This document shows positions 1 through 64,000 of a stretch of DNA of 64,000 nt, one piece after another. Positions within the stretch are counted from its first letter, which is position 1. Every line of letters begins with the position of its first letter. The translations under genes and the position numbers were made by a program. The DNA is from Eledone cirrhosa (taxonomy: Eukaryota). The stretch is taken from contig OZ024741.1 of assembly GCA_964016885.1 (NCBI GenBank), forward strand, positions 238,390,001-238,454,000. Direction: 5' to 3'. Under the pieces are notes generated by a model. The model was given only the letters and a program-made list of their open reading frames with translations, was not told where the DNA came from and searched no databases.

Positions 1-137
1 GCATAGTTACGTCCCTTTACGGTCTGAGTTCAAATCCCGTCGAGGTTAACTTTGCCTTTCATCCTTACGGGGTCGAAAAAATAAAGTACCAGTAATGCAC
101 TGAGTAATTGCTGGCCTTGTGCCTAAAGTAGAAACAA
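1..137 (+). mobile_element. tRNA-derived SINE, family A (5' part cut by window edge)
   Basis: B-box-like GAGTTCAAATCC near 26-37. Near-identical reverse-complement copies at 5795, 6398 and 20227. Confidence 0.85.
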
Positions 138-719
138 TTATTTTTTTTATTTTTATTTTTTCAGCTTCATGTAACTTTTACCTGATTAAAATAGTTTACA
201 CTTTAACTCTTAACATCCTATAATGATTTAGCAGAAAAGTACAGCTTTATTAATTCAAATGTGTATAATATCTTCACTAGAGGACAGATCATTGTGAAAA
301 TTTGCATTATCAAAATGAAGATGTAAGTATTTAATTTGGTGGAATCAGTTATGCTAAAAATAGTGCTGCATATGCAAGATTGTTAATTGATTCTAAACAT
401 CTTGTAATGATTTCACAGAATACTGTGTCTAAAAAGAAATCTGTTAATTCAAATGTTTATAGTGTCTTTATTAGTGGACAGATCATTGAATATTTATATT
501 AAAGACTTCAATTTTTAATGTGATGCAGTAATAGTGATATTTTGTACATTTCAAGACTGTCTGTTATTGTAGTTTCATGTAGCACAGGGTATAAGTTAAG
601 TATTTTATGTAATACATGTATATTACAATAACAAGTGTTACTGTTATAAATATGATAGAACTGTGTCAGTATGTTTATAAAACATCAATATCAACTATTG
701 TTAATATTTAGTAAATTAC

Positions 720-867
720 CTGATGTCTGGTGTGTAATATCTCCTTCACTCCATCCACGTTTATGCTCTCTCTGAGATGGTAATGTATCACTGAGGTTGT
801 TTGATGTCACAGTACTGCTGGTGTCATCTTGCTCACACGATCCATCTGAAAACTGCTTATTATAGAT
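720..867 (-). CDS. PCDH: Protocadherin g1, cytoplasmic exon (IYNKQFSDGSCEQ...HQTS)
   Basis: cag|ATC acceptor in phase 0 matches the large-exon donor; TCAG|gtaatt donor. Length is 148 nt in all seven paralogs. Confidence 0.88.
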
Positions 868-2082
868 CTGCCAGGAAATAACATGCACATTTGAGAGTTT
901 AGAAGACACAACATTATGTATTTATAAGAAAACTAGATTGACAATCATTCAACTGTAAAATTGAAGAGATTTATCTTTAATACATTCAAATGCATATATA
1001 TGTTTCTTTATTTCATTTTCTGATCTATAGTTGTTAAATTTACATTATTTACAGAGATCTCATCTCCATACTCTATACTTCAACTTCTCTCCATACTCAT
1101 ATCTATACTTCAACCCATATACATACTTTTATAGTTCAACTAATCTCAATATTCTATACTTCAAATCATCTCTATATACTTCATAGATGACTTGATCAAA
1201 CACTTTTGAATTAACTTAGATACATGAGGTTGTATTTCTTTGAGATGCGATATCTTATATTGAGGTAAATTTCTTGTACTTAGAATTAATTTCAGTGTTT
1301 TTTGTGATATTTGTAGTGTTGCTTAGATTGATCAAATACACTTAGTCAACATTAATGAAGCGGCCAAAAATGAAGGACTTTCCCACCATGGCTGTCCTGT
1401 CATCTTCATATATTAAGGTGGGGGTGTGTTTGACTACATTATTTAAAAAAAGACACATAAATATATCTGATCTGGTAAAATTAAGTATATAACAAAATCT
1501 ACAGTTAGGTTTATTTTAAAGAAAATTTTATTCAATGATAGAAAGATCTTCCAGAAGTTTGACATCTATAGGATTAGACACTTAAAATGGGACATTACAG
1601 GAGAATATAAAGAAAAGAAGAAAGATGTCTTAACAAAAATAGTGCACATAAAAATAATGATTTTCAAGGTAAATCAAGCTCAAACTGACCACACTAGCTA
1701 CAATTACATAAATCAATTACAGTAAATCAATAACTAGTAAATATAATAAACCTGATGTTAGTATGGATGTTATTCAACTTCTGAGATAATGATCATGCTT
1801 ATAATATTTCAGATTTGAGTATACAGAATACTTCTAAGGGGATGATGTATATAAAATCGGAAAATGTTCATTTTCTTTTTTAACTTTACTGATTTTGAAT
1901 TACTATTTTTTAAAGATCTATGAAATTTTGTTAAGATAAGACAGGAATACATCTAAAATAAATTTTACTGATATTATTAAAACATATCAAAACAATATAA
2001 AGAAGGTTAGAAATACATTTATATAGTTAAATGTAAAAAGAGTAAAAGTAATTAATGAGAAATGGCTATATTATATGGGTAC

Positions 2083-4479
2083 CTGTGGAACTGGTGGAAG
2101 TCGTCTGGGTGTTGTTGAGAATTTCCAGTCATTGGTTAACTGTTCCATCTCTGGATAATATGGACTTTTAGGGTTTATTGACTGAAGATTTCTAGCAAAT
2201 ATATCGTCTGCATTTCTGGTTATTGCAACAGGATTGTTGGTGTGATACAATATTTGTCTCATCTCAGTCGGAGATAGGAATTTTGGATTATCTATTGTTG
2301 TAGGTGAGTTATTGGTGTGATTAATACATCTGAAAACACACAGTGTTATTGACACTACAATAGCCACAGATATTATTACAGCTGCTGCTACAATGATAAT
2401 TACCCAAGTCATATTGAGGTTGTTACCAGTCTGTAAGTGGACAGCATTCAACATTGGAGATGTATCATTACTAACAAACAATGTTAGTATGATAACAGTT
2501 GTTGCTGATTGAACTGGAGTACCACCGTCTTTTACTATAAACTGTAGGTCATATGTTCCTGCATCATTTTGGTAAACTACCCGAGAGAAAGATAAGACAC
2601 CAGTATGGGAGTTGACTGTAAACAGGTTTTTATCATTAGATCTCAGTATTCCATATGTGAGGAAAGCATTGTTTCCAGTGTCTTTGTCAGAGGCTTTCAG
2701 AATTGTGATGTCTTTCTTACTGTGTGGATCATAGTGGACATCTAGATTGTAAGGGTCATTAATAGGAAAGGTTAAATAGGGAGCATTATCATTTTTATCT
2801 AGAATCTCAATAACAATATTGGCAGTGTTATTCAGAGAAGGTGTTCCATTATCTTTGACTAAAATCTGGAATTTATAGATGTCTTTTACTTCCCGATCTA
2901 TTGATTGTGATGTAGAAATAAATCCATATTTTGTAAGTTGGAAAGGAATGTTATCATTGTTGTTATCATTGATGATAGAATATGTAAGTTGACCTCCATC
3001 TTCAAGATCAGGGTCTGTAGCATTGATGAAGCCAATAGGGAAGTCAACTTTCTGGTTTTCATAGGTGAGGAATTGGAATGTATCTTTGGTAAAATGTGGC
3101 TGTACATCATTGACATCAGTTACTTTGACAGAGAATTGTTTCTTAGTCTTTAACTCAGGTGATCCCATGTCATGACATAAAATAGATACAACATAGTGAT
3201 CTATAGTTTCTCTATCAAGAGGTTCTTTCACCAATATTTTATATTCTTTAGAACCCATATTAGAAAGTTGAAACATTTTATGGTGAATATTACATTTAAT
3301 TTGTCCATTAGGACCACTATCAGTATCAATCACTATAACATAAGCTATGAAACCACCAATTTTACTTGCTTCTGAAATAGCTGTAGATGTCTCAGTTAAA
3401 GGTGACACAAAATCTATATTTATATTTGGAGCATTATTTTGATTGCTTATTACATTAATAATTAACATTGCTGTAGAACGTAATGAAGGAATCCCATCAT
3501 CCCTAACTTCAATGTCCAGTTTGTAATTTTGCTGTATATTTTTGTAAAAATTCTCATTTAAAAATAGCTCACCATTTGGTTTGAGTTTAAAGTTTCTTTC
3601 TGCATATGAACTTGTTCTTTGGTAAAAGTTATAAGTAACATTTCCATTTCGACCTGAATCTAAATCTGTAGCTGATATAACAAACACAGGAGAAGATATG
3701 TGATGTGTATCACTAATGGTGATATTGTATGTTTGTTGAGAAAACATAGGCCTGTTATCATTGACATCTATAACAGATATTTCTATGCTTAGAAAACCTT
3801 CTTTTGGAGGTGAACCTCCATCTTTAGCCACTAACTGTAACATATAAGTGTCTTTTAGTTCTCTGTCTAACAATCCTTGTAGAGTAATTTTAAGTATATT
3901 CATTCCATCAGATTCTTTAAATATGGATAGTGAGAATTTTTTACTTTTATCTTTAAGTTTATATGTGATGTTTGAATTGAGAACACCAATGTCTTTATCA
4001 ACAGCATTTGGTATTGATTTTGTTGATCCTTTAGCATCTGTTTCATCAAATTCTAATTTTATTTCTTTTCTATGATAGTTGGGTTGGTGGTCATTAATAT
4101 CATCTATAACTATTTTAATCTTTAATATCTTTAGGAACGTTTCTTCTTTCCTCACAGCTACTTTAACAATCCTGAAACATTCTTTCTTGTAAATACAAAG
4201 TATTTCAGCATCCAGTGTCTGTGTCGTATATAGCTTTCCTGTGTTGGTGACATTGAATAAGTGAGAACCACTTGACACTGTCCTTTGTAGTTGTGTAAAT
4301 GTAATGAGAGTGTGTTGTTTATGTGTGAGAAAGTGTGTTAAGTTAGAATCAACAGCAATGTCTCCGATATAGGTGTGAGGTCTGTCTTCTTCATTGACAT
4401 GGTATGTAATGTCTATCGACACAACAAAATATATCAGTCCATAGAAAAGATAAAACTCTAGGGTGTTGATTATAATCAT
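2083..4479 (-). CDS. PCDH: Protocadherin g1, large exon (signal peptide, 6 EC repeats, TM, proximal tail)
   Basis: 802-aa ORF with DRE, DxNDxxP and AxDGG motifs, EC1 Cys pair LCIYKKEC and TM WVIIIVAAAVIISVAIVV. Acceptor at 4521-4522; donor CAG|gtaccc at 2082. Confidence 0.96.
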
Positions 4480-4934
4480 TGTTGTAATTCATTATTATTC
4501 ACAAATATATATTTCCAAATCTAAAAAAGAAAAAAAAGATATATATATTTGTGAATACACATCTTTAAAACTAAAACAGAAAAGTAAACAAGATTGTGTA
4601 ATTATACCATTGTATATGAAAGATTTATTTATGTGAAATCCATATATTCTAAGTATCTAAAATTTATCCATAGCAAATATAGTTAATATATAAATAGTAT
4701 ACACCTCATATATGCTCTTGGGCCGTTTACATAAAAACGAGTTACTGGTTATTGCATCAGAGACTATATCATATCATCAGCAAAACATTTTTTAAAAAGC
4801 ACTACAAATATGTTTAAGTTATCTCATTATTTCACACCTATGTGGTTTTAGCTAATATGTTATGAGTTTGCATCTCATAGGAGCTTCCTTGTGTGTTTAA
4901 ATAATAGTGGTCCCAGTCATGCTATAAAAAGACC

Positions 4935-5090
4935 TTCCAGGACTGGATGCAAGTCTCTTGAGGGTTAACTTCCAGCTGCTGCTGGTATTAATTTATTTTT
5001 CAGCTGAGTGGACTGGAGCAACAAGAAATGAAGCAGCTGTCTAGGAATCAAAACTTCTGTTCATGGGTCCAACTCCCTCACCACTAGTCT
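4935..5090 (-). mobile_element. Degenerate CORE-like SINE fragment (family B)
   Basis: cagctgagtggactggagcaacaagaaatgaag resembles the fuller copy at 24330-24600. Confidence 0.5.
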
Positions 5091-5794
5091 GTACAACAGC
5101 TGTTTTTTCTAGATTAAACTTTTGTAATCAGGATGACAAGAAAAGAGAATTTAATATACATAGTTGAACTTCTCAAACTAAAAATCTTCTTCCACACTTA
5201 GAGTTCAGACCATTGAGAAAGTTAATTCCATACTTGCTGAACCCTAAAGAAACAAGAATATTTTCACTGTTAGGATGGGAGTCTAATATTCAAGCAACCT
5301 ACCTTTTGATTACAAAAGTAGAACAAGAAAATAAGTATATTCTTCAAAATTTCATTCTTTTTCTATCTAAACTAATCTGATTTCTATAGATACATTGTGA
5401 CAATCAATGTTACCTGAACACTAACCAAGTATATCCATCATCTAATTTGGTTTCTGTAACTACACACACACACACACAAAAAACAACATTATTTTCAATC
5501 ATACAATCATAATTCTTCTTTAAATTTAAAATTCTAGCAGTTGTATTGATAAATTCTGAGAATTAAACGCATATGCAAACTTACAGAACGGAATATTTCA
5601 TAAATATCATATTATTTGTTAAATTTTTAAATATATTTTTTGAATTTTATAAAGATGTCTAACAAAACTGCCTTCTCTTTTTGGAAAGGAATAACACTAT
5701 TAACATATATCTCTTAAAAACTTTAGAGTTGTTCCCCCTTTTAATTCTTTCTATAGTTCTTTTATTAAGTTTTTATTGTTTATAAAGTTTTAAT

Positions 5795-5890
5795 TGTTTC
5801 TACTTTAGGCACAAGGCCAGCAAAACTCAGTACATTACTGGTACTTTATTTTATCGACCCCGTAAGGATGAAAGGCAAAGTTAACCTCGA
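5795..5890 (-). mobile_element. 5'-truncated SINE family A with 11-bp TSD
   Basis: TSD aaagttttaat at 5784-5794 and 5891-5901. Confidence 0.85.
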
Positions 5891-6304
5891 AAAGTTTTAA
5901 TACAAGATGATTATATGAGTTGTGTATTTTGAAATATTTAAATTGTTTTCTAACTAATGCAACTCTATATTACACAAATATTATCTAAAATTGCTTGTAA
6001 TTATATATTGATGTAGAGAATAAATGGGAGGAGGAGAGACCACCCTCAACTTACCCAGCTATTAAAGTTGACAAATATAGGGTCAACAAGCAATCAAGGA
6101 GATGATGAATGGTAAAACTGCATTACTGTCAGAGATAGTTTCTGAGATGCTAAAAGCACTGACAGAAGTAGGAGTCCAACTAGTAACCCACGTAGTCAAT
6201 CAGATAATACAGGACGTCATACTCAATGACTAGTGCAGCAGTACAATCATAAATTGCTATGAGGGGAAAAGGTCATGCTCTAGAAAGGAATAACAATAGA
6301 AGAA

Positions 6305-6986
6305 TCTAAACTATAATAAATTAGGAGTGCGGGACTGTACGGTTTATTTCTTTTAATCCAGTTAGTAAAATAAGTTGGATTACTTTGAATAAATAATTGT
6401 TTCTATTTTAGGCACAAGGCCAGCAATTACCCAGTGCATTACTGGTACTTTATTTTATCGACCCCGTAAGGATGAAAGGCAAAGTCAACCTCGGCGGGAT
6501 TTGAACTCAGATCGTAAAGGGACGTAACTATGCTAGAAAGCATGGCGTCCGACCCTCTACTGATACTGCCAATCCACCGCCCTTACTTTGAATAAATAAT
6601 GAATGAATATTACATAATTTATCTACAAAATTTTGTAGCTGTTGATTAAATATATTTTATTGCTTATTTAAAGATTCACTTCTTTAAAATTTTGAAATGT
6701 AAACATTCCGGTTAGCAATCGCTTAAATAAACATTCATATATTTCCGTCACTAATTTTCTCCTAATGCAGTTTATATATAATATCGTCTTTTTTTAATGT
6801 ATCATGGATTACGTTACTGATTACATAAGAGAGTGTAACACAGTCTTCGTTCAATTTCTGTGTATATTGTCAATTACGATTTTATTTGATGTATCATATC
6901 TACATACATATATACTTGCGTATAATATAAATATGCACACTACACATATTAGCAGAAAACCACCCTTCGGGGGATTTTTCTGCTAG
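6305..6986 (+). mobile_element. Non-autonomous Helitron-like element
   Basis: 5' TC; 3' hairpin gcagaaaaccacccttcgggggatttttctgc then CTAG. Inserted at A|T with no TSD; the RTE frame rejoins exactly when it is removed. Confidence 0.8.
6398..6582 (-). mobile_element. Full-length SINE family A with 18-bp TSD
   Basis: TSD ttactttgaataaataat at 6380-6397 and 6583-6600; tRNA-like head on the minus strand. Confidence 0.92.
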
Positions 6987-9076
6987 TGAAACTAATGGAC
7001 CAAGTTCTGAAAGTGATGGAAAGAGTTATAGCACAGCTAATTAGGGAAAGTGTCAAATAAGATGAGATGCAGTTTGGTTTCATGCCAAAGTAGTACAGGT
7101 GTCCTCTTTTTAATGGGGCAACTATAAGAGAAGTTCCCAGCCAAGAATAAGCTGCTCTATTTAACTTTTGTTGATATAGAAAAGGACTTTGACAGAGTAC
7201 CTCAATCGATTATCTGGTGGTCCTTAAGGAAATTAGGTGTAGAAAAATTGCTTATGAGAACAGTGCAAGCCATGTACAGAGGAGCTGTCAGTAAAGTGAG
7301 AGTAGGAAGTGAGATTAGTGAGGAATTGAAAGTACAAGTAAGAGTTCATTAGGGTTCAGTTCTTAGCCTACTGCTATCCATCATAGTTCTCCAGACCATA
7401 ATAGAGAAATTTAAGACTTGCTGTCCATAGGAACTGCTCTATATGGATGATCTAATTCCTATAGCTGAATCCATAAAAGAACTAGAGAATAAGTTCTGGC
7501 TATGGAAACAGAAGTAAACTTAGCCAAAACTAAAGTGCTAGTGAGTAGGAAAGAAGATAGGTCCCTAATTCCCTTAAGTGGTTCTACGCAATGTGTAGAA
7601 AAGGAGTAAGCATAAACTCTATACGATGTACACAGTGTAAATCTTAGTCTACCTACATCTCTTGTGTATCTAACAGGAAGGGAAGATTGACTGTAAAAGA
7701 TGCACAATGGTAATTGAAGGGAAGAGCATAAGTGATATAAAACTTTTCCAATCACATGAAGGATCCATAGAAGTGGTTTGATAATTTCTGCTATCTAGGT
7801 AACTAAATTAGCAGCAGAGGAGGGTTTTCTGAGAGCATAATAGCTATAATAACATTAGGATAGAAGAAGTTTAGAGAGCTACTTCCACTGTTGGCAATAA
7901 AAGGTTTCTTGTTACATACAAAAGGATGACTGTATGATGCCTGTGTGGGAAGTACAATGCTGCATGGTAGTGAAACATGGGCAGTGACTGCTGAGGACAT
8001 GCATAGACTGGAGAGAAATGAGGCAACAATACTTCATTGGATGTGCAATGTAAATGTGAAAGAAAGGCAGAACTTGGGTGAATTGGGAGAGAAACTGGGT
8101 TTAAGAGGAATCGAAGTGGTGTGCAAAAGACAAGACTGCGTTGGAAGGATATGTGTTGTGCATGGATGGTGATTGCTGGGCTAAGAAGTGCCAAGAAATC
8201 ATAGTGGAAGGAAGCTGTAGTAGAGGTAGACCAAGGAAGACTTGAACAGAGATGGTGAGAGCTGATCTAAAATCGCTGAGATTTACAGAGGAGATGACAA
8301 AGGAATGCAGTGAGTGGAGAGATACTGTGCTGTAAAGGACCCATCCAACCCGTGCAAGCATAAAAAAACATGTAAAAACTATGATGATGATAGTAGCTAT
8401 TAATTTCTGTTGAGACAGGTTATCTATCTTGGAGGGTAATAACTGTAAATAAGAACTAAATTAGGGTACAGATGGCTCTTATTTCTCTTACATGGGATAA
8501 CCACTCTAGTACCAGAGGCACAATAAAATGCACTCAGTCCATGCTGTTAAACACACACAACAATGTTTTCTCTGTTACTATTTGTGTTAGATGACTAGGA
8601 CTATGCCAAGACTTCTCCAACTGTCCATGCCAGCATGGAAAAACTGATTTACAGTTTGATCCTTATTAAATGAATTTTGGTTTAACATTAGAAATTGTTT
8701 ATTCAGTTAATATATACCTATGAAATTATATAAATTAAATAATAAATATATTAAAATCTTAACATTCATAATGTTAAGATTGTTGTTGTTGAGTGGATCT
8801 GATCAGATTTGATTCAGATTATATTCAGATTTGGTCTCGTCTAAAAACATGCTATATCATATATGCTGTTATCTAAGTTTTAGGTATAAAATGAAATTCA
8901 GAACAGTTTCTTTTTGTATAACTTGTGGTAAATATGAAGTGTGTATTTTTTGTCTCACCTTAACATTTTTTTAACGGTTTAGTTTTGTTTAGGAGAAATT
9001 ATATTTCTAGTCAGTTTTAGCAAATACGTTCATGCATGTTAGTGATTGCTGAGAAACAAATATGTAGATACATACA

Positions 9077-10053
9077 TCTCTCTCTCTATATAAAATTCTT
9101 TGTCCCTGTCTGTTTCCTATGCATTCTCAAACGGCTCGACCAAATCAAATCAAATTTTACAAGACCCCCAGGAGTATCATATATTTTTTATTTTCATTTG
9201 GATTAAAACAATATAACATTTTATTTAAAATAATCTTTCTATAGTCAACTATAGTAAACCACCACCACAACGATGATGACGACATCACATTTTGTATGTG
9301 AGTGTGTATGTGTCTGTGAGTGTATGTGTGTTTGCGTGTTTGTTATGTATGTTAGGCCTTAGAGAATTAAACACACAGACATCTACACATACATATAGCC
9401 TTAGTAAGTTGCATACACATTATCTTCACACATAAACAATTAAACACACACACTTATCTACACATACAGATACATATGTGATGAATGACAAGTAATAGGT
9501 GTGGATGAATGTGTCTGTCTTAGTATATGAGTGCATGTGAGATAATTGTTATTTTCATTTGGATTAAAACAATAGAAAACAACACAATGACGTCACATTT
9601 TATATATGAATATGTATGTGTCTGTGAGTGCATGTGTGCACATTCATTAGGTACGTTATTAAATACAAACACACATCTACATATACATATGTGGCAACTG
9701 ACAAAAAAATGAGGTGAAAAGCTGTGTGTGTGTCTGCGTGAATGTATGTCTGTGTGTGTCTGTCTTAGTATATGTATGTGAGAGTGTATGTGTGTGAGTG
9801 TGTAGCAACAATTTATTTATTTGGACACCAACAAAAAATTACACAATGAATATTGTTTACTCTAAGGTGCTTCAAGATTGACAGATTTTAATTTCTAAGT
9901 TCTATTATTATTACAATTTTGATATTTAAAAAAAAATAAAATATAGATATTTTGAAATAATTATGAGAAAAAAAAAACATATCTTCATATTTATTGTTTA
10001 CTAATCTGAATAAGAACAGCAGTAACCTGGGCAACACCGGATAATTCATCTAG
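9077..10053 (+). mobile_element. Non-autonomous Helitron-like element with internal (GT)/(CA)-rich duplications
   Basis: A|TC start; ends with imperfect hairpin cctgggcaacaccgg then CTAG|T. Internal repeat ~9190-9330 recurs at ~9550-9630. Confidence 0.75.
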
Positions 10054-10149
10054 TACATATATATATCTTAATGATAGTGACAATTAAATTATTGAGTGAG
10101 TGGGAAAACAACCAAAGGCATATTAGTCCTATTTGAAGCTTTGTTTCAG

Positions 10150-10163
10150 TATGTATATGTATG

Positions 10164-10222
<59 letters not shown>
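10150..10222. repeat. (TA)n microsatellite
   Basis: Seen directly. Confidence 0.97.
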
Positions 10223-10225
<3 letters not shown>

Positions 10226-10830
10226 AGGTCACCAGTTGGTGCTACTGGTAACATGTGTCCCAGTACAACCTGTCCCATGGTCGGGTCGTTGGCGACTAAA
10301 CTGGCAACCCCACCAAGTTTTCTTGGTGAGGAGGGTGACTTTGGACATCCTGCAGGACTAAAAACAAAACCTGTAAAAGGGCAAAGGAGCTCTTAAGAGT
10401 CAATGGCCATTCAAAATCACTGGGAGAGATGACCCCTTAGCCTTTGTCAAGGCAGAATTCTAGAAGAAGGAAAACTCTGATATAACACCTGCAACCCTGA
10501 TGGTATCCAATGATGTTAACTTGTTCTTCTTTTTGGTAAATATCATCTTGGTCAAGAGAGTGGGACTGGCTTTGTGCAGTGCCTTTGCTCACTATAAAAG
10601 CTTCACGGCACAGGCATTGCTTTATATCTGGAGATCTCTCTGCACTTGTCGTCACATGGTACCATGGGCCCAGCACTATGTGTCAATAATTGTCACAAGT
10701 GTTGTGTTTGTACCAGGGTTTTCAAGTCGCTGGCTGGACTAAAAAGTCACACTTGTTCAGCGCATCGGTAGGGGTTCTCCTACATGGATATAAAGTAGTG
10801 GCCGTACTCGAAAACGAGTTGGCAGCCACC
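10223..10830 (+). mobile_element. Internally deleted RTE-like element (5'UTR-like part joined to a C2H2 zinc-finger 3' end) in (TA)n
   Basis: gaaggaaaactctga motif recalled from RTE 5'UTRs. 10694-10771 reads HKCCVCTRVFKSLAGLKSHTCSAHR*. Flanked by TA repeats. Confidence 0.6.
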
Positions 10831-10852
10831 ATATATATATATATAATAAATA

Positions 10853-11100
10853 TAATCTGAGTTTTTCAAATATTAATAATAATATTCGATTCGTTTGCAA
10901 TTATGCAAACAGCTTCTTTTATAAGCCATGTCAGTAGAATGGGCCTTGTTTGCATGCAAACAGAACTGCTCTTCTGTTTACATGCCAACAGAAGAGTGAG
11001 AATGAGGGGCTCATTCTATTGACATGGCTTATAAAAGAGGCTGTTTACATAATTGCAAATGAATCGAATATTATTATTAATATTTGAAAAACTCTGATTA
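10853..11100. mobile_element. MITE/foldback element with ~90-bp inverted arms
   Basis: taatctgagtttttcaaatattaataataatattcgattc... is mirrored by ...gaatcgaatattattattaatatttgaaaaactctgatta. Confidence 0.85.
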
Positions 11101-11383
11101 CATTTATTGTATTCAGCCATCTAGAGTGATAACTAGTTGTTATATATATAAATAAATGTATGTATAGTATGTATACTAGATGCTTAATTAAAAACATTTT
11201 GAAGACCATTTGCTATGAGTTTTAAAGTAGTGACTGTCACTTATTTATTCTCAGCAAAAACAATGGAGAGTGATCGACAGTCTGTTTCTCGCTTGTTAGC
11301 GTTTATCAAGACCACACACTCCCTTGCCTTTGCCAATAATTATAGAAGCTGGATTCTTATAGAACTCCAGTAATATTTAAGAG

Positions 11384-11386
<3 letters not shown>

Positions 11387-11440
<54 letters not shown>
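11387..11440. repeat. (TA)n microsatellite
   Basis: Seen directly. Confidence 0.97.
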
Positions 11441-11444
<4 letters not shown>

Positions 11445-11828
11445 AGAAATTTCGTATTTCTGAAGAAATACGATTTTAGAAAGCCGTAGCCATGCAAACA
11501 CCATGGGCAAACGCCCTCTGGTGGTATCCAGCAGAAGCAAGAGGGGACAACTGTCTATGCATTTCAGGCTTGACTGGCCTTCGTCAGGACGGTCCTTCCC
11601 ACCGCTTGCTACTGCTGGACTTGAAAGCAGTCGAGAATATATAGTTTTCTCGTCTGTGTAAATGAGGTGATTAATCTCATTTGCATATGAAGCTGCATAA
11701 GTTGGCTCAACTTATAATAGAAAAGAAATAAGATTTCGCTTCAAGCATAGCTTTATACAATATGTATAGAAATTTCGTATTTCTAAAGAAATACGGTTTT
11801 AGGAAGCCGTAGCTATGCAAACACCGGG
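11440..11828 (-). mobile_element. Penelope-like pseudo-LTR / retrozyme-like unit (~324-bp monomer plus partial second copy)
   Basis: ~62-bp direct repeat at 11440-11502 and 11763-11825; contains a hammerhead core; sits between TA tracts. Confidence 0.65.
11550..11593 (-). ncRNA. Minimal type I hammerhead ribozyme
   Basis: Minus strand: ACCGTC-CTGACGA-AGGC-cagtcaa-GCCT-GAA-ATGCAT-A-GACAGT. Has CUGANGA and GAAA cores, 4-bp stem II, palindromic stem III and 5 of 6 bp in stem I. Confidence 0.75.
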
Positions 11829-11829
11829 A

Positions 11830-11840
11830 ATATACATATA

Positions 11841-11892
<52 letters not shown>

Positions 11893-11915
11893 CATATATA
11901 TACATATACATATAC

Positions 11916-11950
<35 letters not shown>

Positions 11951-12023
11951 GATATATACATATATACATATATACATATATATACATATACATATATACA
12001 TATATATACATATATATATACAC

Positions 12024-12076
<53 letters not shown>

Positions 12077-12209
12077 TATATATATATACACACATATATA
12101 TATATATATACACATATATATATATATACACATATATATATATATATACACATATATATATATATATACACATATATATATATATACACATATATATATA
12201 TATATACAC

Positions 12210-12240
<31 letters not shown>

Positions 12241-12683
12241 TATATATATACACATATATATATATACATAAATATACATATACACATATACATATACACA
12301 TATACATATACACATATATATATATATATATACATATATATACATATATATATATATACCTATATATATATATACCTATATATATATATACCTATATATA
12401 TATATATACCTATATATATATATACCTATATATATATATATACCTATATATATATATATATACCTATATATATATATACACCTATATATATATATATATA
12501 TACCTATATATATATATACACCTATATATATATACATATATATATATACATATATATATATACATATATATATATACATATATATATATATACATATATA
12601 TATATACACATATATATATATACATATATATACATATATATACATATATATACATATATATACATATATATACATATATATAC

Positions 12684-12747
<64 letters not shown>

Positions 12748-12841
12748 TTGTTTTTATATATATATACATATACATATATATATATACATATATATATATA
12801 CATATATATATATACATATATATATATACATATATATATAC

Positions 12842-12872
<31 letters not shown>

Positions 12873-12895
12873 CATATATATATATACATATATGC

Positions 12896-12942
<47 letters not shown>

Positions 12943-13013
12943 CATATATATATACATATATATATATACATATATACATATACATATATACATATACATA
13001 TATATATATATAC

Positions 13014-13044
<31 letters not shown>

Positions 13045-13139
13045 CATATATATATACATACATATATATATATATACATATATATATACATACATATATA
13101 TACATATATATATATACATACATATATACATATATATAT
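11830..13139. repeat. ~1.3-kb compound (TA)n/(TACA)/(TACC) microsatellite
   Basis: Seen directly; source of the YI-repeat ORFs. Confidence 0.98.
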
Positions 13140-15732
13140 GCTCTTTTACCTGTTCCAGCCATCTCACTGAGACCATGCTGGGGCTCCGCCCTTGTTGCTA
13201 CACATTTTATCTCCAGCCTGTATTGGTTGGCTACTTGTGCAAGAGGGAGTTCATTGCTGCTGCTCTTAGGTTTCCCTTGTGCCTTGCTGTGGGCTCATCT
13301 GGGATCCTGGATAGCAAGGTGTCGAGATGTTTCTTGAAGACATCCACATCCACACGATGCAGATCTCTCAGATCCCTCGGCAGCTTGTTGAAGAGTTGAG
13401 GGTTCTTGAACCCCAGGCTATTGCAATATTTGGTCTTATGTGGAAGACGGGACCTTTGGCACCACACAGTGACATCCTGTTCAATGGTTGGTCCAGCTCC
13501 CAATGCCAAAGTTTTGGCGCTAGTCCCTCCAGGATTTTCCCCATGTAGATCACGGCGTATCTCTCCCGTCTTTGTTCCAAGGAGTAGAGGTTCAGTTCTT
13601 TTATCCTCTCCCAGTAGTTTATCTCCTACATCGTCGCAATCCTCTTGGTGTAGCTTCGCTGGATTGCCTCAAGCTCCGTGGTTAGTTTGACACTATGGGG
13701 TGACAACAACTGGGAGCAATAGTCCAGGCGGCTTAGGACAAATGCGTCTATAGTGTCAACATGGTGTCTCGGTTTCTTGTCCGGAAAGTCCTCAAGATCC
13801 AGCCAGCGAGTCATCTGCACATTGTCGCCACTTTCATGATGTGTGAGGAAAAAGATGCATCGTCGCTCATGTCTATACCCAGGTCTCGTACCGATTTCAA
13901 CACGGGAATATCGGTTCCTCCTAGTCTGGCATAACTGTGTTGTACTGTATTTGTGTTTGCAGGTTTGTATTGTAGAGCTTGGAATTTGCCAGCATTAAAC
14001 TACCTCTTGCACCAGTAGCCAACCAATACAGGCTGGAAATAAAATGTGTAGCAACAAGGGTGAAGCCCCAACATGGCCTCAACCAGATGGCTGGAACAGG
14101 TAAAAGAGTATATATATATATGTATATATATATGTATGTATATATATATGTATATATTAAAATATGGCATCCATATCTTGTTGTAAAAAGGCAGCGTCAG
14201 CCGGGTTTTTGATTGCCTGTTCTACCTTAGTGTCATCAGCATAGCTAGCGAGAGATGTTGTATGTACTACAGTGGGCATGTCTGAGAGAGCCACCAAAAA
14301 TAGTAGTGGTCCCAGGACTGTGCCTTGGGGCACCACACTTGTTATTGATGTTTCCTTTGAGAGGGCCCTGTTTGCTGCAACTGTCTGACTTCTGTCCTTT
14401 AAGAAGTCATGCAGCCACTCACCTACTTTTCCAGTTAAGCTGAGTCTGTGTAGTTTGTGACATATCATTCCATGGTCGACCTTGTCAAAGGCCTTTGCAA
14501 AGTCAAGATATATCATGTCCACATGTGCGCTGTCTAGCAGTTGTTTCAGTACTCAGTCGTAGTGATGTAGCAGCTGTGTAAGGCAGCTTCTTCCTGGGCG
14601 AAAGCCATGCTGCGTGCTAGTCAGCGGTCATTTTCCTCAAGGAAAGTGATCAGTTTCTTTCTGATGATTCGCTCCATGACCTTACTGATATGTAATGTCA
14701 GGGAGACTGGCCTATAGTTTTTGGCCTCCGCTCTGCTACCTCCTTTATGGATAGGGCATATTGTGCCTTCTTTCAGCTCCCCGGGTAGTCTACCACTAGC
14801 CAAGGAGCTTCTGAAGAGCGTCATCAGTGGAGTTGCTAAGGCCCACTTACATGTTTTTAAGAGGACTGCTGGGAAACCATCAGGTCCAGCAGCTGAATCT
14901 GTTCTAATTTCATCTATGGCGTACACCACATCCTCCTCCATTATGTCTATGTGGTTGATGGTCACCATTTCTTCATGGAGTGTTGTGCCATCAAAGAAAT
15001 CCTCTGGCTTTGTTATTTGCATGTGCCTCAGTGGACATGTGAACACACTTTTGTACTGTTCGTTCAGTATTTCACTTATTTCTTGGGGATTCTCAGTTAA
15101 TGAACCGTCTTTATGGAAGAGTGGCACAATGTACCGAGGCAGTCTCTTTTGCAAATTTAAAGAAGGCTTTAGGGTATTGTTTTAATATTTTCTATGGCCT
15201 GCTTTCTTTCTTTGCCCTGTCATTTTCATGGGAAAGTTTGAGTGCAATCTCGATGTCAAGTAGTGCACGTTTCAAATAGGATTCATTCTTGTATTTGTTT
15301 TCTTGTTCTGCATTCAACTGGTTTGAGAGGTTAGTTCTACGTCTCATAAGGATTTTCCTATCTCTGGGAATAAGATTTTTGTGTCTGTTGGCCTTTTTCT
15401 CTGGGACAAACTTTTGGAATATAGTTTGTATCGTTGTCATGAAGTGTTGAAAATGTGTGTTGGTGTCTTTTGTGGTGATATTGTCGCTCCATATTTGCTT
15501 CCGGATTTCTCTCTTGATCTTTTTCCAGTTAGCCTTGTAGAAGTTAAGGCAGGATAAGGTCCTGGTGCTTCTTGATGGTTGTGTCTCTGTTGGTTTTCTC
15601 GGACCACACATCATTAGTTCTACTAAATTATGATCCGAGAAAATTGTTGGTGTCACCTTTACATCGTGGATGAGCACTGCATTGTTTGAACACACTTTTG
15701 TACTGTTCGTTCAGTATTTCACTTATCTCTTG
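13140..15732 (-). mobile_element. 5'-truncated CR1/L2-group LINE (end of endonuclease, RT, 3' end), frameshifted
   Basis: ORF pieces read FSDHNLV, NYRPVSLT, YLDFAKAFDKVDH, VPQGTVLGPLLF, YADDTK, SRLDYC and LFNKLP; 3' end abuts (TA)n. Confidence 0.93.
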
Positions 15733-16049
15733 CAAGTATTGAAAAGCAGAAGTGAGATGATGATTGGAATCATACATCTTGCATAAAAATTATCATTATA
15801 TATATATATATATATAATGTAAACAATCATTATATAATGAAAAAAAGAACATAACAAATATCTGTTGCAAGTTATGTTTCCCATTTAATTATTATTAAGA
15901 ATATAGAAACTTGATTTGCATACATTTGTGTAAACTGCAAGTAACTAAATCTTATATTAAAAATCTAAAAATAGTAGATCAAATTTTTTTAATTCATAAG
16001 ATATTTTTACTGTGATTTACAGTTATGTCAATATTATATTACAGAGAGA

Positions 16050-16730
16050 TCATTATCATCGTTTAACCTTCCACGCTAGTATGGGTTTGGACGGGAATTG
16101 TCCCACTTGAGGCAAGATTGGTTGTCTTGCTCATATAGGACTGTCTGGCAGGTTTTCTATGGCTGGATGCCCTTTCTGATGCCAACCACGTTTGCGGTGA
16201 GGGCTGGGAGGTTTTTGCCGTGTTACCTATACGGCCACATTACAGCATGGACTGTGTTATTTGTCGTGACACCTACATGACCTCATTTATTTAGGACTGG
16301 ATGTTGTGATACCAACATAACTTTACAGAGAAAGGGGTGGTGTTGGTGGGGGGTTTGGGGTAGTGGGATGGGGGTGTATATTTGATTAAGAGGTGCCTAC
16401 TGACTGTAGGTTTCACTTTGTACTTAGGCAAGGCGGGTTTTCTGTATTACTGTGTAGCGCCAAAGATCTCGGTCCAGTGACATTGTGTTAGAGAGGTGTA
16501 AGTGTGTAAGGTCTGAATTTATCAAATCATCCCAGGTTTTTCTGGGTCTGCCTACTCCGTAACTTCCATCAATTTTGATTGCCCTACACTTTTTTATACA
16601 GCTGTCGTCTTTCATGCGCATCACATGACCATACCAACGCAATCTTCTCTCGAATAAACAGCATCTGATCCCTCTTATACCTAATTTCTCACTTAGTTCA
16701 TTTATGCTTTGCTGTTCACGTATGCAGTTA
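16050..16730 (-). mobile_element. RTE LINE 3' fragment with 3'UTR and (ATG)n tail
   Basis: RRLRWYGHVMRM...GRPRKTW...KTRLA*. The same 3'UTR occurs at 31362, 41285 and 50138. Confidence 0.88.
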
Positions 16731-17411
16731 TATATTAAAACTACGTTTGCAGCAATATGCATCTTTATGTATATAATGTTGTATTGATTTAAATACATTG
16801 GAAAACGTGTATTAATGTCTTAATTAAAAATAAAAGCGATGATTAAATGTGAAAATATTTGTATTTTTAAACATGACCATCTTGATATAAATCTGTTAGT
16901 GAAACGAATGAAAGACATACAATAAACAATGAAAATCATAATTAGAAGTATTTCACAGAGAAACTTGATACTAAGTGCAATTGTATTATTACCTTTACAT
17001 TTTGAATTATGTACTAGCAGTCTAAATCTGATGTATATTTCTGTAATTAATATTCTATTTAAATGGAGAGAAATATTAAAGATATTAATAATATTATCAG
17101 TTTAAACTCACTTATGAATATAATATAATAACATTATGAATTATAGCAATATATATGAAATTGTATACTTAAAAATAATCAATTGACAGATCAGTATTTG
17201 CATCATTTAAATATATCTTTCTTCTCAAAGTAACTATACTGCTGTAGTAGTAATTGCTCTTAGTAATGGCTATATCATTGTCTGGCTCTCCATTTTCTAA
17301 ATTGTATATATTCTCATGAAATACACTTTTATTTATGTTTGTCATATCTCAATATGAAATATATATATTACCAAAATATTTAATATAAAATTCCAATGTA
17401 AAGAGACTTAC

Positions 17412-17558
17412 CTGCATGGTTTAATCCTTTGTCTGTGTCTCTTACAGAAGACATTTATTCTGACGTAGTGTTCCAGTGTAACTGCTGCTGTAGTAGTGTG
17501 ACAATGGCAGTATCTTGATGATGTAGATTTGTGAGTCATAGTGGGAGCCAACTACACT
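17412..17558 (-). promoter_or_regulatory. Conserved putative promoter / non-coding first exon of g1
   Basis: Near-identical block once per unit; perfect AG|GTAAGT donor; no upstream polypyrimidine acceptor; contains TGACTCA and a TGACGT half-site. Confidence 0.65.
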
Positions 17559-18382
17559 CCGGAAGATTTGTTTACATCTGCTTATTGTGTTTATTAATTA
17601 TATTTAAATAATGACTAAAATATCTAATAATGAATTTTGCAATAAATATCTCTAATTCATATTAAATTACCTTTATATATATATACCTCTTATATGCAGA
17701 TGCGCACAGCACACTAATATATGTGCACACACATGTACATGTGCAGAATATTGCACTAGGGAAAACATTAATTTCTAACCTCAGTTGCAATTTTATAAGA
17801 CATATTGCAAAGGATAAAACTTTATAATATTTAGATTAAACAATAGATAATATGGCTGAATGCCTAAAAATATATTGTTTTATTTTTCATTGATGATTTG
17901 AATAACAATTCTAATACATTAACTCATATTTTAATTCTTGGAATAATATATTTATTAAAGTAAATTGATTAATAAGTGGTAGAAATGGTAGATAGTTCGA
18001 CCAAATTGTTCTTCGTATGTTTTTTTTTTAATTATTGCTAATTATATTAGACTAAAACCCCATCTCTCCTTCTTCTATTGACACCAGTAATATACTAGTG
18101 AGAATTCAATATATTACACCACAATATATGAGGAATTCGGTTTAGTGAATGAGCAAAATAAAGTAGTGAATACTTTGAATTTGAATAACCTAATTTCTTT
18201 ACTCTTAAGATTTAATGCAAATATATATATTTTTAACAATATTCAAATTAGTTATATGTTTGCTGATTAAATATCTTTTTTTTAACAGAAAAGACATGTT
18301 CTATTTCTTTATCAATCTTAATACTTAAAATATGTGTTAATCTTCAGGAGTAAGTATTGTAGCTCTCTTAGCTTTGAGTTTA

Positions 18383-18471
18383 CTATGTTTTATATACTGG
18401 TTCTAAATATGTATCTTGCTCATGTTCACCTTTTGGTGTTGGTGGTATATTTGGTGTGTAGTTACTGTATT
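18383..18471 (-). CDS. PCDH: Protocadherin g2 terminal coding exon (EYSNYTPNIPPTPKGEHEQDTYLEPVYKT*)
   Basis: ttttccag|AA TAC acceptor completes the phase-1 codon; 89 nt to the stop in every copy. Confidence 0.8.
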
Positions 18472-18743
18472 CTGGAAAATAGATAAATACATTATAAATA
18501 ATATTTGAAAGGATAGTTCTTAGTATATTATATTTATGAAAATGAAAGAAAATGCTTTTTTCTAAACCAATACAACATTATTGAATTATTTTTTTTTAGT
18601 TTCATTTACATGTGATGTTTACCTAATTATATTAACATACATCTGTTTAAATAGTTTAGTTTATGAAACACTTTTATATTAGCATAAATATTACTTAATG
18701 TTCTGTTATAATTGCACTAATGAATTTATGAAATTTATAAAAT

Positions 18744-19843
18744 AGAGAAAACTATATAGGTACTAAGTTGGTTGACAAGGTTATGAAGGTCACTGAAAGA
18801 GTCTTAGCTCAGCTGATTAGAGACCGTGTTAATATAGATGAGATGCAGTTTGGATTTGTCCCAAGTAAGAGTACTACAGATGCCCTCATCCTTGTAAGAC
18901 AACTGCAGGAGAAGTACCTAGATAGAGTAAGCCCCTCTATTTGGCTTTTGTCGACCTTGAGGAAACTTTTGACAGAGTCCCCCATTCTATTATCTGGTGG
19001 GATCTTAGGAAACAAGGAGTTGACAAATGGCTCATGGGGGCAGTTCAAGCAATGTATAGAAGAACAGCCAGTAAGGTTAGAATTAACAATGACTATAGCA
19101 AATAATTTAGCATGCAGGTTGGTGTCTATCAGGGCTTTGTTCTTAGCCCTCTTCTGTTTATCATCGTTCTGCAGGCAATAACAGAGGAGTTTAAGACCGG
19201 CTGCCCATGGGAACTTTGTATGCTGATGACCTAACCGTTATAGCCGAATCTATAGCTGAACTAGAGATGAAATTCCAAACCTGGAAGCAAGGCCTAGAAT
19301 CAAAAGGTCTTAAAATCAATCCGGCAAAGACTAAAGTCCTAGTAAGTAGTAGGGATAACAGGGCACAGGGAAATGGTTCTGCTCAGTGTGCAGAAAAGGA
19401 GTATGTAGAAATTCCATTCTATGTACCAAATGCAAGTAATGCGTACACAAAAGATGTAGTGGGATCTCAGGCAAGCTAATAAATGTTGTAGGTTTTACTT
19501 GTGGCAGGTGCACAGGGGCAGTAAGTAGCAAGAACCCTCAGGATACAACCACCTTCAAATGCTCAGATGGTTCGGTTGAAGTGATAGATAGTTTCTGTTT
19601 CCTGGGTGACTAAATCCACTGTAAAGTGGACGTGTACAAGGCACGGCAAAAAGCACCCAGCACACACTGTCAATGTGGTTGGCATTAGGAATGGCATCCA
19701 GCCATAGAAAACAAGCCAGAAACTCTCCTATATGAGCGAGACATGGCCACCTGACCCAACTTGCCTCTAATAGGGACAAACCCGTCTAACTCATGATAGC
19801 GGAGAAGATAGACGTTAATCAACGATGATGGTGATGATGATGA
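18744..19843 (+). mobile_element. RTE LINE fragment in g2 intron 3
   Basis: QFGFVP, STTDA and YADDL motifs; (GAT)n tail ends ~18 bp from the exon donor; absent at the equivalent g3 site. Confidence 0.88.
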
Positions 19844-19861
19844 ATTAATATCCACTATTAC

Positions 19862-20009
19862 CTGATGTTTGATGTGTAATATCTCCTTCACTCCAACCAC
19901 GTTTATGTTCTCTTTGAGATGGTAATGTATCACTTAGGTTGTTTGATGTCACAATACTGCTGTTGTCACCTTGCTCACAAGATGCATCTGAAATCTGCTT
20001 ATTATAGAT
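19862..20009 (-). CDS. PCDH: Protocadherin g2 cytoplasmic exon
   Basis: 148 nt, canonical AG/GT boundaries, open frame. Confidence 0.88.
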
Positions 20010-20226
20010 CTGTCATGAAACAAAGATTTAGATTTAGACACACATTTCTATGAAGTATGTTTTACATCTTACCATCAATGTCACAAGTGAATATATACAA
20101 GAAAATAATATTATGACTATATATGGCATTAAAATAGCTGAACATCAATGACAATCTCTGTATTTAGATGAAATGGGAAAATTGAAACTAAGCTCCAGAT
20201 ATCTGGTGACTACTACTAACTATAAT

Positions 20227-20408
20227 TGTTTCTACTTTTGGCACAAGGCCAGCAATTACCCAGTGCATTACTGGTACTTTATTTTATCGACCCTGTAAGG
20301 ATGAAAGGCAAAGTTAACCTGAGCGGGATTTGCACTCAGAATGGCAAGGGCCGTAACTCTATGCATCAAAGGATGGCGTCAGACACTCTACTGATACTGC
20401 CAATGCAC
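20227..20408 (-). mobile_element. SINE family A in g2 intron 2
   Basis: Matches 6398-6582; possible short TSD ctataat. Confidence 0.85.
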
Positions 20409-20698
20409 CTATAATGTCAAAGTGTCATCTTAGCAAATGTTAGGTAAATCTTATTGCTGCTAACTGTATCAATTTTTAATGGGATTTGGCAAAAGTATTG
20501 GTGATTATAGCTGTGAGGTTTGAAAACTGAATACCATTTAGCTGTTTTCAGAATCTCTGGTATTTGCTACAATAAATGCATTTAAAATGAATTTTGCTAT
20601 TATTATAACAAATTATTTGAAAACAAGAAACAAATAAATATAGTAAAATGTAAAAAAGTAACAATAATATTTAAAAGTGGGATTTATTGCAAAGGTAC

Positions 20699-23101
20699 CT
20701 GTTGTGGAACTGGCGGAAGTCTTCTGGGTGTTGTTGAGAATTTCCATTCATTAGTTAACTGCTCCATCTCTGGATAATATGGACTTTTAGGGTTTATTGA
20801 CTGAAGATTTCTAGCAAATATGTCGTCTGCATTTCTGGTTATTGCAACAGGATTGTTGGTGTGATACAGTATTTGTCTCATCTCAGTCGGAGATAGGAAT
20901 TTTGGATTATCTGTTGTTGTAGGTGAGTTATTGGTGTGATTAATACATCTGAAAACACACAGTGTTATTGACACTACAATAGCCACAGATATTATTACAG
21001 CTGCTGCTACAATGATAATTACCCAAGTCATATTGAGGTTGTTACCAGTCTGTAAGTGGACAGCATTCAACATTGGAGATGTATCATTACTAACAAACAA
21101 TGTTAGTATGATATCAGTTGTTGCTGATTGAACTGGAGTACCACCATCTTTCACTATAAACTGTAGGTCATATGTTCCTGCATCATTTTGGTAAACTGCC
21201 CGAGAGAAAGATAAGACACCAGTATGGGAGTTGACTGTAAACAGGTTTTTATCATTAGATCTCAGTATTCCATATGTGAGGAAAGCATTGTTTCCAGTGT
21301 CTTTGTCAGAGGCTTTCAGAATTGTGATATCTTTCTTACTGTGTGGATCATAGTGTACATCTAGATTGTAAGGGTCATTAATAGGAAAGGTTAAATAGGG
21401 AGCATTATCATTTTTATCTAGAATCTCAATAACAATATTGGCAGTGTTATTCAGAGAAGGTGTTCCATTATCTTTGACTAAAATCTGGAAGTTATAGATG
21501 TCTTTCACTTCCCGATCTATTGATTGTGATGTAGAAATAAATCCATATTTTGTAAGTTGGAAAGGAATGTTATCATTGTTGTTATCATTGATGATAGAAT
21601 ATGTAAGCTGACCTCCATCTTCAAGATCAGGGTCTGTAGCATTGATGAAGCCAATAGGGAAGTCAACTTTCTGGTTTTCATAGGTGAGGAATTGGAATGT
21701 ATCTTTGGTAAAATGTGGCTGTACATCATTAACATCAGTTACTTTGACAGAGAATTGTTTCTTAGTCTTTAACTGAGGTGATCCCATGTCATGACATACA
21801 ATAGATACAACATAGTGGTCTATAGTTTCTCTATCAAGAGGTTCTTTCACCAATATTTTATATTCTTTAGAACCCATGTTAGAAAGTTGAAACATTTTAT
21901 GGTGAATATTACATTTAATTTGTCCATTAGGACCACTATCAGTATCAATGACCATAACATAAGCTATAAAACTCCCAATTTTACTTGCTTCTGAAATAGC
22001 AGTAGAGGTTTCTGTTAAAGGAGACACAAAATCTATATTTATATTTGGAGCATTATTTTGGTTGTTAATTACATTAATAATTAACATTGCCATAGAGCTC
22101 AATGAAGGAATTCCTCCATCCCTGGCTTCAATGTACAGTTGGTATTTACTTTCTCTATTTCGAAAGAAATCTTCAGTGGTGAAAATTTCTCCAGATTTAG
22201 GATTTAATTTGAAATGTTTCTTGGCATGTTTATTTGTATTTCTATGTAAATAGTAAGTAATATTTCCATTTTGGCCAGAATCTTTGTCTGTAGCTGATAA
22301 AACAAACGCAGGTGAAGATATGTGATGTGTATCACTGATGGTGATATTGTATGTTTGTTGAGAAAATTTTGGTTGATTATCATTGACATCTGTAACAGAT
22401 ATTTCTATGTTAAGAATTCCTTGTTTTGGTGGTGAACCTCCATCTTTAGCCACCAACTGTAACATATAAGTGTCCCTTTCTTCTCTGTCTAACACTCCTG
22501 CTAAGGCTATTTTAAGTAGATTTCTTCCATCAAATCCTTTAAACATAGACAGTGAGAATTTCTTACTTTTATCTTTGAGTTTATATGTGATGTTAGAATT
22601 GGAAACACCAATGTCTTTATCAACAGCATTTGGTATTGATTTTGTTGAGCCTTTTCCATCTGTTTCATCAAACTGTAATTGTATTTGTTTTTGTGGAAAC
22701 TCTGGCTGATGGTCATTAATATCTTCTATGAATATTTTAATCTTCAATATCTTCATAAATGTTTCTGATTTTCTTACTGCTACTTTAACAATTCTGGAAC
22801 ATTCCTTGTTATATGTACACAGAGACTCAGCATCCAGTGTCTGTGTAGTGTATAGTTTTCCTGTGTTTGTGACATTGAATAAGTGAGAACCACTTGACAC
22901 TGTTCTTTGTAGTTGTGTAAATGTAATGAGAGTGTGTTGTTGATGTGTAAGAGAGTGTGTTAAGTTAGAATCAACAGCAATGTCTCCTATATAGGTGTGA
23001 GGACTGTCTTCTTCATTGACATGATAAATAAGATCTAAGGACACAACAGAATACATCAGTCCACAGAGAAGGGAAAACTGCAGGGTGTTGCTTATAATCA
23101 T
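20699..23101 (-). CDS. PCDH: Protocadherin g2 large exon
   Basis: 805-aa ORF, 6 EC plus TM; acceptor at 23141-23142; donor CAG|gtacct. Confidence 0.96.
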
Positions 23102-23266
23102 TGTTGCAATTCATTATTCTTCATGAATATATTTCTAAATCTAAAAAGAAAATAGAGCAATTCAGATTACTTTATCAAAATCCCATTATATGATCCTATA
23201 GACACATTTTTATAACCAGCACATCAAATCTTTCATTCTACATCATCAATAATGTCTTGAAATCGT

Positions 23267-23309
23267 GTGTAACATTGTGTAACATTGTGTAACATTGTGT
23301 AACATTGTG
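23267..23309. repeat. 10-bp tandem repeat (aacattgtgt)x4
   Basis: Seen directly. Confidence 0.9.
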
Positions 23310-24043
23310 ATATAATGAGACGTTTTAATGGTTAGTGTATCAGAGACTCGGATAATTATAAAAATATTATATAAATTAAATTACTGCCAATGAAGATAAA
23401 CAGAGATTAAACTGAGAATGAGTTGCCTGTATGTCTAAATTAGAGATTTATTTGTGATAATACTAACATAGCAGGATTCATTATAAAGGCATATATGTGC
23501 CCATATATAATATTTTGGCATATAAGTGAACTTCAGCCATTGATTTATGCATTTCTCTCTCATTACAGTTTGTCAGCACTTACTTACAGTGGATCTTGCA
23601 CTACATGTAAATAAGCCTTGATGAAGAATAGTTTGCTTACAAAATCTATAAGATATTGTTTTCCATGCTTTAGCATCTGGGCATAAGTAAATGAGAGCTA
23701 GCAAATACTAAACACTTCATAAGTAATTTATAAATTAATCTTTATTGAAATGAAATTAGATTTTTCTAGAAGAATGGTACAAATGGGGGCCCGTCTACAG
23801 GCCAAAGTAGTTTAAATATATCAAACTGATTTCTATTCTGATTTGTTATATCATACACACTGCTATCTATCTTTGACATAGAAAGGGGAATTCAGAATAG
23901 TTTGATATATTTTTGTATAATTTGTGGTAATACGAAGTATGTTTTTGTAGAAAACAATTAAGTTCTCAGTCAGAAGTAGCAAACACTTTGATGCATGTTC
24001 CTAAATATTGGAAAAGTAATCCAAAGTTAATAAATATATATAT

Positions 24044-24231
24044 AGGGAAAACAGGCAGGACCACGACGGCTGAGCTCCAGCCATTTTGACAGCTGTTGAT
24101 CTAGCTATCAAAACGGCCGGAGCTCAGCCGTTGGGGTCCTGACTCTTTTCGCTATTACCTACTCTACTACCCTAAGTATCGAGTACTCTGGTGCATTATG
24201 GTCCACCTGGTATCTTATCACACCTTCTTTG
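24044..24231. mobile_element. Small GC-rich palindromic element (MITE-like) inserted in (TA)n
   Basis: caggaccacgacggctgagctccagccattttgacagc is mirrored by gctatcaaaacggccggagctcagccgttggggtcctg; TA tracts on both sides. Confidence 0.65.
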
Positions 24232-24269
<38 letters not shown>

Positions 24270-24329
24270 AGTCCAGTTTTGTTCAAATGTCCATTTATGT
24301 TGTATCTAGTCTCTAAGTCTAAAGTCTGT

Positions 24330-24601
24330 CTCAAGCCCGGAGACTCATTAGGCCAGTGCTTATCCTGGTTTCCATGGAGTTAAGTGACTGAGAGTACAAT
24401 ACTCCCCTCTGGACAGGATGCCAGACCTTCACAGGATTAAACTCCCAGCTATTGCTGGTACTCATTTTCAGTTGATTATACTGGAGCAGCATGAAATGAA
24501 GTGTTTTGCTCAAGAACACGACACACAACCCAGTCCAGGAATTGAACCCACAATGTTATGGTCATAAGTTCAACACCCTTACCACTAGGCCATGCACGTC
24601 C
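24330..24601 (-). mobile_element. tRNA-derived CORE-like SINE (family B)
   Basis: Minus strand has A/B-box-like head (tggcctagtggtaagg...ggttcaattcc) then ttgagcaaaacacttcatttcatgctgctccag...ctgaaaatgagtacc, resembling the CORE domain. Confidence 0.75.
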
Positions 24602-25601
24602 ATGTTGTATTTAGACATGAATACAATTTGTTTTTTATTCTTTATATGTAAGTTCGATATGATAACTCAGCAGAATTTAGTGATGGTATATTAAGAGATT
24701 TAACTGGGTGAAATTTGTCAAAATATGAAAAATTTTATCGAAATGTTTTCAGTATTTAACTGTTTCCAGATAAAATTACTCCTGGTAAAAGTGTAATAAT
24801 TTATCTTTAGGGATCTTTGGAATCATAGTTTGCGTACAGAATATAATATATATATATGCAAATATATATATAATAATCATATATTAAAAAAGAGAAGATA
24901 ATAACAAATATCTGTTGCAAGTGATGGTTCTAATTTAATGAGAGTGGAAAGTACAGAAACTTGAATTTGCTTATATTAATAGCTGAACACAATGTAACTG
25001 AAAATTTTAATAAAGTAATATGGATATGCTTTTTTTTTTACATTCAAAATATGTAAAAGTATCTAAAAGAAATAATCAATAGTGAATAACGTTTGTAATT
25101 TAAATCATGTATGTCTATCATTATTCTATTAGTGAAATAAAAGAAAGAATTCCAATAAAGAATCTAACCCAAGACTTTGAATCTCTTCACAGAGAAACTT
25201 ATTGTTGAATTAAATTATTTATTTTGAAATTTTGAATTATGTGTTTGCAGTTCTCATATGATTTAACATATATTTCTGTAAGTAAATCACTATTTAAATG
25301 AATATATTCATTATTTAAACAATATTACTATTGAAACTGAGACATAGAAATAGTATATTAAATAATATTACAATGAGATATATAAATACATATGAAGTTC
25401 ATAATTAAATATAGTAATATCTTTCCCAAGGTGATTATACTACTGCAGTAGTAATTGCACTTAGCAATGGCAACATCATTCTAAGGCTATCCACTTTCTT
25501 GTCTTTATATATTACCATGAAATACATCTGTTTATCATACTTCAGTTCCAAATATATATTAGCAAATATTGAATACGAAATTGCAATGTAATGAAACTTA
25601 C

Positions 25602-25748
25602 CTATATTGTTCAATCCTTTGTTTGTGTCTCTTACAGAAGACATTTATTCTGACGTAGTGTTCCGTTGTAACTGCTGCTGTAGTAGTGTGACAATGGCAG
25701 TATCTTGATGATGTAGATTTGTGAGTCATAGTGGGAGTCAACTACACT
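25602..25748 (-). promoter_or_regulatory. Conserved putative promoter / first exon of g2
   Basis: Same block and GTAAGT donor as 17412-17558. Confidence 0.68.
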
Positions 25749-26579
25749 CTAGATTTTATTTATTTGTGTATATTGTGTTCATTAAACTTAATTTATTTTA
25801 AGCAATCACTAAAATATTTAATAATGAATTTTGCAATAAGTGTTATATTAAACTACCTTAAAACATGTATAAATAATAATTACCTCTTGTATACAGATGC
25901 TTGTAGCACATTAATATATGTGCACACATATGTAGATATTCATGCACTGAGTGTTGCTGTATGTAAAACATTAATTTGTAACCTAAGTAGCAATTTCATG
26001 AAGTCATATTTATTTAATTTATACAACATATAACTTTCTGAAAGTCTAAAATTATGTTATTGCAATTGTTATGAATAAATTTAATAATAATTCTAAAATA
26101 TCAACTCATATTTTAATAGCGTATCATTTTTAATAAAATATAAAATTAAAAATAGTAGATTGTATGAGTAATATTTTTACAGTATTAGTGTTGCTATATT
26201 GTTTTAATATGATTATATGAGGCTAAATCTAACCTTCCTTTATTTCACTATAAATACCAATAATATGTTATGGAGAATTCAGTATAATATATCCTTATTC
26301 TTGAGGATTTTGATCAAAATAAACCAATTATGATTTTTGTGAATATTTTGAATTTGAATAAACCCCTTTGTTTACTAAATTATAGATTTGTTTGCTGATT
26401 AATTTCATTGTAGTTAAAGAGAGAAGTACTGTATTAATTGTTTTGCATTATTGATGCTAAAACTAAAGGAAATGTAAACTTCATGTCAAACTATTGTGTT
26501 AACTTTGAGTTAAAACTAAAAAATTTGTATATAATAATCTCCAAAACAAATAATTGTAGTTGTCTTAAGTTGGAGTTTA

Positions 26580-26668
26580 CTATTTTTTATATATTGGTTC
26601 TAGATATGTATCTTGCTCATGTTCATGCTTTGGTGTTGGTGGTATGTTTGGTGTGTAGTTACTGTATT
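26580..26668 (-). CDS. PCDH: Protocadherin g3 terminal coding exon (EYSNYTPNIPPTPKHEHEQDTYLEPIYKK*)
   Basis: 89 nt, conserved acceptor and stop. Confidence 0.8.
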
Positions 26669-26948
26669 CTGGAAAATAGATAAATGCATTATAAATAGAA
26701 TTTGAAACAATAGTTTTTTTTATATATTATGAAAATGAAAGAAAATGATTTTTTTCTAAATTAATTCAACATTATCATATTAGTTTATTAAATTTCATTT
26801 ACATGTAATGTTTACATAATCATATTAACATGCATCTTTTTAAATAGTTTACAGTTTATGAAACACTTTTATATTAACATAAATATTACTTAATGTTCTG
26901 TTATAATTGCACCAATGAATTTATAAAATAATTAATAGCCACTATTAC

Positions 26949-27096
26949 CTGATGTCTGATGTGTAATATCTCCTTCACACCAACCACGTTTATGTTCCCT
27001 TTGAGATGGTAATGTATCACTTAAGTTGTTTGATGTCACAATACTGCTGTTGTCACCTTGTTCACAAGACCCATCTGAAATCTGCTTATTATAGAT
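26949..27096 (-). CDS. PCDH: Protocadherin g3 cytoplasmic exon
   Basis: 148 nt, canonical boundaries. Confidence 0.88.
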
Positions 27097-27359
27097 CTGC
27101 TATGAAATAACAAAGATTTAGATGCAAATTTGAAAGATTAAAGTGCACACTATATTTATGAAGTATGTTTTACATCTTGGCAAAAAAATATCAATTTCAG
27201 AATTATATTGATTTTGTATTGTGTACGCTGCTAAATGCATATTGTAGATTTTAAAAATTTGAAATAACAATATTTTAGATACAAACTTAAGTGCTTAAGG
27301 TACACACTATTTCTTTGGTTTACTTACCTCTCATATCCTATTCTCAGTCAACAACCATC

Positions 27360-27830
27360 CCTCATAGGGTCCCGATGCCGAGTGTATGACCAACAACATC
27401 TCTGATGCTGGTGCCATGAAAAATGTACTCAGTACACCCTGTAAGTTGGATGGTGATAGGAAGGGCATCTAGCTGTGAAACCATGACAAAAAGGGTTGAG
27501 AGGACTCTTGAGGTTGTGTCAAAAGCATGACAACTGCACTAGTGTTGGGGATCTTCATGATAAACACACCCAATATAGACTTTAAAGTGGTTGGTAACAG
27601 GAAAAGCCTCCAGCTGCCAAACAACTGGCCAACAGAACTCTTCCGCCATGTTAAAGACATGACAACTTCCCTAGTGCTAATACCAGGATGAAATGCGTAT
27701 GTATATAAGCAAGATACAAGCCCCTGACTCATCTGAGAAGTCAGCAGCTGCACTCAAGTACTGATATAGTTTGTGACAACCTGTCCAAAGTTTACTAGCA
27801 AGGAGAAGAGATGCCAGATCATGATGATGA
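27360..27830 (+). mobile_element. Degenerate RTE-tailed SINE/LINE 3' fragments in g3 intron 2
   Basis: ggaagggcatctagctgtgaaa motif (twice, degenerate) and an atgatgatg tail. Confidence 0.55.
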
Positions 27831-28133
27831 CATGTTTTACATCTGACCTGTGTAGTGTAGTATATCCATATTACAAATAAATATAAACAAGAAAATAATA
27901 TTCAGACTGTATATTGCCTAACAAGACATGAATATCCATTAAAATCTCAGGCTTTAAATGAAGTGAGTATTTTGAAACCAAGCTCCAGATAATATCGGGT
28001 GAATATAAGTACCTATAAAGTATAAGGGGTGTCTCAGAAAATGATAGGTAAATCTAACACAGTTTACAGTATTAGAGAGTAAAGTGATTTGTGAAAAATA
28101 TCAGTAATTACATCCATTAGATTTGAAATTGTA

Positions 28134-28360
28134 AATACTATATCGATGGTGTTGTATGTCTTTGGAGAAAACATTTGGTGCTCTTAACAATAGTTCTGAG
28201 ATTTATAAATCTCTCAAAAAAATTGGATATCATCATCATCAGGGTTTAACGATGATGATGATAATATCCTATTTTTTCAGAGATTTATAAATCTCATAAA
28301 ACTATTGATCACATCATCAAACGTTTTCTCAATGTTTTTTTTCATCATCGATATAGTATT
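28134..28360. repeat. ~225-bp imperfect inverted repeat in g3 intron 2
   Basis: aatactatatcgatg...gagatttataaatctc...catcatcatc | agggtttaac | gatgatgatg...gagatttataaatctc...catcgatatagtatt. Confidence 0.85.
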
Positions 28361-28490
28361 CACAGATTATATTTAGGATCAATTATACTCTTATTATTAT
28401 TAATCATATGAAACATTGAATTGAATAAATATAGTTAAATATAAAAACAGTAATAATAATATTTAAAAGGTGGATTTCTTTTATAGGTAC

Positions 28491-30890
28491 CTGTGGAACT
28501 GGTGGAAGTCTTCTGGGTGTTGTTGAGAATTTCCATTCATTGGTTAACTGTTCCATCTCTGGATAATATGGACTTTTAGGGTTTATTGACTGAAGATTTC
28601 TAGCAAATATATCGTCTGCATTTCTGGTTATTGCAACAGGATTGTTGGTGTGATACAGTATTTGTCTCATCTCAGTCGGAGATAGGAATTTTGGATTATC
28701 TATTGTTGTAGGTGAGTTATTGGTGTGATTAATACATCTGAAAACACACAGTGTTATTGACACTACAATAGCCACAGATATTATTACAGCTGCTGCTACA
28801 ATGATAATTACCCAAGTCATATTGAGGTTGTTACCAGTCTGTAAGTGGACTGCAGTCAACATTGGAGATGTATCATTACTAACAAACAGTGTTAGTATGA
28901 TAGCTGTTGTTGCTGATTGAACTGGAGTACCACCATCTTTCACTATAAACTGTAGGTCATATGTTCCTGCATCATTTTGGTAAACTGCCCGAGAGAAAGA
29001 TAAGACACCAGTATGGGAGTTGACTGTAAACAGGTTTTTATCATTAGATCTCAGTATTCCATATGTGAGGAAAGCATTGTTTCCAGTGTCTTTGTCAGAG
29101 GCTTTCAGAATTGTGATGTCTTTCTTACTGTGTGGATCATAGTGGACATCTAGATTGTAAGGGTCATTAATAGGAAAGGTAAAATAGGGAGCATTATCAT
29201 TTTTATCTAGAATCTCAATAACAATATTGGCAGTATTATTCAGAGAAGGTGTTCCATTATCTTTGACTAAAATCTGGAATTTATAGATGTCTTTCATTTC
29301 CCGATCTATTGATTGTGATGTAGAAATAAATCCATTTTTTGTAAGTTGGAAAGGAATGTTATCATTGTTGTTATCATTGATGATAGAATATGTAAGCTGA
29401 CCCCCATCATCAAGATCAGGGTCTGTAGCATTGATGAAGCCAATAGGGAAGTCAACTTTCTGGTTTTCATAGGTGAGGAATTGGAATGTATCTTTGGTAA
29501 AATGTGGCTGTACATCATTGACATCAGTTACTTTGACAGAGAATTGTTTCTTAGTCTTTAATGGAGGTGATCCCATGTCATGACATATAATAGATACAAC
29601 ATAGTGATCTATAGTTTCTCTATCAAAAGGTTCTTTCACCAATATTTTATATTCCTTGGAACCCATATTAGAAAGTTGAAACATTTTATGTTGAATATTA
29701 CATTTAATTTGTCCATTAGGACCACTATCAGTGTCAATGACCATAACATAAGCTATAAAACTCCCTATTACACTTGCTTCTGAAATAGCAGTAGAGGTTT
29801 CTGTTAAAGGAGACACAAAATCTATATTTATAGATGGAGCATTATTTTGATTGCTAATTACATTAATACTTAACATTGCCATAGAACTTAATGAAGGAAT
29901 TCCACCATCTTTGGCTTCAATGTACAGTTGGTATTTACTTTCTTTATTTCTAAAGAAATCTGCATTAGTGAAAATTTCTCCAGATTTGGAATTTAATTTG
30001 AAATGTCTTCTTGCATATTTATTTGTATTTCTATGTAAATAGTAGGTGATATTTCCATTTTGACCAGAATCTAAATCTATAGCTGATAAAACAAACACAG
30101 GAGAAGATATATGATGTGTATCACTAATGGTTATATTATATAGTTTTTTAGTAAATATAGGTCTGTTATCATTGACATCAATAACAAATATTTCTATGTT
30201 TAGAAAACCTACTTTTTGTGGTGACCCTCCATCTTTAGCCACTAACTCTAACATATAAGTGTCTTTCAATTCCCTGTCTAACACTCCTTGTAGAGTAATT
30301 TTAAGTATATTTATTCCATCAGTTTCTTTAAATATGGACAGTGAGAATTTCTTACTTTTATCATTAAGTTTATATGTGATGTTAGAATTGAGAACACTAA
30401 TGTCTTTATCAACAGCATTTGGTATTGATTTTGTTGATCCCTTTCCATCTGTTTCATCAAACTGTAATTGTATTTGTTTTTGTGGAAACTCTGGCTGATG
30501 GTCATTAATATCTTCTATGAATATTTTAATCTTCAATATCTTCATAAATGTTTCTGATTTCCTCACTGCTACTTTAACAATTCTGGAACATTCCTTGTTA
30601 TATGTACACAGAGACTCAGCATCCAGTGTCTGTGTAGTGTATAGTTTTCCTGTGTTTGTGACATTGAATAAGTTAGAACCACTTGACACTGTCCTTTGTA
30701 ATTGTGTAAATGTAATGAGAGTGTGTTGTTGATGTGTAAGAGAGTGTGTTAAGTTAGAATCAACAGCAATGTCTCCTATATAGGTGTGAGGACTGTCTTC
30801 TTCATTAACATGATAAATAAGATCTAAGGACACAACAGAATATATTAATCCAAAGAGAATATAAATCGGTAGAGTGCTGATTATAACCAT
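28491..30890 (-). CDS. PCDH: Protocadherin g3 large exon
   Basis: The 828-aa ORF includes read-through into the intron. True donor CAG|gtacct at 28490; acceptor at 30930-30931. Confidence 0.96.
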
Positions 30891-31361
30891 TGTTGTAATT
30901 CATTATTTATTATTGTATATTCCATATATCTAGAAAAAATAAGGAAACACATTGATAAATAGAAATGTTGTTGTGAAATACATACATTTAAAAAAACTAA
31001 ACTAAACAATAATATTTTAAATCTGAATTTAGTTATTAGAAAGATTGAATTTTGTTTTTACTCTTTAGCCAGGAAGTGAAAGGCCATTCTGCTGACACAT
31101 TCAGGACCTCTTTCATTTGCAGGAGGGAAGCCAAAATTTCTACTCATTTTAGTGACCTGGCTTGAATGCTTGCAATAGAGTTGACTAAATGCATTCAAAG
31201 AGCAGGCTCGTTGAGGGAATATTGGTGAAAGATTAACACAACCAACCAAGTTGTCTACAGCTGCATTAGAGTTCAGGACACAATTAAAGATTTCTATTAA
31301 CAGTTGTATAAATGACATTACAAATGCATAAATAACCTTATAAATTTCAGAAAACTCAGGT

Positions 31362-31768
31362 ATCATCATCATCATCATCATCGTTTAATGTCCATATTCC
31401 ACGCTTGCATGGGTTTGGACGGGAGTTTTCCCACTTGAGGCAAGAGTGGTTGTCTTGCTCGCATAGGACTGTCTGGCGGGTTTTCTATGGCTGGATGCCC
31501 TTCCTAACACCAACCACATTTACAGTGTGGAACTGGGAGGTTTTTACCGTGCTGCCTACACGGCCACATTACAGCGTGGACTGTGTGTTTTTATGTCGTG
31601 ACACCTACACGACTTCATTTGTTTCGGGCTGGATGTTGTGACACCAACATAACTTTACATTGAAGGGGTGGTGTGGATAGGGTGGGGTTAGTGGGACATG
31701 TTGTATTTTGTTAGAGGTGCCTACTGACTGTAGTAGGTTTCACTTTGTACTTAGGGAAGGCGGGTCTT
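31362..31768 (-). mobile_element. RTE 3'UTR fragment private to g3 intron 1
   Basis: (CAT)n then a sequence matching 16050-16440; empty site in g4 (~40390) and g5 (~49240). Confidence 0.88.
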
Positions 31769-33369
31769 AATGCGTAAATAACATTATAGTTAGTCTACAA
31801 ACGTTGTTGACTGATTTAGGATCTTTAATGTTCTAAACAAACTGTAGAATATCCATACATAATTAAAAAGTTAAAACAACATAGATTGAACATCTCACCT
31901 ATTTTGAGAATATCTATCGATGTAACTGTTCCCCATTTCTAAACATACAAAATAAGTAGAAGTATATTTCTTGTTGGACGATATATTCCTGTAAAAATTA
32001 TTCACAAGTAACCACTAGCTCTATAGAATTGCATTTTTGCAATCTTCCATCTTGAGATAATAGAGTTATCTGCCCCTCCCAATGTTAAATATTTGATACT
32101 ACAATTTCTTTGTGGGTGGTCAATATATTGAGAAGCTTCTATGTAAGGTGGAATGACACATTTGTCCAATTCTGTATTCTATTGAAGTATTTAATTTATC
32201 TTCTAACTAATGCACCTCCACAATATGCTATCATTACATGAAATTACTAATTTTATAATAATATGGTGGGCACCGAAAAGTTTCAGGTGAGAATTAGCTT
32301 TGTAAAACTCTATAGAAATGAATTCTGATCTAAAATGATAAATTATCTAACCGATAAATATATATCTACGATCATGGCGCTAAGTTGTTGAATAGAGTTG
32401 ATCAGCATTTGTCATGAAAACATAAAACAGAGATAATCATGCCCAAATATGTGAAACATCAGTCTGTTCTGGTATAATGTTATATTATATATACATTATA
32501 ATATCTCTTTGAGGAACAAAGTGAAATTCAGAACATGTTTCTTCTAGATTGTTATCTAGTCTGACCTTTTCTACTTGAACTCTGTAATATTGTGTTCATA
32601 ATGATAGTGGAGGAAAGTAAGTTACTGGAAAATAGATTTCTTTATAATTTACAATTGATATCGAAACAGAGATTGAATGTAACATGTCTGTTAATTATTG
32701 TGGTTATTTTCTTTTATATGTGCAGGTTTTTGTTATTTTGTGATGGGTAGGAGTGTTATTATTTCCGGAAAAACGTATTAATATTGTTCTTGCTTGATAT
32801 TTATTTTCTGGTTGTTTGTATGTTTTAACATATAAACATGTGGTGTGTGTTTCTTTTATCGGATTGTTGATGAAACATATCCCCCATATGTTTCAGTGAA
32901 CTTTTTAGTTTAAATGTTTCTGTATGTTATGTTTCTTAATAACATTTGATAATATGAAGTGTGTTATTTGTATCATTTATTGTTACAATAGATGTTTTTA
33001 GGCAGGACTGACATAGTTATTGATGGATGTTTATAATTGATTGGAAACTGTTTATTTAAATAAAATGTTGACTGAATATTGTTAATTTTGTGTATATTGT
33101 GTATTTAATGATCATTACAATTAGGTTTTCATGTTCACTATATCTACCTAAGCTTAGTGGAATTTCACAAATAGAAAAATAAAAATTCTTAAGCTTTACA
33201 ACAAATAGTTTTGTGTTTACAAATCAAATTTGTCTAGGCCCAGCTAAGTAGCAGTAATGCAACAGTACTAACTGATTATTTAATATCTCTTGTGATTCAT
33301 GATTATTGTAGAAAAATTATCAATATATATATGTATATGTAAATACTCTTCATTTTTGCTCTCACTCAA

Positions 33370-34470
33370 TGGAACTGGGGTCATTTTGGGTCAATGATCC
33401 CAAAAGAATCATTGTGCATAGAGCCGACCAGATTTACCAGTACCCTCCACAGCTGTCGGTTCCATGCCAGCCTTTCTGCATCCTCCAATTCGATGTTGAG
33501 CTGCTGGAAATCTTACTTATTCACATCCCTCAATCTGGTGCAGGGTCTGCCATAGGGTCTCTTCCAGCCTGTAGTTGTTGAACATGAGTAAGGCCCTGGT
33601 AGGATGATCTGGTGGGAAGCATGGAGCATGTCCCAACCAGTGCATGTGGTGGATGTTTATGAGGTGGGACGTTGCAGGCTGATCTGTGCATGGATGCAAG
33701 TCTTTGTTGGAAATGTTGTGGTACCATCTGTTGTTCTTGATAGTCCTCAAAGCCATCAATCCTCTTTGCCAGGATTTTAATGAGGGGCCATGTTTCTGCT
33801 TCATAGTGGAGAATGGATAGGACCTAGGCATTGTAGATAGAGCTTCATCTTCCAGGAGATAGAGCAGTAGCACTAAAGGGGCTTCCATAGGGAGTGCATG
33901 ACCCCAGCGGCCTAACCACATCTGCTGTTGATCTTCATGGTCAGGTCTCCATTGATGGTGACTCTTGAGCCTAGGTAAATGAAGGAGCTGACAAACTACA
34001 CAATATAAGGGTCAATATAAAGTGGCATTGAATCTGGGCCATTGCTGACATGCATCAGCTTGTTCTTTTCCCAGCTCGCTTGATGGCCAAGCTCTGCTGA
34101 TTCCTCCCAGCATAGGGTCATTGTGACTCTCAGCTGATCAATCGTGATGGTGAATAGGGTGATGTCATCTGTGTACTCCAGGTTGGTAAGGTGATGGTTC
34201 CCAAAGGTAATGCCAGAAACTCATTCATGATCATCAGATAGTCAATGACACATTTGAAATGTCAGGGCAGCGCTGTCTGATCTCACTGTTGATGGGGAAT
34301 CAGTCAGTCCTTTCTGTTCACCTGCATGCAGGTCTTGGCACAGTTATAGATCCGTTAGAACAAGGTGGTGATCTTCGGAGACACATCAATGAGCAGAATT
34401 ATCCAGTGGTATGCATGGTTGATGAGGGCAGCGATCTCTGTGGAACTTCCAAGATCTTTCAATAATGAGA
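33370..34470 (-). mobile_element. Old RTE-type LINE fragment in intron 1 (g3 copy)
   Basis: Minus strand reads LEYTDDI and WLGHAP...DHPTRALL; paralogous copies in g4-g6. Confidence 0.8.
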
Positions 34471-35209
34471 TGGAGAACAGAAATGTGGTCCATAAAACGA
34501 GGGACAAAATTTAAACAAATGCCTTTCAAATGAAGATTTTTATTTAACTCTATTTGAACATATAGAAACCTGAAGTTATTTATACTTCAGGGCAAAATGA
34601 AAGTGACTGAAACAATATCGTCATCATTTTATATTTTCTTTTTCATGATTACATGGTTATAAATATAAAATTATATTGAATTGAATTCTAAGCAAATGCA
34701 AATGAGTTTCATTTATATTATAAGAAGCAAAGTGAAGTTAATTGATTCATAGAGTATTTAACAATATATATGCAGTGTAATATAATTATTCTGTATCTTG
34801 ATATTCTCAATCATATACAAGCAGTCCTGATATCATCTATAATTAAGACACAATTTAAATGAAGAGAAATAATTATATTTCTAATTTTTCCTGTTTAACC
34901 TGAGTAGTAGAAATATATTTAATATTATATATGAATTATAGCAATGTATATGGAATTATGTTATTAAATACAATAAATTGACAGATCAGTATTTGCATAA
35001 TGGTCACTGTTAAAAATATCTTTCTTCCCAAAGTAACTACACTACTACAGTAGTAATTGCTCTTGTAAATGGCTACATTTCTCTCTGGCTATCTATTATA
35101 AAGTATTATCATGAAATACTGTTATATTTATTATCTATATCTCATATCTTCATTTGAAATATATATTCGCAGAACTTCTAATGTAAAATGTCAATATAAA
35201 GAGACTTAC

Positions 35210-35356
35210 CTATAATGTTTAATCCTTTGTTTGTGTCTCTTACAGAAGACATTTATTCTGACGTAGTGTTCCAGTGTAACTGCTGCTGTAGTAGTGTGAC
35301 AATGGCAGTATCTTGATGATGTAGATTTGTGAGTCATAGTGGGAGCCAACTACACT
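35210..35356 (-). promoter_or_regulatory. Conserved putative promoter / first exon of g3
   Basis: Same block, GTAAGT donor. Confidence 0.68.
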
Positions 35357-36181
35357 TTGGATGATCTTATTTATCTGTACATATTGTATTTATTAAATTT
35401 AATTTATTTTACCCAAAGTTTAAAATATTAAATAATGAATTTTGCAATAAATATTTCTGATTTATACTAAACTAAATTAAAATATTTATAAGTGATATTC
35501 ATTCCTTGTACACGGGATGTTTACAGCACACTAATGTGTACACAAATTCACTGAGTGTTATATGTAAAACATTATTTTCTAACCTCAGTGATAATTTCAT
35601 AAGACATATTGCAGAGCATTAATCTATAAAATATTTACTAACGTTATAAATTATATATATTTTTTTACAATATCTTCTGTTACTTTATTATTTTTTCATA
35701 ATATAAATAATAATATGAAATATCAATGTGTATTTAAAATGTTAATATTATTATCATCACCATAGTAGAAATGGTAAATAGTTGGAATAGTGTTCTTCAT
35801 ATAATCTTCGGATGGCAGATTATATGGGGCTAAATGTCCTTTTCTTCCATCTAGTATTGATACTAATGATATATGAACAAGAATTCCATATTATACCCAT
35901 ATTTCTGAAGCTTTTTGCCCAATGTATGATAAAAATAAACCAATGAGGATATTTGGGAATACTCTAAAATCATGTCATTTAATTCTTTCTTTCTCAATGT
36001 GTAACAAACATATTTCCAAATACATATTCTTCGATATTACTTTGAATTAATAAGTTGTGTGTGCTAATTAATGGAATTTCATTTTAAAACAGAAGCAATG
36101 TTCTAATTTTATTGAAGTATTTATGTTAAAAATAAAATAATCTCCAAGCAGGATAATTACAGTTGTGTTAACTTGAGCTTA

Positions 36182-36270
36182 CTATTTTTTATATATTGGT
36201 TCTAAATATGTATCTTGTTGATGTTCACCTTTTGGTGTTGGTGGGATATTTGGTGTGTAGTTACTGTATT
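36182..36270 (-). CDS. PCDH: Protocadherin g4 terminal coding exon
   Basis: EYSNYTPNIPPTPKGEHQQDTYLEPIYKK*. Confidence 0.8.
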
Positions 36271-36397
36271 CTGGAAAATAGATAAATACATTATAAATAG
36301 TATTAGAAGGGAAAGTTATCTTTATATGTATGGAAAAATATTCTTTTCTAAATGAAGCAACTGTTATCATATTCATTTTTATGATAATAATGAAAAT

Positions 36398-36645
36398 TAT
36401 TGTGTACAGTGCTCAGGTGCACTACAACTCATCAAAGGTGCATGTATAGTACATAGAATAATGTACAAATGCCAGGAAAGTGACTAGTGTATGAGTCATG
36501 ATACACACACATGCATGCATGTGTATAGAAGGGGAATATCAGGTGTGGTGTTGGTGAATTTCAGGAAGCATGGGAGTTCTGAAGGATGCAGTGTCCCGAC
36601 AGCTAACATCTGATGCAGGTAATTTGTTCTGTGCTTCAGTAACTA
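36398..36645 (-). mobile_element. CR1-type LINE 3' fragment in intron 3 (shared by g4-g7; also ~45255, ~54095, ~62570)
   Basis: Minus strand reads EAQNKLPASDVSCRDTASFRT, like the (W)NxLP ORF2 C-terminus; absent from g2 and g3 intron 3. Confidence 0.65.
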
Positions 36646-36839
36646 TGGGCATTTTGTTTCTTCTTTCAATTTTACATGACTTTTACCTGATTATATTAAT
36701 AAACATCTTTTTAAATAGTTCCCACTAAATATTGTATAAAATACATTAACTACTCTTATATTAGTTGAATATGGTTTAATGATATAAATATGTTACAATT
36801 GTGCCAGTGAATTAATAAAAAATGAATATCCACTACTAC

Positions 36840-36987
36840 CTGATGTTTGATGTGTAATATCTCCTTCACTCAAACCCCGTTTATGTTCTCTTTGAGATGG
36901 TAATGTATCACTTAAGTTGTTTGATGTCACAATACTGCTGCTATCACCTTGCTCACAAGACCCATCTGAAATCTGCATATTGTATAT
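36840..36987 (-). CDS. PCDH: Protocadherin g4 cytoplasmic exon
   Basis: 148 nt; donor variant G|gtagta. Confidence 0.86.
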
Positions 36988-37528
36988 CTGTTATGAAACA
37001 ACAAAGATTTCAATGCACATTTGAAAGATGAAAGTACATACTATAACTATATATTTTTACATCTTTGCAGAAAAATAATAATTCTTTTTACTGTATCAGA
37101 ATGTTAAGGAGATATAAGGAAAGTATTTCTAATTTCAACTATCAGCTTTGAAAGTAGTAAATATCATATGACTGGTGTTGTATACTTAATCAGAACATCT
37201 GTTATTGTTTTGAGAATCTCTGATATTTAATATATCAAATTGGTTTATGAGATATATAGATCTCTGAAATCAGGATATGAATATATTTGAAATAAATTTT
37301 ACTGTTATTATAATTTTTGTTATCAGAATTGTCAATATTTACTATAACAAATAGTTTCTTATATATAATTCCTTCTTAAAATAAGATATGAATACACTGA
37401 GAATAAATTTTACTGTTATTATTCAAAGTCGTAGGAAAATATGTGAAGAAAATTAAATATGATTGTATATAATTAAATATAAATGCATTAAAAATAATAT
37501 TTAAGCGGTGGATTTACTGCATAGTTAC

Positions 37529-39922
37529 CTGTGGAACAGGTGGAAGTCTTCTGGGTGTTGTTGAGAATTTCCATTCATTAGTTAACTGCTCCATCTCTGG
37601 ATAATATGGACTTTTAGGGTTTATTGACTGAAGATTTCTAGCAAATATATCGTCTGCATTTCTGGTTATTGCAACAGGATTGTTAGTGTGATACAGTATT
37701 TGTCTCATCTCAGTCGGAGATAGGAATTTTGGATTATCTATTGTTGTAGGTGAGTTATTGGTGTGATTTATACATCTGAAAACACACAGTGTTATTGACA
37801 CTACAATAGCCACAGATATTATTACAGCTGCTGCTACAATGATAATTACCCAAGTCATATTGAGATTGTTACCAGTCTGTAAGTGGACAGCATTCAACAT
37901 TGGAGATGTATCATTACTAACAAACAGTGTTAGTATGATAGCAGTTGTTGCTGATTGAACTGGAGTGCCACCATCTTTCACTATAAACTGTAGGTCATAT
38001 GTTCCTGCATCATTTTGGTAAACTGTCCGAGAGAAAGATAAGACACCAGTATGAGAGTTGACTGTAAACAGGTTTTTATCATTAGATCTCAGTATTCCAT
38101 ATGTGAGGAAAGCATTGTTTCCAGTGTCTTTGTCAGAGGCTTTCAGAATTGTGATGTCTTTCTTACTGTGTGGTTGGTAGTGGACATCTAGATTGTAAGG
38201 GTCATTAATAGGAAAGGTAAAATAGGGAGCATTATCATTTTTATCTAGAATCTCAATAACAATATTGGCAGTGTTATTCAGAGAAGGTGTTCCATTATCT
38301 TTGACTAAAATTTGGAAATTATAGATGTCTTTTACTTCCCGATCTATTGACTGTGATGTAGAAATAAATCCATATTTTGTAAGTTGGAAAGGAATGTTAT
38401 CATTGTTGTTATCATTGATGATAGAATATGTAAGTTGACCTCCATCTTCAAGATCAGGGTCTGTAGCATTGATGAAGCCAATAGGGAAGTCAACCTTCTG
38501 GTTTTCATAGGTGAGGAATTGGAATGTATCTTTGGTAAAATGTGGTTGTACATCATTAACATCAGTTACTTTGACAGAGAATTGTTTCTTAGTCTTTAAC
38601 TGAGGTGATCCCATGTCATGACATACAATAGATACAACATAGTGATCTATAGTTTCCCTATCAAGAGGTTCTTTCACCAATATTTTATATTCTTTAGAAC
38701 CCATATTAGAAAGTTGAAACATTTTATGTTGAATATTACATTTAATTTGTCCATTAGGTCCACTATCAGTGTCAATAACCATAACATAAGCTATAAAACT
38801 CCCAATTTTACTTGCTTCTGAAATAGCTGTAGAAGTCTCTGTTAAAGGAGACACAAAATCTATATTTATAGTTGGAGCATTATTTTGGTTGCTAATTACA
38901 TTAATAATTAACATTACCATAGAACTTAATGAAGGAATTCCCCCATCTTTGGCTTCAATGTACAGTTGATATTTACTTTCTTTATTTCTAAAGAAATCTT
39001 CATTGGTGAAAATTTCTCCAGATTTGGAATTTAATTTGAAATTTTTTCTGGCATATTTATTTGTATTTCTGTGTAAATAGTAAGTAATATTTCCATTTTG
39101 ACCAGAATCTAAATCTGTAGCTGATAAAACAAATACAGGAGAAGATATATGATGTGTATCACTAATGGTTATATTATATAGTCTTTTAGTAAATATAGGT
39201 CTGTTATCATTTACATCAATAACAGATATTTCTATGTTTAGAAAGCCTTCTTTTTGTGGTGAACCTCCATCTTTAGCCACTAACTCTAACATGTAAGTGT
39301 CTTTTAATTCCCTGTCTAACACTCCTTGTAGAGTAATTTTAAGTATATTTATTCCATCAGTTTCTTTAAATATGGATAGTGAGAATTTCTTACTTTTATC
39401 ATTAATTTTATATGTGATGTTAGAATTGAGACCACTAATGTCTTTATCAACAGCATTTGGTATTGATTTTGTGGAGCCTTTTGCTTCAGTTTCATAAAAT
39501 ATTATTTCCAGTTGATTTTTTGGAAACTCTGGCTGATGGTCATTAATATCTTCTATGAATATTTTAATCTTTAATATCTTCATAAATGTTTCTGATTTTC
39601 TTACTGCTACTTTAACAATTCTGGAACATTTCTTGTTATATGTACACAGAGACTCAGCATCCAGTGTCTGTGTAGTGTATAGTTTTCCTGTGTTAGTGAC
39701 ATTGAATAAGTTAGAACCACTTGACACCGTCCTTTGTAGTTGTGTAAATGTAATGAGAGTGTGTTGTTGATGTGTAAGAGAGTGTGTTAAGTTAGAATCA
39801 ACAGCAATGTCTCCTATATAGGTGTGAGGACTGTCTTCTTCATTGACATGGTAAGTAATGTCTATGGACACAACAGAATATATTAATCCAAAGAGAATCG
39901 GTAGAGTGCTGATTATAACCAT
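37529..39922 (-). CDS. PCDH: Protocadherin g4 large exon
   Basis: 802-aa ORF; acceptor at 39962-39963; donor CAG|gtaact. Confidence 0.96.
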
Positions 39923-41284
39923 TGTTGTAATTCATTATTTATTGTTGTATAATCCATATATCTAGAAAAAATAAGGAAACACATTGATAAATAGAAATGT
40001 TGTTGTGAAATACATACATTTAAAAAAACTAAACTAAAAAATAATATTTTAAATCTGGATTTAGTTATTAGAAAGATTGAACTTTGTTTTTACTGTTTAG
40101 GCAGGAAGTGAAAGGCCATGCTGCTGACACATTCATGACCTCTTTGATTTGCAAGAGGGACGCCAAAATTTCTACTCATTTTGGTGACCTGGCTTGAATG
40201 CTTGCAATAGAATTGACTAAATGCATTCAAAGAGCAGGCTGGTTGAGGGAATATTGGTGAAAGATTAACACAACCAACGAAATTGTCTACAGTTGTATTA
40301 AAAATTGGAACACAACTAAAGATTTCTATTAATAGTTGTATAAATGACATTACAAATGCATAAATAACCTTATAAATTTAAGAAAACTCGGGTATATATG
40401 TATAAATGCGTAAATAACATTATAGTTATAGTCTACAAACGTTGTTGAGTGTTTTAGCATCTTTAATGTTCTAAACAAACTTTAGAATGTCCTTACATAA
40501 TTAAAAATTTAAAACATCTCACCTATTTTGAGAATGTCTATCGATGTAACTGTTCCCCATTTCTAAACATACAAAATAAGTGGAAGTATATTTCTTGTTG
40601 GACGATATATTCCTGTAAAAATTATTCAGAAGTAACCACTAGCTCTACAGAATTGCATTTTTGCAATCTTCCATCTTGAGACAATAGAGTTATCTGCCCC
40701 TCTCAATGTTAAATATTTGATACTACAATTTCTTTGTGGGTGGTCAATATATTGAGAAGCTTCTATGTAAGGTGGAATGACACATTTGTCCAATTCTGTG
40801 TTTTATTGAAGTATTTAATTTATCTTCTAACTAATGCACCTCCACAATATGCTATCATTACATGAAATTACTAATTTTATAATAATATGGTGGGCACCGA
40901 AAAGTTTCAGGTGAGAATTAGCTTTGTAAAACTCTATAGAAATGAATTCTGATCTAAAATGATAAATTATCTAACCGATAAATATATATCTACGATCATG
41001 GTGCAAAGTTGTTGAATAGCATTGATCAGCATTTGTCATGAAAACATATAAAACAGAGATAATCATGCCCAAATATGTGAAACATCAGTCTGTTCTGGTA
41101 TAATGTTATAATATATATACATTATAATATCTCTTTGAGGAACAAAGTGAAATTCAGAACATGTTTCTTCTAGATTGTTATCTAGTCTGACCTTTTCTGC
41201 TTGAACCCTGTAATATTGTGTTCATAATGATAATGGAGGAAAGTCAGTTACTGGAAAATAGATTTCTTTATAATTTACAATTGA

Positions 41285-41578
41285 TGTGAAGTTATGTTGG
41301 TACAACAACATCCAGTCTGAAACAAATGAGGTCGTGTAGGTGTCACGACAAAAAAAAAAACACACAGTCCACTCTGTAATGTGGCCGTGTAGGTAACACA
41401 GTAAAAATCTCCCAGTTCACTCTGTAAACACGGTTGGTTTTAGGAAGGGCATCCAGCCGTAGAAAACCCGCCAGACAGTCCTATACGAGCAGGACAACCA
41501 ATCTTGCCCCAGGTGGGAAAACTCCCGTCCAAACCCATGCAAGCGTGGAAGATGGACGTTAAACGATGATGATGATGA
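41285..41578 (+). mobile_element. RTE 3'UTR fragment in g4 intron 1 (shared with g5)
   Basis: Ends gttaaacgatgatgatgatga; empty site acaattgatatcgaaacagagattg in g3 and g6. Confidence 0.88.
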
Positions 41579-42224
41579 GATTGAATGTAACATGTCTGTT
41601 AATTATTGTGGTTATTTTCTTTTATATGTGCAGGTTTTTGTTATTTTGTGAATAATATTGTTCTTGCTTGATATTTATTTTTCTTATTGTTTGTAATGGA
41701 TAGTTGATGAAACATATTCCCCATATGTTTCAGTGAACTTTTTAGTTTAAATGTTTCTGTATGTTGTGTTTTTTAATAAAATTTAGTAATATGAAGTGTG
41801 TTATTTATAACATTTATTGTTTTAGTCATGTTTGTGAGAGATTGAGTTCCTAGGTAGGACTGACATAGTTCTTGATGGATGTTTATAATTGATTGGAAAC
41901 TGTGTTTATATAAATATAATCTTGACTGAATATTGGTCAGTTTTGTGTATATTGTGTATTTAATGATCATTACAATTAGGTTTTCATGTTCACTATATCT
42001 TCCTAAGCTTAGTGGAATTTCACAAATATCAGAAAAATAAAAATTCTTAAGCTTTACAACATATAGTTTTGTGTTTACAAATCAAATTTGTCTAGGCCCA
42101 ACTAAGTAGCAGTAATGCAACAGTACTAACTGATTATTTAATATCTCTTGTGATTCATAATTATTATAGAAAAGTGATCAATATATATATATATATATAT
42201 ACACTCTTCTTTTTTGCTCTTGCT

Positions 42225-43325
42225 CAATGGAAGTGGGGTAATTTTGGGTCAATGATCCCAAAAGAATCATTGTGCATAGAGCCGACCAGATTTACCAGTG
42301 CCCTCCACAGCTGTCGGTCCCATGCCAGCCTTTTTGCATCCTCCAAGTTGATGTTGAGCCACTGGAAATCTTACTTATTCACATCCCTCAATCTGGTACA
42401 GGGCCTGCCATAGGGTCCCTTCCAGCCTGAAGTTGTTGAACATGAGTAAGGCTCTGGTAGGATGATCTGGTGGAAAGCATGGGGCATGTCCAAACCAGTG
42501 CATGTGGTGCATGTTTATGAGGTGGAAGGTTGCAGGCTGATCTGTGTATGCAACTCTTTGTTGGAAATGCTGTCATACCATCTGTTGTTCTTGATAGTCC
42601 TCAAAGCCATCAATCCTCTTTGCCAGGGTTTTTGTGAAGGGCCATTCTTCTGCTTCATAGTGGAGAATGGATAGGACCTACGCATTGTAGATATAGCTTC
42701 ATCTTCCAGCAGATAGAGCAGTAGCACTAAAGGGGCTTCCATAGGGAGTGCATGACTCCAGCGGCCTAACCACATTTTCTGTTGATCTTCATGGTCAGGT
42801 CACCAATGATGGTGACTCTTGAGCCTAGGTAAATGAAGGTGCTGACAAACTACACAATATAAGGGTCAATATAAAGTGGCATTGTATCTAGGCCATTGCT
42901 GACATGCATCAGCTTGTTCTTTTCCCAGCTCGCTTGATGGCCAAGCTCTGCTGATTCCTCCCAGCATAGGGTCATTGTGACTCTCAGCTGATCAATCGTG
43001 ATGGTGAATAGGGTGATGGCATCTGTGTACTCCAGGTTGGTAAGGTGATGGTTCCCAAAGGTAATGCCAGAAACTCATTCATGTTCATCAGATAGTCAAT
43101 GACACATTTGAAATGTCAGGGCAGCGCTGTCTGATCTCACTGTTGATGGGGAATCAGTCAGTCCTTTCTGTTCACCTGCATGCAGGTCTTGGCACAGTTA
43201 TAGATCCGTTAGAACAAGGTGGTGATCTTCGGAGACACATCAATGAGCAGAATTATCCAGAGGTATGCATGGTTGATGAGGGCAGAGATCTCTGTGGAAC
43301 TTCCAAGATCTTTCCATAATGAGAT
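42225..43325 (-). mobile_element. Old RTE-type LINE fragment (g4 copy)
   Basis: Paralog of 33370-34470. Confidence 0.8.
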
Positions 43326-44063
43326 GGAGAACAGGAATGTGGTCCATAAAACGAGGGACAGAATTTAAACAAATGCCTTTCAAATGAAGATTTTTATTTA
43401 ACTCTATTTGAACATATAGAAACCTGAAGTTATTTATACTTCAGGGCAAAATGAAAGTGACTGAAACAATATCGTCATCATTTTATATTCTCTTTTTCAT
43501 GATTACATGGTTATAAATATAAAATTATATTGAATTGAATTCTAAGCAAATGCAAATGAGTTTCATTTATATTATAAGAAGCAGAGTGAAGTTAATTGAT
43601 TCATAGAGTATTTAACAATATATATGTAGTGTAATATAATTATTCTGTATCTTGATATTTTCAATCATATACAAGCAGTCCTGATATCATCTATAATTAA
43701 GACACAATTTAAACGAAGAGAAATAATTATATTTCTAATGTTCCCTGTTTAACCTGAGTAGTAGAAATATATTTAATAGTATATACGAATAATAGCAAAG
43801 TATATGAAATTATGTTATTAAATACAATAAATTGATAGATCAGTATTTCAATAATGGTTACTGTTAAAAATATCTTTCTTCCCAAAGTAACTACACTACT
43901 ACAGTAGTAATTGTTCTTGTAAATGGCTACATTGCTCTCTGGTCATCTATTATAAAGTATTATCATGAAATACTGTTATATTTATAATCTATTTCTCATA
44001 TCTTCATGTGAAATATATATTCCCAGAACATCTAATGTAAAATGTCAATATAAAGAGACTTAC

Positions 44064-44210
44064 CTATATTGTTTAATCCTTTGTTTGTGTCTCTTACAGA
44101 AGACATTTATTCTGACGTAGTGTTCCAGTGTAACTGCTGCTGTAGTAGTGTGACAATGGCAGTATCTTGATGATGTAGTTTTGTGAGTCATAGTGGGAGC
44201 CAACTACACT
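44064..44210 (-). promoter_or_regulatory. Conserved putative promoter / first exon of g4
   Basis: Same block, GTAAGT donor. Confidence 0.68.
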
Positions 44211-45039
44211 TTGGATGATCTTATTTATCTGTACATATTGTATTTATTAAATTTAATTTATTTTACCCAATGTTTAAAATATTAAATAATGAATTTTGCA
44301 ATAAATATTTCTGATTTATACTAAACTACATTAAAATATTTATAAGTGATATTCATTCCTTGTACACGGGATGTTTACAGCACACTAATGTGTACACAAA
44401 TTCACTGAGTGTTATATGTAAAACATTATTTTCTAACCTCAGTGATAACTTCATAAGACTTATTGGAGAAGATTAATCTATAAAATATTTACTAACGTTA
44501 TAAATTATATATATTTTTTTACAATATCTTCTGTTACTTTATTACTTTTTCATAATATAAATAATAAATGAAAAATCAATGTGTTTTTAAAATGTTAATA
44601 TTATTATCATTATCACCATAGTAGAAATTGTAAATAATTTGAATAGTGTTCTTCATATAATCTTCGGATGGTAGATTATATGGGGCTAAATGTCCCTTTC
44701 TTCCATCTAGTATTGATACTAATGATATATGAACAAGAATTCCATATATTATACCCATATTTCTGAAGATTTTTGCCCAATTTATGATAAAAATAAACCA
44801 ATGAGAATATTTGGGAATACTCTAAAATCATGTCATTTAATTCTTTCTTTCTCAAGATATAACAAACATATTTCCAAATACATATTCTTCAATATTACTT
44901 TGAATTAATAAGTTGTGTGTGCTAATTAATCTAATTTCATTTTAAAACAGAAGCAATGTTCTAATTTTATTGAAGTATTTATGTTAAAAATAAAATAATC
45001 TCCAAGCAGGATAATTGCAGTTGTGTTAACTTGAGCTTA

Positions 45040-45128
45040 CTATTTTTTATATATTGGTTCTAAATATGTATCTTGTTCATGTTCACCTTTTGGTGTTGGT
45101 GGGATATTTGGTGTGTAGTTACTGTATT
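45040..45128 (-). CDS. PCDH: Protocadherin g5 terminal coding exon
   Basis: 89 nt, conserved. Confidence 0.8.
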
Positions 45129-45690
45129 CTGGAAAATAGATAAATACATTATAAATAGTATTAGAAGGGAAAGTTATCTTTATATGTATGGAAAAATATT
45201 CTTTTCTAAATGAAGCAACTATTATCATATTCATTTTTATGATAATAATGAAAATTATTGTGTACAGTGCTCAGGTGCACTACAAATCACCAAAGGTGCA
45301 TGTATAGTACATAGAATAATGTACAAATGCCAGTAAAGTGAATAGTGTATGAGTCATGATACAAACACATGCATACATGTGTATGGAGAGGGTATATCAG
45401 TTGTGGTGTTGGTGAATTTCAGGAAGCATGGGAGTTTTGAAAAATGCAGTGTCCCGACAGCTAACATCTGATGCAGGTAATTTCTGTGCTTCAGTAACTA
45501 TGGGCATTTTGTTTCTTCTTTCAATTTTACATGACTTTTACCTGATTATATTAATAAACATCTTTTTAAATAGTTCCCACTAAATATTGTATAAAATACA
45601 TTAATTACTCTTATATTAGTTAAATATGGTTTAATGATATATGTTACAATTGTGCCAGTGAATTAATAAAAAAGGAATATCCACTATTAC

Positions 45691-45838
45691 CTGATGTTTG
45701 ATGTGTAATATCTCCTTCACTCAAACCCCGTTTATGTTCTCTTTGAGATGGTAATGTATCACTTAAGTTGTTTGATGTCACAATACTGCTGCTATCACCT
45801 TGCTCACAAGACCCATCTGAAATCTGCTTATTGTATAT
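45691..45838 (-). CDS. PCDH: Protocadherin g5 cytoplasmic exon
   Basis: 148 nt, canonical boundaries. Confidence 0.88.
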
Positions 45839-46379
45839 CTGTTATGAAACAACAAAGATTTCAATGCACATTTGAAAGATGAAAGTACATACTATAACTA
45901 TATATTTTTACATCTTTGCAGAAAAATAATAATTCTTTTTACTGTATCAGAATGTTAAGGAGATTTAGGGAAAGTATTTCTAATTTCAACTATCAGCTTT
46001 GAAAATAGTAAATATCATATGACTGGTGTTGTATACCTAATCAGAACATCTGTTATTGTTTTGAGAATCTCTGATATTTAATATTTCAAATTGGTTTATG
46101 AGATATATAGATCTCTGAAATCAGGATATGAATATATTTGAAATAAATTTTACTGTTATTATAATTTTTGTTATCAGAATTGTCAATATTTACTATAACA
46201 AATAGTTTCTTATATATAATTCCTTCTTAAAATAAGATATGAATACACTGAGAATAAATTTTACTGTTATTATTCAAAGTCGTAGGAAAATATATGAAGA
46301 AAATTAAATATGATTGTATATAATTAAATGTAAATACATTAAAATTAATATTTAAGAGGTGGATTTACTGCATAGTTAC

Positions 46380-48773
46380 CTGTGGAACAGGTGGAAGTCT
46401 TCTGGGTGTTGTTGAGAATTTCCATTCATTAGTTAACTGCTCCATCTCTGGATAATATGGACCTTTAGGGTTTATTGACTGAAGATTTCTAGCAAATATA
46501 TCATCTGCATTTCTGGTTATTGCAACAGGATTGTTGGTGTGATACAGTATTTGTCTCATCTCAGTCGGAGATAGGAATTTTGGATTATCTATTGTTGTAG
46601 GTGAGTTATTGGTGTGATTTATACATCTGAAAACACACAGTGTTATTGACACTACAATAGCCACAGATATTATTACAGCTGCTGCTACAATGATAATTAC
46701 CCAAGTCATATTGAGGTTGTTACCAGTCTGTAAGTGGACTGCAGTCAACATTGGAGATGTATCATTACTAACAAACAGTGTTAGTATGATAGCAGTTGTG
46801 ACTGATTGAACTGGAGTACCACCATCTTTCACTATAAACTGTAGGTCATATGTTCCTGCATCATTTTGGTAAACTGCCCGAGAGAAAGATAAGACACCAG
46901 TATGGGAGTTGACTGTAAACAGGTTTTTATCATTAGATCTCAGTATTCCATATGTGAGGAAAGCATTGTTTCCAGTGTCTTTGTCAGAGGCTTTCAAAAT
47001 TGTGATGTCTTTCTTACTGTGTGGATGGTAGTGGGCATCTAGATTGTAAGGGTCATTAATAGGAAAGGTAAAATAGGGATCATTATCATTTTTATCTAGA
47101 ATCTCAATAACAATATTGGCAGTATTATTCAGAGAAGGTGTTCCATTATCTTTGACTAAAATCTGGAAGTTATAGATGTCTTTCACTTCCCGATCTATTG
47201 ATTGTGATGTAGAAATAAATCCATATTTTGTAAGTTGGAAAGGAATGTTATCATTGTTGTTATCATTGATGATAGAATATGTAAGTTGACCTCCATCTCC
47301 AAGATCAGGGTCTGTAGCATTGATGAAGCCAATAGGGAAGTCAACTTTCTGGTTTTCATAGGTGAGGAATTGGAATGTATCTTTGGTAAAATGTGGCTGT
47401 ACATCATTGACATCAGTTACTTTGACAGAGAATTGTTTCTTAGTCTTTAATGGAGGTGATCCCATGTCATGACATACAATAGATACAACATAGTGGTCTA
47501 TAGTTTCTCTATCAAGAGGTTCTTTCACCAATATTTTATATTCTTTAGAACCCATATTAGAAAGTTGAAACATTTTATGGTGAATATTACACTTAATTTG
47601 TCCATTAGGTCCACTATCAGTATCAATAACCATAACATAAGCTATAAAACTCCCTATTACACTTGCTTCTGAAATAGCTGTAGAGGTTTCTGTTAAAGGA
47701 GACACAAAATCTATATTTATAGCTGGAGCATTATTTTGATTGCTAATTACATTAATATTTAACATTGCCATAGAACTTAATGAAGGAATTCCACCATCTT
47801 TGGCTTCAATGTACAGTTGGTATTTACTTTCTTTATTTCTAAAGAAATCTGCATTGGTGAAAATTTCTCCAGATTTGGAATTTAACTTGAAATTTTTTCT
47901 GGCATATTTATTTGTATTTCTGTGTAAATAGTAGGTGATATTTCCATTTTGACCAGAATCTAAATCTGTAGCTGATAAAACAAACACAGGAGAAGATATA
48001 TGATGTGTATCACTGATGGTTATATTATATAGTTTTTTAGTAAATATAGGTCTGTTATCATTTACATCAATAACAAATATTTCTATGTTTAGAAAACCTA
48101 CTTTTTGTGGTGAACCTCCATCTTTAGCCACTAACTGTAATATATAAGTGTCTTTTAATTCCCTGTCTAACACTCCTTGTAGAGTAATTTTAAGTATATT
48201 CATTCCATCAGTTTCTTTAAATATGGACAGTGAGAATTTTTTACTTTTATCTTTTAGTGTATATGTGATGTTAGAATTGATAACACCATTGTCTTTATCA
48301 ACAGCATTTGGTATTGATTTTGTCAATCCCTTTACTTCAGTTTCATCAAACTCTATTTTTATTTGCTTTTGTGGAAACTCTGGCTGATGGTCATTAATAT
48401 CTTCTATGAATATTTTAATCTTCAATATCTTCATAAATGTTTCTGATTTTCTTACTGCTACTTTAACACTTCTGGAACATTCCTTGTTAGATGTACACAG
48501 TGACTCTGCATCCAGTGTCTGTGTAGTGTATAGTTTTCCCGTGTTAGTGACATTGAATAAGTTAGAACCACTTGACACTGTCCTTTGTAGTTGTGTAAAT
48601 GTAATGAGAGTGTGTTGTTGATATGTAAGAGAGTGTGTTAAGTTAGAATCAACAGCAATATCTCCTATATAGGTGTGAGGACTGTCTTCTTCATTGACAT
48701 GGTAAATAAGATCTAAGGACACAACAGAATATATTAATCCAAAGAGAATCGGTAGAGTGCTGATTATAACCAT
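46380..48773 (-). CDS. PCDH: Protocadherin g5 large exon
   Basis: 802-aa ORF; acceptor at 48813-48814; donor CAG|gtaact. Confidence 0.96.
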
Positions 48774-50137
48774 TGTTGTAATTCATTATTTATTGTTGTA
48801 TAATCCATATATCTAGAAAAAATAAGGAAACACATTGATAAATAGAAATGTTGTTGTGAAATACATACATTTAAAAAAACTAAACTAAACAAAAATATTT
48901 TAAATCTGGATTTAGTTATTAGAAAGATTGAACTTTGTTTTTACTGTTTAGCCAGGAAGTGAAAGGCCATGCTGCTGGCACATTCAGGACCTCTTTGATC
49001 TGCAGGAGGGACGCCAAAATTTCTACTCATTTTGGTGACCTGGCTTGAATGCTTGCAATAGAGTTGACTAAATGCATTCAAAGAGCAGGCTGGTTGAGGG
49101 AATATTGGTAAAAGATTAACACAACCAACCAAGTTGTGTACAGCTGTATTAAAAATCAGAACAGAACTAAAGATTTCTATTAACAGTTGTATAAATGACA
49201 TTACAAATGCATAAATAACCTTATAAATTTAAGAAAACTCGGGTATATATGTATAAATGCGTAAATAACATTATAGTTATAGTCTACAAATGTTTTAGCA
49301 TCTTTAATGTTCTAAACAAACTTTAGAATGTCCATACATAATTAAAAAGTTAAAACAACATAGATTGAACATCTCACCTATTTTGAGAATATCTATCGAT
49401 GTAACTGTTCCCCATTTCTAAACATACAAAATAAGTGGAAGTATATTTCTTGTTGGACGATATATTCCTGTAAAAATTATTCAGAAGTAACCATTAGCTC
49501 TACAGAATTGCATTTTTGCTATCTTCCATCTTGAGACAATAGAGTTATCTGCCCCTCCCAATGTTAAATATTTGATACTACAATTTCTTTGTGGGTGGTC
49601 AATATATTGAGAAGCTTCTATGTAAGGTGGAATGACACATTTGTCCAATTCTGTATTTTATTGAAGTATTTAATTTATCTTCTAACTAATGCACCTCCAC
49701 AATATGCTATCATTACATGAAATTACTAATTTTATAATAATATGGTGGGCACCGAAAAGTTTCAGGTGAAAATTAGCTTTGTAAAACTCTATAGAAATAA
49801 ATTCTGGTTTAAAATTATAAATTATCTAACCGATAAATATATATCTACGATCATGGTGCTAAGTTGTTGAATAGAGTTGATCAGCGTTGGTCATAAAAAC
49901 ATAAAACAGAGATAATCATGCCCAAATATGTGAAACATCAGTCTGTTCTGGTATAATGTTATATTATATATACATTATAATATCTCTTTGAGGAACAAAG
50001 TGAAATTCAGAACATGTTTCTTCTAGATTGTTATCTAGTTTGACCTTTTCTGCTTGAACCCTGTAATATTGTGTTCATAATGATAGTGGAGGAAAGTCAG
50101 TTACTGGAAAATAGATTTCTTTATAATTTACAATTGA

Positions 50138-50429
50138 TGTGAAGTTATGTTGGTACAACAACATCCAGTCTGAAACAAATAAGGTCGTGTAGGTGTCACA
50201 ACAAAAAAAAAACACACAGTCCACTCTGTAATGTGGCCGTGTAGGTGACACGGTAAAAATATCCCAGTTCACACTGTAAACGCGGTTGGTTTTAGGAAGG
50301 GCATCCAGCCGTAGAAAACCTGCCAGACAGTCCTATACGAGCAGGACAACCAATCTTGCCTCAGGTGGGACAACTCCCGTCCAAACCCATGCAAGCGTGG
50401 AAGATGGACGTTAAACGATGATGATGATG
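50138..50429 (+). mobile_element. RTE 3'UTR fragment in g5 intron 1 (same insertion as in g4)
   Basis: Junctions identical to 41285-41578. Confidence 0.88.
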
Positions 50430-51064
50430 AGATTGAATGTAACATGTCTGTTAATTATTGTGGTTATTTTCTTTTATATGTGCAGGTTTTTGTTATTTTG
50501 TGAATAATATTGTTCTTGCTTGATATTTATTTTTCTGATTGTTTGTAATGGATAGTTGATGAAACATATTCCCCATATTTTTAGGTTAAATGTTTCTGTA
50601 TGTTGTGTTTTTTAATAAAATTTAGTAATATGAAGTGTGTTATTTATAACATTTATTGTTTTAGTCATGTTTGTGAGAGATTGAGTTCCTAGGTAGGACT
50701 GACATAGTTCTTGATGGATGTTTATAATTGATTGGAAACTGTATGTTTATTTAAATATAATCTTGACTGAATATTGGTCAGCTGTGTGAATATTGTGTAT
50801 TTAATGATCATTACAATTAGGTTTTCATGTTCACTATATCTACCTAAGCTTAGTGGAATTTCACAAATATCAGAAAAATAAAAATTCTTAAGCTTTACAA
50901 CATATAGTTTTGTGTTTACAAATCAAATTTGTCTGGGCACTGTACTAAGTAGCAGTAATGCAACAGTACTAACTGATTATTTAATATCTCTTGTGATTCA
51001 TAATTATTATAGAAAAGTGATCAATATATATATATATATATACACTCTTCTTTTTTGCTCTTGC

Positions 51065-52165
51065 TCAATGGAACTGGGGTAATTTGGGGTCAATGATCCC
51101 AAAAGAATCATCGTGCATAGAGCCGACCAGATCTACCAGTGCCCTCCACTTCTGGCAGTCCCATGCCAGCCTTTCTGCATCCTCCAAGTTGATGTTGAGC
51201 CGCTGGAAATCTTACTTATTCACATCCCTCAATCTGGTGCAGGGCCTGCCATAGGGTCTCTTCCAGCCTGTAGTTGTTGAACATGAGTAAGGCCCTGGTA
51301 GGATGATCTGGTGGAAAGCATGGGGCATGTCCAAACCAGTGCATGTGGTGGATGTTTATGAGGTGGGACGTTGCAGGCTGATCTGTGTATGCAACTCTTT
51401 GTTGGAAATGCTGTCATACCATCTGTTGTTCTTGATAGTCCTCAAAGCCATCAATCCTCTTTGCCAGGGTTTTTGTGAAGGGCCATTCTTCTGCTTCATA
51501 GTGGAGAATGGATAGGACCTACGCATTGTAGATATAGCTTCATCTTCCAGGAGATAGAGCAGTAGCACTAAAGGGGCTTCCATAGGGAGTGCATGGCTCC
51601 AGCGGCCTAGCCACATCTGCTGTTGATCTTCATGGTCAGGTCACCATTGATGGTGACTCGTGAGCCTAGGTAAATGAAGGTGCTGACAAACTACACAATA
51701 TAAGGGTCAATATAAAGTGGCATTGTATCTAGGCCATTGCTGACATGCATCAGCTTGTTCTTTTCCCAGCTCGCTTGATGGCCAAGCTCTGCTGATTCCT
51801 CCCAGCATAGGGTCATTGTGACTCAGCTGATCAATCGTGATGATGAATAGGGTGATGTCATCTGTGTACTCCAGGTTGGTAAGGTGATGGTTCCCAAAGG
51901 TAATGCCAGAAACTCATTCATGTTCATCAGATAGTCAATGACACATTTGAAGATGTCAGGGCAGCCCTGGCTGATCTCACTGTTGATGGGGAATCAGTCA
52001 GTCCTTTCTGTTCACCTGCATGCAGGTCTTGGCACAGTTATAGATCCGTTAGAACAAGGTGGTGATCTTCGGAGACACATCAATGAGCAGAATTTTCCAG
52101 TGTTATGCATGGTTGATGAGGGCAGAGATCTCTGTGAAACTCCCAAGATCTTTCCATAATGAGAT
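51065..52165 (-). mobile_element. Old RTE-type LINE fragment (g5 copy)
   Basis: Paralog of 33370-34470. Confidence 0.8.
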
Positions 52166-52903
52166 GGAGAACAGGAATGTGGTCCATAAAACGAGGGACA
52201 GAATTTAAACAAATGCCTTTCAAATGAAGATTTTTATTTAACTCTATTTGAACATATAGAAACCTGAAGTTATTTATACTTCAGGGCAAAATGAAAGTGA
52301 CTGAAACAATATCGTCATCATTTTATGTTCTCTTTTTCATGATTACATGGTTATAAATATAAAATTATATTGAATTGAATTCTAAGCAAATGCAAATGAG
52401 TTTCATTTATATTATAAGAAGCAGAGTGAAGTTAATTGATTCATAGAGTATTTAACAATATATATGCAGTGTAATATAATTATTCTGTATCTTGATATTT
52501 TCAATCATATACAAGCAGTCCTGATATCATCTATAATTAAGACACAATTTAAATGAAGAGAAATAATTATATTTCTAATGTTCCCTGTTTAACCTGAGTA
52601 GTAGAAATATATTTAATAGTATATACGAATTATAGCCATGTATATGGAATTATGTTATTAAATACAATAGATTGACAGATCAGTATTTCCATAATGGTCA
52701 CTGTCAAAAATATCTTTCTTCCCAAAGTAACTACACTACTACAGTAGTAATTGCTCTGGTAAATGGCTACATCATTCTTTGGCTATGTATTATATAGTAT
52801 TATCATGAAATACTGTTATATTTATTATCTATTTCTCATATCTTCATGTTAAATATATTTTCCCAGAACATCTAATGTAAAATGTCAATATAAAGAGACT
52901 TAC

Positions 52904-53050
52904 CTATAATGTTTAATCCTTTGTTTGTGTCTCTTACAGAAGACATTTATTCTGACGTAGTGTTCCAGTGTAACTGCTGCTGTAGTAGTGTGACAATGGC
53001 AGTATCTTGATGATGTAGATTTGTGAGTCATAGTGGGAGCCAACTACACT
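52904..53050 (-). promoter_or_regulatory. Conserved putative promoter / first exon of g5
   Basis: Same block, GTAAGT donor. Confidence 0.68.
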
Positions 53051-53881
53051 TTGGATGATCTTATTTATCTGTACATATTGTATTTATTAAATTTAATTTA
53101 TTTTACCCAATGTTTAAAATATTAAATAATGAATTTTGCAATAAATATTTCTGATTTATACTAAACTACATTAAAATATTTATAAGTGATATTCATTCCT
53201 TGTACACGGGATGTTTACAGCACACTAATGTGTACACAAATTCACTGAGTGTTATATGTAAAACATTATTTTCTAACCTCACTGATAATTTCATAAGACT
53301 TATTGCAGAGGATTAATCTATAAAATATTTACTAACGTTATAAATTATATATATTTTTTTACAATATCTTCTGTTACTTTATTATTTTTTCATAATATAA
53401 ATAATAATATGAAAAATCAATGTGTTTTTAAAATGTTAATATTATTATCATTATCACCATAGTAGAAATGGTAAATAGTTGGAATAGTGTTCTTCATATA
53501 ATCTTCAGATGCCAGATTATATGGGGCTAAATGTCCCTTTCTTCCATCTAGTATTGATACTAATGATATATGAACAAGAATTCCATATATTATACCCATA
53601 TTTCTGAAGATTTTTGCCCAATGTATGATAAAAATAAAGCAATGAGGTTATTTTTGGAATACTCTAAAATCATGTCATTTAATTCTTTCTTTCTCAAGAT
53701 GTAACAAACATATTTCCAAATACATATTCTTCAGTATTACTTTGAATTAATAAGTTGTGTGTGCTAATTAATGGAATTTCATTTTAAAACAGAAGCAATG
53801 TTCTAATTTTATTGAAGTATTTATGTTAAAAATAAAATAATCTCCAAGCAGGATAATTGCAGTTGTGTTAACTTGAACTTA

Positions 53882-53970
53882 CTATTTTTTATATATTGGT
53901 TCTAAATATGTATCTTGTTCATGTTCACCTTTTGGTGTTGGTGGGATATTTGGTGTGTAGTTACTGTATT
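53882..53970 (-). CDS. PCDH: Protocadherin g6 terminal coding exon
   Basis: 89 nt, intact. Confidence 0.72.
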
Positions 53971-54539
53971 CTGGAAAATAGATAAATACATAAATAGTAT
54001 TAGAAGGGAAAGTTATCTTTATATGTATGGAAAAATATTCTTTTCTAAATGAAGCAACTATTATCATATTCATTTTTATGATAATAATGAAAATTATTGT
54101 GTACAGTGCTCAGGTGCACTACAACTCATCAAAGGTGCATGTATATTACATAGAATAATGTACAAATGCCAGGAAAGTGACTAGTATATGAGTCATAATA
54201 CACACACATGCATGTGTATAGAGGGGGAATATCAGGTGTGGTGTTGGTGAATTTCAGAAAGCATGGGAGATTTGAATGATGCAGTGTCCCGACAGCTAAC
54301 ACCTGATACAGGTAATTTGTTCTGTGCATTATATATATGAGCATTTTGTTTCTTCTTTCAATTTTACATGACTTTTACCTGATTATATTAATAAACATCT
54401 TTTTAAATATTTCATAAAATATTATATAAATATTGTATAAAATACATTAATTACTCTTATATTAGTTAAATATGGTTTAATGATATAATATGTTACAATT
54501 GTGCCAGTGAATTAATAAAAAATGAATATCCACTATTAC

Positions 54540-54687
54540 CTGATGTTTGATGTGTAATATCTCCTTCACTCAAACCCCGTTTATGTTCTCTTTGAGATGG
54601 TAATGTATCACTTAAGTTGTTTGATGTCACAATACTGCTGCTATCACCTTGCTCACAAGACCCATCTGAAATCTGCTTATTGTATAT
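54540..54687 (-). CDS. PCDH: Protocadherin g6 cytoplasmic exon
   Basis: 148 nt, intact. Confidence 0.78.
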
Positions 54688-55228
54688 CTGTTATGAAACA
54701 ACAAAGATTTCAATGCACATTTGAAAGATGAAAGTACATACTATAACTATATATTTTTACATCTTTGCAGAAAAATAATAATTCTTTTTACTGTATCAGA
54801 ATGTTAAGGAGATTTGAGGAAAGTATTTTTAATTTCAACTATCAGCTTTGAAAATAGTAAATATCATATGACTGGTGTTGTATACTTAATCAGAACATCT
54901 GTTATTGTTTTGAGAATCTCTGATATTTAATATATCAAATTGGTTTATGAGATATATCGATCTCTGAAATCAGGATATGAATATATTTGAAATAAATTTT
55001 ACTGTTATTATAATTTTTGTTATCAGAATTTTCAATATTTACTATAACAAATAGTTTCTTATATATAATTCCTTCTTAAAATAAGATATGAATACACTGA
55101 GAATAAATTTTACTGTTATTATTCAAAGTCGTAGGAAAATATATGAAGAAAATTAAATATGATTGTATATAATTAAATGTAAATACATTAAAAATAATAT
55201 TTAAGAGGTGGATTTACTGCATAGTTAC

Positions 55229-57630
55229 CTGTGGAACAGGTGGAAGTCTTCTGGGTGTTGTTGAAAATTTCCATTCATTAGTTAACTGCTCCATCTCTGG
55301 ATAATATGGACTTTTAGGGTTTATTGACTGAAGATTTCTAGCAAATATATCGTCTGCATTTCTGGTTATTGCAACAGGATTGTTAGTGTGATACAGTATT
55401 TGTCTCATCTCAGTCGGAGATAGGAATTTTGGATTATCTATTGTTGTAGGTGAGTTATTGGTGTGATTAATACATCTGAAAACACACAGTGTTATTGACA
55501 CTACAATAGCCACAGATATTATTACAGCTGCTGCTACAATGATAATTACCCAAGTCATATTGAGGTTGTTACCAGTCTGTAAGTGGACAGAAGTCAACAT
55601 TGGAGATGTATCATTACTAACAAACAGTGTTAGTATGATAGCAGTTGTTACTGATTGAACTGGAGTACCACCATCTTTCACTATAAACTGTAGGTCATAT
55701 GTTCCTGCATCATTTTGGTAAACTGTCCGAGAGAAAGATAAGACACCAGTGTGGGAGTTGACTGTAAACAGGTTTTTATCATTAGATCTCAGTATTCCAT
55801 ATGTGAGAAAAGCATTGTTTCCAGTGTCTTTGTCAGAGGCTTTCAGAATTGTGATGTCTTTCTTACTGTGTGGATCATAGTGGACATCTAGATTGTAAGG
55901 GTCATTAATAGGAAAGGTAAAATAGGGTGCATTATCATTTTTATCTAGAATCTCAATAACAATATTGGCAGTGTTATTCAGAGAAGGTGTTCCATTATCT
56001 TTGACTAAAACCTGGAATTTATAGATGTCTTTCACTTCCCGATCTATTGATTGTGATGTAGAAATAAATCCATTTTTTGTAAGTTGGAAAGGAATGTTAT
56101 CATTGTTGTTATCATTGATGATAGAATATGTAAGCTGACCCCCATTATCAAGATCAGGGTCTGTAGCATTGATGAAGCCAATAGGGAAGTCAACTTTCTG
56201 GTTTTCATAGGTGAGGAATTGGAATGTATCTTTGGTAAAATATGGCTGTACATCATTGACATCAGTTACTTTGACAGAGAATTGTTTCTTAGTCTTTAAC
56301 TGAGGTGATCCCATGTCATGACATACAATAGATACAACATAGTGATCTATAGTTTCCCTATCAAGAGGTTCTTTCACCAATATTTTATATAATCCTTGGA
56401 ACCCATATTAGAAAGTTGAAACATCTTATGTTGAATATTACACTTAATTTGTCCATTAGGTCCACTATCTGTGTCAATGACCATAACATAAGCTATAAAA
56501 CTTCCAAATTTACTTGCTTCCGAAATAGCAGTAGAGGTCTCAGTTAAAGGAGTTAAAAAATCTATATTTATAGTTGGGGCATTATTTTGAATGCTAACTA
56601 CATTAATAATTAACACTGCTTTAGAACTTAATGAAGGAATTCCCCCATCTCTAGCTTCAACATACAATTGGTATTTGCTTTCTTTATTTCTAAAGAAATC
56701 TTCATTAGTGAAAATTTCTCCAGATTTGGAATTTAATTTGAAATATTTTCTGGCATATTTATTTGTATTTCTGTGTAAATAGTAGGTGATATTTCCATTT
56801 TGACCAGAATCTAAATCTGTAGCTGATAAAACAAACACAGGAGAAGATATATGATGTGTATCACTGATAGTTGTATTATATATTTTTTCAGTTAATATTG
56901 GTCTGTTATCATTTACATCAATAACAGATATTTCTATGTTTAGAAAACCTACTTTTTGTGGTGAACCTCCATCTTTAGCCACTAACTGTAACATATAAGT
57001 GTCTTTTAATTCCCTGTCTAACACTCCTTGTAGAGTAATTTTAAGTATATTCATTCCATCAGTTTCTTTAAATATGGTCAGTGAGAATTTCTTACTTTTA
57101 TCATTAAGTTTATATGTGATGTTAGAATTGAGAACACTAATGTCTTTATCAACAGCATTTGGTATTGATTTTGTTGAGCCTTTTCCATCTGTTTCATCAA
57201 ACTGTAATTGTATTTGTTTTTGTGGAAACTCTGGCTGATGGTCATTAATATCTTCTATGAATATTTTAATCTTTAATATCTTTATAGATGTTTCTGATAT
57301 TCTCACTGCAACTTTAATAATTCTGGAACATCCTTTGTTATATGTACACAGAGACTCAGCATCCAGTGTCTGTGTAGTGTATAGTTTTCCTGTGTTGGTG
57401 ACATTGAATAAGTGAGAACCACTTGACACTGTCCTTTGTAGTTGTGTAAATGTAATGAGACTGTGTTGTTGATGTGTAAGGGAGTGTGTTAAGTTGGAAT
57501 CAACAGTAATGTCTCCTATATAGGTGCGAGGACTGTCTTCTTCATTGACATGATAAATAAGATCTAAGGACACAACAGAATACATGAATCCGAAGAGAAG
57601 ATAAATCGGTAGAGTGCTGATTATAACCAT
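55229..57630 (-). pseudogene. PCDH: Protocadherin g6 large exon with a +2 frameshift in EC4
   Basis: Split into ORFs 56374-57630 and 55214-56380. tattttatatAAtccttgg versus tattttatattccttgg in g3; the extra bases are near 56391-56392. Confidence 0.82.
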
Positions 57631-59574
57631 TGTTGTAATTCATTATTTATTGTATTTCATAAACCAATATATCTAGAAAAAAATAATGAAACATGTTAAC
57701 TTAATTATACAATAATATATACAAATTTTTCTGAGTCGAATATATAACATGTCATATTTACAATACTATATATTGAATAATACTTTAAAACTGGATTTAG
57801 TTAATAAAAAGATTGAACTTCATTTTTGCTGTTTAGCTAGGAAGTGAAAGACTATACCCATGACCCATACTGGGCCTCTGATTTGCAGGAAGGCATTCAA
57901 AAGTTATGCTCAGTTTCGTGACCTGATTTGAATGCTTGCAGTAGAGAGGACTAAATGCACTCAAAGAGCAGGTTCGTTGAGTTAAACTTGGTGAAAAATT
58001 GACACAGCTAACCAAATAATCACAACTGTTTTAAACTCAGAATATAACTAAAGACTTAGCATCTTTTTTGAGTGATTTAGGATCTTAAATGATTTTATTG
58101 AGCATTTCACCTATTTTGAGTATATCTATCGACCTATGTGTCTCCCATTTCTAGATAAACATAATACTGACAAGTATATTTCCTGTGGGACGATATATTC
58201 CTGTAAAAATTATTCAGAAGTAACCACTAGCTCTACAGAATTGCATTTTTGCAATCTTCCATCTTGAGACGATAGAGTTATCTGCCCCTCCCAATGTTAA
58301 ATATTTGCTACTACAATTTCTTTGTGAGTGGTACATATATAGAAAAGCTTATATGTAAGATGGAAAAAGACATTTGTTCTATTCTGTATTTTATTGTAGT
58401 ATTTACTTTGGCTTCTAACTAATGCACCTCCACAATATGCTATCATTACGTGAAATTGTTAATTTTATTATAATAGAGTGGGCATCGAACATTTTCTGTT
58501 GAAAATTAGCATTGTAAAACTCTATAGAAATGAATTCTGATTTAAAATTATAAATTATATAATCAATAAATATATGTCTACGATCATGATGCTAAGTTCT
58601 TGAGCAGAGCTGATCAGTGTTGGTTACCAAAAGATATAAAACAAAGATAATCATGCCCAAATATGTGAAACATCAGTCTGTTCTGGTAAAATGTTATATT
58701 ATATACATTATAGTATCTCTTTGAGGAACAAAGTGAAATTCAGAACACGTTTCTTCTAGATTGTTATCTAGTCTGACGTTTTCTGCTTGAACCCTGTAAT
58801 ATTGTGTTCATAATGATAGTGGAGGAAAGTCAGTTACTGGAAAATAGATTTCTTTATAATTTACAATTGATATCGAAACAGAGATTGAATGTAACATGTC
58901 TGTTAATTATTGTGCTTATTTTCTTTTATATGTGCAGGTTTTTGTTATTTTGTAATGGGTAGGAGTGTTACTATTTCTGGGTTAACATAATAATATTGTT
59001 CTTGCTTGATATTTATTTTTCTGGTTGTTTGTATGTTTTAACATATAAACATGTGGTGTGTGTTTGTTGTATCGGATTGTTGATGAAACATATTCCCCAT
59101 ATGTTTCAGTGAACTTTTTAGTTTAAATGTTTCTGTACGTTATCTTTCTTAATAACATTTGGTAATATGAAGTGTGTTATTTGTAACATTTATTGTTACA
59201 ATAAATGTTTTTAGGCAGGACTGACATAGTTATTGATGGATGTTTATAATTGATTGGGAACTGTGTGTTTATTTAAATAAAATGTTGACTGAATATTGGT
59301 CAGTTTTGTGTATATTGTGTATTTATTGATCATTACAATTAGGTTTTCATGTTCACTATATCTACCTAAGCTTAGTGGAATTTCACAAATAAAAAAATAA
59401 AAATTCTTAAGCTTTACAATATATAGTTTTGTGTTTACAAATCAAATTTGTCCGGGCCCAACTAAGTAGCAGTAATGCAACAGTACTAACTGATTATTTA
59501 ATATCTCTTGTGATTCATAATTATTATAAAAAAGTGATCAATATATATACTCTTCTTCTTTTCTGCTCTTGCTC

Positions 59575-60672
59575 AATGGAACTGGGGTCATTTTAGGTCA
59601 AAGATCCCAAAAGTATCATTGTGCATAGAGCCGACCAGATATACCAGTACCCTCCACGTCTGGCAGTCCCATGCCAGCCTTTCTGCATCCTCCAAGTTGA
59701 TGTTGAGCCACTGGAAATCTTACTTATTCGCATCCCTCGATCTGGTGCAGGGCCTGCCATAGGGTCTCTTCCAGCCTGTAGTTGTTGAACATGAGTAAGG
59801 CTCTGGTAGGATGATCTGGTGGGAAGCATGGAGCATGTCCCAACCAGTGCATGTGGTGGATGTTTATGAGGTGGGACGTTGCAGGCTGATCTGTGTATGC
59901 ATGCAACTCTTTGTTGGAAATGTCATGGTAACATCTGTTGTTCTTGATAGTACTCAAAGCCATCAATCTTTTTTGTGAAGGGCCATTCTTCTGCTTCATA
60001 GTGGAGAATGGATAGGACCTATGCATTGTAGATATAGCTTCATCTTCCAGGAGATAGAGCAGTAGCACTAAAGGGGCTTCCATAGGGAGTGCATGACTCC
60101 AGCGGCCTAACCACATCTGCTTTTGATCTTCATGGTCAGGTCACCATTGATGGTGACTCTTGAGCCTAGGTAAATGAAGGAGCTGACAAACTACACAATA
60201 TAAGGGTCAATATAAAGTGGCATTGGATCTGGGCCATTGCTGACATGCATCAGCTTGTTCTTTTCCCAGCTCGCTTGATGGCCAAGCTCTGCTGATTCCT
60301 CCCGGCATAGGGTCATTGTGACTCTCAGCTGATCAATCGTGATGATGAATAGGGTGATGTCATCTGTGTACTCCAGGTTGGTAAGGTGATGGTTCCCAAA
60401 GGTAATGCCAGAAACTCATTCACAGCTCATGGTCATCAGGTAGTCAATGACACATTTGAAGATGTCAGGGCAGCCCTGGCTGATCTCACTGTTGATAGGG
60501 AATCACTCAGTCCTTCTTGTTCACCTGCATGCAGGTCTTGGCACAGTTATAGATCCGTTAGAACAAGGTGGTGATCTTCGGAGACACATCAATGAGCAGA
60601 ATTTTCCAGTGGTATGCATGGTTGATGAGGGCAGAGATCTCTGTGAAACTCCCAAGATCTTTCAATAATGAG
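59575..60672 (-). mobile_element. Old RTE-type LINE fragment (g6 copy)
   Basis: Paralog of 33370-34470. Confidence 0.8.
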
Positions 60673-61412
60673 ATGGAGAACAGGAATGTGGCCCATAAAA
60701 CGAGGGACAGAATTTAAACAAATGCCTTTCAAATGAAGATTTTTATTTAACTCTATTTGAACATATAGAAACCTGAAGTTATTTATACTTCAGGGCAAAA
60801 TGAAAGTGACTGAAACAATATCGTCATCATTTTATGTTCTCTTTTTCATGATTACATGGTTATAAATATAAAATTATATTGAATTGAATTTTAAGCAAAT
60901 GCAAATGAGTTTCATTTATATTATAAGAAGCAGAGTGAAGTTAATTGATTCATAGAGTATTTAACAATATATATGCAGTGTAATATAATTATTCTGTATC
61001 TTGATATTCTCAATCATATACAAGCAGTCCTGATATCATCTATAATTAAGACACAATTTAAATGAAGAGAAATAATTATATATCTAATGTTCCCTGTTTA
61101 ACCCGAGTAGTAGAAATATATTTAATAGTATATACGAATTATAGCCATGTATATGGAATTATGTTATTAAATACAATAGATTGACAGATCAGTATTTCCA
61201 TAATGGTCACTGTCAAAAATATCTTTCTTCCCAAAGTAACTACACTACTACAGTAGTAATTGCTCTGGTAAATGGCTACATCATTCTTTGGCTATGTATT
61301 ATATAGTATTATCATGAAATACTGTTATATTTATTATCTATATCTCATATCTTCATGTTAAATATATATTCCCAGAACATCTAATGTAAAATGTCAATAT
61401 AAAGAGACTTAC

Positions 61413-61559
61413 CTATATTGTTTAATCCTTTGTTTGTGTCTCTTACAGAAGACATTTATTCTGACGTAGTGTTCCAGTGTAACTGCTGCTGTAGTAGTGT
61501 GACAATGGCAGTATCTTGATGATGTAGATTTGTGAGTCATAGTGGGAGCCAACTACACT
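61413..61559 (-). promoter_or_regulatory. Conserved putative promoter / first exon of g6
   Basis: Same block, GTAAGT donor. Confidence 0.68.
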
Positions 61560-62354
61560 TTGGATGATCTTATTTATCTGTACATATTGTATTTATTAAA
61601 TTTAATTTATTTTACCCAATGTTTAAAATATTAAATAATGAATTTTGCAATAAATATTTCTGATTTATACTAAACTACATTAAAATATTTATAAGTGATA
61701 TTCATTCCTTGTACACGGGATGTTTACAGCACACTAATGTGTACACAAATTCACTGAGTGTTATATGTAAAACATTATTTTCTAACCTCACTGATAATTT
61801 CATAAGACTTATTGCAGAAGATTAATCTATAAAATATTTACTAACGTTATAAATTATATATATTTTTTTACAATATCTTCTGTTACTTTATTACTTTTTC
61901 ATAATATAAATAATAATATGAAAAATCAATGTGTTTTTAAAATGTTAATATTATTATCATTATCACCATAGTAGAAATTGTAAATAGTTGGAATAGTGTT
62001 CTTCATATAATCTTCAGATGCCAGATTATATGGGGCTAAATGTCCTTTTCTTCCATCTAGTATTGATACTAATGATATATGAACAAGAATTCCATATATT
62101 ATACCCATATTTCTGAAGCCTTTTGCCCAATGTATGATAAATCATGTCATTTATTTCTTTCTTTCTCAAGATATAACGAACATATTTCCAAATATATATT
62201 CTTCGATATTACTTTGAATTAATAAGTTGTGTGTGCTAATTAATGGAATTTCATTTTAAAACAGAAGTAATGTTCTAATTTTATTGAAGTATTTATGTTA
62301 AAAATAAAATAATCTCCAAGCCAGGATAATTGCAGTTGTGTTAACTTGAGCTTA

Positions 62355-62443
62355 CTATTTTTTATATATTGGTTCTAAATATGTATCTTGTTCATGTTCA
62401 CCTTTTGGTGTTGGTGGGATATTTGGTGTGTAGTTACTGTATT
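62355..62443 (-). CDS. PCDH: Protocadherin g7 terminal coding exon
   Basis: 89 nt, conserved. Confidence 0.8.
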
Positions 62444-63027
62444 CTGGAAAATAGATAAATACATTATAAATAGTATTAGAAGGGAAAGTTATCTTTATAT
62501 GTATGGAAAAATATTCTTTTCTAAATGAAGCAACTATTATCATATTCATTTTTATGATAATAATGAAAATTATTGTGTACAGTTCTCAGGTGCACTACAA
62601 CTAATCAAAGGTGCATGTATACTACATAGAATAATGTACAAATGCCAGGAAAGTGAATAGTGTTTGAGTCATGATACATACACATGCATGCATGTGTATG
62701 GAGGTGGAATATCAGGTGTGGTGTTGGTGAATTTCAGGAAGCATGGGAGATTTGAATAATGCAGTGTCCCAACAGCTAACACCTGATACAGGTAATTTGT
62801 TCTGTGCATTATATATATATATATATGGGCATTTTGTTTCTTCTTTCAATTTTATATGACTTTTACCTGATTATATTAATAAACATCTTTTTAAATATTT
62901 CATAAAATATTATATAAATATTGTATAAAATACATTAATTACTCTTATATTAGTTAAATATGGTTTAATGATATAATATGTTACAATTGTACCAGTGAAT
63001 TAATAAAAAATGAATATCCACTATTAC

Positions 63028-63175
63028 CTGATGTTTGATGTGTAATATCTCCTTCACTCAAACCCTGTTTATGTTCTCTTTGAGATGGTAATGTATCACT
63101 TAAGTTGTTTGATGTCACAATACTGCTGCTATCACCTTGCTCACAAGACCCATCTGAAATCTGCTTATTGTATAT
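63028..63175 (-). CDS. PCDH: Protocadherin g7 cytoplasmic exon
   Basis: 148 nt, canonical boundaries. Confidence 0.88.
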
Positions 63176-63716
63176 CTGTTATGAAACAACAAAGATTTCA
63201 ATGCACATTTGAAAGATGAAAGTACATACTATAACTATATATTTTTACATCTTTGCAGAAAAATAATAATTCTTTTTACTGTATCAGAATGTTAAGGAGA
63301 ATTGAGCAAAGTATTTTTAATTTCAACTATCAGCTTTGAAAATAGTAAATATCATATGACTGGTGTTGTATACCTAATCAGAACATCTGTTATTGTTTTG
63401 AGAATCTCTGATATTTAATATATCAAATTGGTTTATGAGATATATAGATCTCTGAAATCAGGATATGAATATATTTGAAATAAATTTTACTGTTATTATA
63501 ATTTTTGTTATCAGAATTGTCAATATTTACTATAACAAATAGTTTCTTATATATAATTCCTTCTTAAAATCAGATATGAATACACTGAGAATAAATTTTA
63601 CTGTTATTATTCAAAGTCGTAGGAAAATATATGAAGAAAATTAAATATGATTGTATATAATTAAATGTAAATACATGAAAAATAATATTTAAGAGGTGGA
63701 TTTACTGCATAGTTAC

Positions 63717-64000
63717 CTGTGGAACAGGTGGAAGTCTTCTGGGTGTTGTTGAGAATTTCCATTCATTAGTTAACTGCTCCATCTCTGGATAATATGGACT
63801 TTTAGGGTTTATTGACTGAAGATTTCTAGCAAATATATCGTCTGCATTTCTGGTTATTGCAACAGGATTGTTAGTGTGATACAGTATTTGTCTCATCTCA
63901 GTCGGAGATAGGAATTTTGGATTATCTATTGTTGTAGGTGAGTTATTGGTGTGATTAATACATCTGAAAACACACAGTGTTATTGACACTACAATAGCCA
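63717..64000 (-). CDS. PCDH: Protocadherin g7 large exon, 3' end (continues beyond window)
   Basis: TM end and proximal tail identical in protein sequence to g4 and g6. Confidence 0.93.

Follow-up and report, generated by a model that had tools for sequence, protein, structure and literature searches.

The Eledone cirrhosa stretch analysed here (64,000 nt, hereafter the window) belongs to an octopodid array of protocadherin genes whose type has been described before. The best-fitting reading, to which we assign a probability of roughly 75%, is that its genes are whole-gene duplicates in which EC1-3 is diverse, the stretch running from the middle of EC4 to the big exon's 3' end has been homogenised by conversion or crossover, and a short upstream element, element A, acts as a leader. 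The protocadherin genes lie head-to-tail in tandem, all on the minus strand, in seven units (U1-U7). A unit consists of element A followed by a long leader intron, a single big exon and two private cis-spliced tail exons (C2 and C3), with element A as a fourth part present in each of U1-U6.

17412..17558, minus strand: element A of U1, likely non-coding leader exon; donor at 17412
2083..4520, minus strand: U1 big exon (signal peptide, EC1-6, TM, juxtamembrane); ATG 4479; phase-0 donor
720..867, minus strand: U1 tail exon C2 (U1 C3 lies outside the window)
25602..25748, minus strand: element A of U2
20699..23140, minus strand: U2 big exon, ATG 23101
19862..20009, minus strand: U2 tail exon C2
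18383..18471, minus strand: U2 tail exon C3 with stop
35210..35356, minus strand: element A of U3
28491..30929, minus strand: U3 big exon, ATG 30890; mosaic gene
26949..27096, minus strand: U3 tail exon C2
26580..26668, minus strand: U3 tail exon C3 with stop
44064..44210, minus strand: element A of U4; contig cover in 4/4 runs, including 3 with splice joints
37529..39961, minus strand: U4 big exon, ATG 39922
37529..38758, minus strand: U4 homogenised tract, about aa 391 (EC4) to exon end
about 38536-37763, minus strand: U4 EC5-TM core of the homogenised tract
36840..36987, minus strand: U4 tail exon C2; contig joints 36987|37529 and 36270|36840
36182..36270, minus strand: U4 tail exon C3 with stop
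52904..53050, minus strand: element A of U5
46380..48812, minus strand: U5 big exon, ATG 48773
45691..45838, minus strand: U5 tail exon C2
45040..45128, minus strand: U5 tail exon C3 with stop
61413..61559, minus strand: element A of U6
55229..57672, minus strand: U6 big exon, ATG 57630; 2-nt insertion near 56390
54540..54687, minus strand: U6 tail exon C2
53882..53970, minus strand: U6 tail exon C3 with stop
63717..64000, minus strand: U7 big exon, 3' end, cut by the window edge
63028..63175, minus strand: U7 tail exon C2
62355..62443, minus strand: U7 tail exon C3 with stop

The big exon (~2.4 kb) encodes a signal peptide, six EC repeats, a TM and a juxtamembrane part; in two of the six copies Pfam recovers five PF00028 stretches plus a Cadherin_2 match to EC1. 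The initial annotation had described seven six-EC genes head-to-tail, each ectodomain in one exon and each followed by its own cytoplasmic exons. The orientation holds for all seven and the single-exon ectodomain for six whole copies, one of them (U6) frameshifted; U7 shows only 94 codons of TM and tail (63717-64000), so its EC count is not visible. Each unit does carry its own cytoplasmic exons, C2 (148 nt) in 7/7 and C3 (89 nt, with stop) in 6/7. In U6, a 2-nt insertion within a short TA run stops the frame at codon 418, marking either a pseudogene or a consensus error; only U2-U5 are complete and intact. The five in-frame big exons align with one another at 89-95%, and U3-U7 align on a kilobase scale at 92-96%. 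The copies are thus same-direction, tandem, multi-exon duplicates of a whole gene. All 120 matches listed are to Octopus or Argonauta, and the tails match as well; the best among them, from O. vulgaris (86%), O. bimaculoides (83% over part) and Argonauta hians (80%), are named 'protocadherin beta-15-like' and have the same two-exon tail. An independent coleoid expansion by tandem whole-gene units, as the initial annotation stated, is supported and already published (PMC9068888).

Splicing evidence comes from 15 of 177 joints listed, in contigs of four sequencing runs whose records name neither library nor tissue, of which X1 and X3 are guessed to be RNA and X8, unlabelled, is judged by its splice joints alone. 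Among the joints listed, intron 1 is matched in three of the four runs and intron 2 in two, all in one unit (U4). The ends of a further joint, 36936|37529, are non-canonical, and we interpret it as coming from a paralogue with another C2 start. Intron 1 is in phase 0 and intron 2 in phase 1, so the suggestion that all donors and acceptors share a phase stands for homologous sites, where any tandem duplication would produce it, and fails between the two introns.

The uniform module of these genes is EC5-TM, within the big exon, and the homogenised part had earlier been misplaced. From aa 401 to 780 (mid-EC4 to exon end), pS is 0.044-0.086 in 15/15 pairs, against 0.109-0.380 in EC1-3, and polymorphic-site density, 0.253 up to aa 391 (377-393), falls to 0.059 beyond it. 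The tract is present in every unit, has sharp edges, is 97-99% identical among the window copies and is uniform at synonymous sites; at fourfold sites it differs from EC1-3 at p<0.05 in 7/8 pairs tested. Unassembled contigs merge into one piece over it (X1 record 1, aa 465-726). The combination of a diverse EC1-3 with a near-identical stretch from mid-EC4 to the exon end likely reflects repeated gene conversion and unequal crossover. Against this reading, Sawyer-type runs reach p<=0.001 in only 4/15 pairs, all inside EC1-3, and the tract shows no clear rise in fourfold-site G+C (33/134 vs 21/114, p 0.28). Among the window copies pN is below pS in every domain, and no positive selection on EC2-3 is shown.

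Comparison with other octopods used proteins only, each sequence standing for a cluster at 90% identity and carrying a single source name. As judged from these sequences, EC5-TM clusters by lineage, and EC2-3 and the tail exons retain older cross-species lineages. The EC4b-VCD tree resolves window (99/98), Octopus (98/93) and Argonauta (100/100) clades, whereas the EC1-3 tree interleaves species, with U1 beside Argonauta P0010 (97/88). Monophyly in EC1-3 is rejected for Argonauta (p-AU 0.006) and not rejected for the window copies (p-AU 0.093). Two Argonauta subfamilies stand 53-55% apart in EC2/3 and 67% apart in their tails, yet only 3.0% in EC5 and 1.4% in EC6 (tract aa 461-720). In a family survey of 110/125 proteins (15 partial ones dropped), three of the four families with at least four members differ by 0.4-3.3% in EC5/6 within a lineage vs 5.3-13.5% between lineages, with EC2/3 about equally divergent within and between (27-44%); the fourth family (7 members) has EC5 alone in common. 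O. vulgaris/O. bimaculoides orthologues a, b and c show 7-15/218 differences in EC2-3 and 1-4/75 in tails, against 42-74/218 and 19-32/75 for paralogues. Full-length pairs from these two species show 7-12/258 differences in EC5-TM for orthologues and paralogues alike, and sorting of EC5-TM by species was not seen between them.

Two units look like crossover chimeras. U3 is a mosaic whose leader intron and exon resemble those of U4-U6 and whose introns past the donor are 15-35% diverged from them; the change from young-type to old-type sequence falls right after the donor. U1 carries an EC1-3 of an old lineage that groups with the Argonauta protein noted above. Crossovers within the shared tract would duplicate units and join the EC1-4 of one gene to the tail of another, and variable/constant modularity would then arise in germ-line DNA rather than by splicing. 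In the U4-U7 run, tail, spacer and leader would have been swept to near identity.

The initial annotation had placed the homogenised constant region in the private cytoplasmic exons, and a version of that idea, in which conversion keeps the tails uniform and a big exon may be spliced to a neighbour's tail, is improbable. Its best case is U4-U7, the four youngest units and the only ones with uniform tail exons: pairs among U4-U6 show 0 synonymous differences in 46-47 tail sites with EC1-3 pS at 11-14% (p 0.01, 0.002), and introns and spacers of U4-U7 are just 1.3-5.5% different. When fourfold sites alone are counted, the U2, U3 and U4 tails also differ at just 0-1 of 23-24 sites. Tail proteins diverge by 8% in the window, 28% in Argonauta and 44% in O. 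vulgaris, homologous splice sites agree in phase, and PCDH-to-PCDH read-through transcripts are mentioned in PMC9712504. Yet against U1-U3 the tails accumulate 7-12 synonymous differences in 29-47 sites, and the resulting pS (0.17-0.41) exceeds that of the EC5 tract in 4/5 pairs (p<0.05). Species are interleaved in the tail tree, and Octopus tails are gene-specific and stay one-to-one with the orthologous EC1-3. The Eledone cirrhosa run, with one dominant tail type, differs in this from the Octopus arrays. Recent duplication of whole units under strong purifying selection on EC5-TM, with no regional conversion, is a poorer fit still and already weakened. The low pN of EC5-VCD (the lowest of any domain), the kilobase-scale similarity of U3-U7 and a PHI-like neighbour test that was non-significant over 98 informative sites of the window (p 0.35) would be consistent with it, but uniformity extends to synonymous and fourfold sites, even in U1-U2, where the flanks are ~20% diverged; lineage-specific clades appear in EC4b-VCD and not in EC1-3, and EC5-TM orthologues are no closer than paralogues. 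An assembly artefact, whether haplotypes misplaced as separate units or a repeat that was collapsed or expanded, is scarcely credible as the source of the units. The 97-99% identity of the U4-U7 spacers and the frameshift in the U6 TA run could be taken that way, but the copies number seven and share one orientation, EC1-3 pS spans 11-38%, insertions differ between units, local divergence reaches 15-30% and orthologous arrays occur in named octopods. A weak hint against mis-assembly comes from the X5 run, possibly the source of the assembly, in which single contigs have depths of 9 (56 differences), 31, 39-40 and 279 vs 1, 3, 4 and many similar window copies.

Element A, 128 near-identical nt, precedes 6/6 genes, with 0 copies expected by chance; its copies show 0-4 mismatches of 128, vs 16-24% in the flanks of old pairs (p 8e-11 to 4e-6). 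It is likely a shared non-coding first (leader) exon of the downstream gene. Its 3' end is a conserved splice donor in 6/6 copies and it has no conserved acceptor, the U2 copy being without the AG present in the others. An acceptor 39-42 nt ahead of the ATG opens each big exon, which must therefore be preceded by another exon; element A is the conserved candidate. The competing view, that element A is a DNA-level regulatory element or a read-through or terminal exon of the upstream gene, is unlikely but carries some weight: the element sits only 795-831 nt past the upstream stop codon, while the next big exon is 2.5-12.9 kb away; in gene models P0123 and P0138 it is attached to the end of the upstream gene; and one X8 contig continues from its upstream side into the 3' flank of the upstream gene. 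The donor without an acceptor and the opening of the big exons at an acceptor argue the other way, as does gene model P0121, in which the translation of element A runs directly into the next gene's N-terminus. The P0121 join comes from a fused, partly artefactual gene model. Such translations, read in three different frames, occur in 4/24 database gene models (O. sinensis, O. bimaculoides). An A-to-big-exon joint is absent among the 15 of 177 joints listed. Cover of the leader intron beside element A is low or zero in these runs and was given no evidential weight.

Several properties of element A were examined further. A coding role was rejected, since its longest ORF is out of the main-ORF frame in 6/6 units and frames vary across species. 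The predicted leader contains four upstream ATGs in 6/6 units, so the true start may lie inside element A. No Rfam match and no exact match in metagenome contigs was found, and its fold is nothing unusual (z 0.51). A CTCF core was rejected as its basis: 0/6 elements match the core with up to 2 mismatches allowed, a pattern that has 5 matches in the whole window vs 6.0 expected. AP-1-like, CRE-like and Drosophila Motif-1-like words occur in 6/6 copies, which are not independent, so these words are leads only. As a leader, element A would combine a non-coding first exon with the promoter region of the next gene, and all copies would then start from almost one leader.

Much of this architecture has precedents. 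Cephalopod whole-gene protocadherin arrays, their lack of constant exons and conversion are already in print, PMC9068888 describing whole-gene duplication without shared constant exons and suggesting gene conversion. Coleoid and octopod sub-arrays are likewise head-to-tail multi-exon duplicates with no shared final exons and suggested conversion; homogenisation is described at the gene level only, and no description of an EC5-TM tract, DNA-level chimeras or a shared leader element was found in the portions of these papers available (PMC9068888; PMC9795677; PMC6339937). The new details are the fugu/mammal-like pattern of diverse EC2-3 and converted EC5-6, and the 128-nt element A. The clustered Pcdh of fugu, zebrafish and mammals share the 2.4-kb exon with six EC, a TM and a short cytoplasmic part, as well as a homogenised 3' part with a discrete EC4/EC5 boundary and spared EC2-3; in fugu, though, tract identity exceeds 99%, compared with 97-99% and no clear G+C rise in the window, and vertebrate tails are shared whereas those of the window are private (PMC1852091; PMC4978886). 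The 3'-regional conversion that spares EC2-3, a feature of vertebrate Pcdh-alpha/gamma, is found in this array. Vertebrate Pcdh-alpha/gamma with CSE/CTCF promoters also form a co-oriented tandem array with a conserved sequence upstream of each member, but the window array has no constant exons (C2 and C3 being private in 7/7 and 6/7 units), and element A, unlike the CSE, is ~128 nt long, terminates in a splice donor, sits kilobases away from the coding exon on its upstream side and shows no match to the CTCF core (PMC7811963). Vertebrate Pcdh-beta members similarly encode a full protein each and share no constant exons; each is one variable exon, whereas the window genes have, in addition, a pair of private tail exons and probably a leader exon (PMC7811963). 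The origins of the cephalopod and vertebrate clusters are stated to be independent (PMC9068888, PMC4978886).

If the parallel with vertebrate clustered protocadherins holds, trans-homophilic specificity would be set by EC1-4, and a common EC5-6 would allow cis pairing of any two isoforms. A more ambitious analogy can be entertained only tentatively: octopods may have arrived independently, by other means, at the logic that underlies the vertebrate protocadherin code, with EC5-TM as a conversion and crossover hub that maintains a shared module for cis pairing, diverse EC1-4 heads reshuffled onto tails in the germ line rather than through splicing, and a near-invariant, CTCF-free leader/promoter that would make the copies regulatory equals open to stochastic neuronal choice. 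Published single-cell data put the number of PCDH at about 21 in a neuron and 13 in a non-neuronal cell, and some of these are markers of cell types (PMC9712504).

Overall, the initial annotation's observation is partly confirmed and its interpretation partly supported. The U4-U7 tail exons and 3' flanks are 95-99% identical, so 3'-end single-cell counts would not resolve such paralogues, and the converted tract would bias full-length trees or duplication dates. Element A offers a single candidate control sequence common to the array. By the vertebrate analogy, sparing of EC2-3 and conversion of EC5-6 in the same domains would predict the sites of specificity and of cis pairing, and the anatomy of the array makes the question of a neuronal identity code in cephalopod protocadherins testable.

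Six-frame translation of the window yields five intact open reading frames, 805-831 codons long, and a sixth that is broken into two, all on the minus strand. In self-alignment, units from about 28 kb onward measure 8.5-9.6 kb and share 92-96% identity, with older units below about 28 kb. All 120 listed matches to the U4 protein are Octopus or Argonauta protocadherins (best 86%), which places the window in an octopodid genome distinct from those of the matches. The architecture described in the initial annotation is borne out, except that six ectodomain exons are whole, not the seven claimed; the big exon of U7 is cut off by the window edge. The big exons begin as follows.

4520, 23140, 30929, 39961, 48812 and 57672, minus strand: big-exon splice acceptors, each 39-42 nt before the ATG

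All seven units carry a phase-0 donor at the big-exon end and a 148-nt tail exon, C2, with a phase-1 donor; the 89-nt tail exon C3, which contains the stop, is present in six units, that of U1 having no copy in the window. GT-AG ends bound intron 1 in 7/7 and intron 2 in 6/6 introns tested. The assertion that all splice sites share one phase holds site by site but not overall, intron 1 being phase 0 and intron 2 phase 1. Spliced tails agree with annotated relatives (e.g., database proteins P0002, P0003 and P0016), and the tail exons are spliced in cis. Among the joints listed (15 of 177) from contigs of four coded sequencing runs on one unit, U4, the joint of 36987 to 37529 occurs in runs X8, X1 and X3, and that of 36270 to 36840 in X8 and X3. 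Run X5, which covers all 30 bins, has neither among the joints listed and looks like a DNA-type run. In U6, a 2-nt insertion near 56390 (minus strand), in a short TA run with three substitutions nearby, places a stop at codon 418 and may mark either a pseudogene or a consensus error.

Divergence among the units is mosaic. With domain boundaries that we set from linker motifs, mean nucleotide divergence among six big exons (150-nt windows) is 4-16% in EC1-3 and 1-3.5% past aa 400, and a change point at aa 391 (377-393) separates polymorphic densities of 0.253 and 0.059. Over aa 401-780 the proportion of synonymous differences (pS) stays within 0.044-0.086 for each of the 15 pairs whatever their age, against 0.109-0.380 in EC1-3; fourfold sites give the same contrast in 7/8 pairs tested, the exception being U4-U5 (p 0.11). 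The private tails had been proposed to form a constant region kept uniform by homogenisation. That idea applies to U4-U7, whose tail exons, introns and spacer differ by 1.3-5.5% versus an EC1-3 pS of 11-14%, but not to pairs with U1-U3, whose tail pS is 0.17-0.41 and exceeds the tract in 4/5 pairs tested (p 0.001, 3e-6, 0.015, 0.06, 0.002). At fourfold sites alone the tail exceeds the tract only for U1, which leaves the tail result within the window dependent on a small number of sites, mostly twofold ones. A 110-bp tandem duplication in intron 1 (37202-37422 and homologues in U5-U7; halves about 73% alike) marks the U4-U7 tail type.

Gene conversion together with unequal crossover probably produced this mosaic. 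U3 resembles U4-U6 over leader intron and big exon and is 15-35% diverged directly past the donor, as expected of unequal crossover inside the shared tract. Counting against a simple conversion reading are a nonsignificant PHI-like test in the window (p 0.35), the lack of any significant G+C rise in the tract, and nonsynonymous proportions below pS in every domain.

Other octopods were compared as proteins only, labelled by the representative's name in 90% clusters. Trees built on 26-27 rows mix the species in EC1-3, and in EC4b-VCD they separate the window, Octopus and Argonauta into clades of starred support; in the tail tree (FastTree) the species are again mixed. For EC1-3, the AU test rejects an Argonauta clade (p 0.006) and does not reject a window clade (p 0.093). 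Two Argonauta subfamilies differ by more than 50% in EC2-3 and 67% in tails, against 3.0% in EC5 and 1.4% in EC6, their shared tract spanning aa 461-720, from EC5 start to TM end. In a survey retaining 110 of 125 proteins, three of four families with at least four members have EC5/6 distances of 0.4-3.3% within a lineage and 5.3-13.5% from one lineage to another, and EC2/3 distances that are much the same in both comparisons; in the fourth family EC5 alone is shared. Orthologues of O. vulgaris and O. bimaculoides stay together in EC1-3 and tail. In EC5-TM, orthologues are as far apart as paralogues, about 4%, with no sorting by species. Four models of 1794-5758 aa (P0121, P0125, P0129, P0137; O. 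sinensis and O. bimaculoides) fuse several adjacent protocadherin genes; they are probably annotation artefacts and would reduce gene counts.

Beyond the long leader intron, about 800 nt past each stop codon, lies a conserved 147-nt element (element A) with a strong donor at its end. One of its 21-mers occurs six times in the window (0 expected), and its 128-nt core has 0-4 mismatches over six copies, against 16-24% in the 200-nt flanks of old pairs; two blocks in it, 71 and 41 nt long, are invariant among three old lineages. Contigs of all four runs cover it, the two from coded organism A with a 3-nt insertion. Its translation lies inside gene models of 4/24 cluster members fetched.

P0121, O. 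sinensis: 18/29, E 6e-9, joined directly to the next gene's N-terminus; the model also has a second copy
P0129, O. bimaculoides: 19/23, E 8e-9
P0123, O. bimaculoides: 18/28, E 2e-8
P0138, O. sinensis, second subfamily: E 3e-4

These four models use three different frames. Element A is thus non-coding, and its location is preserved from species to species and between subfamilies; its sequence varies less among the copies of this genome than from one genome to another. It matches no Rfam family, does not fold unusually and lacks a CTCF core. Element A is best read as a putative leader exon that the units share, together with its promoter; the joint from it to the big exon is absent among the 15 of 177 joints listed. 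A 20-nt block 94 nt upstream (about 35431-35450, minus strand, and homologous sites), invariant across three old lineages, is a candidate promoter site. The predicted leader holds four upstream ATGs per unit. In 6/6 units an out-of-frame ATG 13 nt before the main ATG (4492, 23114, 30903, 39935, 48786, 57643) opens a 31-33-codon overlapping frame and may damp translation; P0015/P0016 have a matching ATG annotated in frame.

The U1 leader intron reaches 12.9 kb partly because of a retroelement and a microsatellite.

11512-11524, minus strand: one exact match to a CTCF core (1 of 100 shuffles had one), in the U1 leader intron, within some 390 bp flanked by 66-bp direct repeats (11437-11502, 11760-11825)
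11830-13139: 1.3-kb TA-rich microsatellite adjoining the retroelement
13234-15710, minus strand: broken LINE-type retroelement, RVT_1 at 14160-14552 (E 2.7e-14)
16049-16441, 19619-19845, 31369-31768, 41285-41578 and 50137-50430, both orientations: very high-copy short interspersed repeat

The insertion sites of the last are unit-specific and serve as markers of duplication order.

The headline on cephalopod protocadherin arrays is already published. Albertin 2022 (PMC9068888) describes no splicing of multiple first exons onto shared final exons, diversity from full gene duplications, and lineage-specific subfamilies suggesting homogenisation via gene conversion; head-to-tail octopus clusters appear in PMC6339937 and PMC9795677. 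Domain-resolved conversion and a shared leader element are possibly unreported: neither surfaced in the cephalopod protocadherin literature searched, PMC13218726 adds nothing, and Albertin 2015, Wang and Ragsdale 2017, Noonan 2004 and the PMC9068888 supplements may contain such features. The array is a further example of a described system, with the proposed homogenisation relocated and two details possibly new. Styfhals 2022 (PMC9712504) reports about 21 PCDH in a neuron and 13 in a non-neuronal cell, some of them ubiquitous and others enriched in certain cell types. This fits coding by cell type no less well than it fits a stochastic code.

The homogenised and spared domains closely parallel those of vertebrate clustered protocadherins. 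In fugu, the variable exons of paralogues are homogenised in their 3' parts, and a discrete boundary falls in EC4 or EC5 (PMC1852091); EC2-3 are spared, and dS in frog and mouse is lowest in EC5/6 (PMC4978886); and vertebrate EC5-6 serve cis dimers and EC1-4 trans specificity (PMC7811963). By analogy, the octopod tract may serve the same cis function as vertebrate EC5-6.

Follow-up and report, generated by a model that had tools for sequence, protein, structure and literature searches.

How do cephalopods regulate the 150-300 protocadherins that they have expanded independently? This is the question addressed here, and cephalopod protocadherin clusters are termed still enigmatic in the cited part of a review (PMC10658181). 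The window, by which we mean the whole 64,000-nt stretch of Eledone cirrhosa DNA that was analysed (contig OZ024741.1, positions 238,390,001 to 238,454,000), is a tandem array of protocadherin genes with six large minus-strand ORFs encoding cadherin domains. Entries named "protocadherin beta-15-like" share 85% (Octopus vulgaris) and 79% (Argonauta hians) identity with the g2 protein. Downstream of each large exon, which closes with a donor, come two small coding exons, the stop codon lying in the second; annotated O. vulgaris and Argonauta proteins carry the same tail. The coding parts are as follows:

2083..4520, minus strand: large exon of g1 (cadherin repeats, TM, juxtamembrane tail); ATG at 4479, AG 41 nt before the ATG
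20699..23140, minus strand: large exon of g2; ATG at 23101, AG 39 nt before the ATG
28491..30929, minus strand: large exon of g3; ATG at 30890, AG 39 nt before the ATG
37529..39961, minus strand: large exon of g4; ATG at 39922, AG 39 nt before the ATG
46380..48812, minus strand: large exon of g5; ATG at 48773, AG 39 nt before the ATG
55229..57672, minus strand: large exon of g6, frameshifted near 56390; ATG at 57630, AG 42 nt before the ATG
19862..20009, minus strand: small coding exon of g2 (exon 3, cytoplasmic), its peptide being the same in annotated O. vulgaris and Argonauta proteins
near 720-867, 26949-27096, 36840-36987, 45691-45838, 54540-54687 and 63028-63175, minus strand: equivalents of this small coding exon in the other units
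18383..18471, minus strand: last coding exon of g2 (exon 4) including the stop, about 830 nt before the next block
starts at 26668, 36270, 45128, 53970 and 62443, minus strand: equivalents of this last coding exon in the other units

The order along the units is strict, namely block, large exon, exon 3 and exon 4, the block being the upstream module described below. Mid/high genes and E genes each own an exon 3 and a stop-bearing exon 4. A shared constant exon was thus rejected, every gene being complete with its own last two exons, and the window genes are whole-gene duplicates without shared constant exons. The cited part of an earlier study describes coleoid protocadherins in general as whole-gene duplicates without common constant exons (PMC9068888).

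Several other observations concern the surroundings. The large ORF of g6 is split by a frameshift (56374-56407), pointing to either a pseudogene or an assembly error. The first intron of g1 (12.9 kb) holds a 1.3-kb degenerate (AT)n array (11830-13139), and SINE-like repeats are found at 1-146, 5791-5890, 6388-6578 and 20222-20409. At C2:238370000-238378000, the gene at 238377295 combines a mid-type N-terminus with exons 3-4 of the neighbouring type (60-73% identity) and is likely to be recombinant. The Cadherin_2 family has at least 121 matched places (best 150 of 255 candidates scored) on contigs C2, C4, C6, C7 and C17; among the matches listed, more protocadherin arrays appear at C2:239.4-239.7, 252.3-252.5 and 331-339 Mb and on C7.

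The feature at issue is a 147-bp block present once per unit:

17412..17558, minus strand: leader module of g1, likely a non-coding first exon; 17412 is the last base before GTAAGT
25602..25748, minus strand: leader module of g2
35210..35356, minus strand: leader module of g3
44064..44210, minus strand: leader module of g4
52904..53050, minus strand: leader module of g5
61413..61559, minus strand: leader module of g6

The preliminary description, which had reported six near-invariant copies, each ending in AG/GTAAGT and each paired with an acceptor shortly before the next ATG, proved accurate on all of these points: the copies are 95.8-99.3% identical to the one at 17412 over 140-143 nt, the donor is intact on the minus strand in 6/6, and an acceptor AG precedes the large-exon ATG by 41, 39, 39, 39, 39 and 42 nt, the six proposed junction coordinates matching. 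The window holds no seventh full copy. The reported contrast with more diverged surroundings also holds for g1-g3, where the block is 96% identical and the 150 nt on either side 72% and 71%. Genes g3-g6 are recent duplicates with a likewise 99% identical upstream flank, and therefore add nothing to this contrast. Fourfold-degenerate sites of the g1-g3 large exons are 80% identical N-terminally and 94.5% identical in the C-terminal half, so that the block is no more alike than the latter. Over seven diverged units the block reaches 95%, the flanks 70-72%, and fourfold sites 81.5% (N-terminal half) and 94% (C-terminal half). The conserved island is thus real; identity within a single subfamily cannot tell selection from gene conversion.

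A wider view came from the whole 3.0-Gb genome, covered beyond the fetched DNA by one BLAST-type search and three exact patterns. In the suggested test of whether hits lie only upstream of protocadherins, 40/40 scored hits (of 57 candidates) fell at C2:238.1-240.2 Mb on the minus strand. Exact matches to the 17-mer core lay in the cluster and on the genes' strand in 57 of 58 cases; 42/42 matches to a 20-mer and 38/38 to a third pattern also fell inside the cluster, and reversed control patterns gave 0 matches genome-wide. The single exception, on contig C25, has no block around it and is a chance match, not a homologue. Since the scored and exact matches, all but this one, are inside the cluster, a dispersed repeat was rejected.

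The fetched DNA (1.66 Mb) comprises 87 large-exon starts, 78 of them outside an array that we call F. With array F excluded, a homologue lies between the gene and the previous gene in 75/78, bearing out the claim of one module per gene: 72 of these 75 genes have one upstream block and 3 have two. A profile search of the same 1.66 Mb gave 128 minus-strand hits against 1 on the plus strand, and the homologues span subfamilies that are only about 55% identical in protein. The three genes without a block are one frameshifted at an array top, one intact, and one with 1.7 kb examined; the intact gene has no detectable block in 9 kb, which counts against the first-exon reading developed below. In array F (49% protein identity), 0/9 blocks were found at E<=0.05 with the main profile. 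With a second profile, weak hits (E 3e-4 to 0.9) appeared at the matching position in its 8 intergenic stretches, with a GTAAGT donor. The array F leader (C2:252.40-252.48 Mb, L183-L190) is CAG/CAA-rich and highly diverged; between it and the coding exon stands another conserved segment, with GTAAGT at its end, that may be a second 5'UTR exon. The 10-kb stretches upstream of more distant protocadherins, those at C2:237.79, 240.40, 331.7 and 333.9 Mb, yielded no homologue. Like the result for array F, this counts against the first-exon reading, but long introns could place a leader beyond these stretches.

What is conserved inside the block differs from what had first been noticed. The relevant segments of the g1 copy are:

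17472..17488, minus strand: 17-bp family core GCAGCAGTTACACTGGA, ending 60 nt before the donor
17501..17506, minus strand: SOX-like CATTGT, at the start of the CATTGTCACAC segment common to subfamilies C and E
17427..17432, minus strand: SOX-like ACAAAG, 21 nt before the donor
17532..17538, minus strand: TGACTCA, kept in the mid, high and E subfamilies and absent in low and C
17230..17270, minus strand: a second, degenerate copy of the core segment (GCCATT...ACTACAGCAG...GTTAC), 140-180 nt past the donor and within the intron

The motif list given earlier consisted of TGACTCA (the AP-1 consensus), TGACGT (read on the plus strand) and GCCAT. All three are present in the window block. Counts over 51 homologues are 16 for the CRE half-site, 25 for GCCAT and 20 for TGACTCA. 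The CRE half-site and GCCAT were rejected as family features, being found in 2/16 and 4/16 representatives, within shuffle range. The list had missed the conserved core, which is present with <=2 mismatches in 49/51 homologues and ends 59-64 nt from the donor in 46 of these 49. The donor GT itself is kept in 51/51, in 47 at the exact profile-predicted base, and in an alignment of 18 representatives the invariant columns lie mostly in core and donor. SOX-like sites (ACAAWG/CWTTGT, with an A/T toggle at one position) occur in 13/16 representatives against 3.9 in shuffles, a contrast that is overstated, the motif having been picked after inspection among homologous representatives. ACAAAG or ACAATG, the former a variant of the SOX site, stands at -21 to -25 from the donor in 10/16. 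CATTGT is given as a Sox consensus in the cited part of another paper (PMC11564870). The CRE half-site and GCCAT are specific to subfamilies, with the core and the SOX-like sites as the conserved part. The low subfamily has no TGACTCA and carries 2-6 tandem core copies. There, the core is expanded in ~27-30 nt units inside the leader (C2:238020266-238296700), with C2 238037170-238037789 and the array-end spare block as the most extreme cases.

Does this conservation reflect selection? Between the mid and C subfamilies, the 46-nt core region is 74% identical, against 55-58% at fourfold sites, 54-55% in the flanks and 52-59% in protein. That the core region exceeds both fourfold sites and flanks points to selection. 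C-terminal-half fourfold sites (e.g., 20699-22050) are 92-95% identical even between mid and low, while N-terminal halves are 66% and flanks 42-51% identical in the same comparison. Such a pattern speaks for strong regional gene conversion of C-terminal halves, with diversity retained in the N-terminal cadherin repeats.

The block is not under constraint as protein. The synonymous share of changes is 0.20-0.23 in all three frames, close to the neutral 0.23-0.25, compared with 25/52 in the exon 3 control, and no protein extension corresponding to the block was seen at the N-terminus of 120 retrieved homologues. The absence of codon constraint in any frame led us to reject both a coding exon and a conserved upstream peptide. 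A structured RNA was likewise rejected, with 0 Rfam matches to the block at E<=1 and fold z of +1.6 and +0.7. Spliced-leader exons are far shorter than the block, and a spliced-leader RNA was dismissed on this ground.

To which gene, then, does the block belong? The earlier assignment to the 5' side of the gene is borne out by solo genes and by plus-strand genes. Solo genes have the block 2.1, 8.0 and 9.3 kb upstream; in the 8.0-kb case there is no other gene within 68 kb, and in the 9.3-kb case the 5' neighbour is 74 kb away. On contig C7, plus-strand genes have plus-strand homologues 9.7 and 18 kb upstream (E ~1e-5, a rough value), and 2/4 of the 10-kb stretches upstream of C7 protocadherins hold a plus-strand homologue ending in a donor. 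At the tops of arrays A, C and E, the elements without a block found upstream are broken or 5'-truncated. Against the first-exon reading, the donor inside arrays lies closer to the previous gene's last exon (0.6-1.9 kb) than to the gene that follows (mostly 2-13 kb, with an overall range of 1.8 to >80 kb), and spare blocks with intact donors end three arrays at their 3' ends (C2 238020271, 238348428 and 239947075). One spare block has no protocadherin in the next 120 kb, and for two the next gene has another candidate block some 2 kb before it; the spare blocks may serve the next gene, or a non-coding RNA, as alternative leaders. Duplication breakpoints in the long first intron would account for both the spare blocks and the closeness to the previous gene.

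Position, strand, one-per-gene order, donor, lack of codon constraint and a core common to distant subfamilies are demonstrated for the module, which looks more like a transcribed leader exon than the upstream promoter element originally proposed. We consider that the block is probably each gene's own non-coding first exon carrying core-promoter sites. Transcription would begin within the block or immediately ahead of it, perhaps at the A in the initiator-like CAGT of the core, ~72 nt from the donor. Such a placement is guesswork, because the strict initiator TCAKTY is no commoner than in shuffles; within CAGT the A is invariant, the next letter is G, C, T or A and the following one nearly always T. 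AP-1, SOX and Ohler1-like segments would then sit just upstream of the start, and the donor would be joined to the acceptor 30-45 nt before the ATG. Drosophila core-promoter elements include Inr TCAKTY and Ohler motif 1 YGGTCACACTR, according to the cited part of one study (PMC3743134). Ohler1-like matches (<=2 mismatches) occur in 8/16 representatives against 6/128 shuffles, and TATA is not enriched among the representatives. An ordinary non-coding first exon resembles the block in being non-coding, in its donor, in the acceptor shortly before the ATG and in Ohler1-like matches; it differs in that exact searches recover the core at protocadherin loci alone, so that the core is no general promoter motif.

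Some observations count against the first-exon reading: the leader would hold 4-9 upstream ATGs if the whole block were transcribed, and no start site was seen in the contig data. No block-to-large-exon junction was found among 15 of 417 joints listed (contigs only). Run X1, which comes from another organism and is guessed to be RNA, has two contigs over the block at 35261; they show the letter usual in the high subfamily, from which it follows that the module exists in a second species. This run gives no cover in the intron bins beside the donors, which proves nothing. Runs X2 and X4 (one sample) gave intronic contigs with 0-3 differences, marking them as genomic DNA of the same or a very close species and not as independent evidence.

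The initial proposal went further and saw in the block an analogue of the vertebrate Pcdh CSE: equivalent promoters would compete for a shared distal enhancer through a non-CTCF factor, giving stochastic choice per neuron. This would add to the first-exon reading, with which it is mutually compatible, and we regard it as a rather doubtful extension. The vertebrate CSE is a CTCF site with a CGCT box, according to the cited part of a study (PMC7811963). Like the block, it is a short cluster-specific element found once per tandem protocadherin unit in one orientation, and the likeness ends with this arrangement, the block departing from the CSE in the three defining features tested; it is therefore no CSE. 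It has no CGCT box or CTCF-like match: as the preliminary description had said of CTCF, nothing evident was found, the best matches over 51 regions having 3-5 mismatches to a 14-letter CTCF consensus, as in shuffles, with CGCT in just 4/51 homologue regions. Nor is it at a constant distance from the ATG, lying 1.8 to >80 kb away across an intron. Finally, it ends in a splice donor, and its genes have no shared constant exons. Because each gene brings its own terminal exons, there is nothing here to impose promoter competition of the kind expected at vertebrate variable exons.

Speaking for the CSE analogy are a cluster-specific, same-orientation module repeated once per gene over 2.2 Mb, a 17-20 bp core long enough for a multi-finger protein, the expansion of C2H2 genes on the same chromosome in cephalopods (PMC9068888, in part), and the expectation of cohesin-type regulation in cephalopod clusters, voiced without data in the cited part of a review (PMC10658181). 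Against it stand, besides the missing CTCF-type matches and the complete gene units (own exons here; PMC9068888, in part), the homologues that precede solo genes on another contig and the single-cell papers, whose cited parts describe Pcdh expression as ubiquitous or cell-type-enriched (10.1101/2022.01.24.477459; PMC12240821). A bolder version, which we think unlikely, is that octopods convergently evolved a protocadherin-specific promoter tag, its core read by a dedicated non-CTCF factor (e.g., an expanded C2H2 protein) together with SOX, so that about a hundred whole-gene copies would be equivalent competitors for shared enhancers and yield a random protocadherin code per neuron. The leader donors might also be interchangeable, one promoter splicing into a downstream gene.

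Other recurring elements offer partial parallels, each described here from the cited part of its source. The NRSE/RE1 of fish and mammalian protocadherin clusters is likewise a recurring ~20-bp upstream element (PMC2926608), and both contain CAGCA...GG. In fish it occurs in 38-46% of genes (PMC2926608), whereas the octopod module is near-universal. It was rejected as an identity for the core: the best match to TYAGMRCC + 2 or 5-11 nt + GGMSAG has 3-5 mismatches of 14, as in shuffles. Chelicerate sDscam genes are, like the octopod array, tandem invertebrate neural recognition genes with their own promoter before each repeat; however, their 5' cassettes are coding and splice to shared exons (PMC5775551), while the octopod repeated piece is non-coding and its genes whole. 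Identical in family and organisation are the cephalopod PCDH sub-arrays, head-to-tail whole-gene duplicates with gene conversion, for which the cited part describes no shared upstream module, the word "promoter" being absent from the main text (PMC9068888).

That the block is an internal 5'UTR exon or an RNA-level element (exon definition, upstream-ORF control), with the promoter elsewhere, seems quite improbable to us. It would suit the fixed distance of the core to the donor and not to any upstream landmark, the C/A-rich, unstructured module strand, the upstream ORF of 40-62 codons that opens in 15/17 testable mid/high units, and the 2-6 tandem core copies tolerated in the low subfamily. Yet the previous stop codon is just ~830 nt from the block, the upstream ORF shows no codon constraint, and a second, partial copy is found beyond the exon, within the intron. 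Moreover, no acceptor stands at a conserved position: scores before the block are <=6.1 bits in 49/51, a weak test given that the matrix, built from the small exons of the cluster (training range 8.3-19), also scores the presumed large-exon acceptors low (-2 to 13).

Very unlikely, in our opinion, is ownership by the upstream gene, with the block as its 3' end or as a read-through element whose donor splices read-through transcripts into the next gene. The short, steady distance from the last exon, the spare blocks at three array ends and the read-through fusions among octopus PCDH models (10.1101/2022.01.24.477459, in part) fit this idea, as does an AATAAA inside the block in the last 200 nt of 18/19 mid/high copies; but AATAAA is absent from low, B and C copies, solo genes carry the block upstream and not downstream, and the plus-strand C7 homologues sit upstream as well. 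Passive similarity, whether from recent duplications plus gene conversion or from a hitchhiking remnant of a repeat, is largely refuted and hardly credible: it draws on C-terminal fourfold sites as uniform within a subfamily as the block (0.94 vs 0.96) and on the near-identical g3-g6 flanks, whereas the block is a sharp island against 0.7 flanks, reaches only 0.85 between mid and high where the converted half reaches 0.94 and so was not swept by the same tracts, keeps its core where synonymous sites are saturated, and has no dispersed copies.

Overall, a duplicated first exon under selection explains what was found, and promoter competition is conjecture. On the first-exon reading, every whole-gene duplication would have brought along a copy of the module, which purifying selection would then have maintained, perhaps with some help from conversion within subfamilies; SOX-type sites, plus AP-1 in some subfamilies, would provide a common neural on-signal. 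The gene used in each neuron would be set by something besides the shared module, which thus would explain common neural activation and not choice. No description of such a module was found in the literature on the topic, of which most subscription papers and supplements lay outside our scope, and this cis-module of octopod protocadherins, itself real and cluster-specific, appears to be undescribed. The exon may already be drawn as 5'UTR in public gene models, and if it is just a duplicated first exon, the result is a useful annotation and no new mechanism. Any choice mechanism would work without a vertebrate-type CTCF site at the module. A family-wide module with a definable core offers a defined site at which start-site mapping, reporter assays, DNA pull-down and tests of chromatin contacts can be aimed, and hence a concrete target for asking how cephalopod neurons switch their protocadherins on.

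What the first reader, a model, noticed from the sequence alone, without database searches (positions are those of the whole stretch)
37529..48773. Diversity focused on EC2-EC3 in a patchwork, with EC5 to tail homogenised
Seen: the first strand of EC2 differs sharply even between sister genes g4 (PKNQLEIIFYETEAK, ~39479-39530) and g5 (PQKQIKIEFDETEVK, ~48327-48381). g2, g3 and g6 share PQKQIQLQFDETDGK; g1 and g4 share DITYH versus DLIYH; g1 and g2 share FSQQTYN; g3 and g5 share EASVIG, IEIFV and TNADF. These groupings conflict with each other and with the TE-based history. TM and tail are virtually identical in all seven. Established: EC2-EC3 are the most variable, specificity-linked repeats of vertebrate clustered Pcdhs, and gene conversion homogenises other parts. 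Inference: convergent generation of recognition specificities by segmental gene conversion plus diversifying selection.
Basis: partly seen in the sequence, partly recalled or inferred. Interest (0 to 1): 0.8.

Follow-up and report, generated by a model that had tools for sequence, protein, structure and literature searches.

The report
Mosaic evolution of octopus protocadherin genes
In an octopod's array of about 50 cell-adhesion genes, the membrane-proximal repeats are almost identical between copies while two outer repeats stay very different and occur in swapped patches, which likely reflects gene conversion opposed by selection and would mirror how vertebrate neurons keep distinct recognition tags.

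Summary
The seven genes belong to a roughly 50-gene octopod protocadherin array of whole-gene duplicates, each with its own small 3' exons. Between its two old sub-families (P, Q), synonymous divergence inside one exon is 1.35/1.25 in EC2/EC3 but 0.04-0.06 in EC5-TM and 0.26 in EC1. EC5-TM groups by species and EC2-EC4 by sub-family, Argonauta included: concerted evolution. The same profile recurs in 5 of 5 gene sets examined. The patchwork passes recombination tests with a no-recombination control. The first strand of EC2 is the most variable segment in all five sets. Diversifying selection in the sense of dN/dS above 1 is not supported: 1 of 10 EC2/EC3 site tests, and omega 0.2-0.5 in that strand. 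The best reading is selection against homogenisation of old EC2-EC3 variants; relaxed constraint or recombination hotspots remain open. Binding specificity is untested. The pattern is known in vertebrates; my searches found no domain-level report for cephalopods.

The parts
37529..39922 (-). g4 large coding exon (signal peptide, EC1-EC6, TM, first part of the tail), ending at a GT donor
   Evidence: joint 37529 to 36987 in run X24
39530..39862 (-). g4 EC1: first two thirds homogenised across P and Q (pS 0.08-0.18), last third diverging
39197..39529 (-). g4 EC2: divergence island
39479..39523 (-). g4 EC2 first (A) strand, PKNQLEIIFYETEAK: most variable segment in all five gene sets; alternate positions stay hydrophobic, the others change charge
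   Evidence: strand at residues 117-123 in the AlphaFold model
38873..39196 (-). g4 EC3: divergence island, variation mostly at residues about 264-298
38543..38872 (-). g4 EC4: transition zone, sub-family-specific (P x Q dS 0.43)
37775..38542 (-). g4 EC5, EC6, linker and TM: homogenised across the whole array (P x Q dS 0.04-0.06)
36840..36987 (-). g4 own second coding exon (cytoplasmic)
36182..36270 (-). g4 own third coding exon, with stop
46380..48773 (-). g5 large coding exon (EC2 48048-48380, EC3 47724-48047, EC5-TM 46626-47393)
48330..48374 (-). g5 EC2 first strand, PQKQIKIEFDETEVK
45040..45838 (-). g5 own small exons (about 45691-45838 and 45040-45128) with the intron between
2083..4479 (-). 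g1 large coding exon; introns barely align with other window genes, yet EC5-TM pS is 0.03-0.06
20702..23101 (-). g2 large coding exon
22610..22744 (-). 135-nt tract of g2 (end of EC1 and EC2 first strand) identical to g6 57139-57273; an overlapping 117-nt tract (22655-22771) is identical to g3 30444-30560
28491..30890 (-). g3 large coding exon; likely a crossover chimera (upstream flank like g4/g5/g7, introns unlike theirs)
55229..57630 (-). g6 large coding exon, frameshifted by a 2-nt insertion near 56394
63717..64000 (-). g7, 3' end of its large exon (the rest lies beyond the window, locus L034)

Best explanation
These are whole-gene tandem duplicates of an octopod protocadherin whose EC5-TM segment and most of EC1 are nearly identical across the array while EC2-EC3 stay divergent and mosaic, likely because gene conversion and unequal crossing-over keep overwriting the former and selection likely rejects events that would erase differences on the predicted EC2-EC3 recognition surface. 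Shown: the divergence profile, grouping by species versus by sub-family, recombination, replication in five gene sets. Inferred: that selection rather than recombination mechanics makes the barrier. By analogy only: that EC2-EC3 variants bind like with like in trans and that uniform EC5-EC6 allow mixing in cis. Exchange among close relatives still shuffles pieces of EC2 and EC3, which would make new combinations without any speed-up of amino-acid change.
For: P x Q dS: EC1 0.26, EC2 1.35, EC3 1.25, EC4 0.43, EC5 0.04, EC6 0.06, linker-TM 0.04 over 546 pairs. For 47 of 47 P and Q genes the best EC5-TM match in the other sub-family of this genome beats the best same-sub-family match in other species; for EC2, EC3 and EC4 the reverse holds in 47 of 47; EC1 follows species in 45 of 47. 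AU tests on 41 and 38 proteins: EC2-3 rejects species clades (dlogL 618) and EC5-TM rejects P/Q clades (dlogL 100). Argonauta P versus Q EC5-TM identity is 0.98, against 0.88 to this genome. EC5-TM pS stays 0.03-0.055 in every intron-divergence class, unalignable introns included; in the 15 youngest P pairs introns differ by 0.028 but EC1-EC4 pS is 0.11-0.15. Same profile in P, Q and three further sub-arrays of 32, 25 and 15 genes; between sub-arrays EC5/EC6 pS is 0.30-0.72, so low pS is not synonymous constraint. The EC2 first strand is the peak of both pN (0.19-0.31) and pS (0.31-0.61) in 5 of 5 sets, the 'peak of divergence' described for selection against conversion (PMC3924837). Three Octopus orthologue pairs with matching distinctive tails keep EC2 at 0.95-0.99 and EC3 at 0.92-0.97, and 18 dispersed genes show only mildly lower orthologue identity in EC2/EC3 (0.91/0.88 against 0.94/0.95 in EC5/EC6). 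g4 residue 121 in this strand aligns approximately with gammaB residue 111, a specificity residue in vertebrates.
Against: No dN/dS above 1 at domain, window or strand level; 1 of 10 EC2/EC3 site tests. Toy simulations did not separate selection (7 of 36 runs gave the observed profile) from neutral conversion with array-level relaxed constraint in EC2-3 (9 of 72). EC2 and EC3 recombine freely with each other in P, which would be costly if they had to stay matched. 9 of 119 genes have a paralogue at 97% or more identity in EC2-3, so some are probably redundant. EC3 is somewhat less conserved between orthologues (0.88; 0.61 for one pair).
Confidence: 0.6

Rival explanations
1. Neutral feedback: EC2-EC3 are under weaker constraint in arrayed copies, drift apart a little faster, fall below the identity needed for conversion and so escape it. 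No selection for distinct specificities is needed.
For: dN/dS in arrays is higher in EC2/EC3 (0.29-0.41) than in EC1 (0.17-0.21), never above 1. Simulations with such omegas gave the observed profile in 9 of 72 runs. Dispersed genes show slightly weaker conservation of EC3.
Against: With the constraint seen in dispersed genes the model gave 0 of 72. Orthologues keep the EC2 first strand (0.93-1.00 in three tail-matched pairs) while paralogues differ most there in 5 of 5 sets. In the neutral runs EC1, at the exon edge, diverged about as much as or more than EC2-3, which is opposite to the data.
Confidence: 0.2
2. Recombination mechanics: conversion starts at hotspots in EC5-EC6 and near the exon's 5' end and decays with distance, leaving EC2-EC3 as the cold middle.
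For: pS falls off in gradients on both sides of EC2-3. EC1 homogenisation varies by lineage (P x Q identity 0.90 here, 0.75 in Argonauta). GC3 is higher in EC1, EC5, EC6 than in EC2-EC4 in P.
Against: The same placement would be needed in five sub-arrays whose EC5/EC6 differ at 30-72% of synonymous sites and in vertebrates. The GC3 contrast is also present in dispersed genes, so it is no sign of a hotspot. The sharpest peak is one 15-codon strand right beside the homogenised EC1.
Confidence: 0.1
3. Classical positive selection: new amino-acid changes in EC2-EC3 are driven to fixation faster than neutral ones, on top of conversion.
For: Q EC2 fits an omega>1 class (2dL 13.3; six sites with posterior above 0.9, among them residues 115, 127, 130). 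Charge reversals at alternate positions of the first strand.
Against: 9 of 10 EC2/EC3 tests show nothing; similar scores arise in the homogenised EC5/EC6 (up to 12.6), where recombination is the likely cause; strand-level omega is 0.2-0.5 and below 1 in all ten segment tests. High local dS from retained old variants would, however, mask episodic selection.
Confidence: 0.08
4. Assembly artefact: near-identical EC5-TM segments and mosaics come from collapsed or mis-polished repeats.
For: g6's frameshift lies in a short AT run and was not checked in reads.
Against: EC5-TM copies still differ at 3-6% of synonymous sites; the same pattern is in Octopus and Argonauta proteins from other assemblies.
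Confidence: 0.02

Closest known systems
Coleoid cephalopod protocadherin arrays (Albertin et al. 2022, PMC9068888; Styfhals et al. 2019, PMC6339937; Jiang et al. 2022, PMC9795677)
   Same: Multi-exon whole-gene duplicates in one orientation, in sub-arrays on one chromosome; closest proteins are Octopus and Argonauta 'protocadherin beta-15-like'. Gene conversion was suggested from species-specific clustering of whole sequences (passages).
   Different: The passages I read give no domain-level analysis. Here conversion is confined to EC5-TM and part of EC1, and the P and Q sub-families are shared with Argonauta, so whole-gene distances would understate their age.
Vertebrate clustered protocadherins (alpha, beta, gamma), conversion pattern of Noonan et al. 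2004 as reported in Etlioglu et al. 2016 (PMC4978886)
   Same: Six EC repeats, TM and tail start in one large exon; highest dS in EC2/EC3, lowest in EC5/EC6; highest-to-lowest ratio 1.4-7.9 in the frog and mouse rows I saw against about 10 within P or Q and about 30 between them here.
   Different: Not orthologous (27-30% identity); no shared constant exons, each gene has its own small exons; no shared promoter 10-mer found within 1.3 kb upstream; specificity, cis dimers and stochastic expression untested.
Peak of divergence under gene conversion (Innan 2003, Teshima and Innan 2008; human red/green opsins; reviewed in PMC3924837)
   Same: Local peak of synonymous and amino-acid divergence between homogenised flanks.
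   Different: Tens of paralogues with many alternative states, and exchange continues inside the peak among close relatives.
Vertebrate delta-2 non-clustered protocadherins (Pcdh8, 10, 17, 18, 19)
   Same: Best sequence and fold matches of g4 among solved structures are Xenopus Pcdh8.1 and human Pcdh10, then gammaB4.
   Different: Those are few, dispersed genes; no array or concerted evolution (recalled).

Membership tests
Protocadherin (six-repeat type) | Six cadherin repeats with calcium linkers, an N-terminal Cadherin_2 repeat, one TM helix, no prodomain | tested here: met
   Pfam PF08266 plus five PF00028 stretches; linkers located; model and Foldseek hits to Pcdh8.1, Pcdh10, gammaB4
Coleoid clustered protocadherins | Tandem, same-orientation, multi-exon whole-gene duplicates | tested here: met
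   51 matches on one strand in 0.56 Mb; exon-2 motif within 5.5 kb for 48 of 49 genes and exon-3 motif for 46 of 49; spliced joints in run X24
Vertebrate clustered protocadherins | Variable first exons spliced to shared constant exons (alpha, gamma) | tested here: not met
   Each unit has its own small exons
Vertebrate clustered protocadherins | dS highest in EC2/EC3 and lowest in EC5/EC6 among paralogues | tested here: met
   against PMC4978886
Vertebrate clustered protocadherins | Isoform-specific conservation: residues vary among paralogues but are kept in orthologues | tested here: inconclusive
   Met in three tail-matched Octopus pairs, but the wider orthologue set was picked on EC2-3 itself, and only 2 of this genome's 49 genes have a clear one-to-one orthologue
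Vertebrate clustered protocadherins | Conserved promoter element and stochastic promoter choice | tested here: inconclusive
   No 10-mer shared by most P and Q upstream regions, but a splice acceptor precedes the ATG in 30 of 49 genes, so promoters may lie further up; expression per cell not testable
Vertebrate clustered protocadherins | Strictly homophilic antiparallel EC1-EC4 trans dimer | not testable with these tools
   Needs binding assays or a structure
Vertebrate clustered protocadherins | Promiscuous EC5/EC6 cis dimer | not tested
   Only the sequence uniformity of EC5-EC6 is shown
Concerted evolution by gene conversion | Paralogues group by species in the converted segment while flanks keep the older history | tested here: met
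Concerted evolution by gene conversion | GC-biased conversion raises GC3 in converted segments | tested here: inconclusive
   Contrast present in P but also in 24 dispersed genes and uneven at four-fold sites
Diversifying (positive) selection | dN/dS above 1 at domain, segment or site level | tested here: not met
   1 of 10 site tests

The most novel reading that the evidence does not exclude
Cephalopods evolved the vertebrate neuronal self/non-self code a second time, down to the molecular division of labour: conversion-homogenised EC5-EC6 give promiscuous cis pairing, EC2 (above all its first strand) and EC3 give isoform-specific trans binding, and conversion plus unequal crossing-over inside one exon shuffle EC2 and EC3 modules to mint new specificities in each lineage.
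Probability: 0.35. Interest if true: 0.85.

Novelty: new member of a known kind. Interest (0 to 1): 0.58.

Why it matters
Whether cephalopod protocadherins work as neuronal identity tags is open; the genome paper makes no claim on function. A vertebrate-like divergence island in an independently expanded family is sequence evidence that they do, and it names the test: g4 and g5 are 92% identical in EC1-4, the same as mouse beta6/beta8, which are strictly homophilic through five residues. It also warns that 'recent, species-specific' expansions dated from Jukes-Cantor distances (65 and 8-14 Ma) may be partly conversion: P and Q are shared with Argonauta yet differ at only 4-6% of synonymous sites in EC5-TM.

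Tried and rejected
Shared constant exons: suspected from the donor after PPVPQ, rejected because each unit has its own small exons. Homodimer prediction for g4 EC1-4: no verdict (score 0.05, mark 0.32), not used either way, and it gave no interface to map on. Sequencing runs: no RNA holder listed on record; the spliced joints come from run X24, whose kind is not on record, and could come from any g4-like paralogue. GC-biased conversion: inconclusive. Site models flagged two-state sites in EC5/EC6, which I treat as recombination artefacts; I ran no recombination null for these tests. AU tests between P domain trees are biased by overfitting; I rely on the parametric control. PHI on third positions alone is not significant for the seven genes (p 0.075), and PHI within Q EC2 or Q EC3 alone is not significant. 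First simulation set (160 runs) was uninformative, its positive control failed; the second does not separate selection from relaxed constraint. Shared promoter motif: none found. Earlier findings of this scan: none. Left out before counts: broken copies L013 and L045, outliers L046 and L047 (from the 49-gene set), L122 (727 aa); L001 and L029 are neither P nor Q; one search scored 150 of 268 candidates, so sub-arrays B, C, D may be incomplete. Papers not held: Noonan 2004, Albertin 2015, Rubinstein 2015, Wang and Ragsdale 2017.
Full report
What the locus is. The window holds six large open frames and the end of a seventh, all on the minus strand, each coding a signal peptide, six cadherin repeats, a TM helix and the start of a tail. 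The closest proteins are Octopus and Argonauta protocadherins, so the genome is an octopod's. A search of the own genome with EC1 scored 150 of 268 candidates and placed 51 close matches in 0.56 Mb around the window. I fetched these and aligned 49 (48 intact plus frameshifted g6; two broken copies and two outliers left out). Each gene has its own two small cytoplasmic exons, and a contig of run X24 joins 37529 to 36987 and 36840 to 36270 across GT-AG introns, joints not seen in runs X21 and X23. These are whole-gene duplicates, as published for coleoids (PMC9068888, passages). The array has two sub-families with different tails: Q (26 genes) and P (21 genes, including the window), plus two odd genes. 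Both types occur among Octopus and Argonauta proteins.

The observation. Among the seven window genes amino-acid identity is 0.84 and 0.82 in EC2 and EC3 and 0.97-0.99 from EC5 on, while dS is raised over EC1-EC4 (0.17-0.30) against 0.025-0.06 in EC5-TM. The shared motifs sit in identical DNA tracts: 135 nt between g2 and g6, 117 nt between g2 and g3, although these genes' introns differ by 17% or do not align. In P, 34 of 210 pairs have an identical run in EC1-4 longer than any of 400 permutations. PHI gives p = 0.003 for the seven genes and 0.001 for P and Q. In P, EC2 and EC3 trees disagree by 468 log-likelihood units against at most 34 in 30 single-tree simulations, and the PHI z-score is -16.5 against at least -2.7. 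Within Q EC2 or Q EC3 alone PHI is not significant.

Homogenisation is shown three ways. First, between P and Q dS is 1.35 and 1.25 in EC2 and EC3, 0.43 in EC4, 0.26 in EC1 and 0.04-0.06 in EC5-TM. Second, across species EC5-TM groups by species for 47 of 47 genes, EC2, EC3 and EC4 by sub-family for 47 of 47, EC1 by species for 45 of 47; AU tests on subsets of 41 and 38 proteins reject species clades for EC2-3 (dlogL 618) and P/Q clades for EC5-TM (dlogL 100). Argonauta repeats the EC5-TM result (P x Q identity 0.98) but not the EC1 result (0.75). Third, EC5-TM pS is 0.03-0.055 whatever the intron divergence, while in the 15 youngest P pairs introns differ by 0.028 and EC1-EC4 by 0.11-0.15, so those segments carry imported older variation. 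Flanks conflict too (g3; g6 with L035 against g4, g5, g7), which points to unequal crossing-over as well as conversion. Three further sub-arrays of 32, 25 and 15 genes show the same profile: pS 0.23-0.43 in EC2/EC3 and 0.01-0.06 in EC5-TM; between sub-arrays EC5/EC6 pS is 0.30-0.72, so synonymous constraint is not the cause.

Selection. dN/dS is below 0.55 in every domain, no 30-codon window has pN above pS, and my site-mixture models find an omega>1 class in 1 of 10 EC2/EC3 tests (Q EC2, 2dL 13.3), with similar scores in homogenised domains. So accelerated amino-acid change is not shown. What is shown is a joint peak: the first 21 codons of EC2 have pN 0.19-0.31 and pS 0.31-0.61 in the five sets, with omega 0.2-0.5; residues 115-123 are the most variable in all five, and variability per EC2 site correlates between all ten pairs of sets (rho 0.26-0.64). 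Positions 118, 120, 122 stay hydrophobic, while 115, 117, 119, 121, 123 vary with charge changes; the model puts a strand there, and I infer from the alternation that the variable side chains face outward. g4 residue 121 aligns with residue 111 of gammaB4; residue 111 is a specificity position in gammaB isoforms (PMC5106212, parts 3-4 of 10 and passages; numbering may be off by a residue or two). Such a peak between homogenised flanks is the signature described for selection against conversion (PMC3924837, passages). Plain relaxation is weakened by three tail-matched Octopus orthologue pairs that keep EC2-3 at 0.92-0.99 and by 18 dispersed genes with orthologue identities 0.92, 0.91, 0.88, 0.93, 0.94, 0.95 for EC1-EC6 (18 of 24 had a match above 75%). 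It is not excluded: toy simulations gave the observed profile in 0 of 72 neutral runs with dispersed-gene constraint, 9 of 72 with array-level constraint and 7 of 36 with selection.

Mechanism. Shown: frequent exchange among paralogues, complete in EC5-TM, strong in EC1, restricted to close relatives in EC2-EC3. Inferred (about 0.6): selection removes events that erase EC2-EC3 differences, and exchange among relatives reshuffles the retained variants. By analogy only: EC2-EC3 set trans specificity and EC1/EC4 give affinity (PMC5001838, part 2 of 5; bioRxiv 10.1101/493106, passages), and uniform EC5-EC6 allow promiscuous cis pairing (PMC8901172, passages). Against a tight code: EC2 and EC3 recombine with each other in P, and 9 of 119 genes have a paralogue at 97% or more in EC2-3.

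Comparison and novelty. The domain pattern is established for vertebrate clustered protocadherins (PMC4978886, passages). For cephalopods, conversion was suggested from whole-gene clustering (PMC9068888; PMC6339937, passages). Seven searches listed no domain-level analysis or binding study of cephalopod protocadherins. Albertin 2015, Wang and Ragsdale 2017, Noonan 2004 and Rubinstein 2015 are not held, and only one small supplementary file of Albertin 2022 could be searched; these may already contain part of this. The genes work like vertebrate variable exons in their evolution but are not members of that family: no constant exons, about 28% identity. Expansion dates from Jukes-Cantor distances (PMC9795677, section 7 and passages) would be pulled young by this conversion if they rest on whole genes.

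Verdict. Observation confirmed; interpretation partly supported. A new member of a known kind, reached convergently, with a direct bench test. Interest 0.58.

Noticed in passing
window 56394 (g6): 2-nt insertion in a short AT run frameshifts g6 in EC4; the frame would end after 421 codons (EC1-EC3 and part of EC4, no TM). Pseudogene, secreted fragment or assembly error; not checked in reads.
   Followed up: partly
window 39922-39965 and the same place in other genes: A polypyrimidine-AG acceptor lies 26-45 nt before the ATG in 30 of 49 genes, so the large exon is probably preceded by a non-coding exon and the promoter lies further upstream.
   Followed up: partly
window 39935 (13 nt before the g4 ATG) and equivalents: An out-of-frame ATG sits 13 nt (window genes g1-g6 and several P genes) or 16 nt (many Q genes) upstream of the start codon; it could dampen translation.
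   Followed up: no
G000:C2 238.03-238.59 Mb, EC1 of P genes: P-type EC1 in this genome is closer to Q-type EC1 of other species (0.85-0.86) than to their P-type EC1 (0.76-0.83), suggesting a Q-derived EC1 spread through P in this lineage; g1, L030 and L031 keep a different EC1 end.
   Followed up: partly
L026 and L028: Two Q-tailed genes carry an EC2-EC3 only about 50% identical to any other paralogue or to any Octopus or Argonauta protein in hand: a private third ectodomain type.
   Followed up: no
L047 (G000:C2:239.13 Mb): A gene 0.55 Mb from the array has a P-like EC1 (pS 0.29, pN 0.09) and a B-like EC6 (pS 0.15), suggesting longer-range exchange.
   Followed up: no
L013, L045, L002: Broken copies inside the array (L013, L045) and an extra partial copy of the 3' exon end in L002.
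   Followed up: no
window 11830-13139: 1.3-kb AT-rich microsatellite between g1 and g2.
   Followed up: no
window 14621-15710: Two minus-strand frames that resemble a fragment of a LINE second ORF (resemblance recalled); no Pfam match at E 0.01.
   Followed up: partly
window 31885-64000: g4-g7 lie in repeat units of about 8.8 kb that are 93-95% identical over intergenic DNA, a recent expansion.
   Followed up: yes
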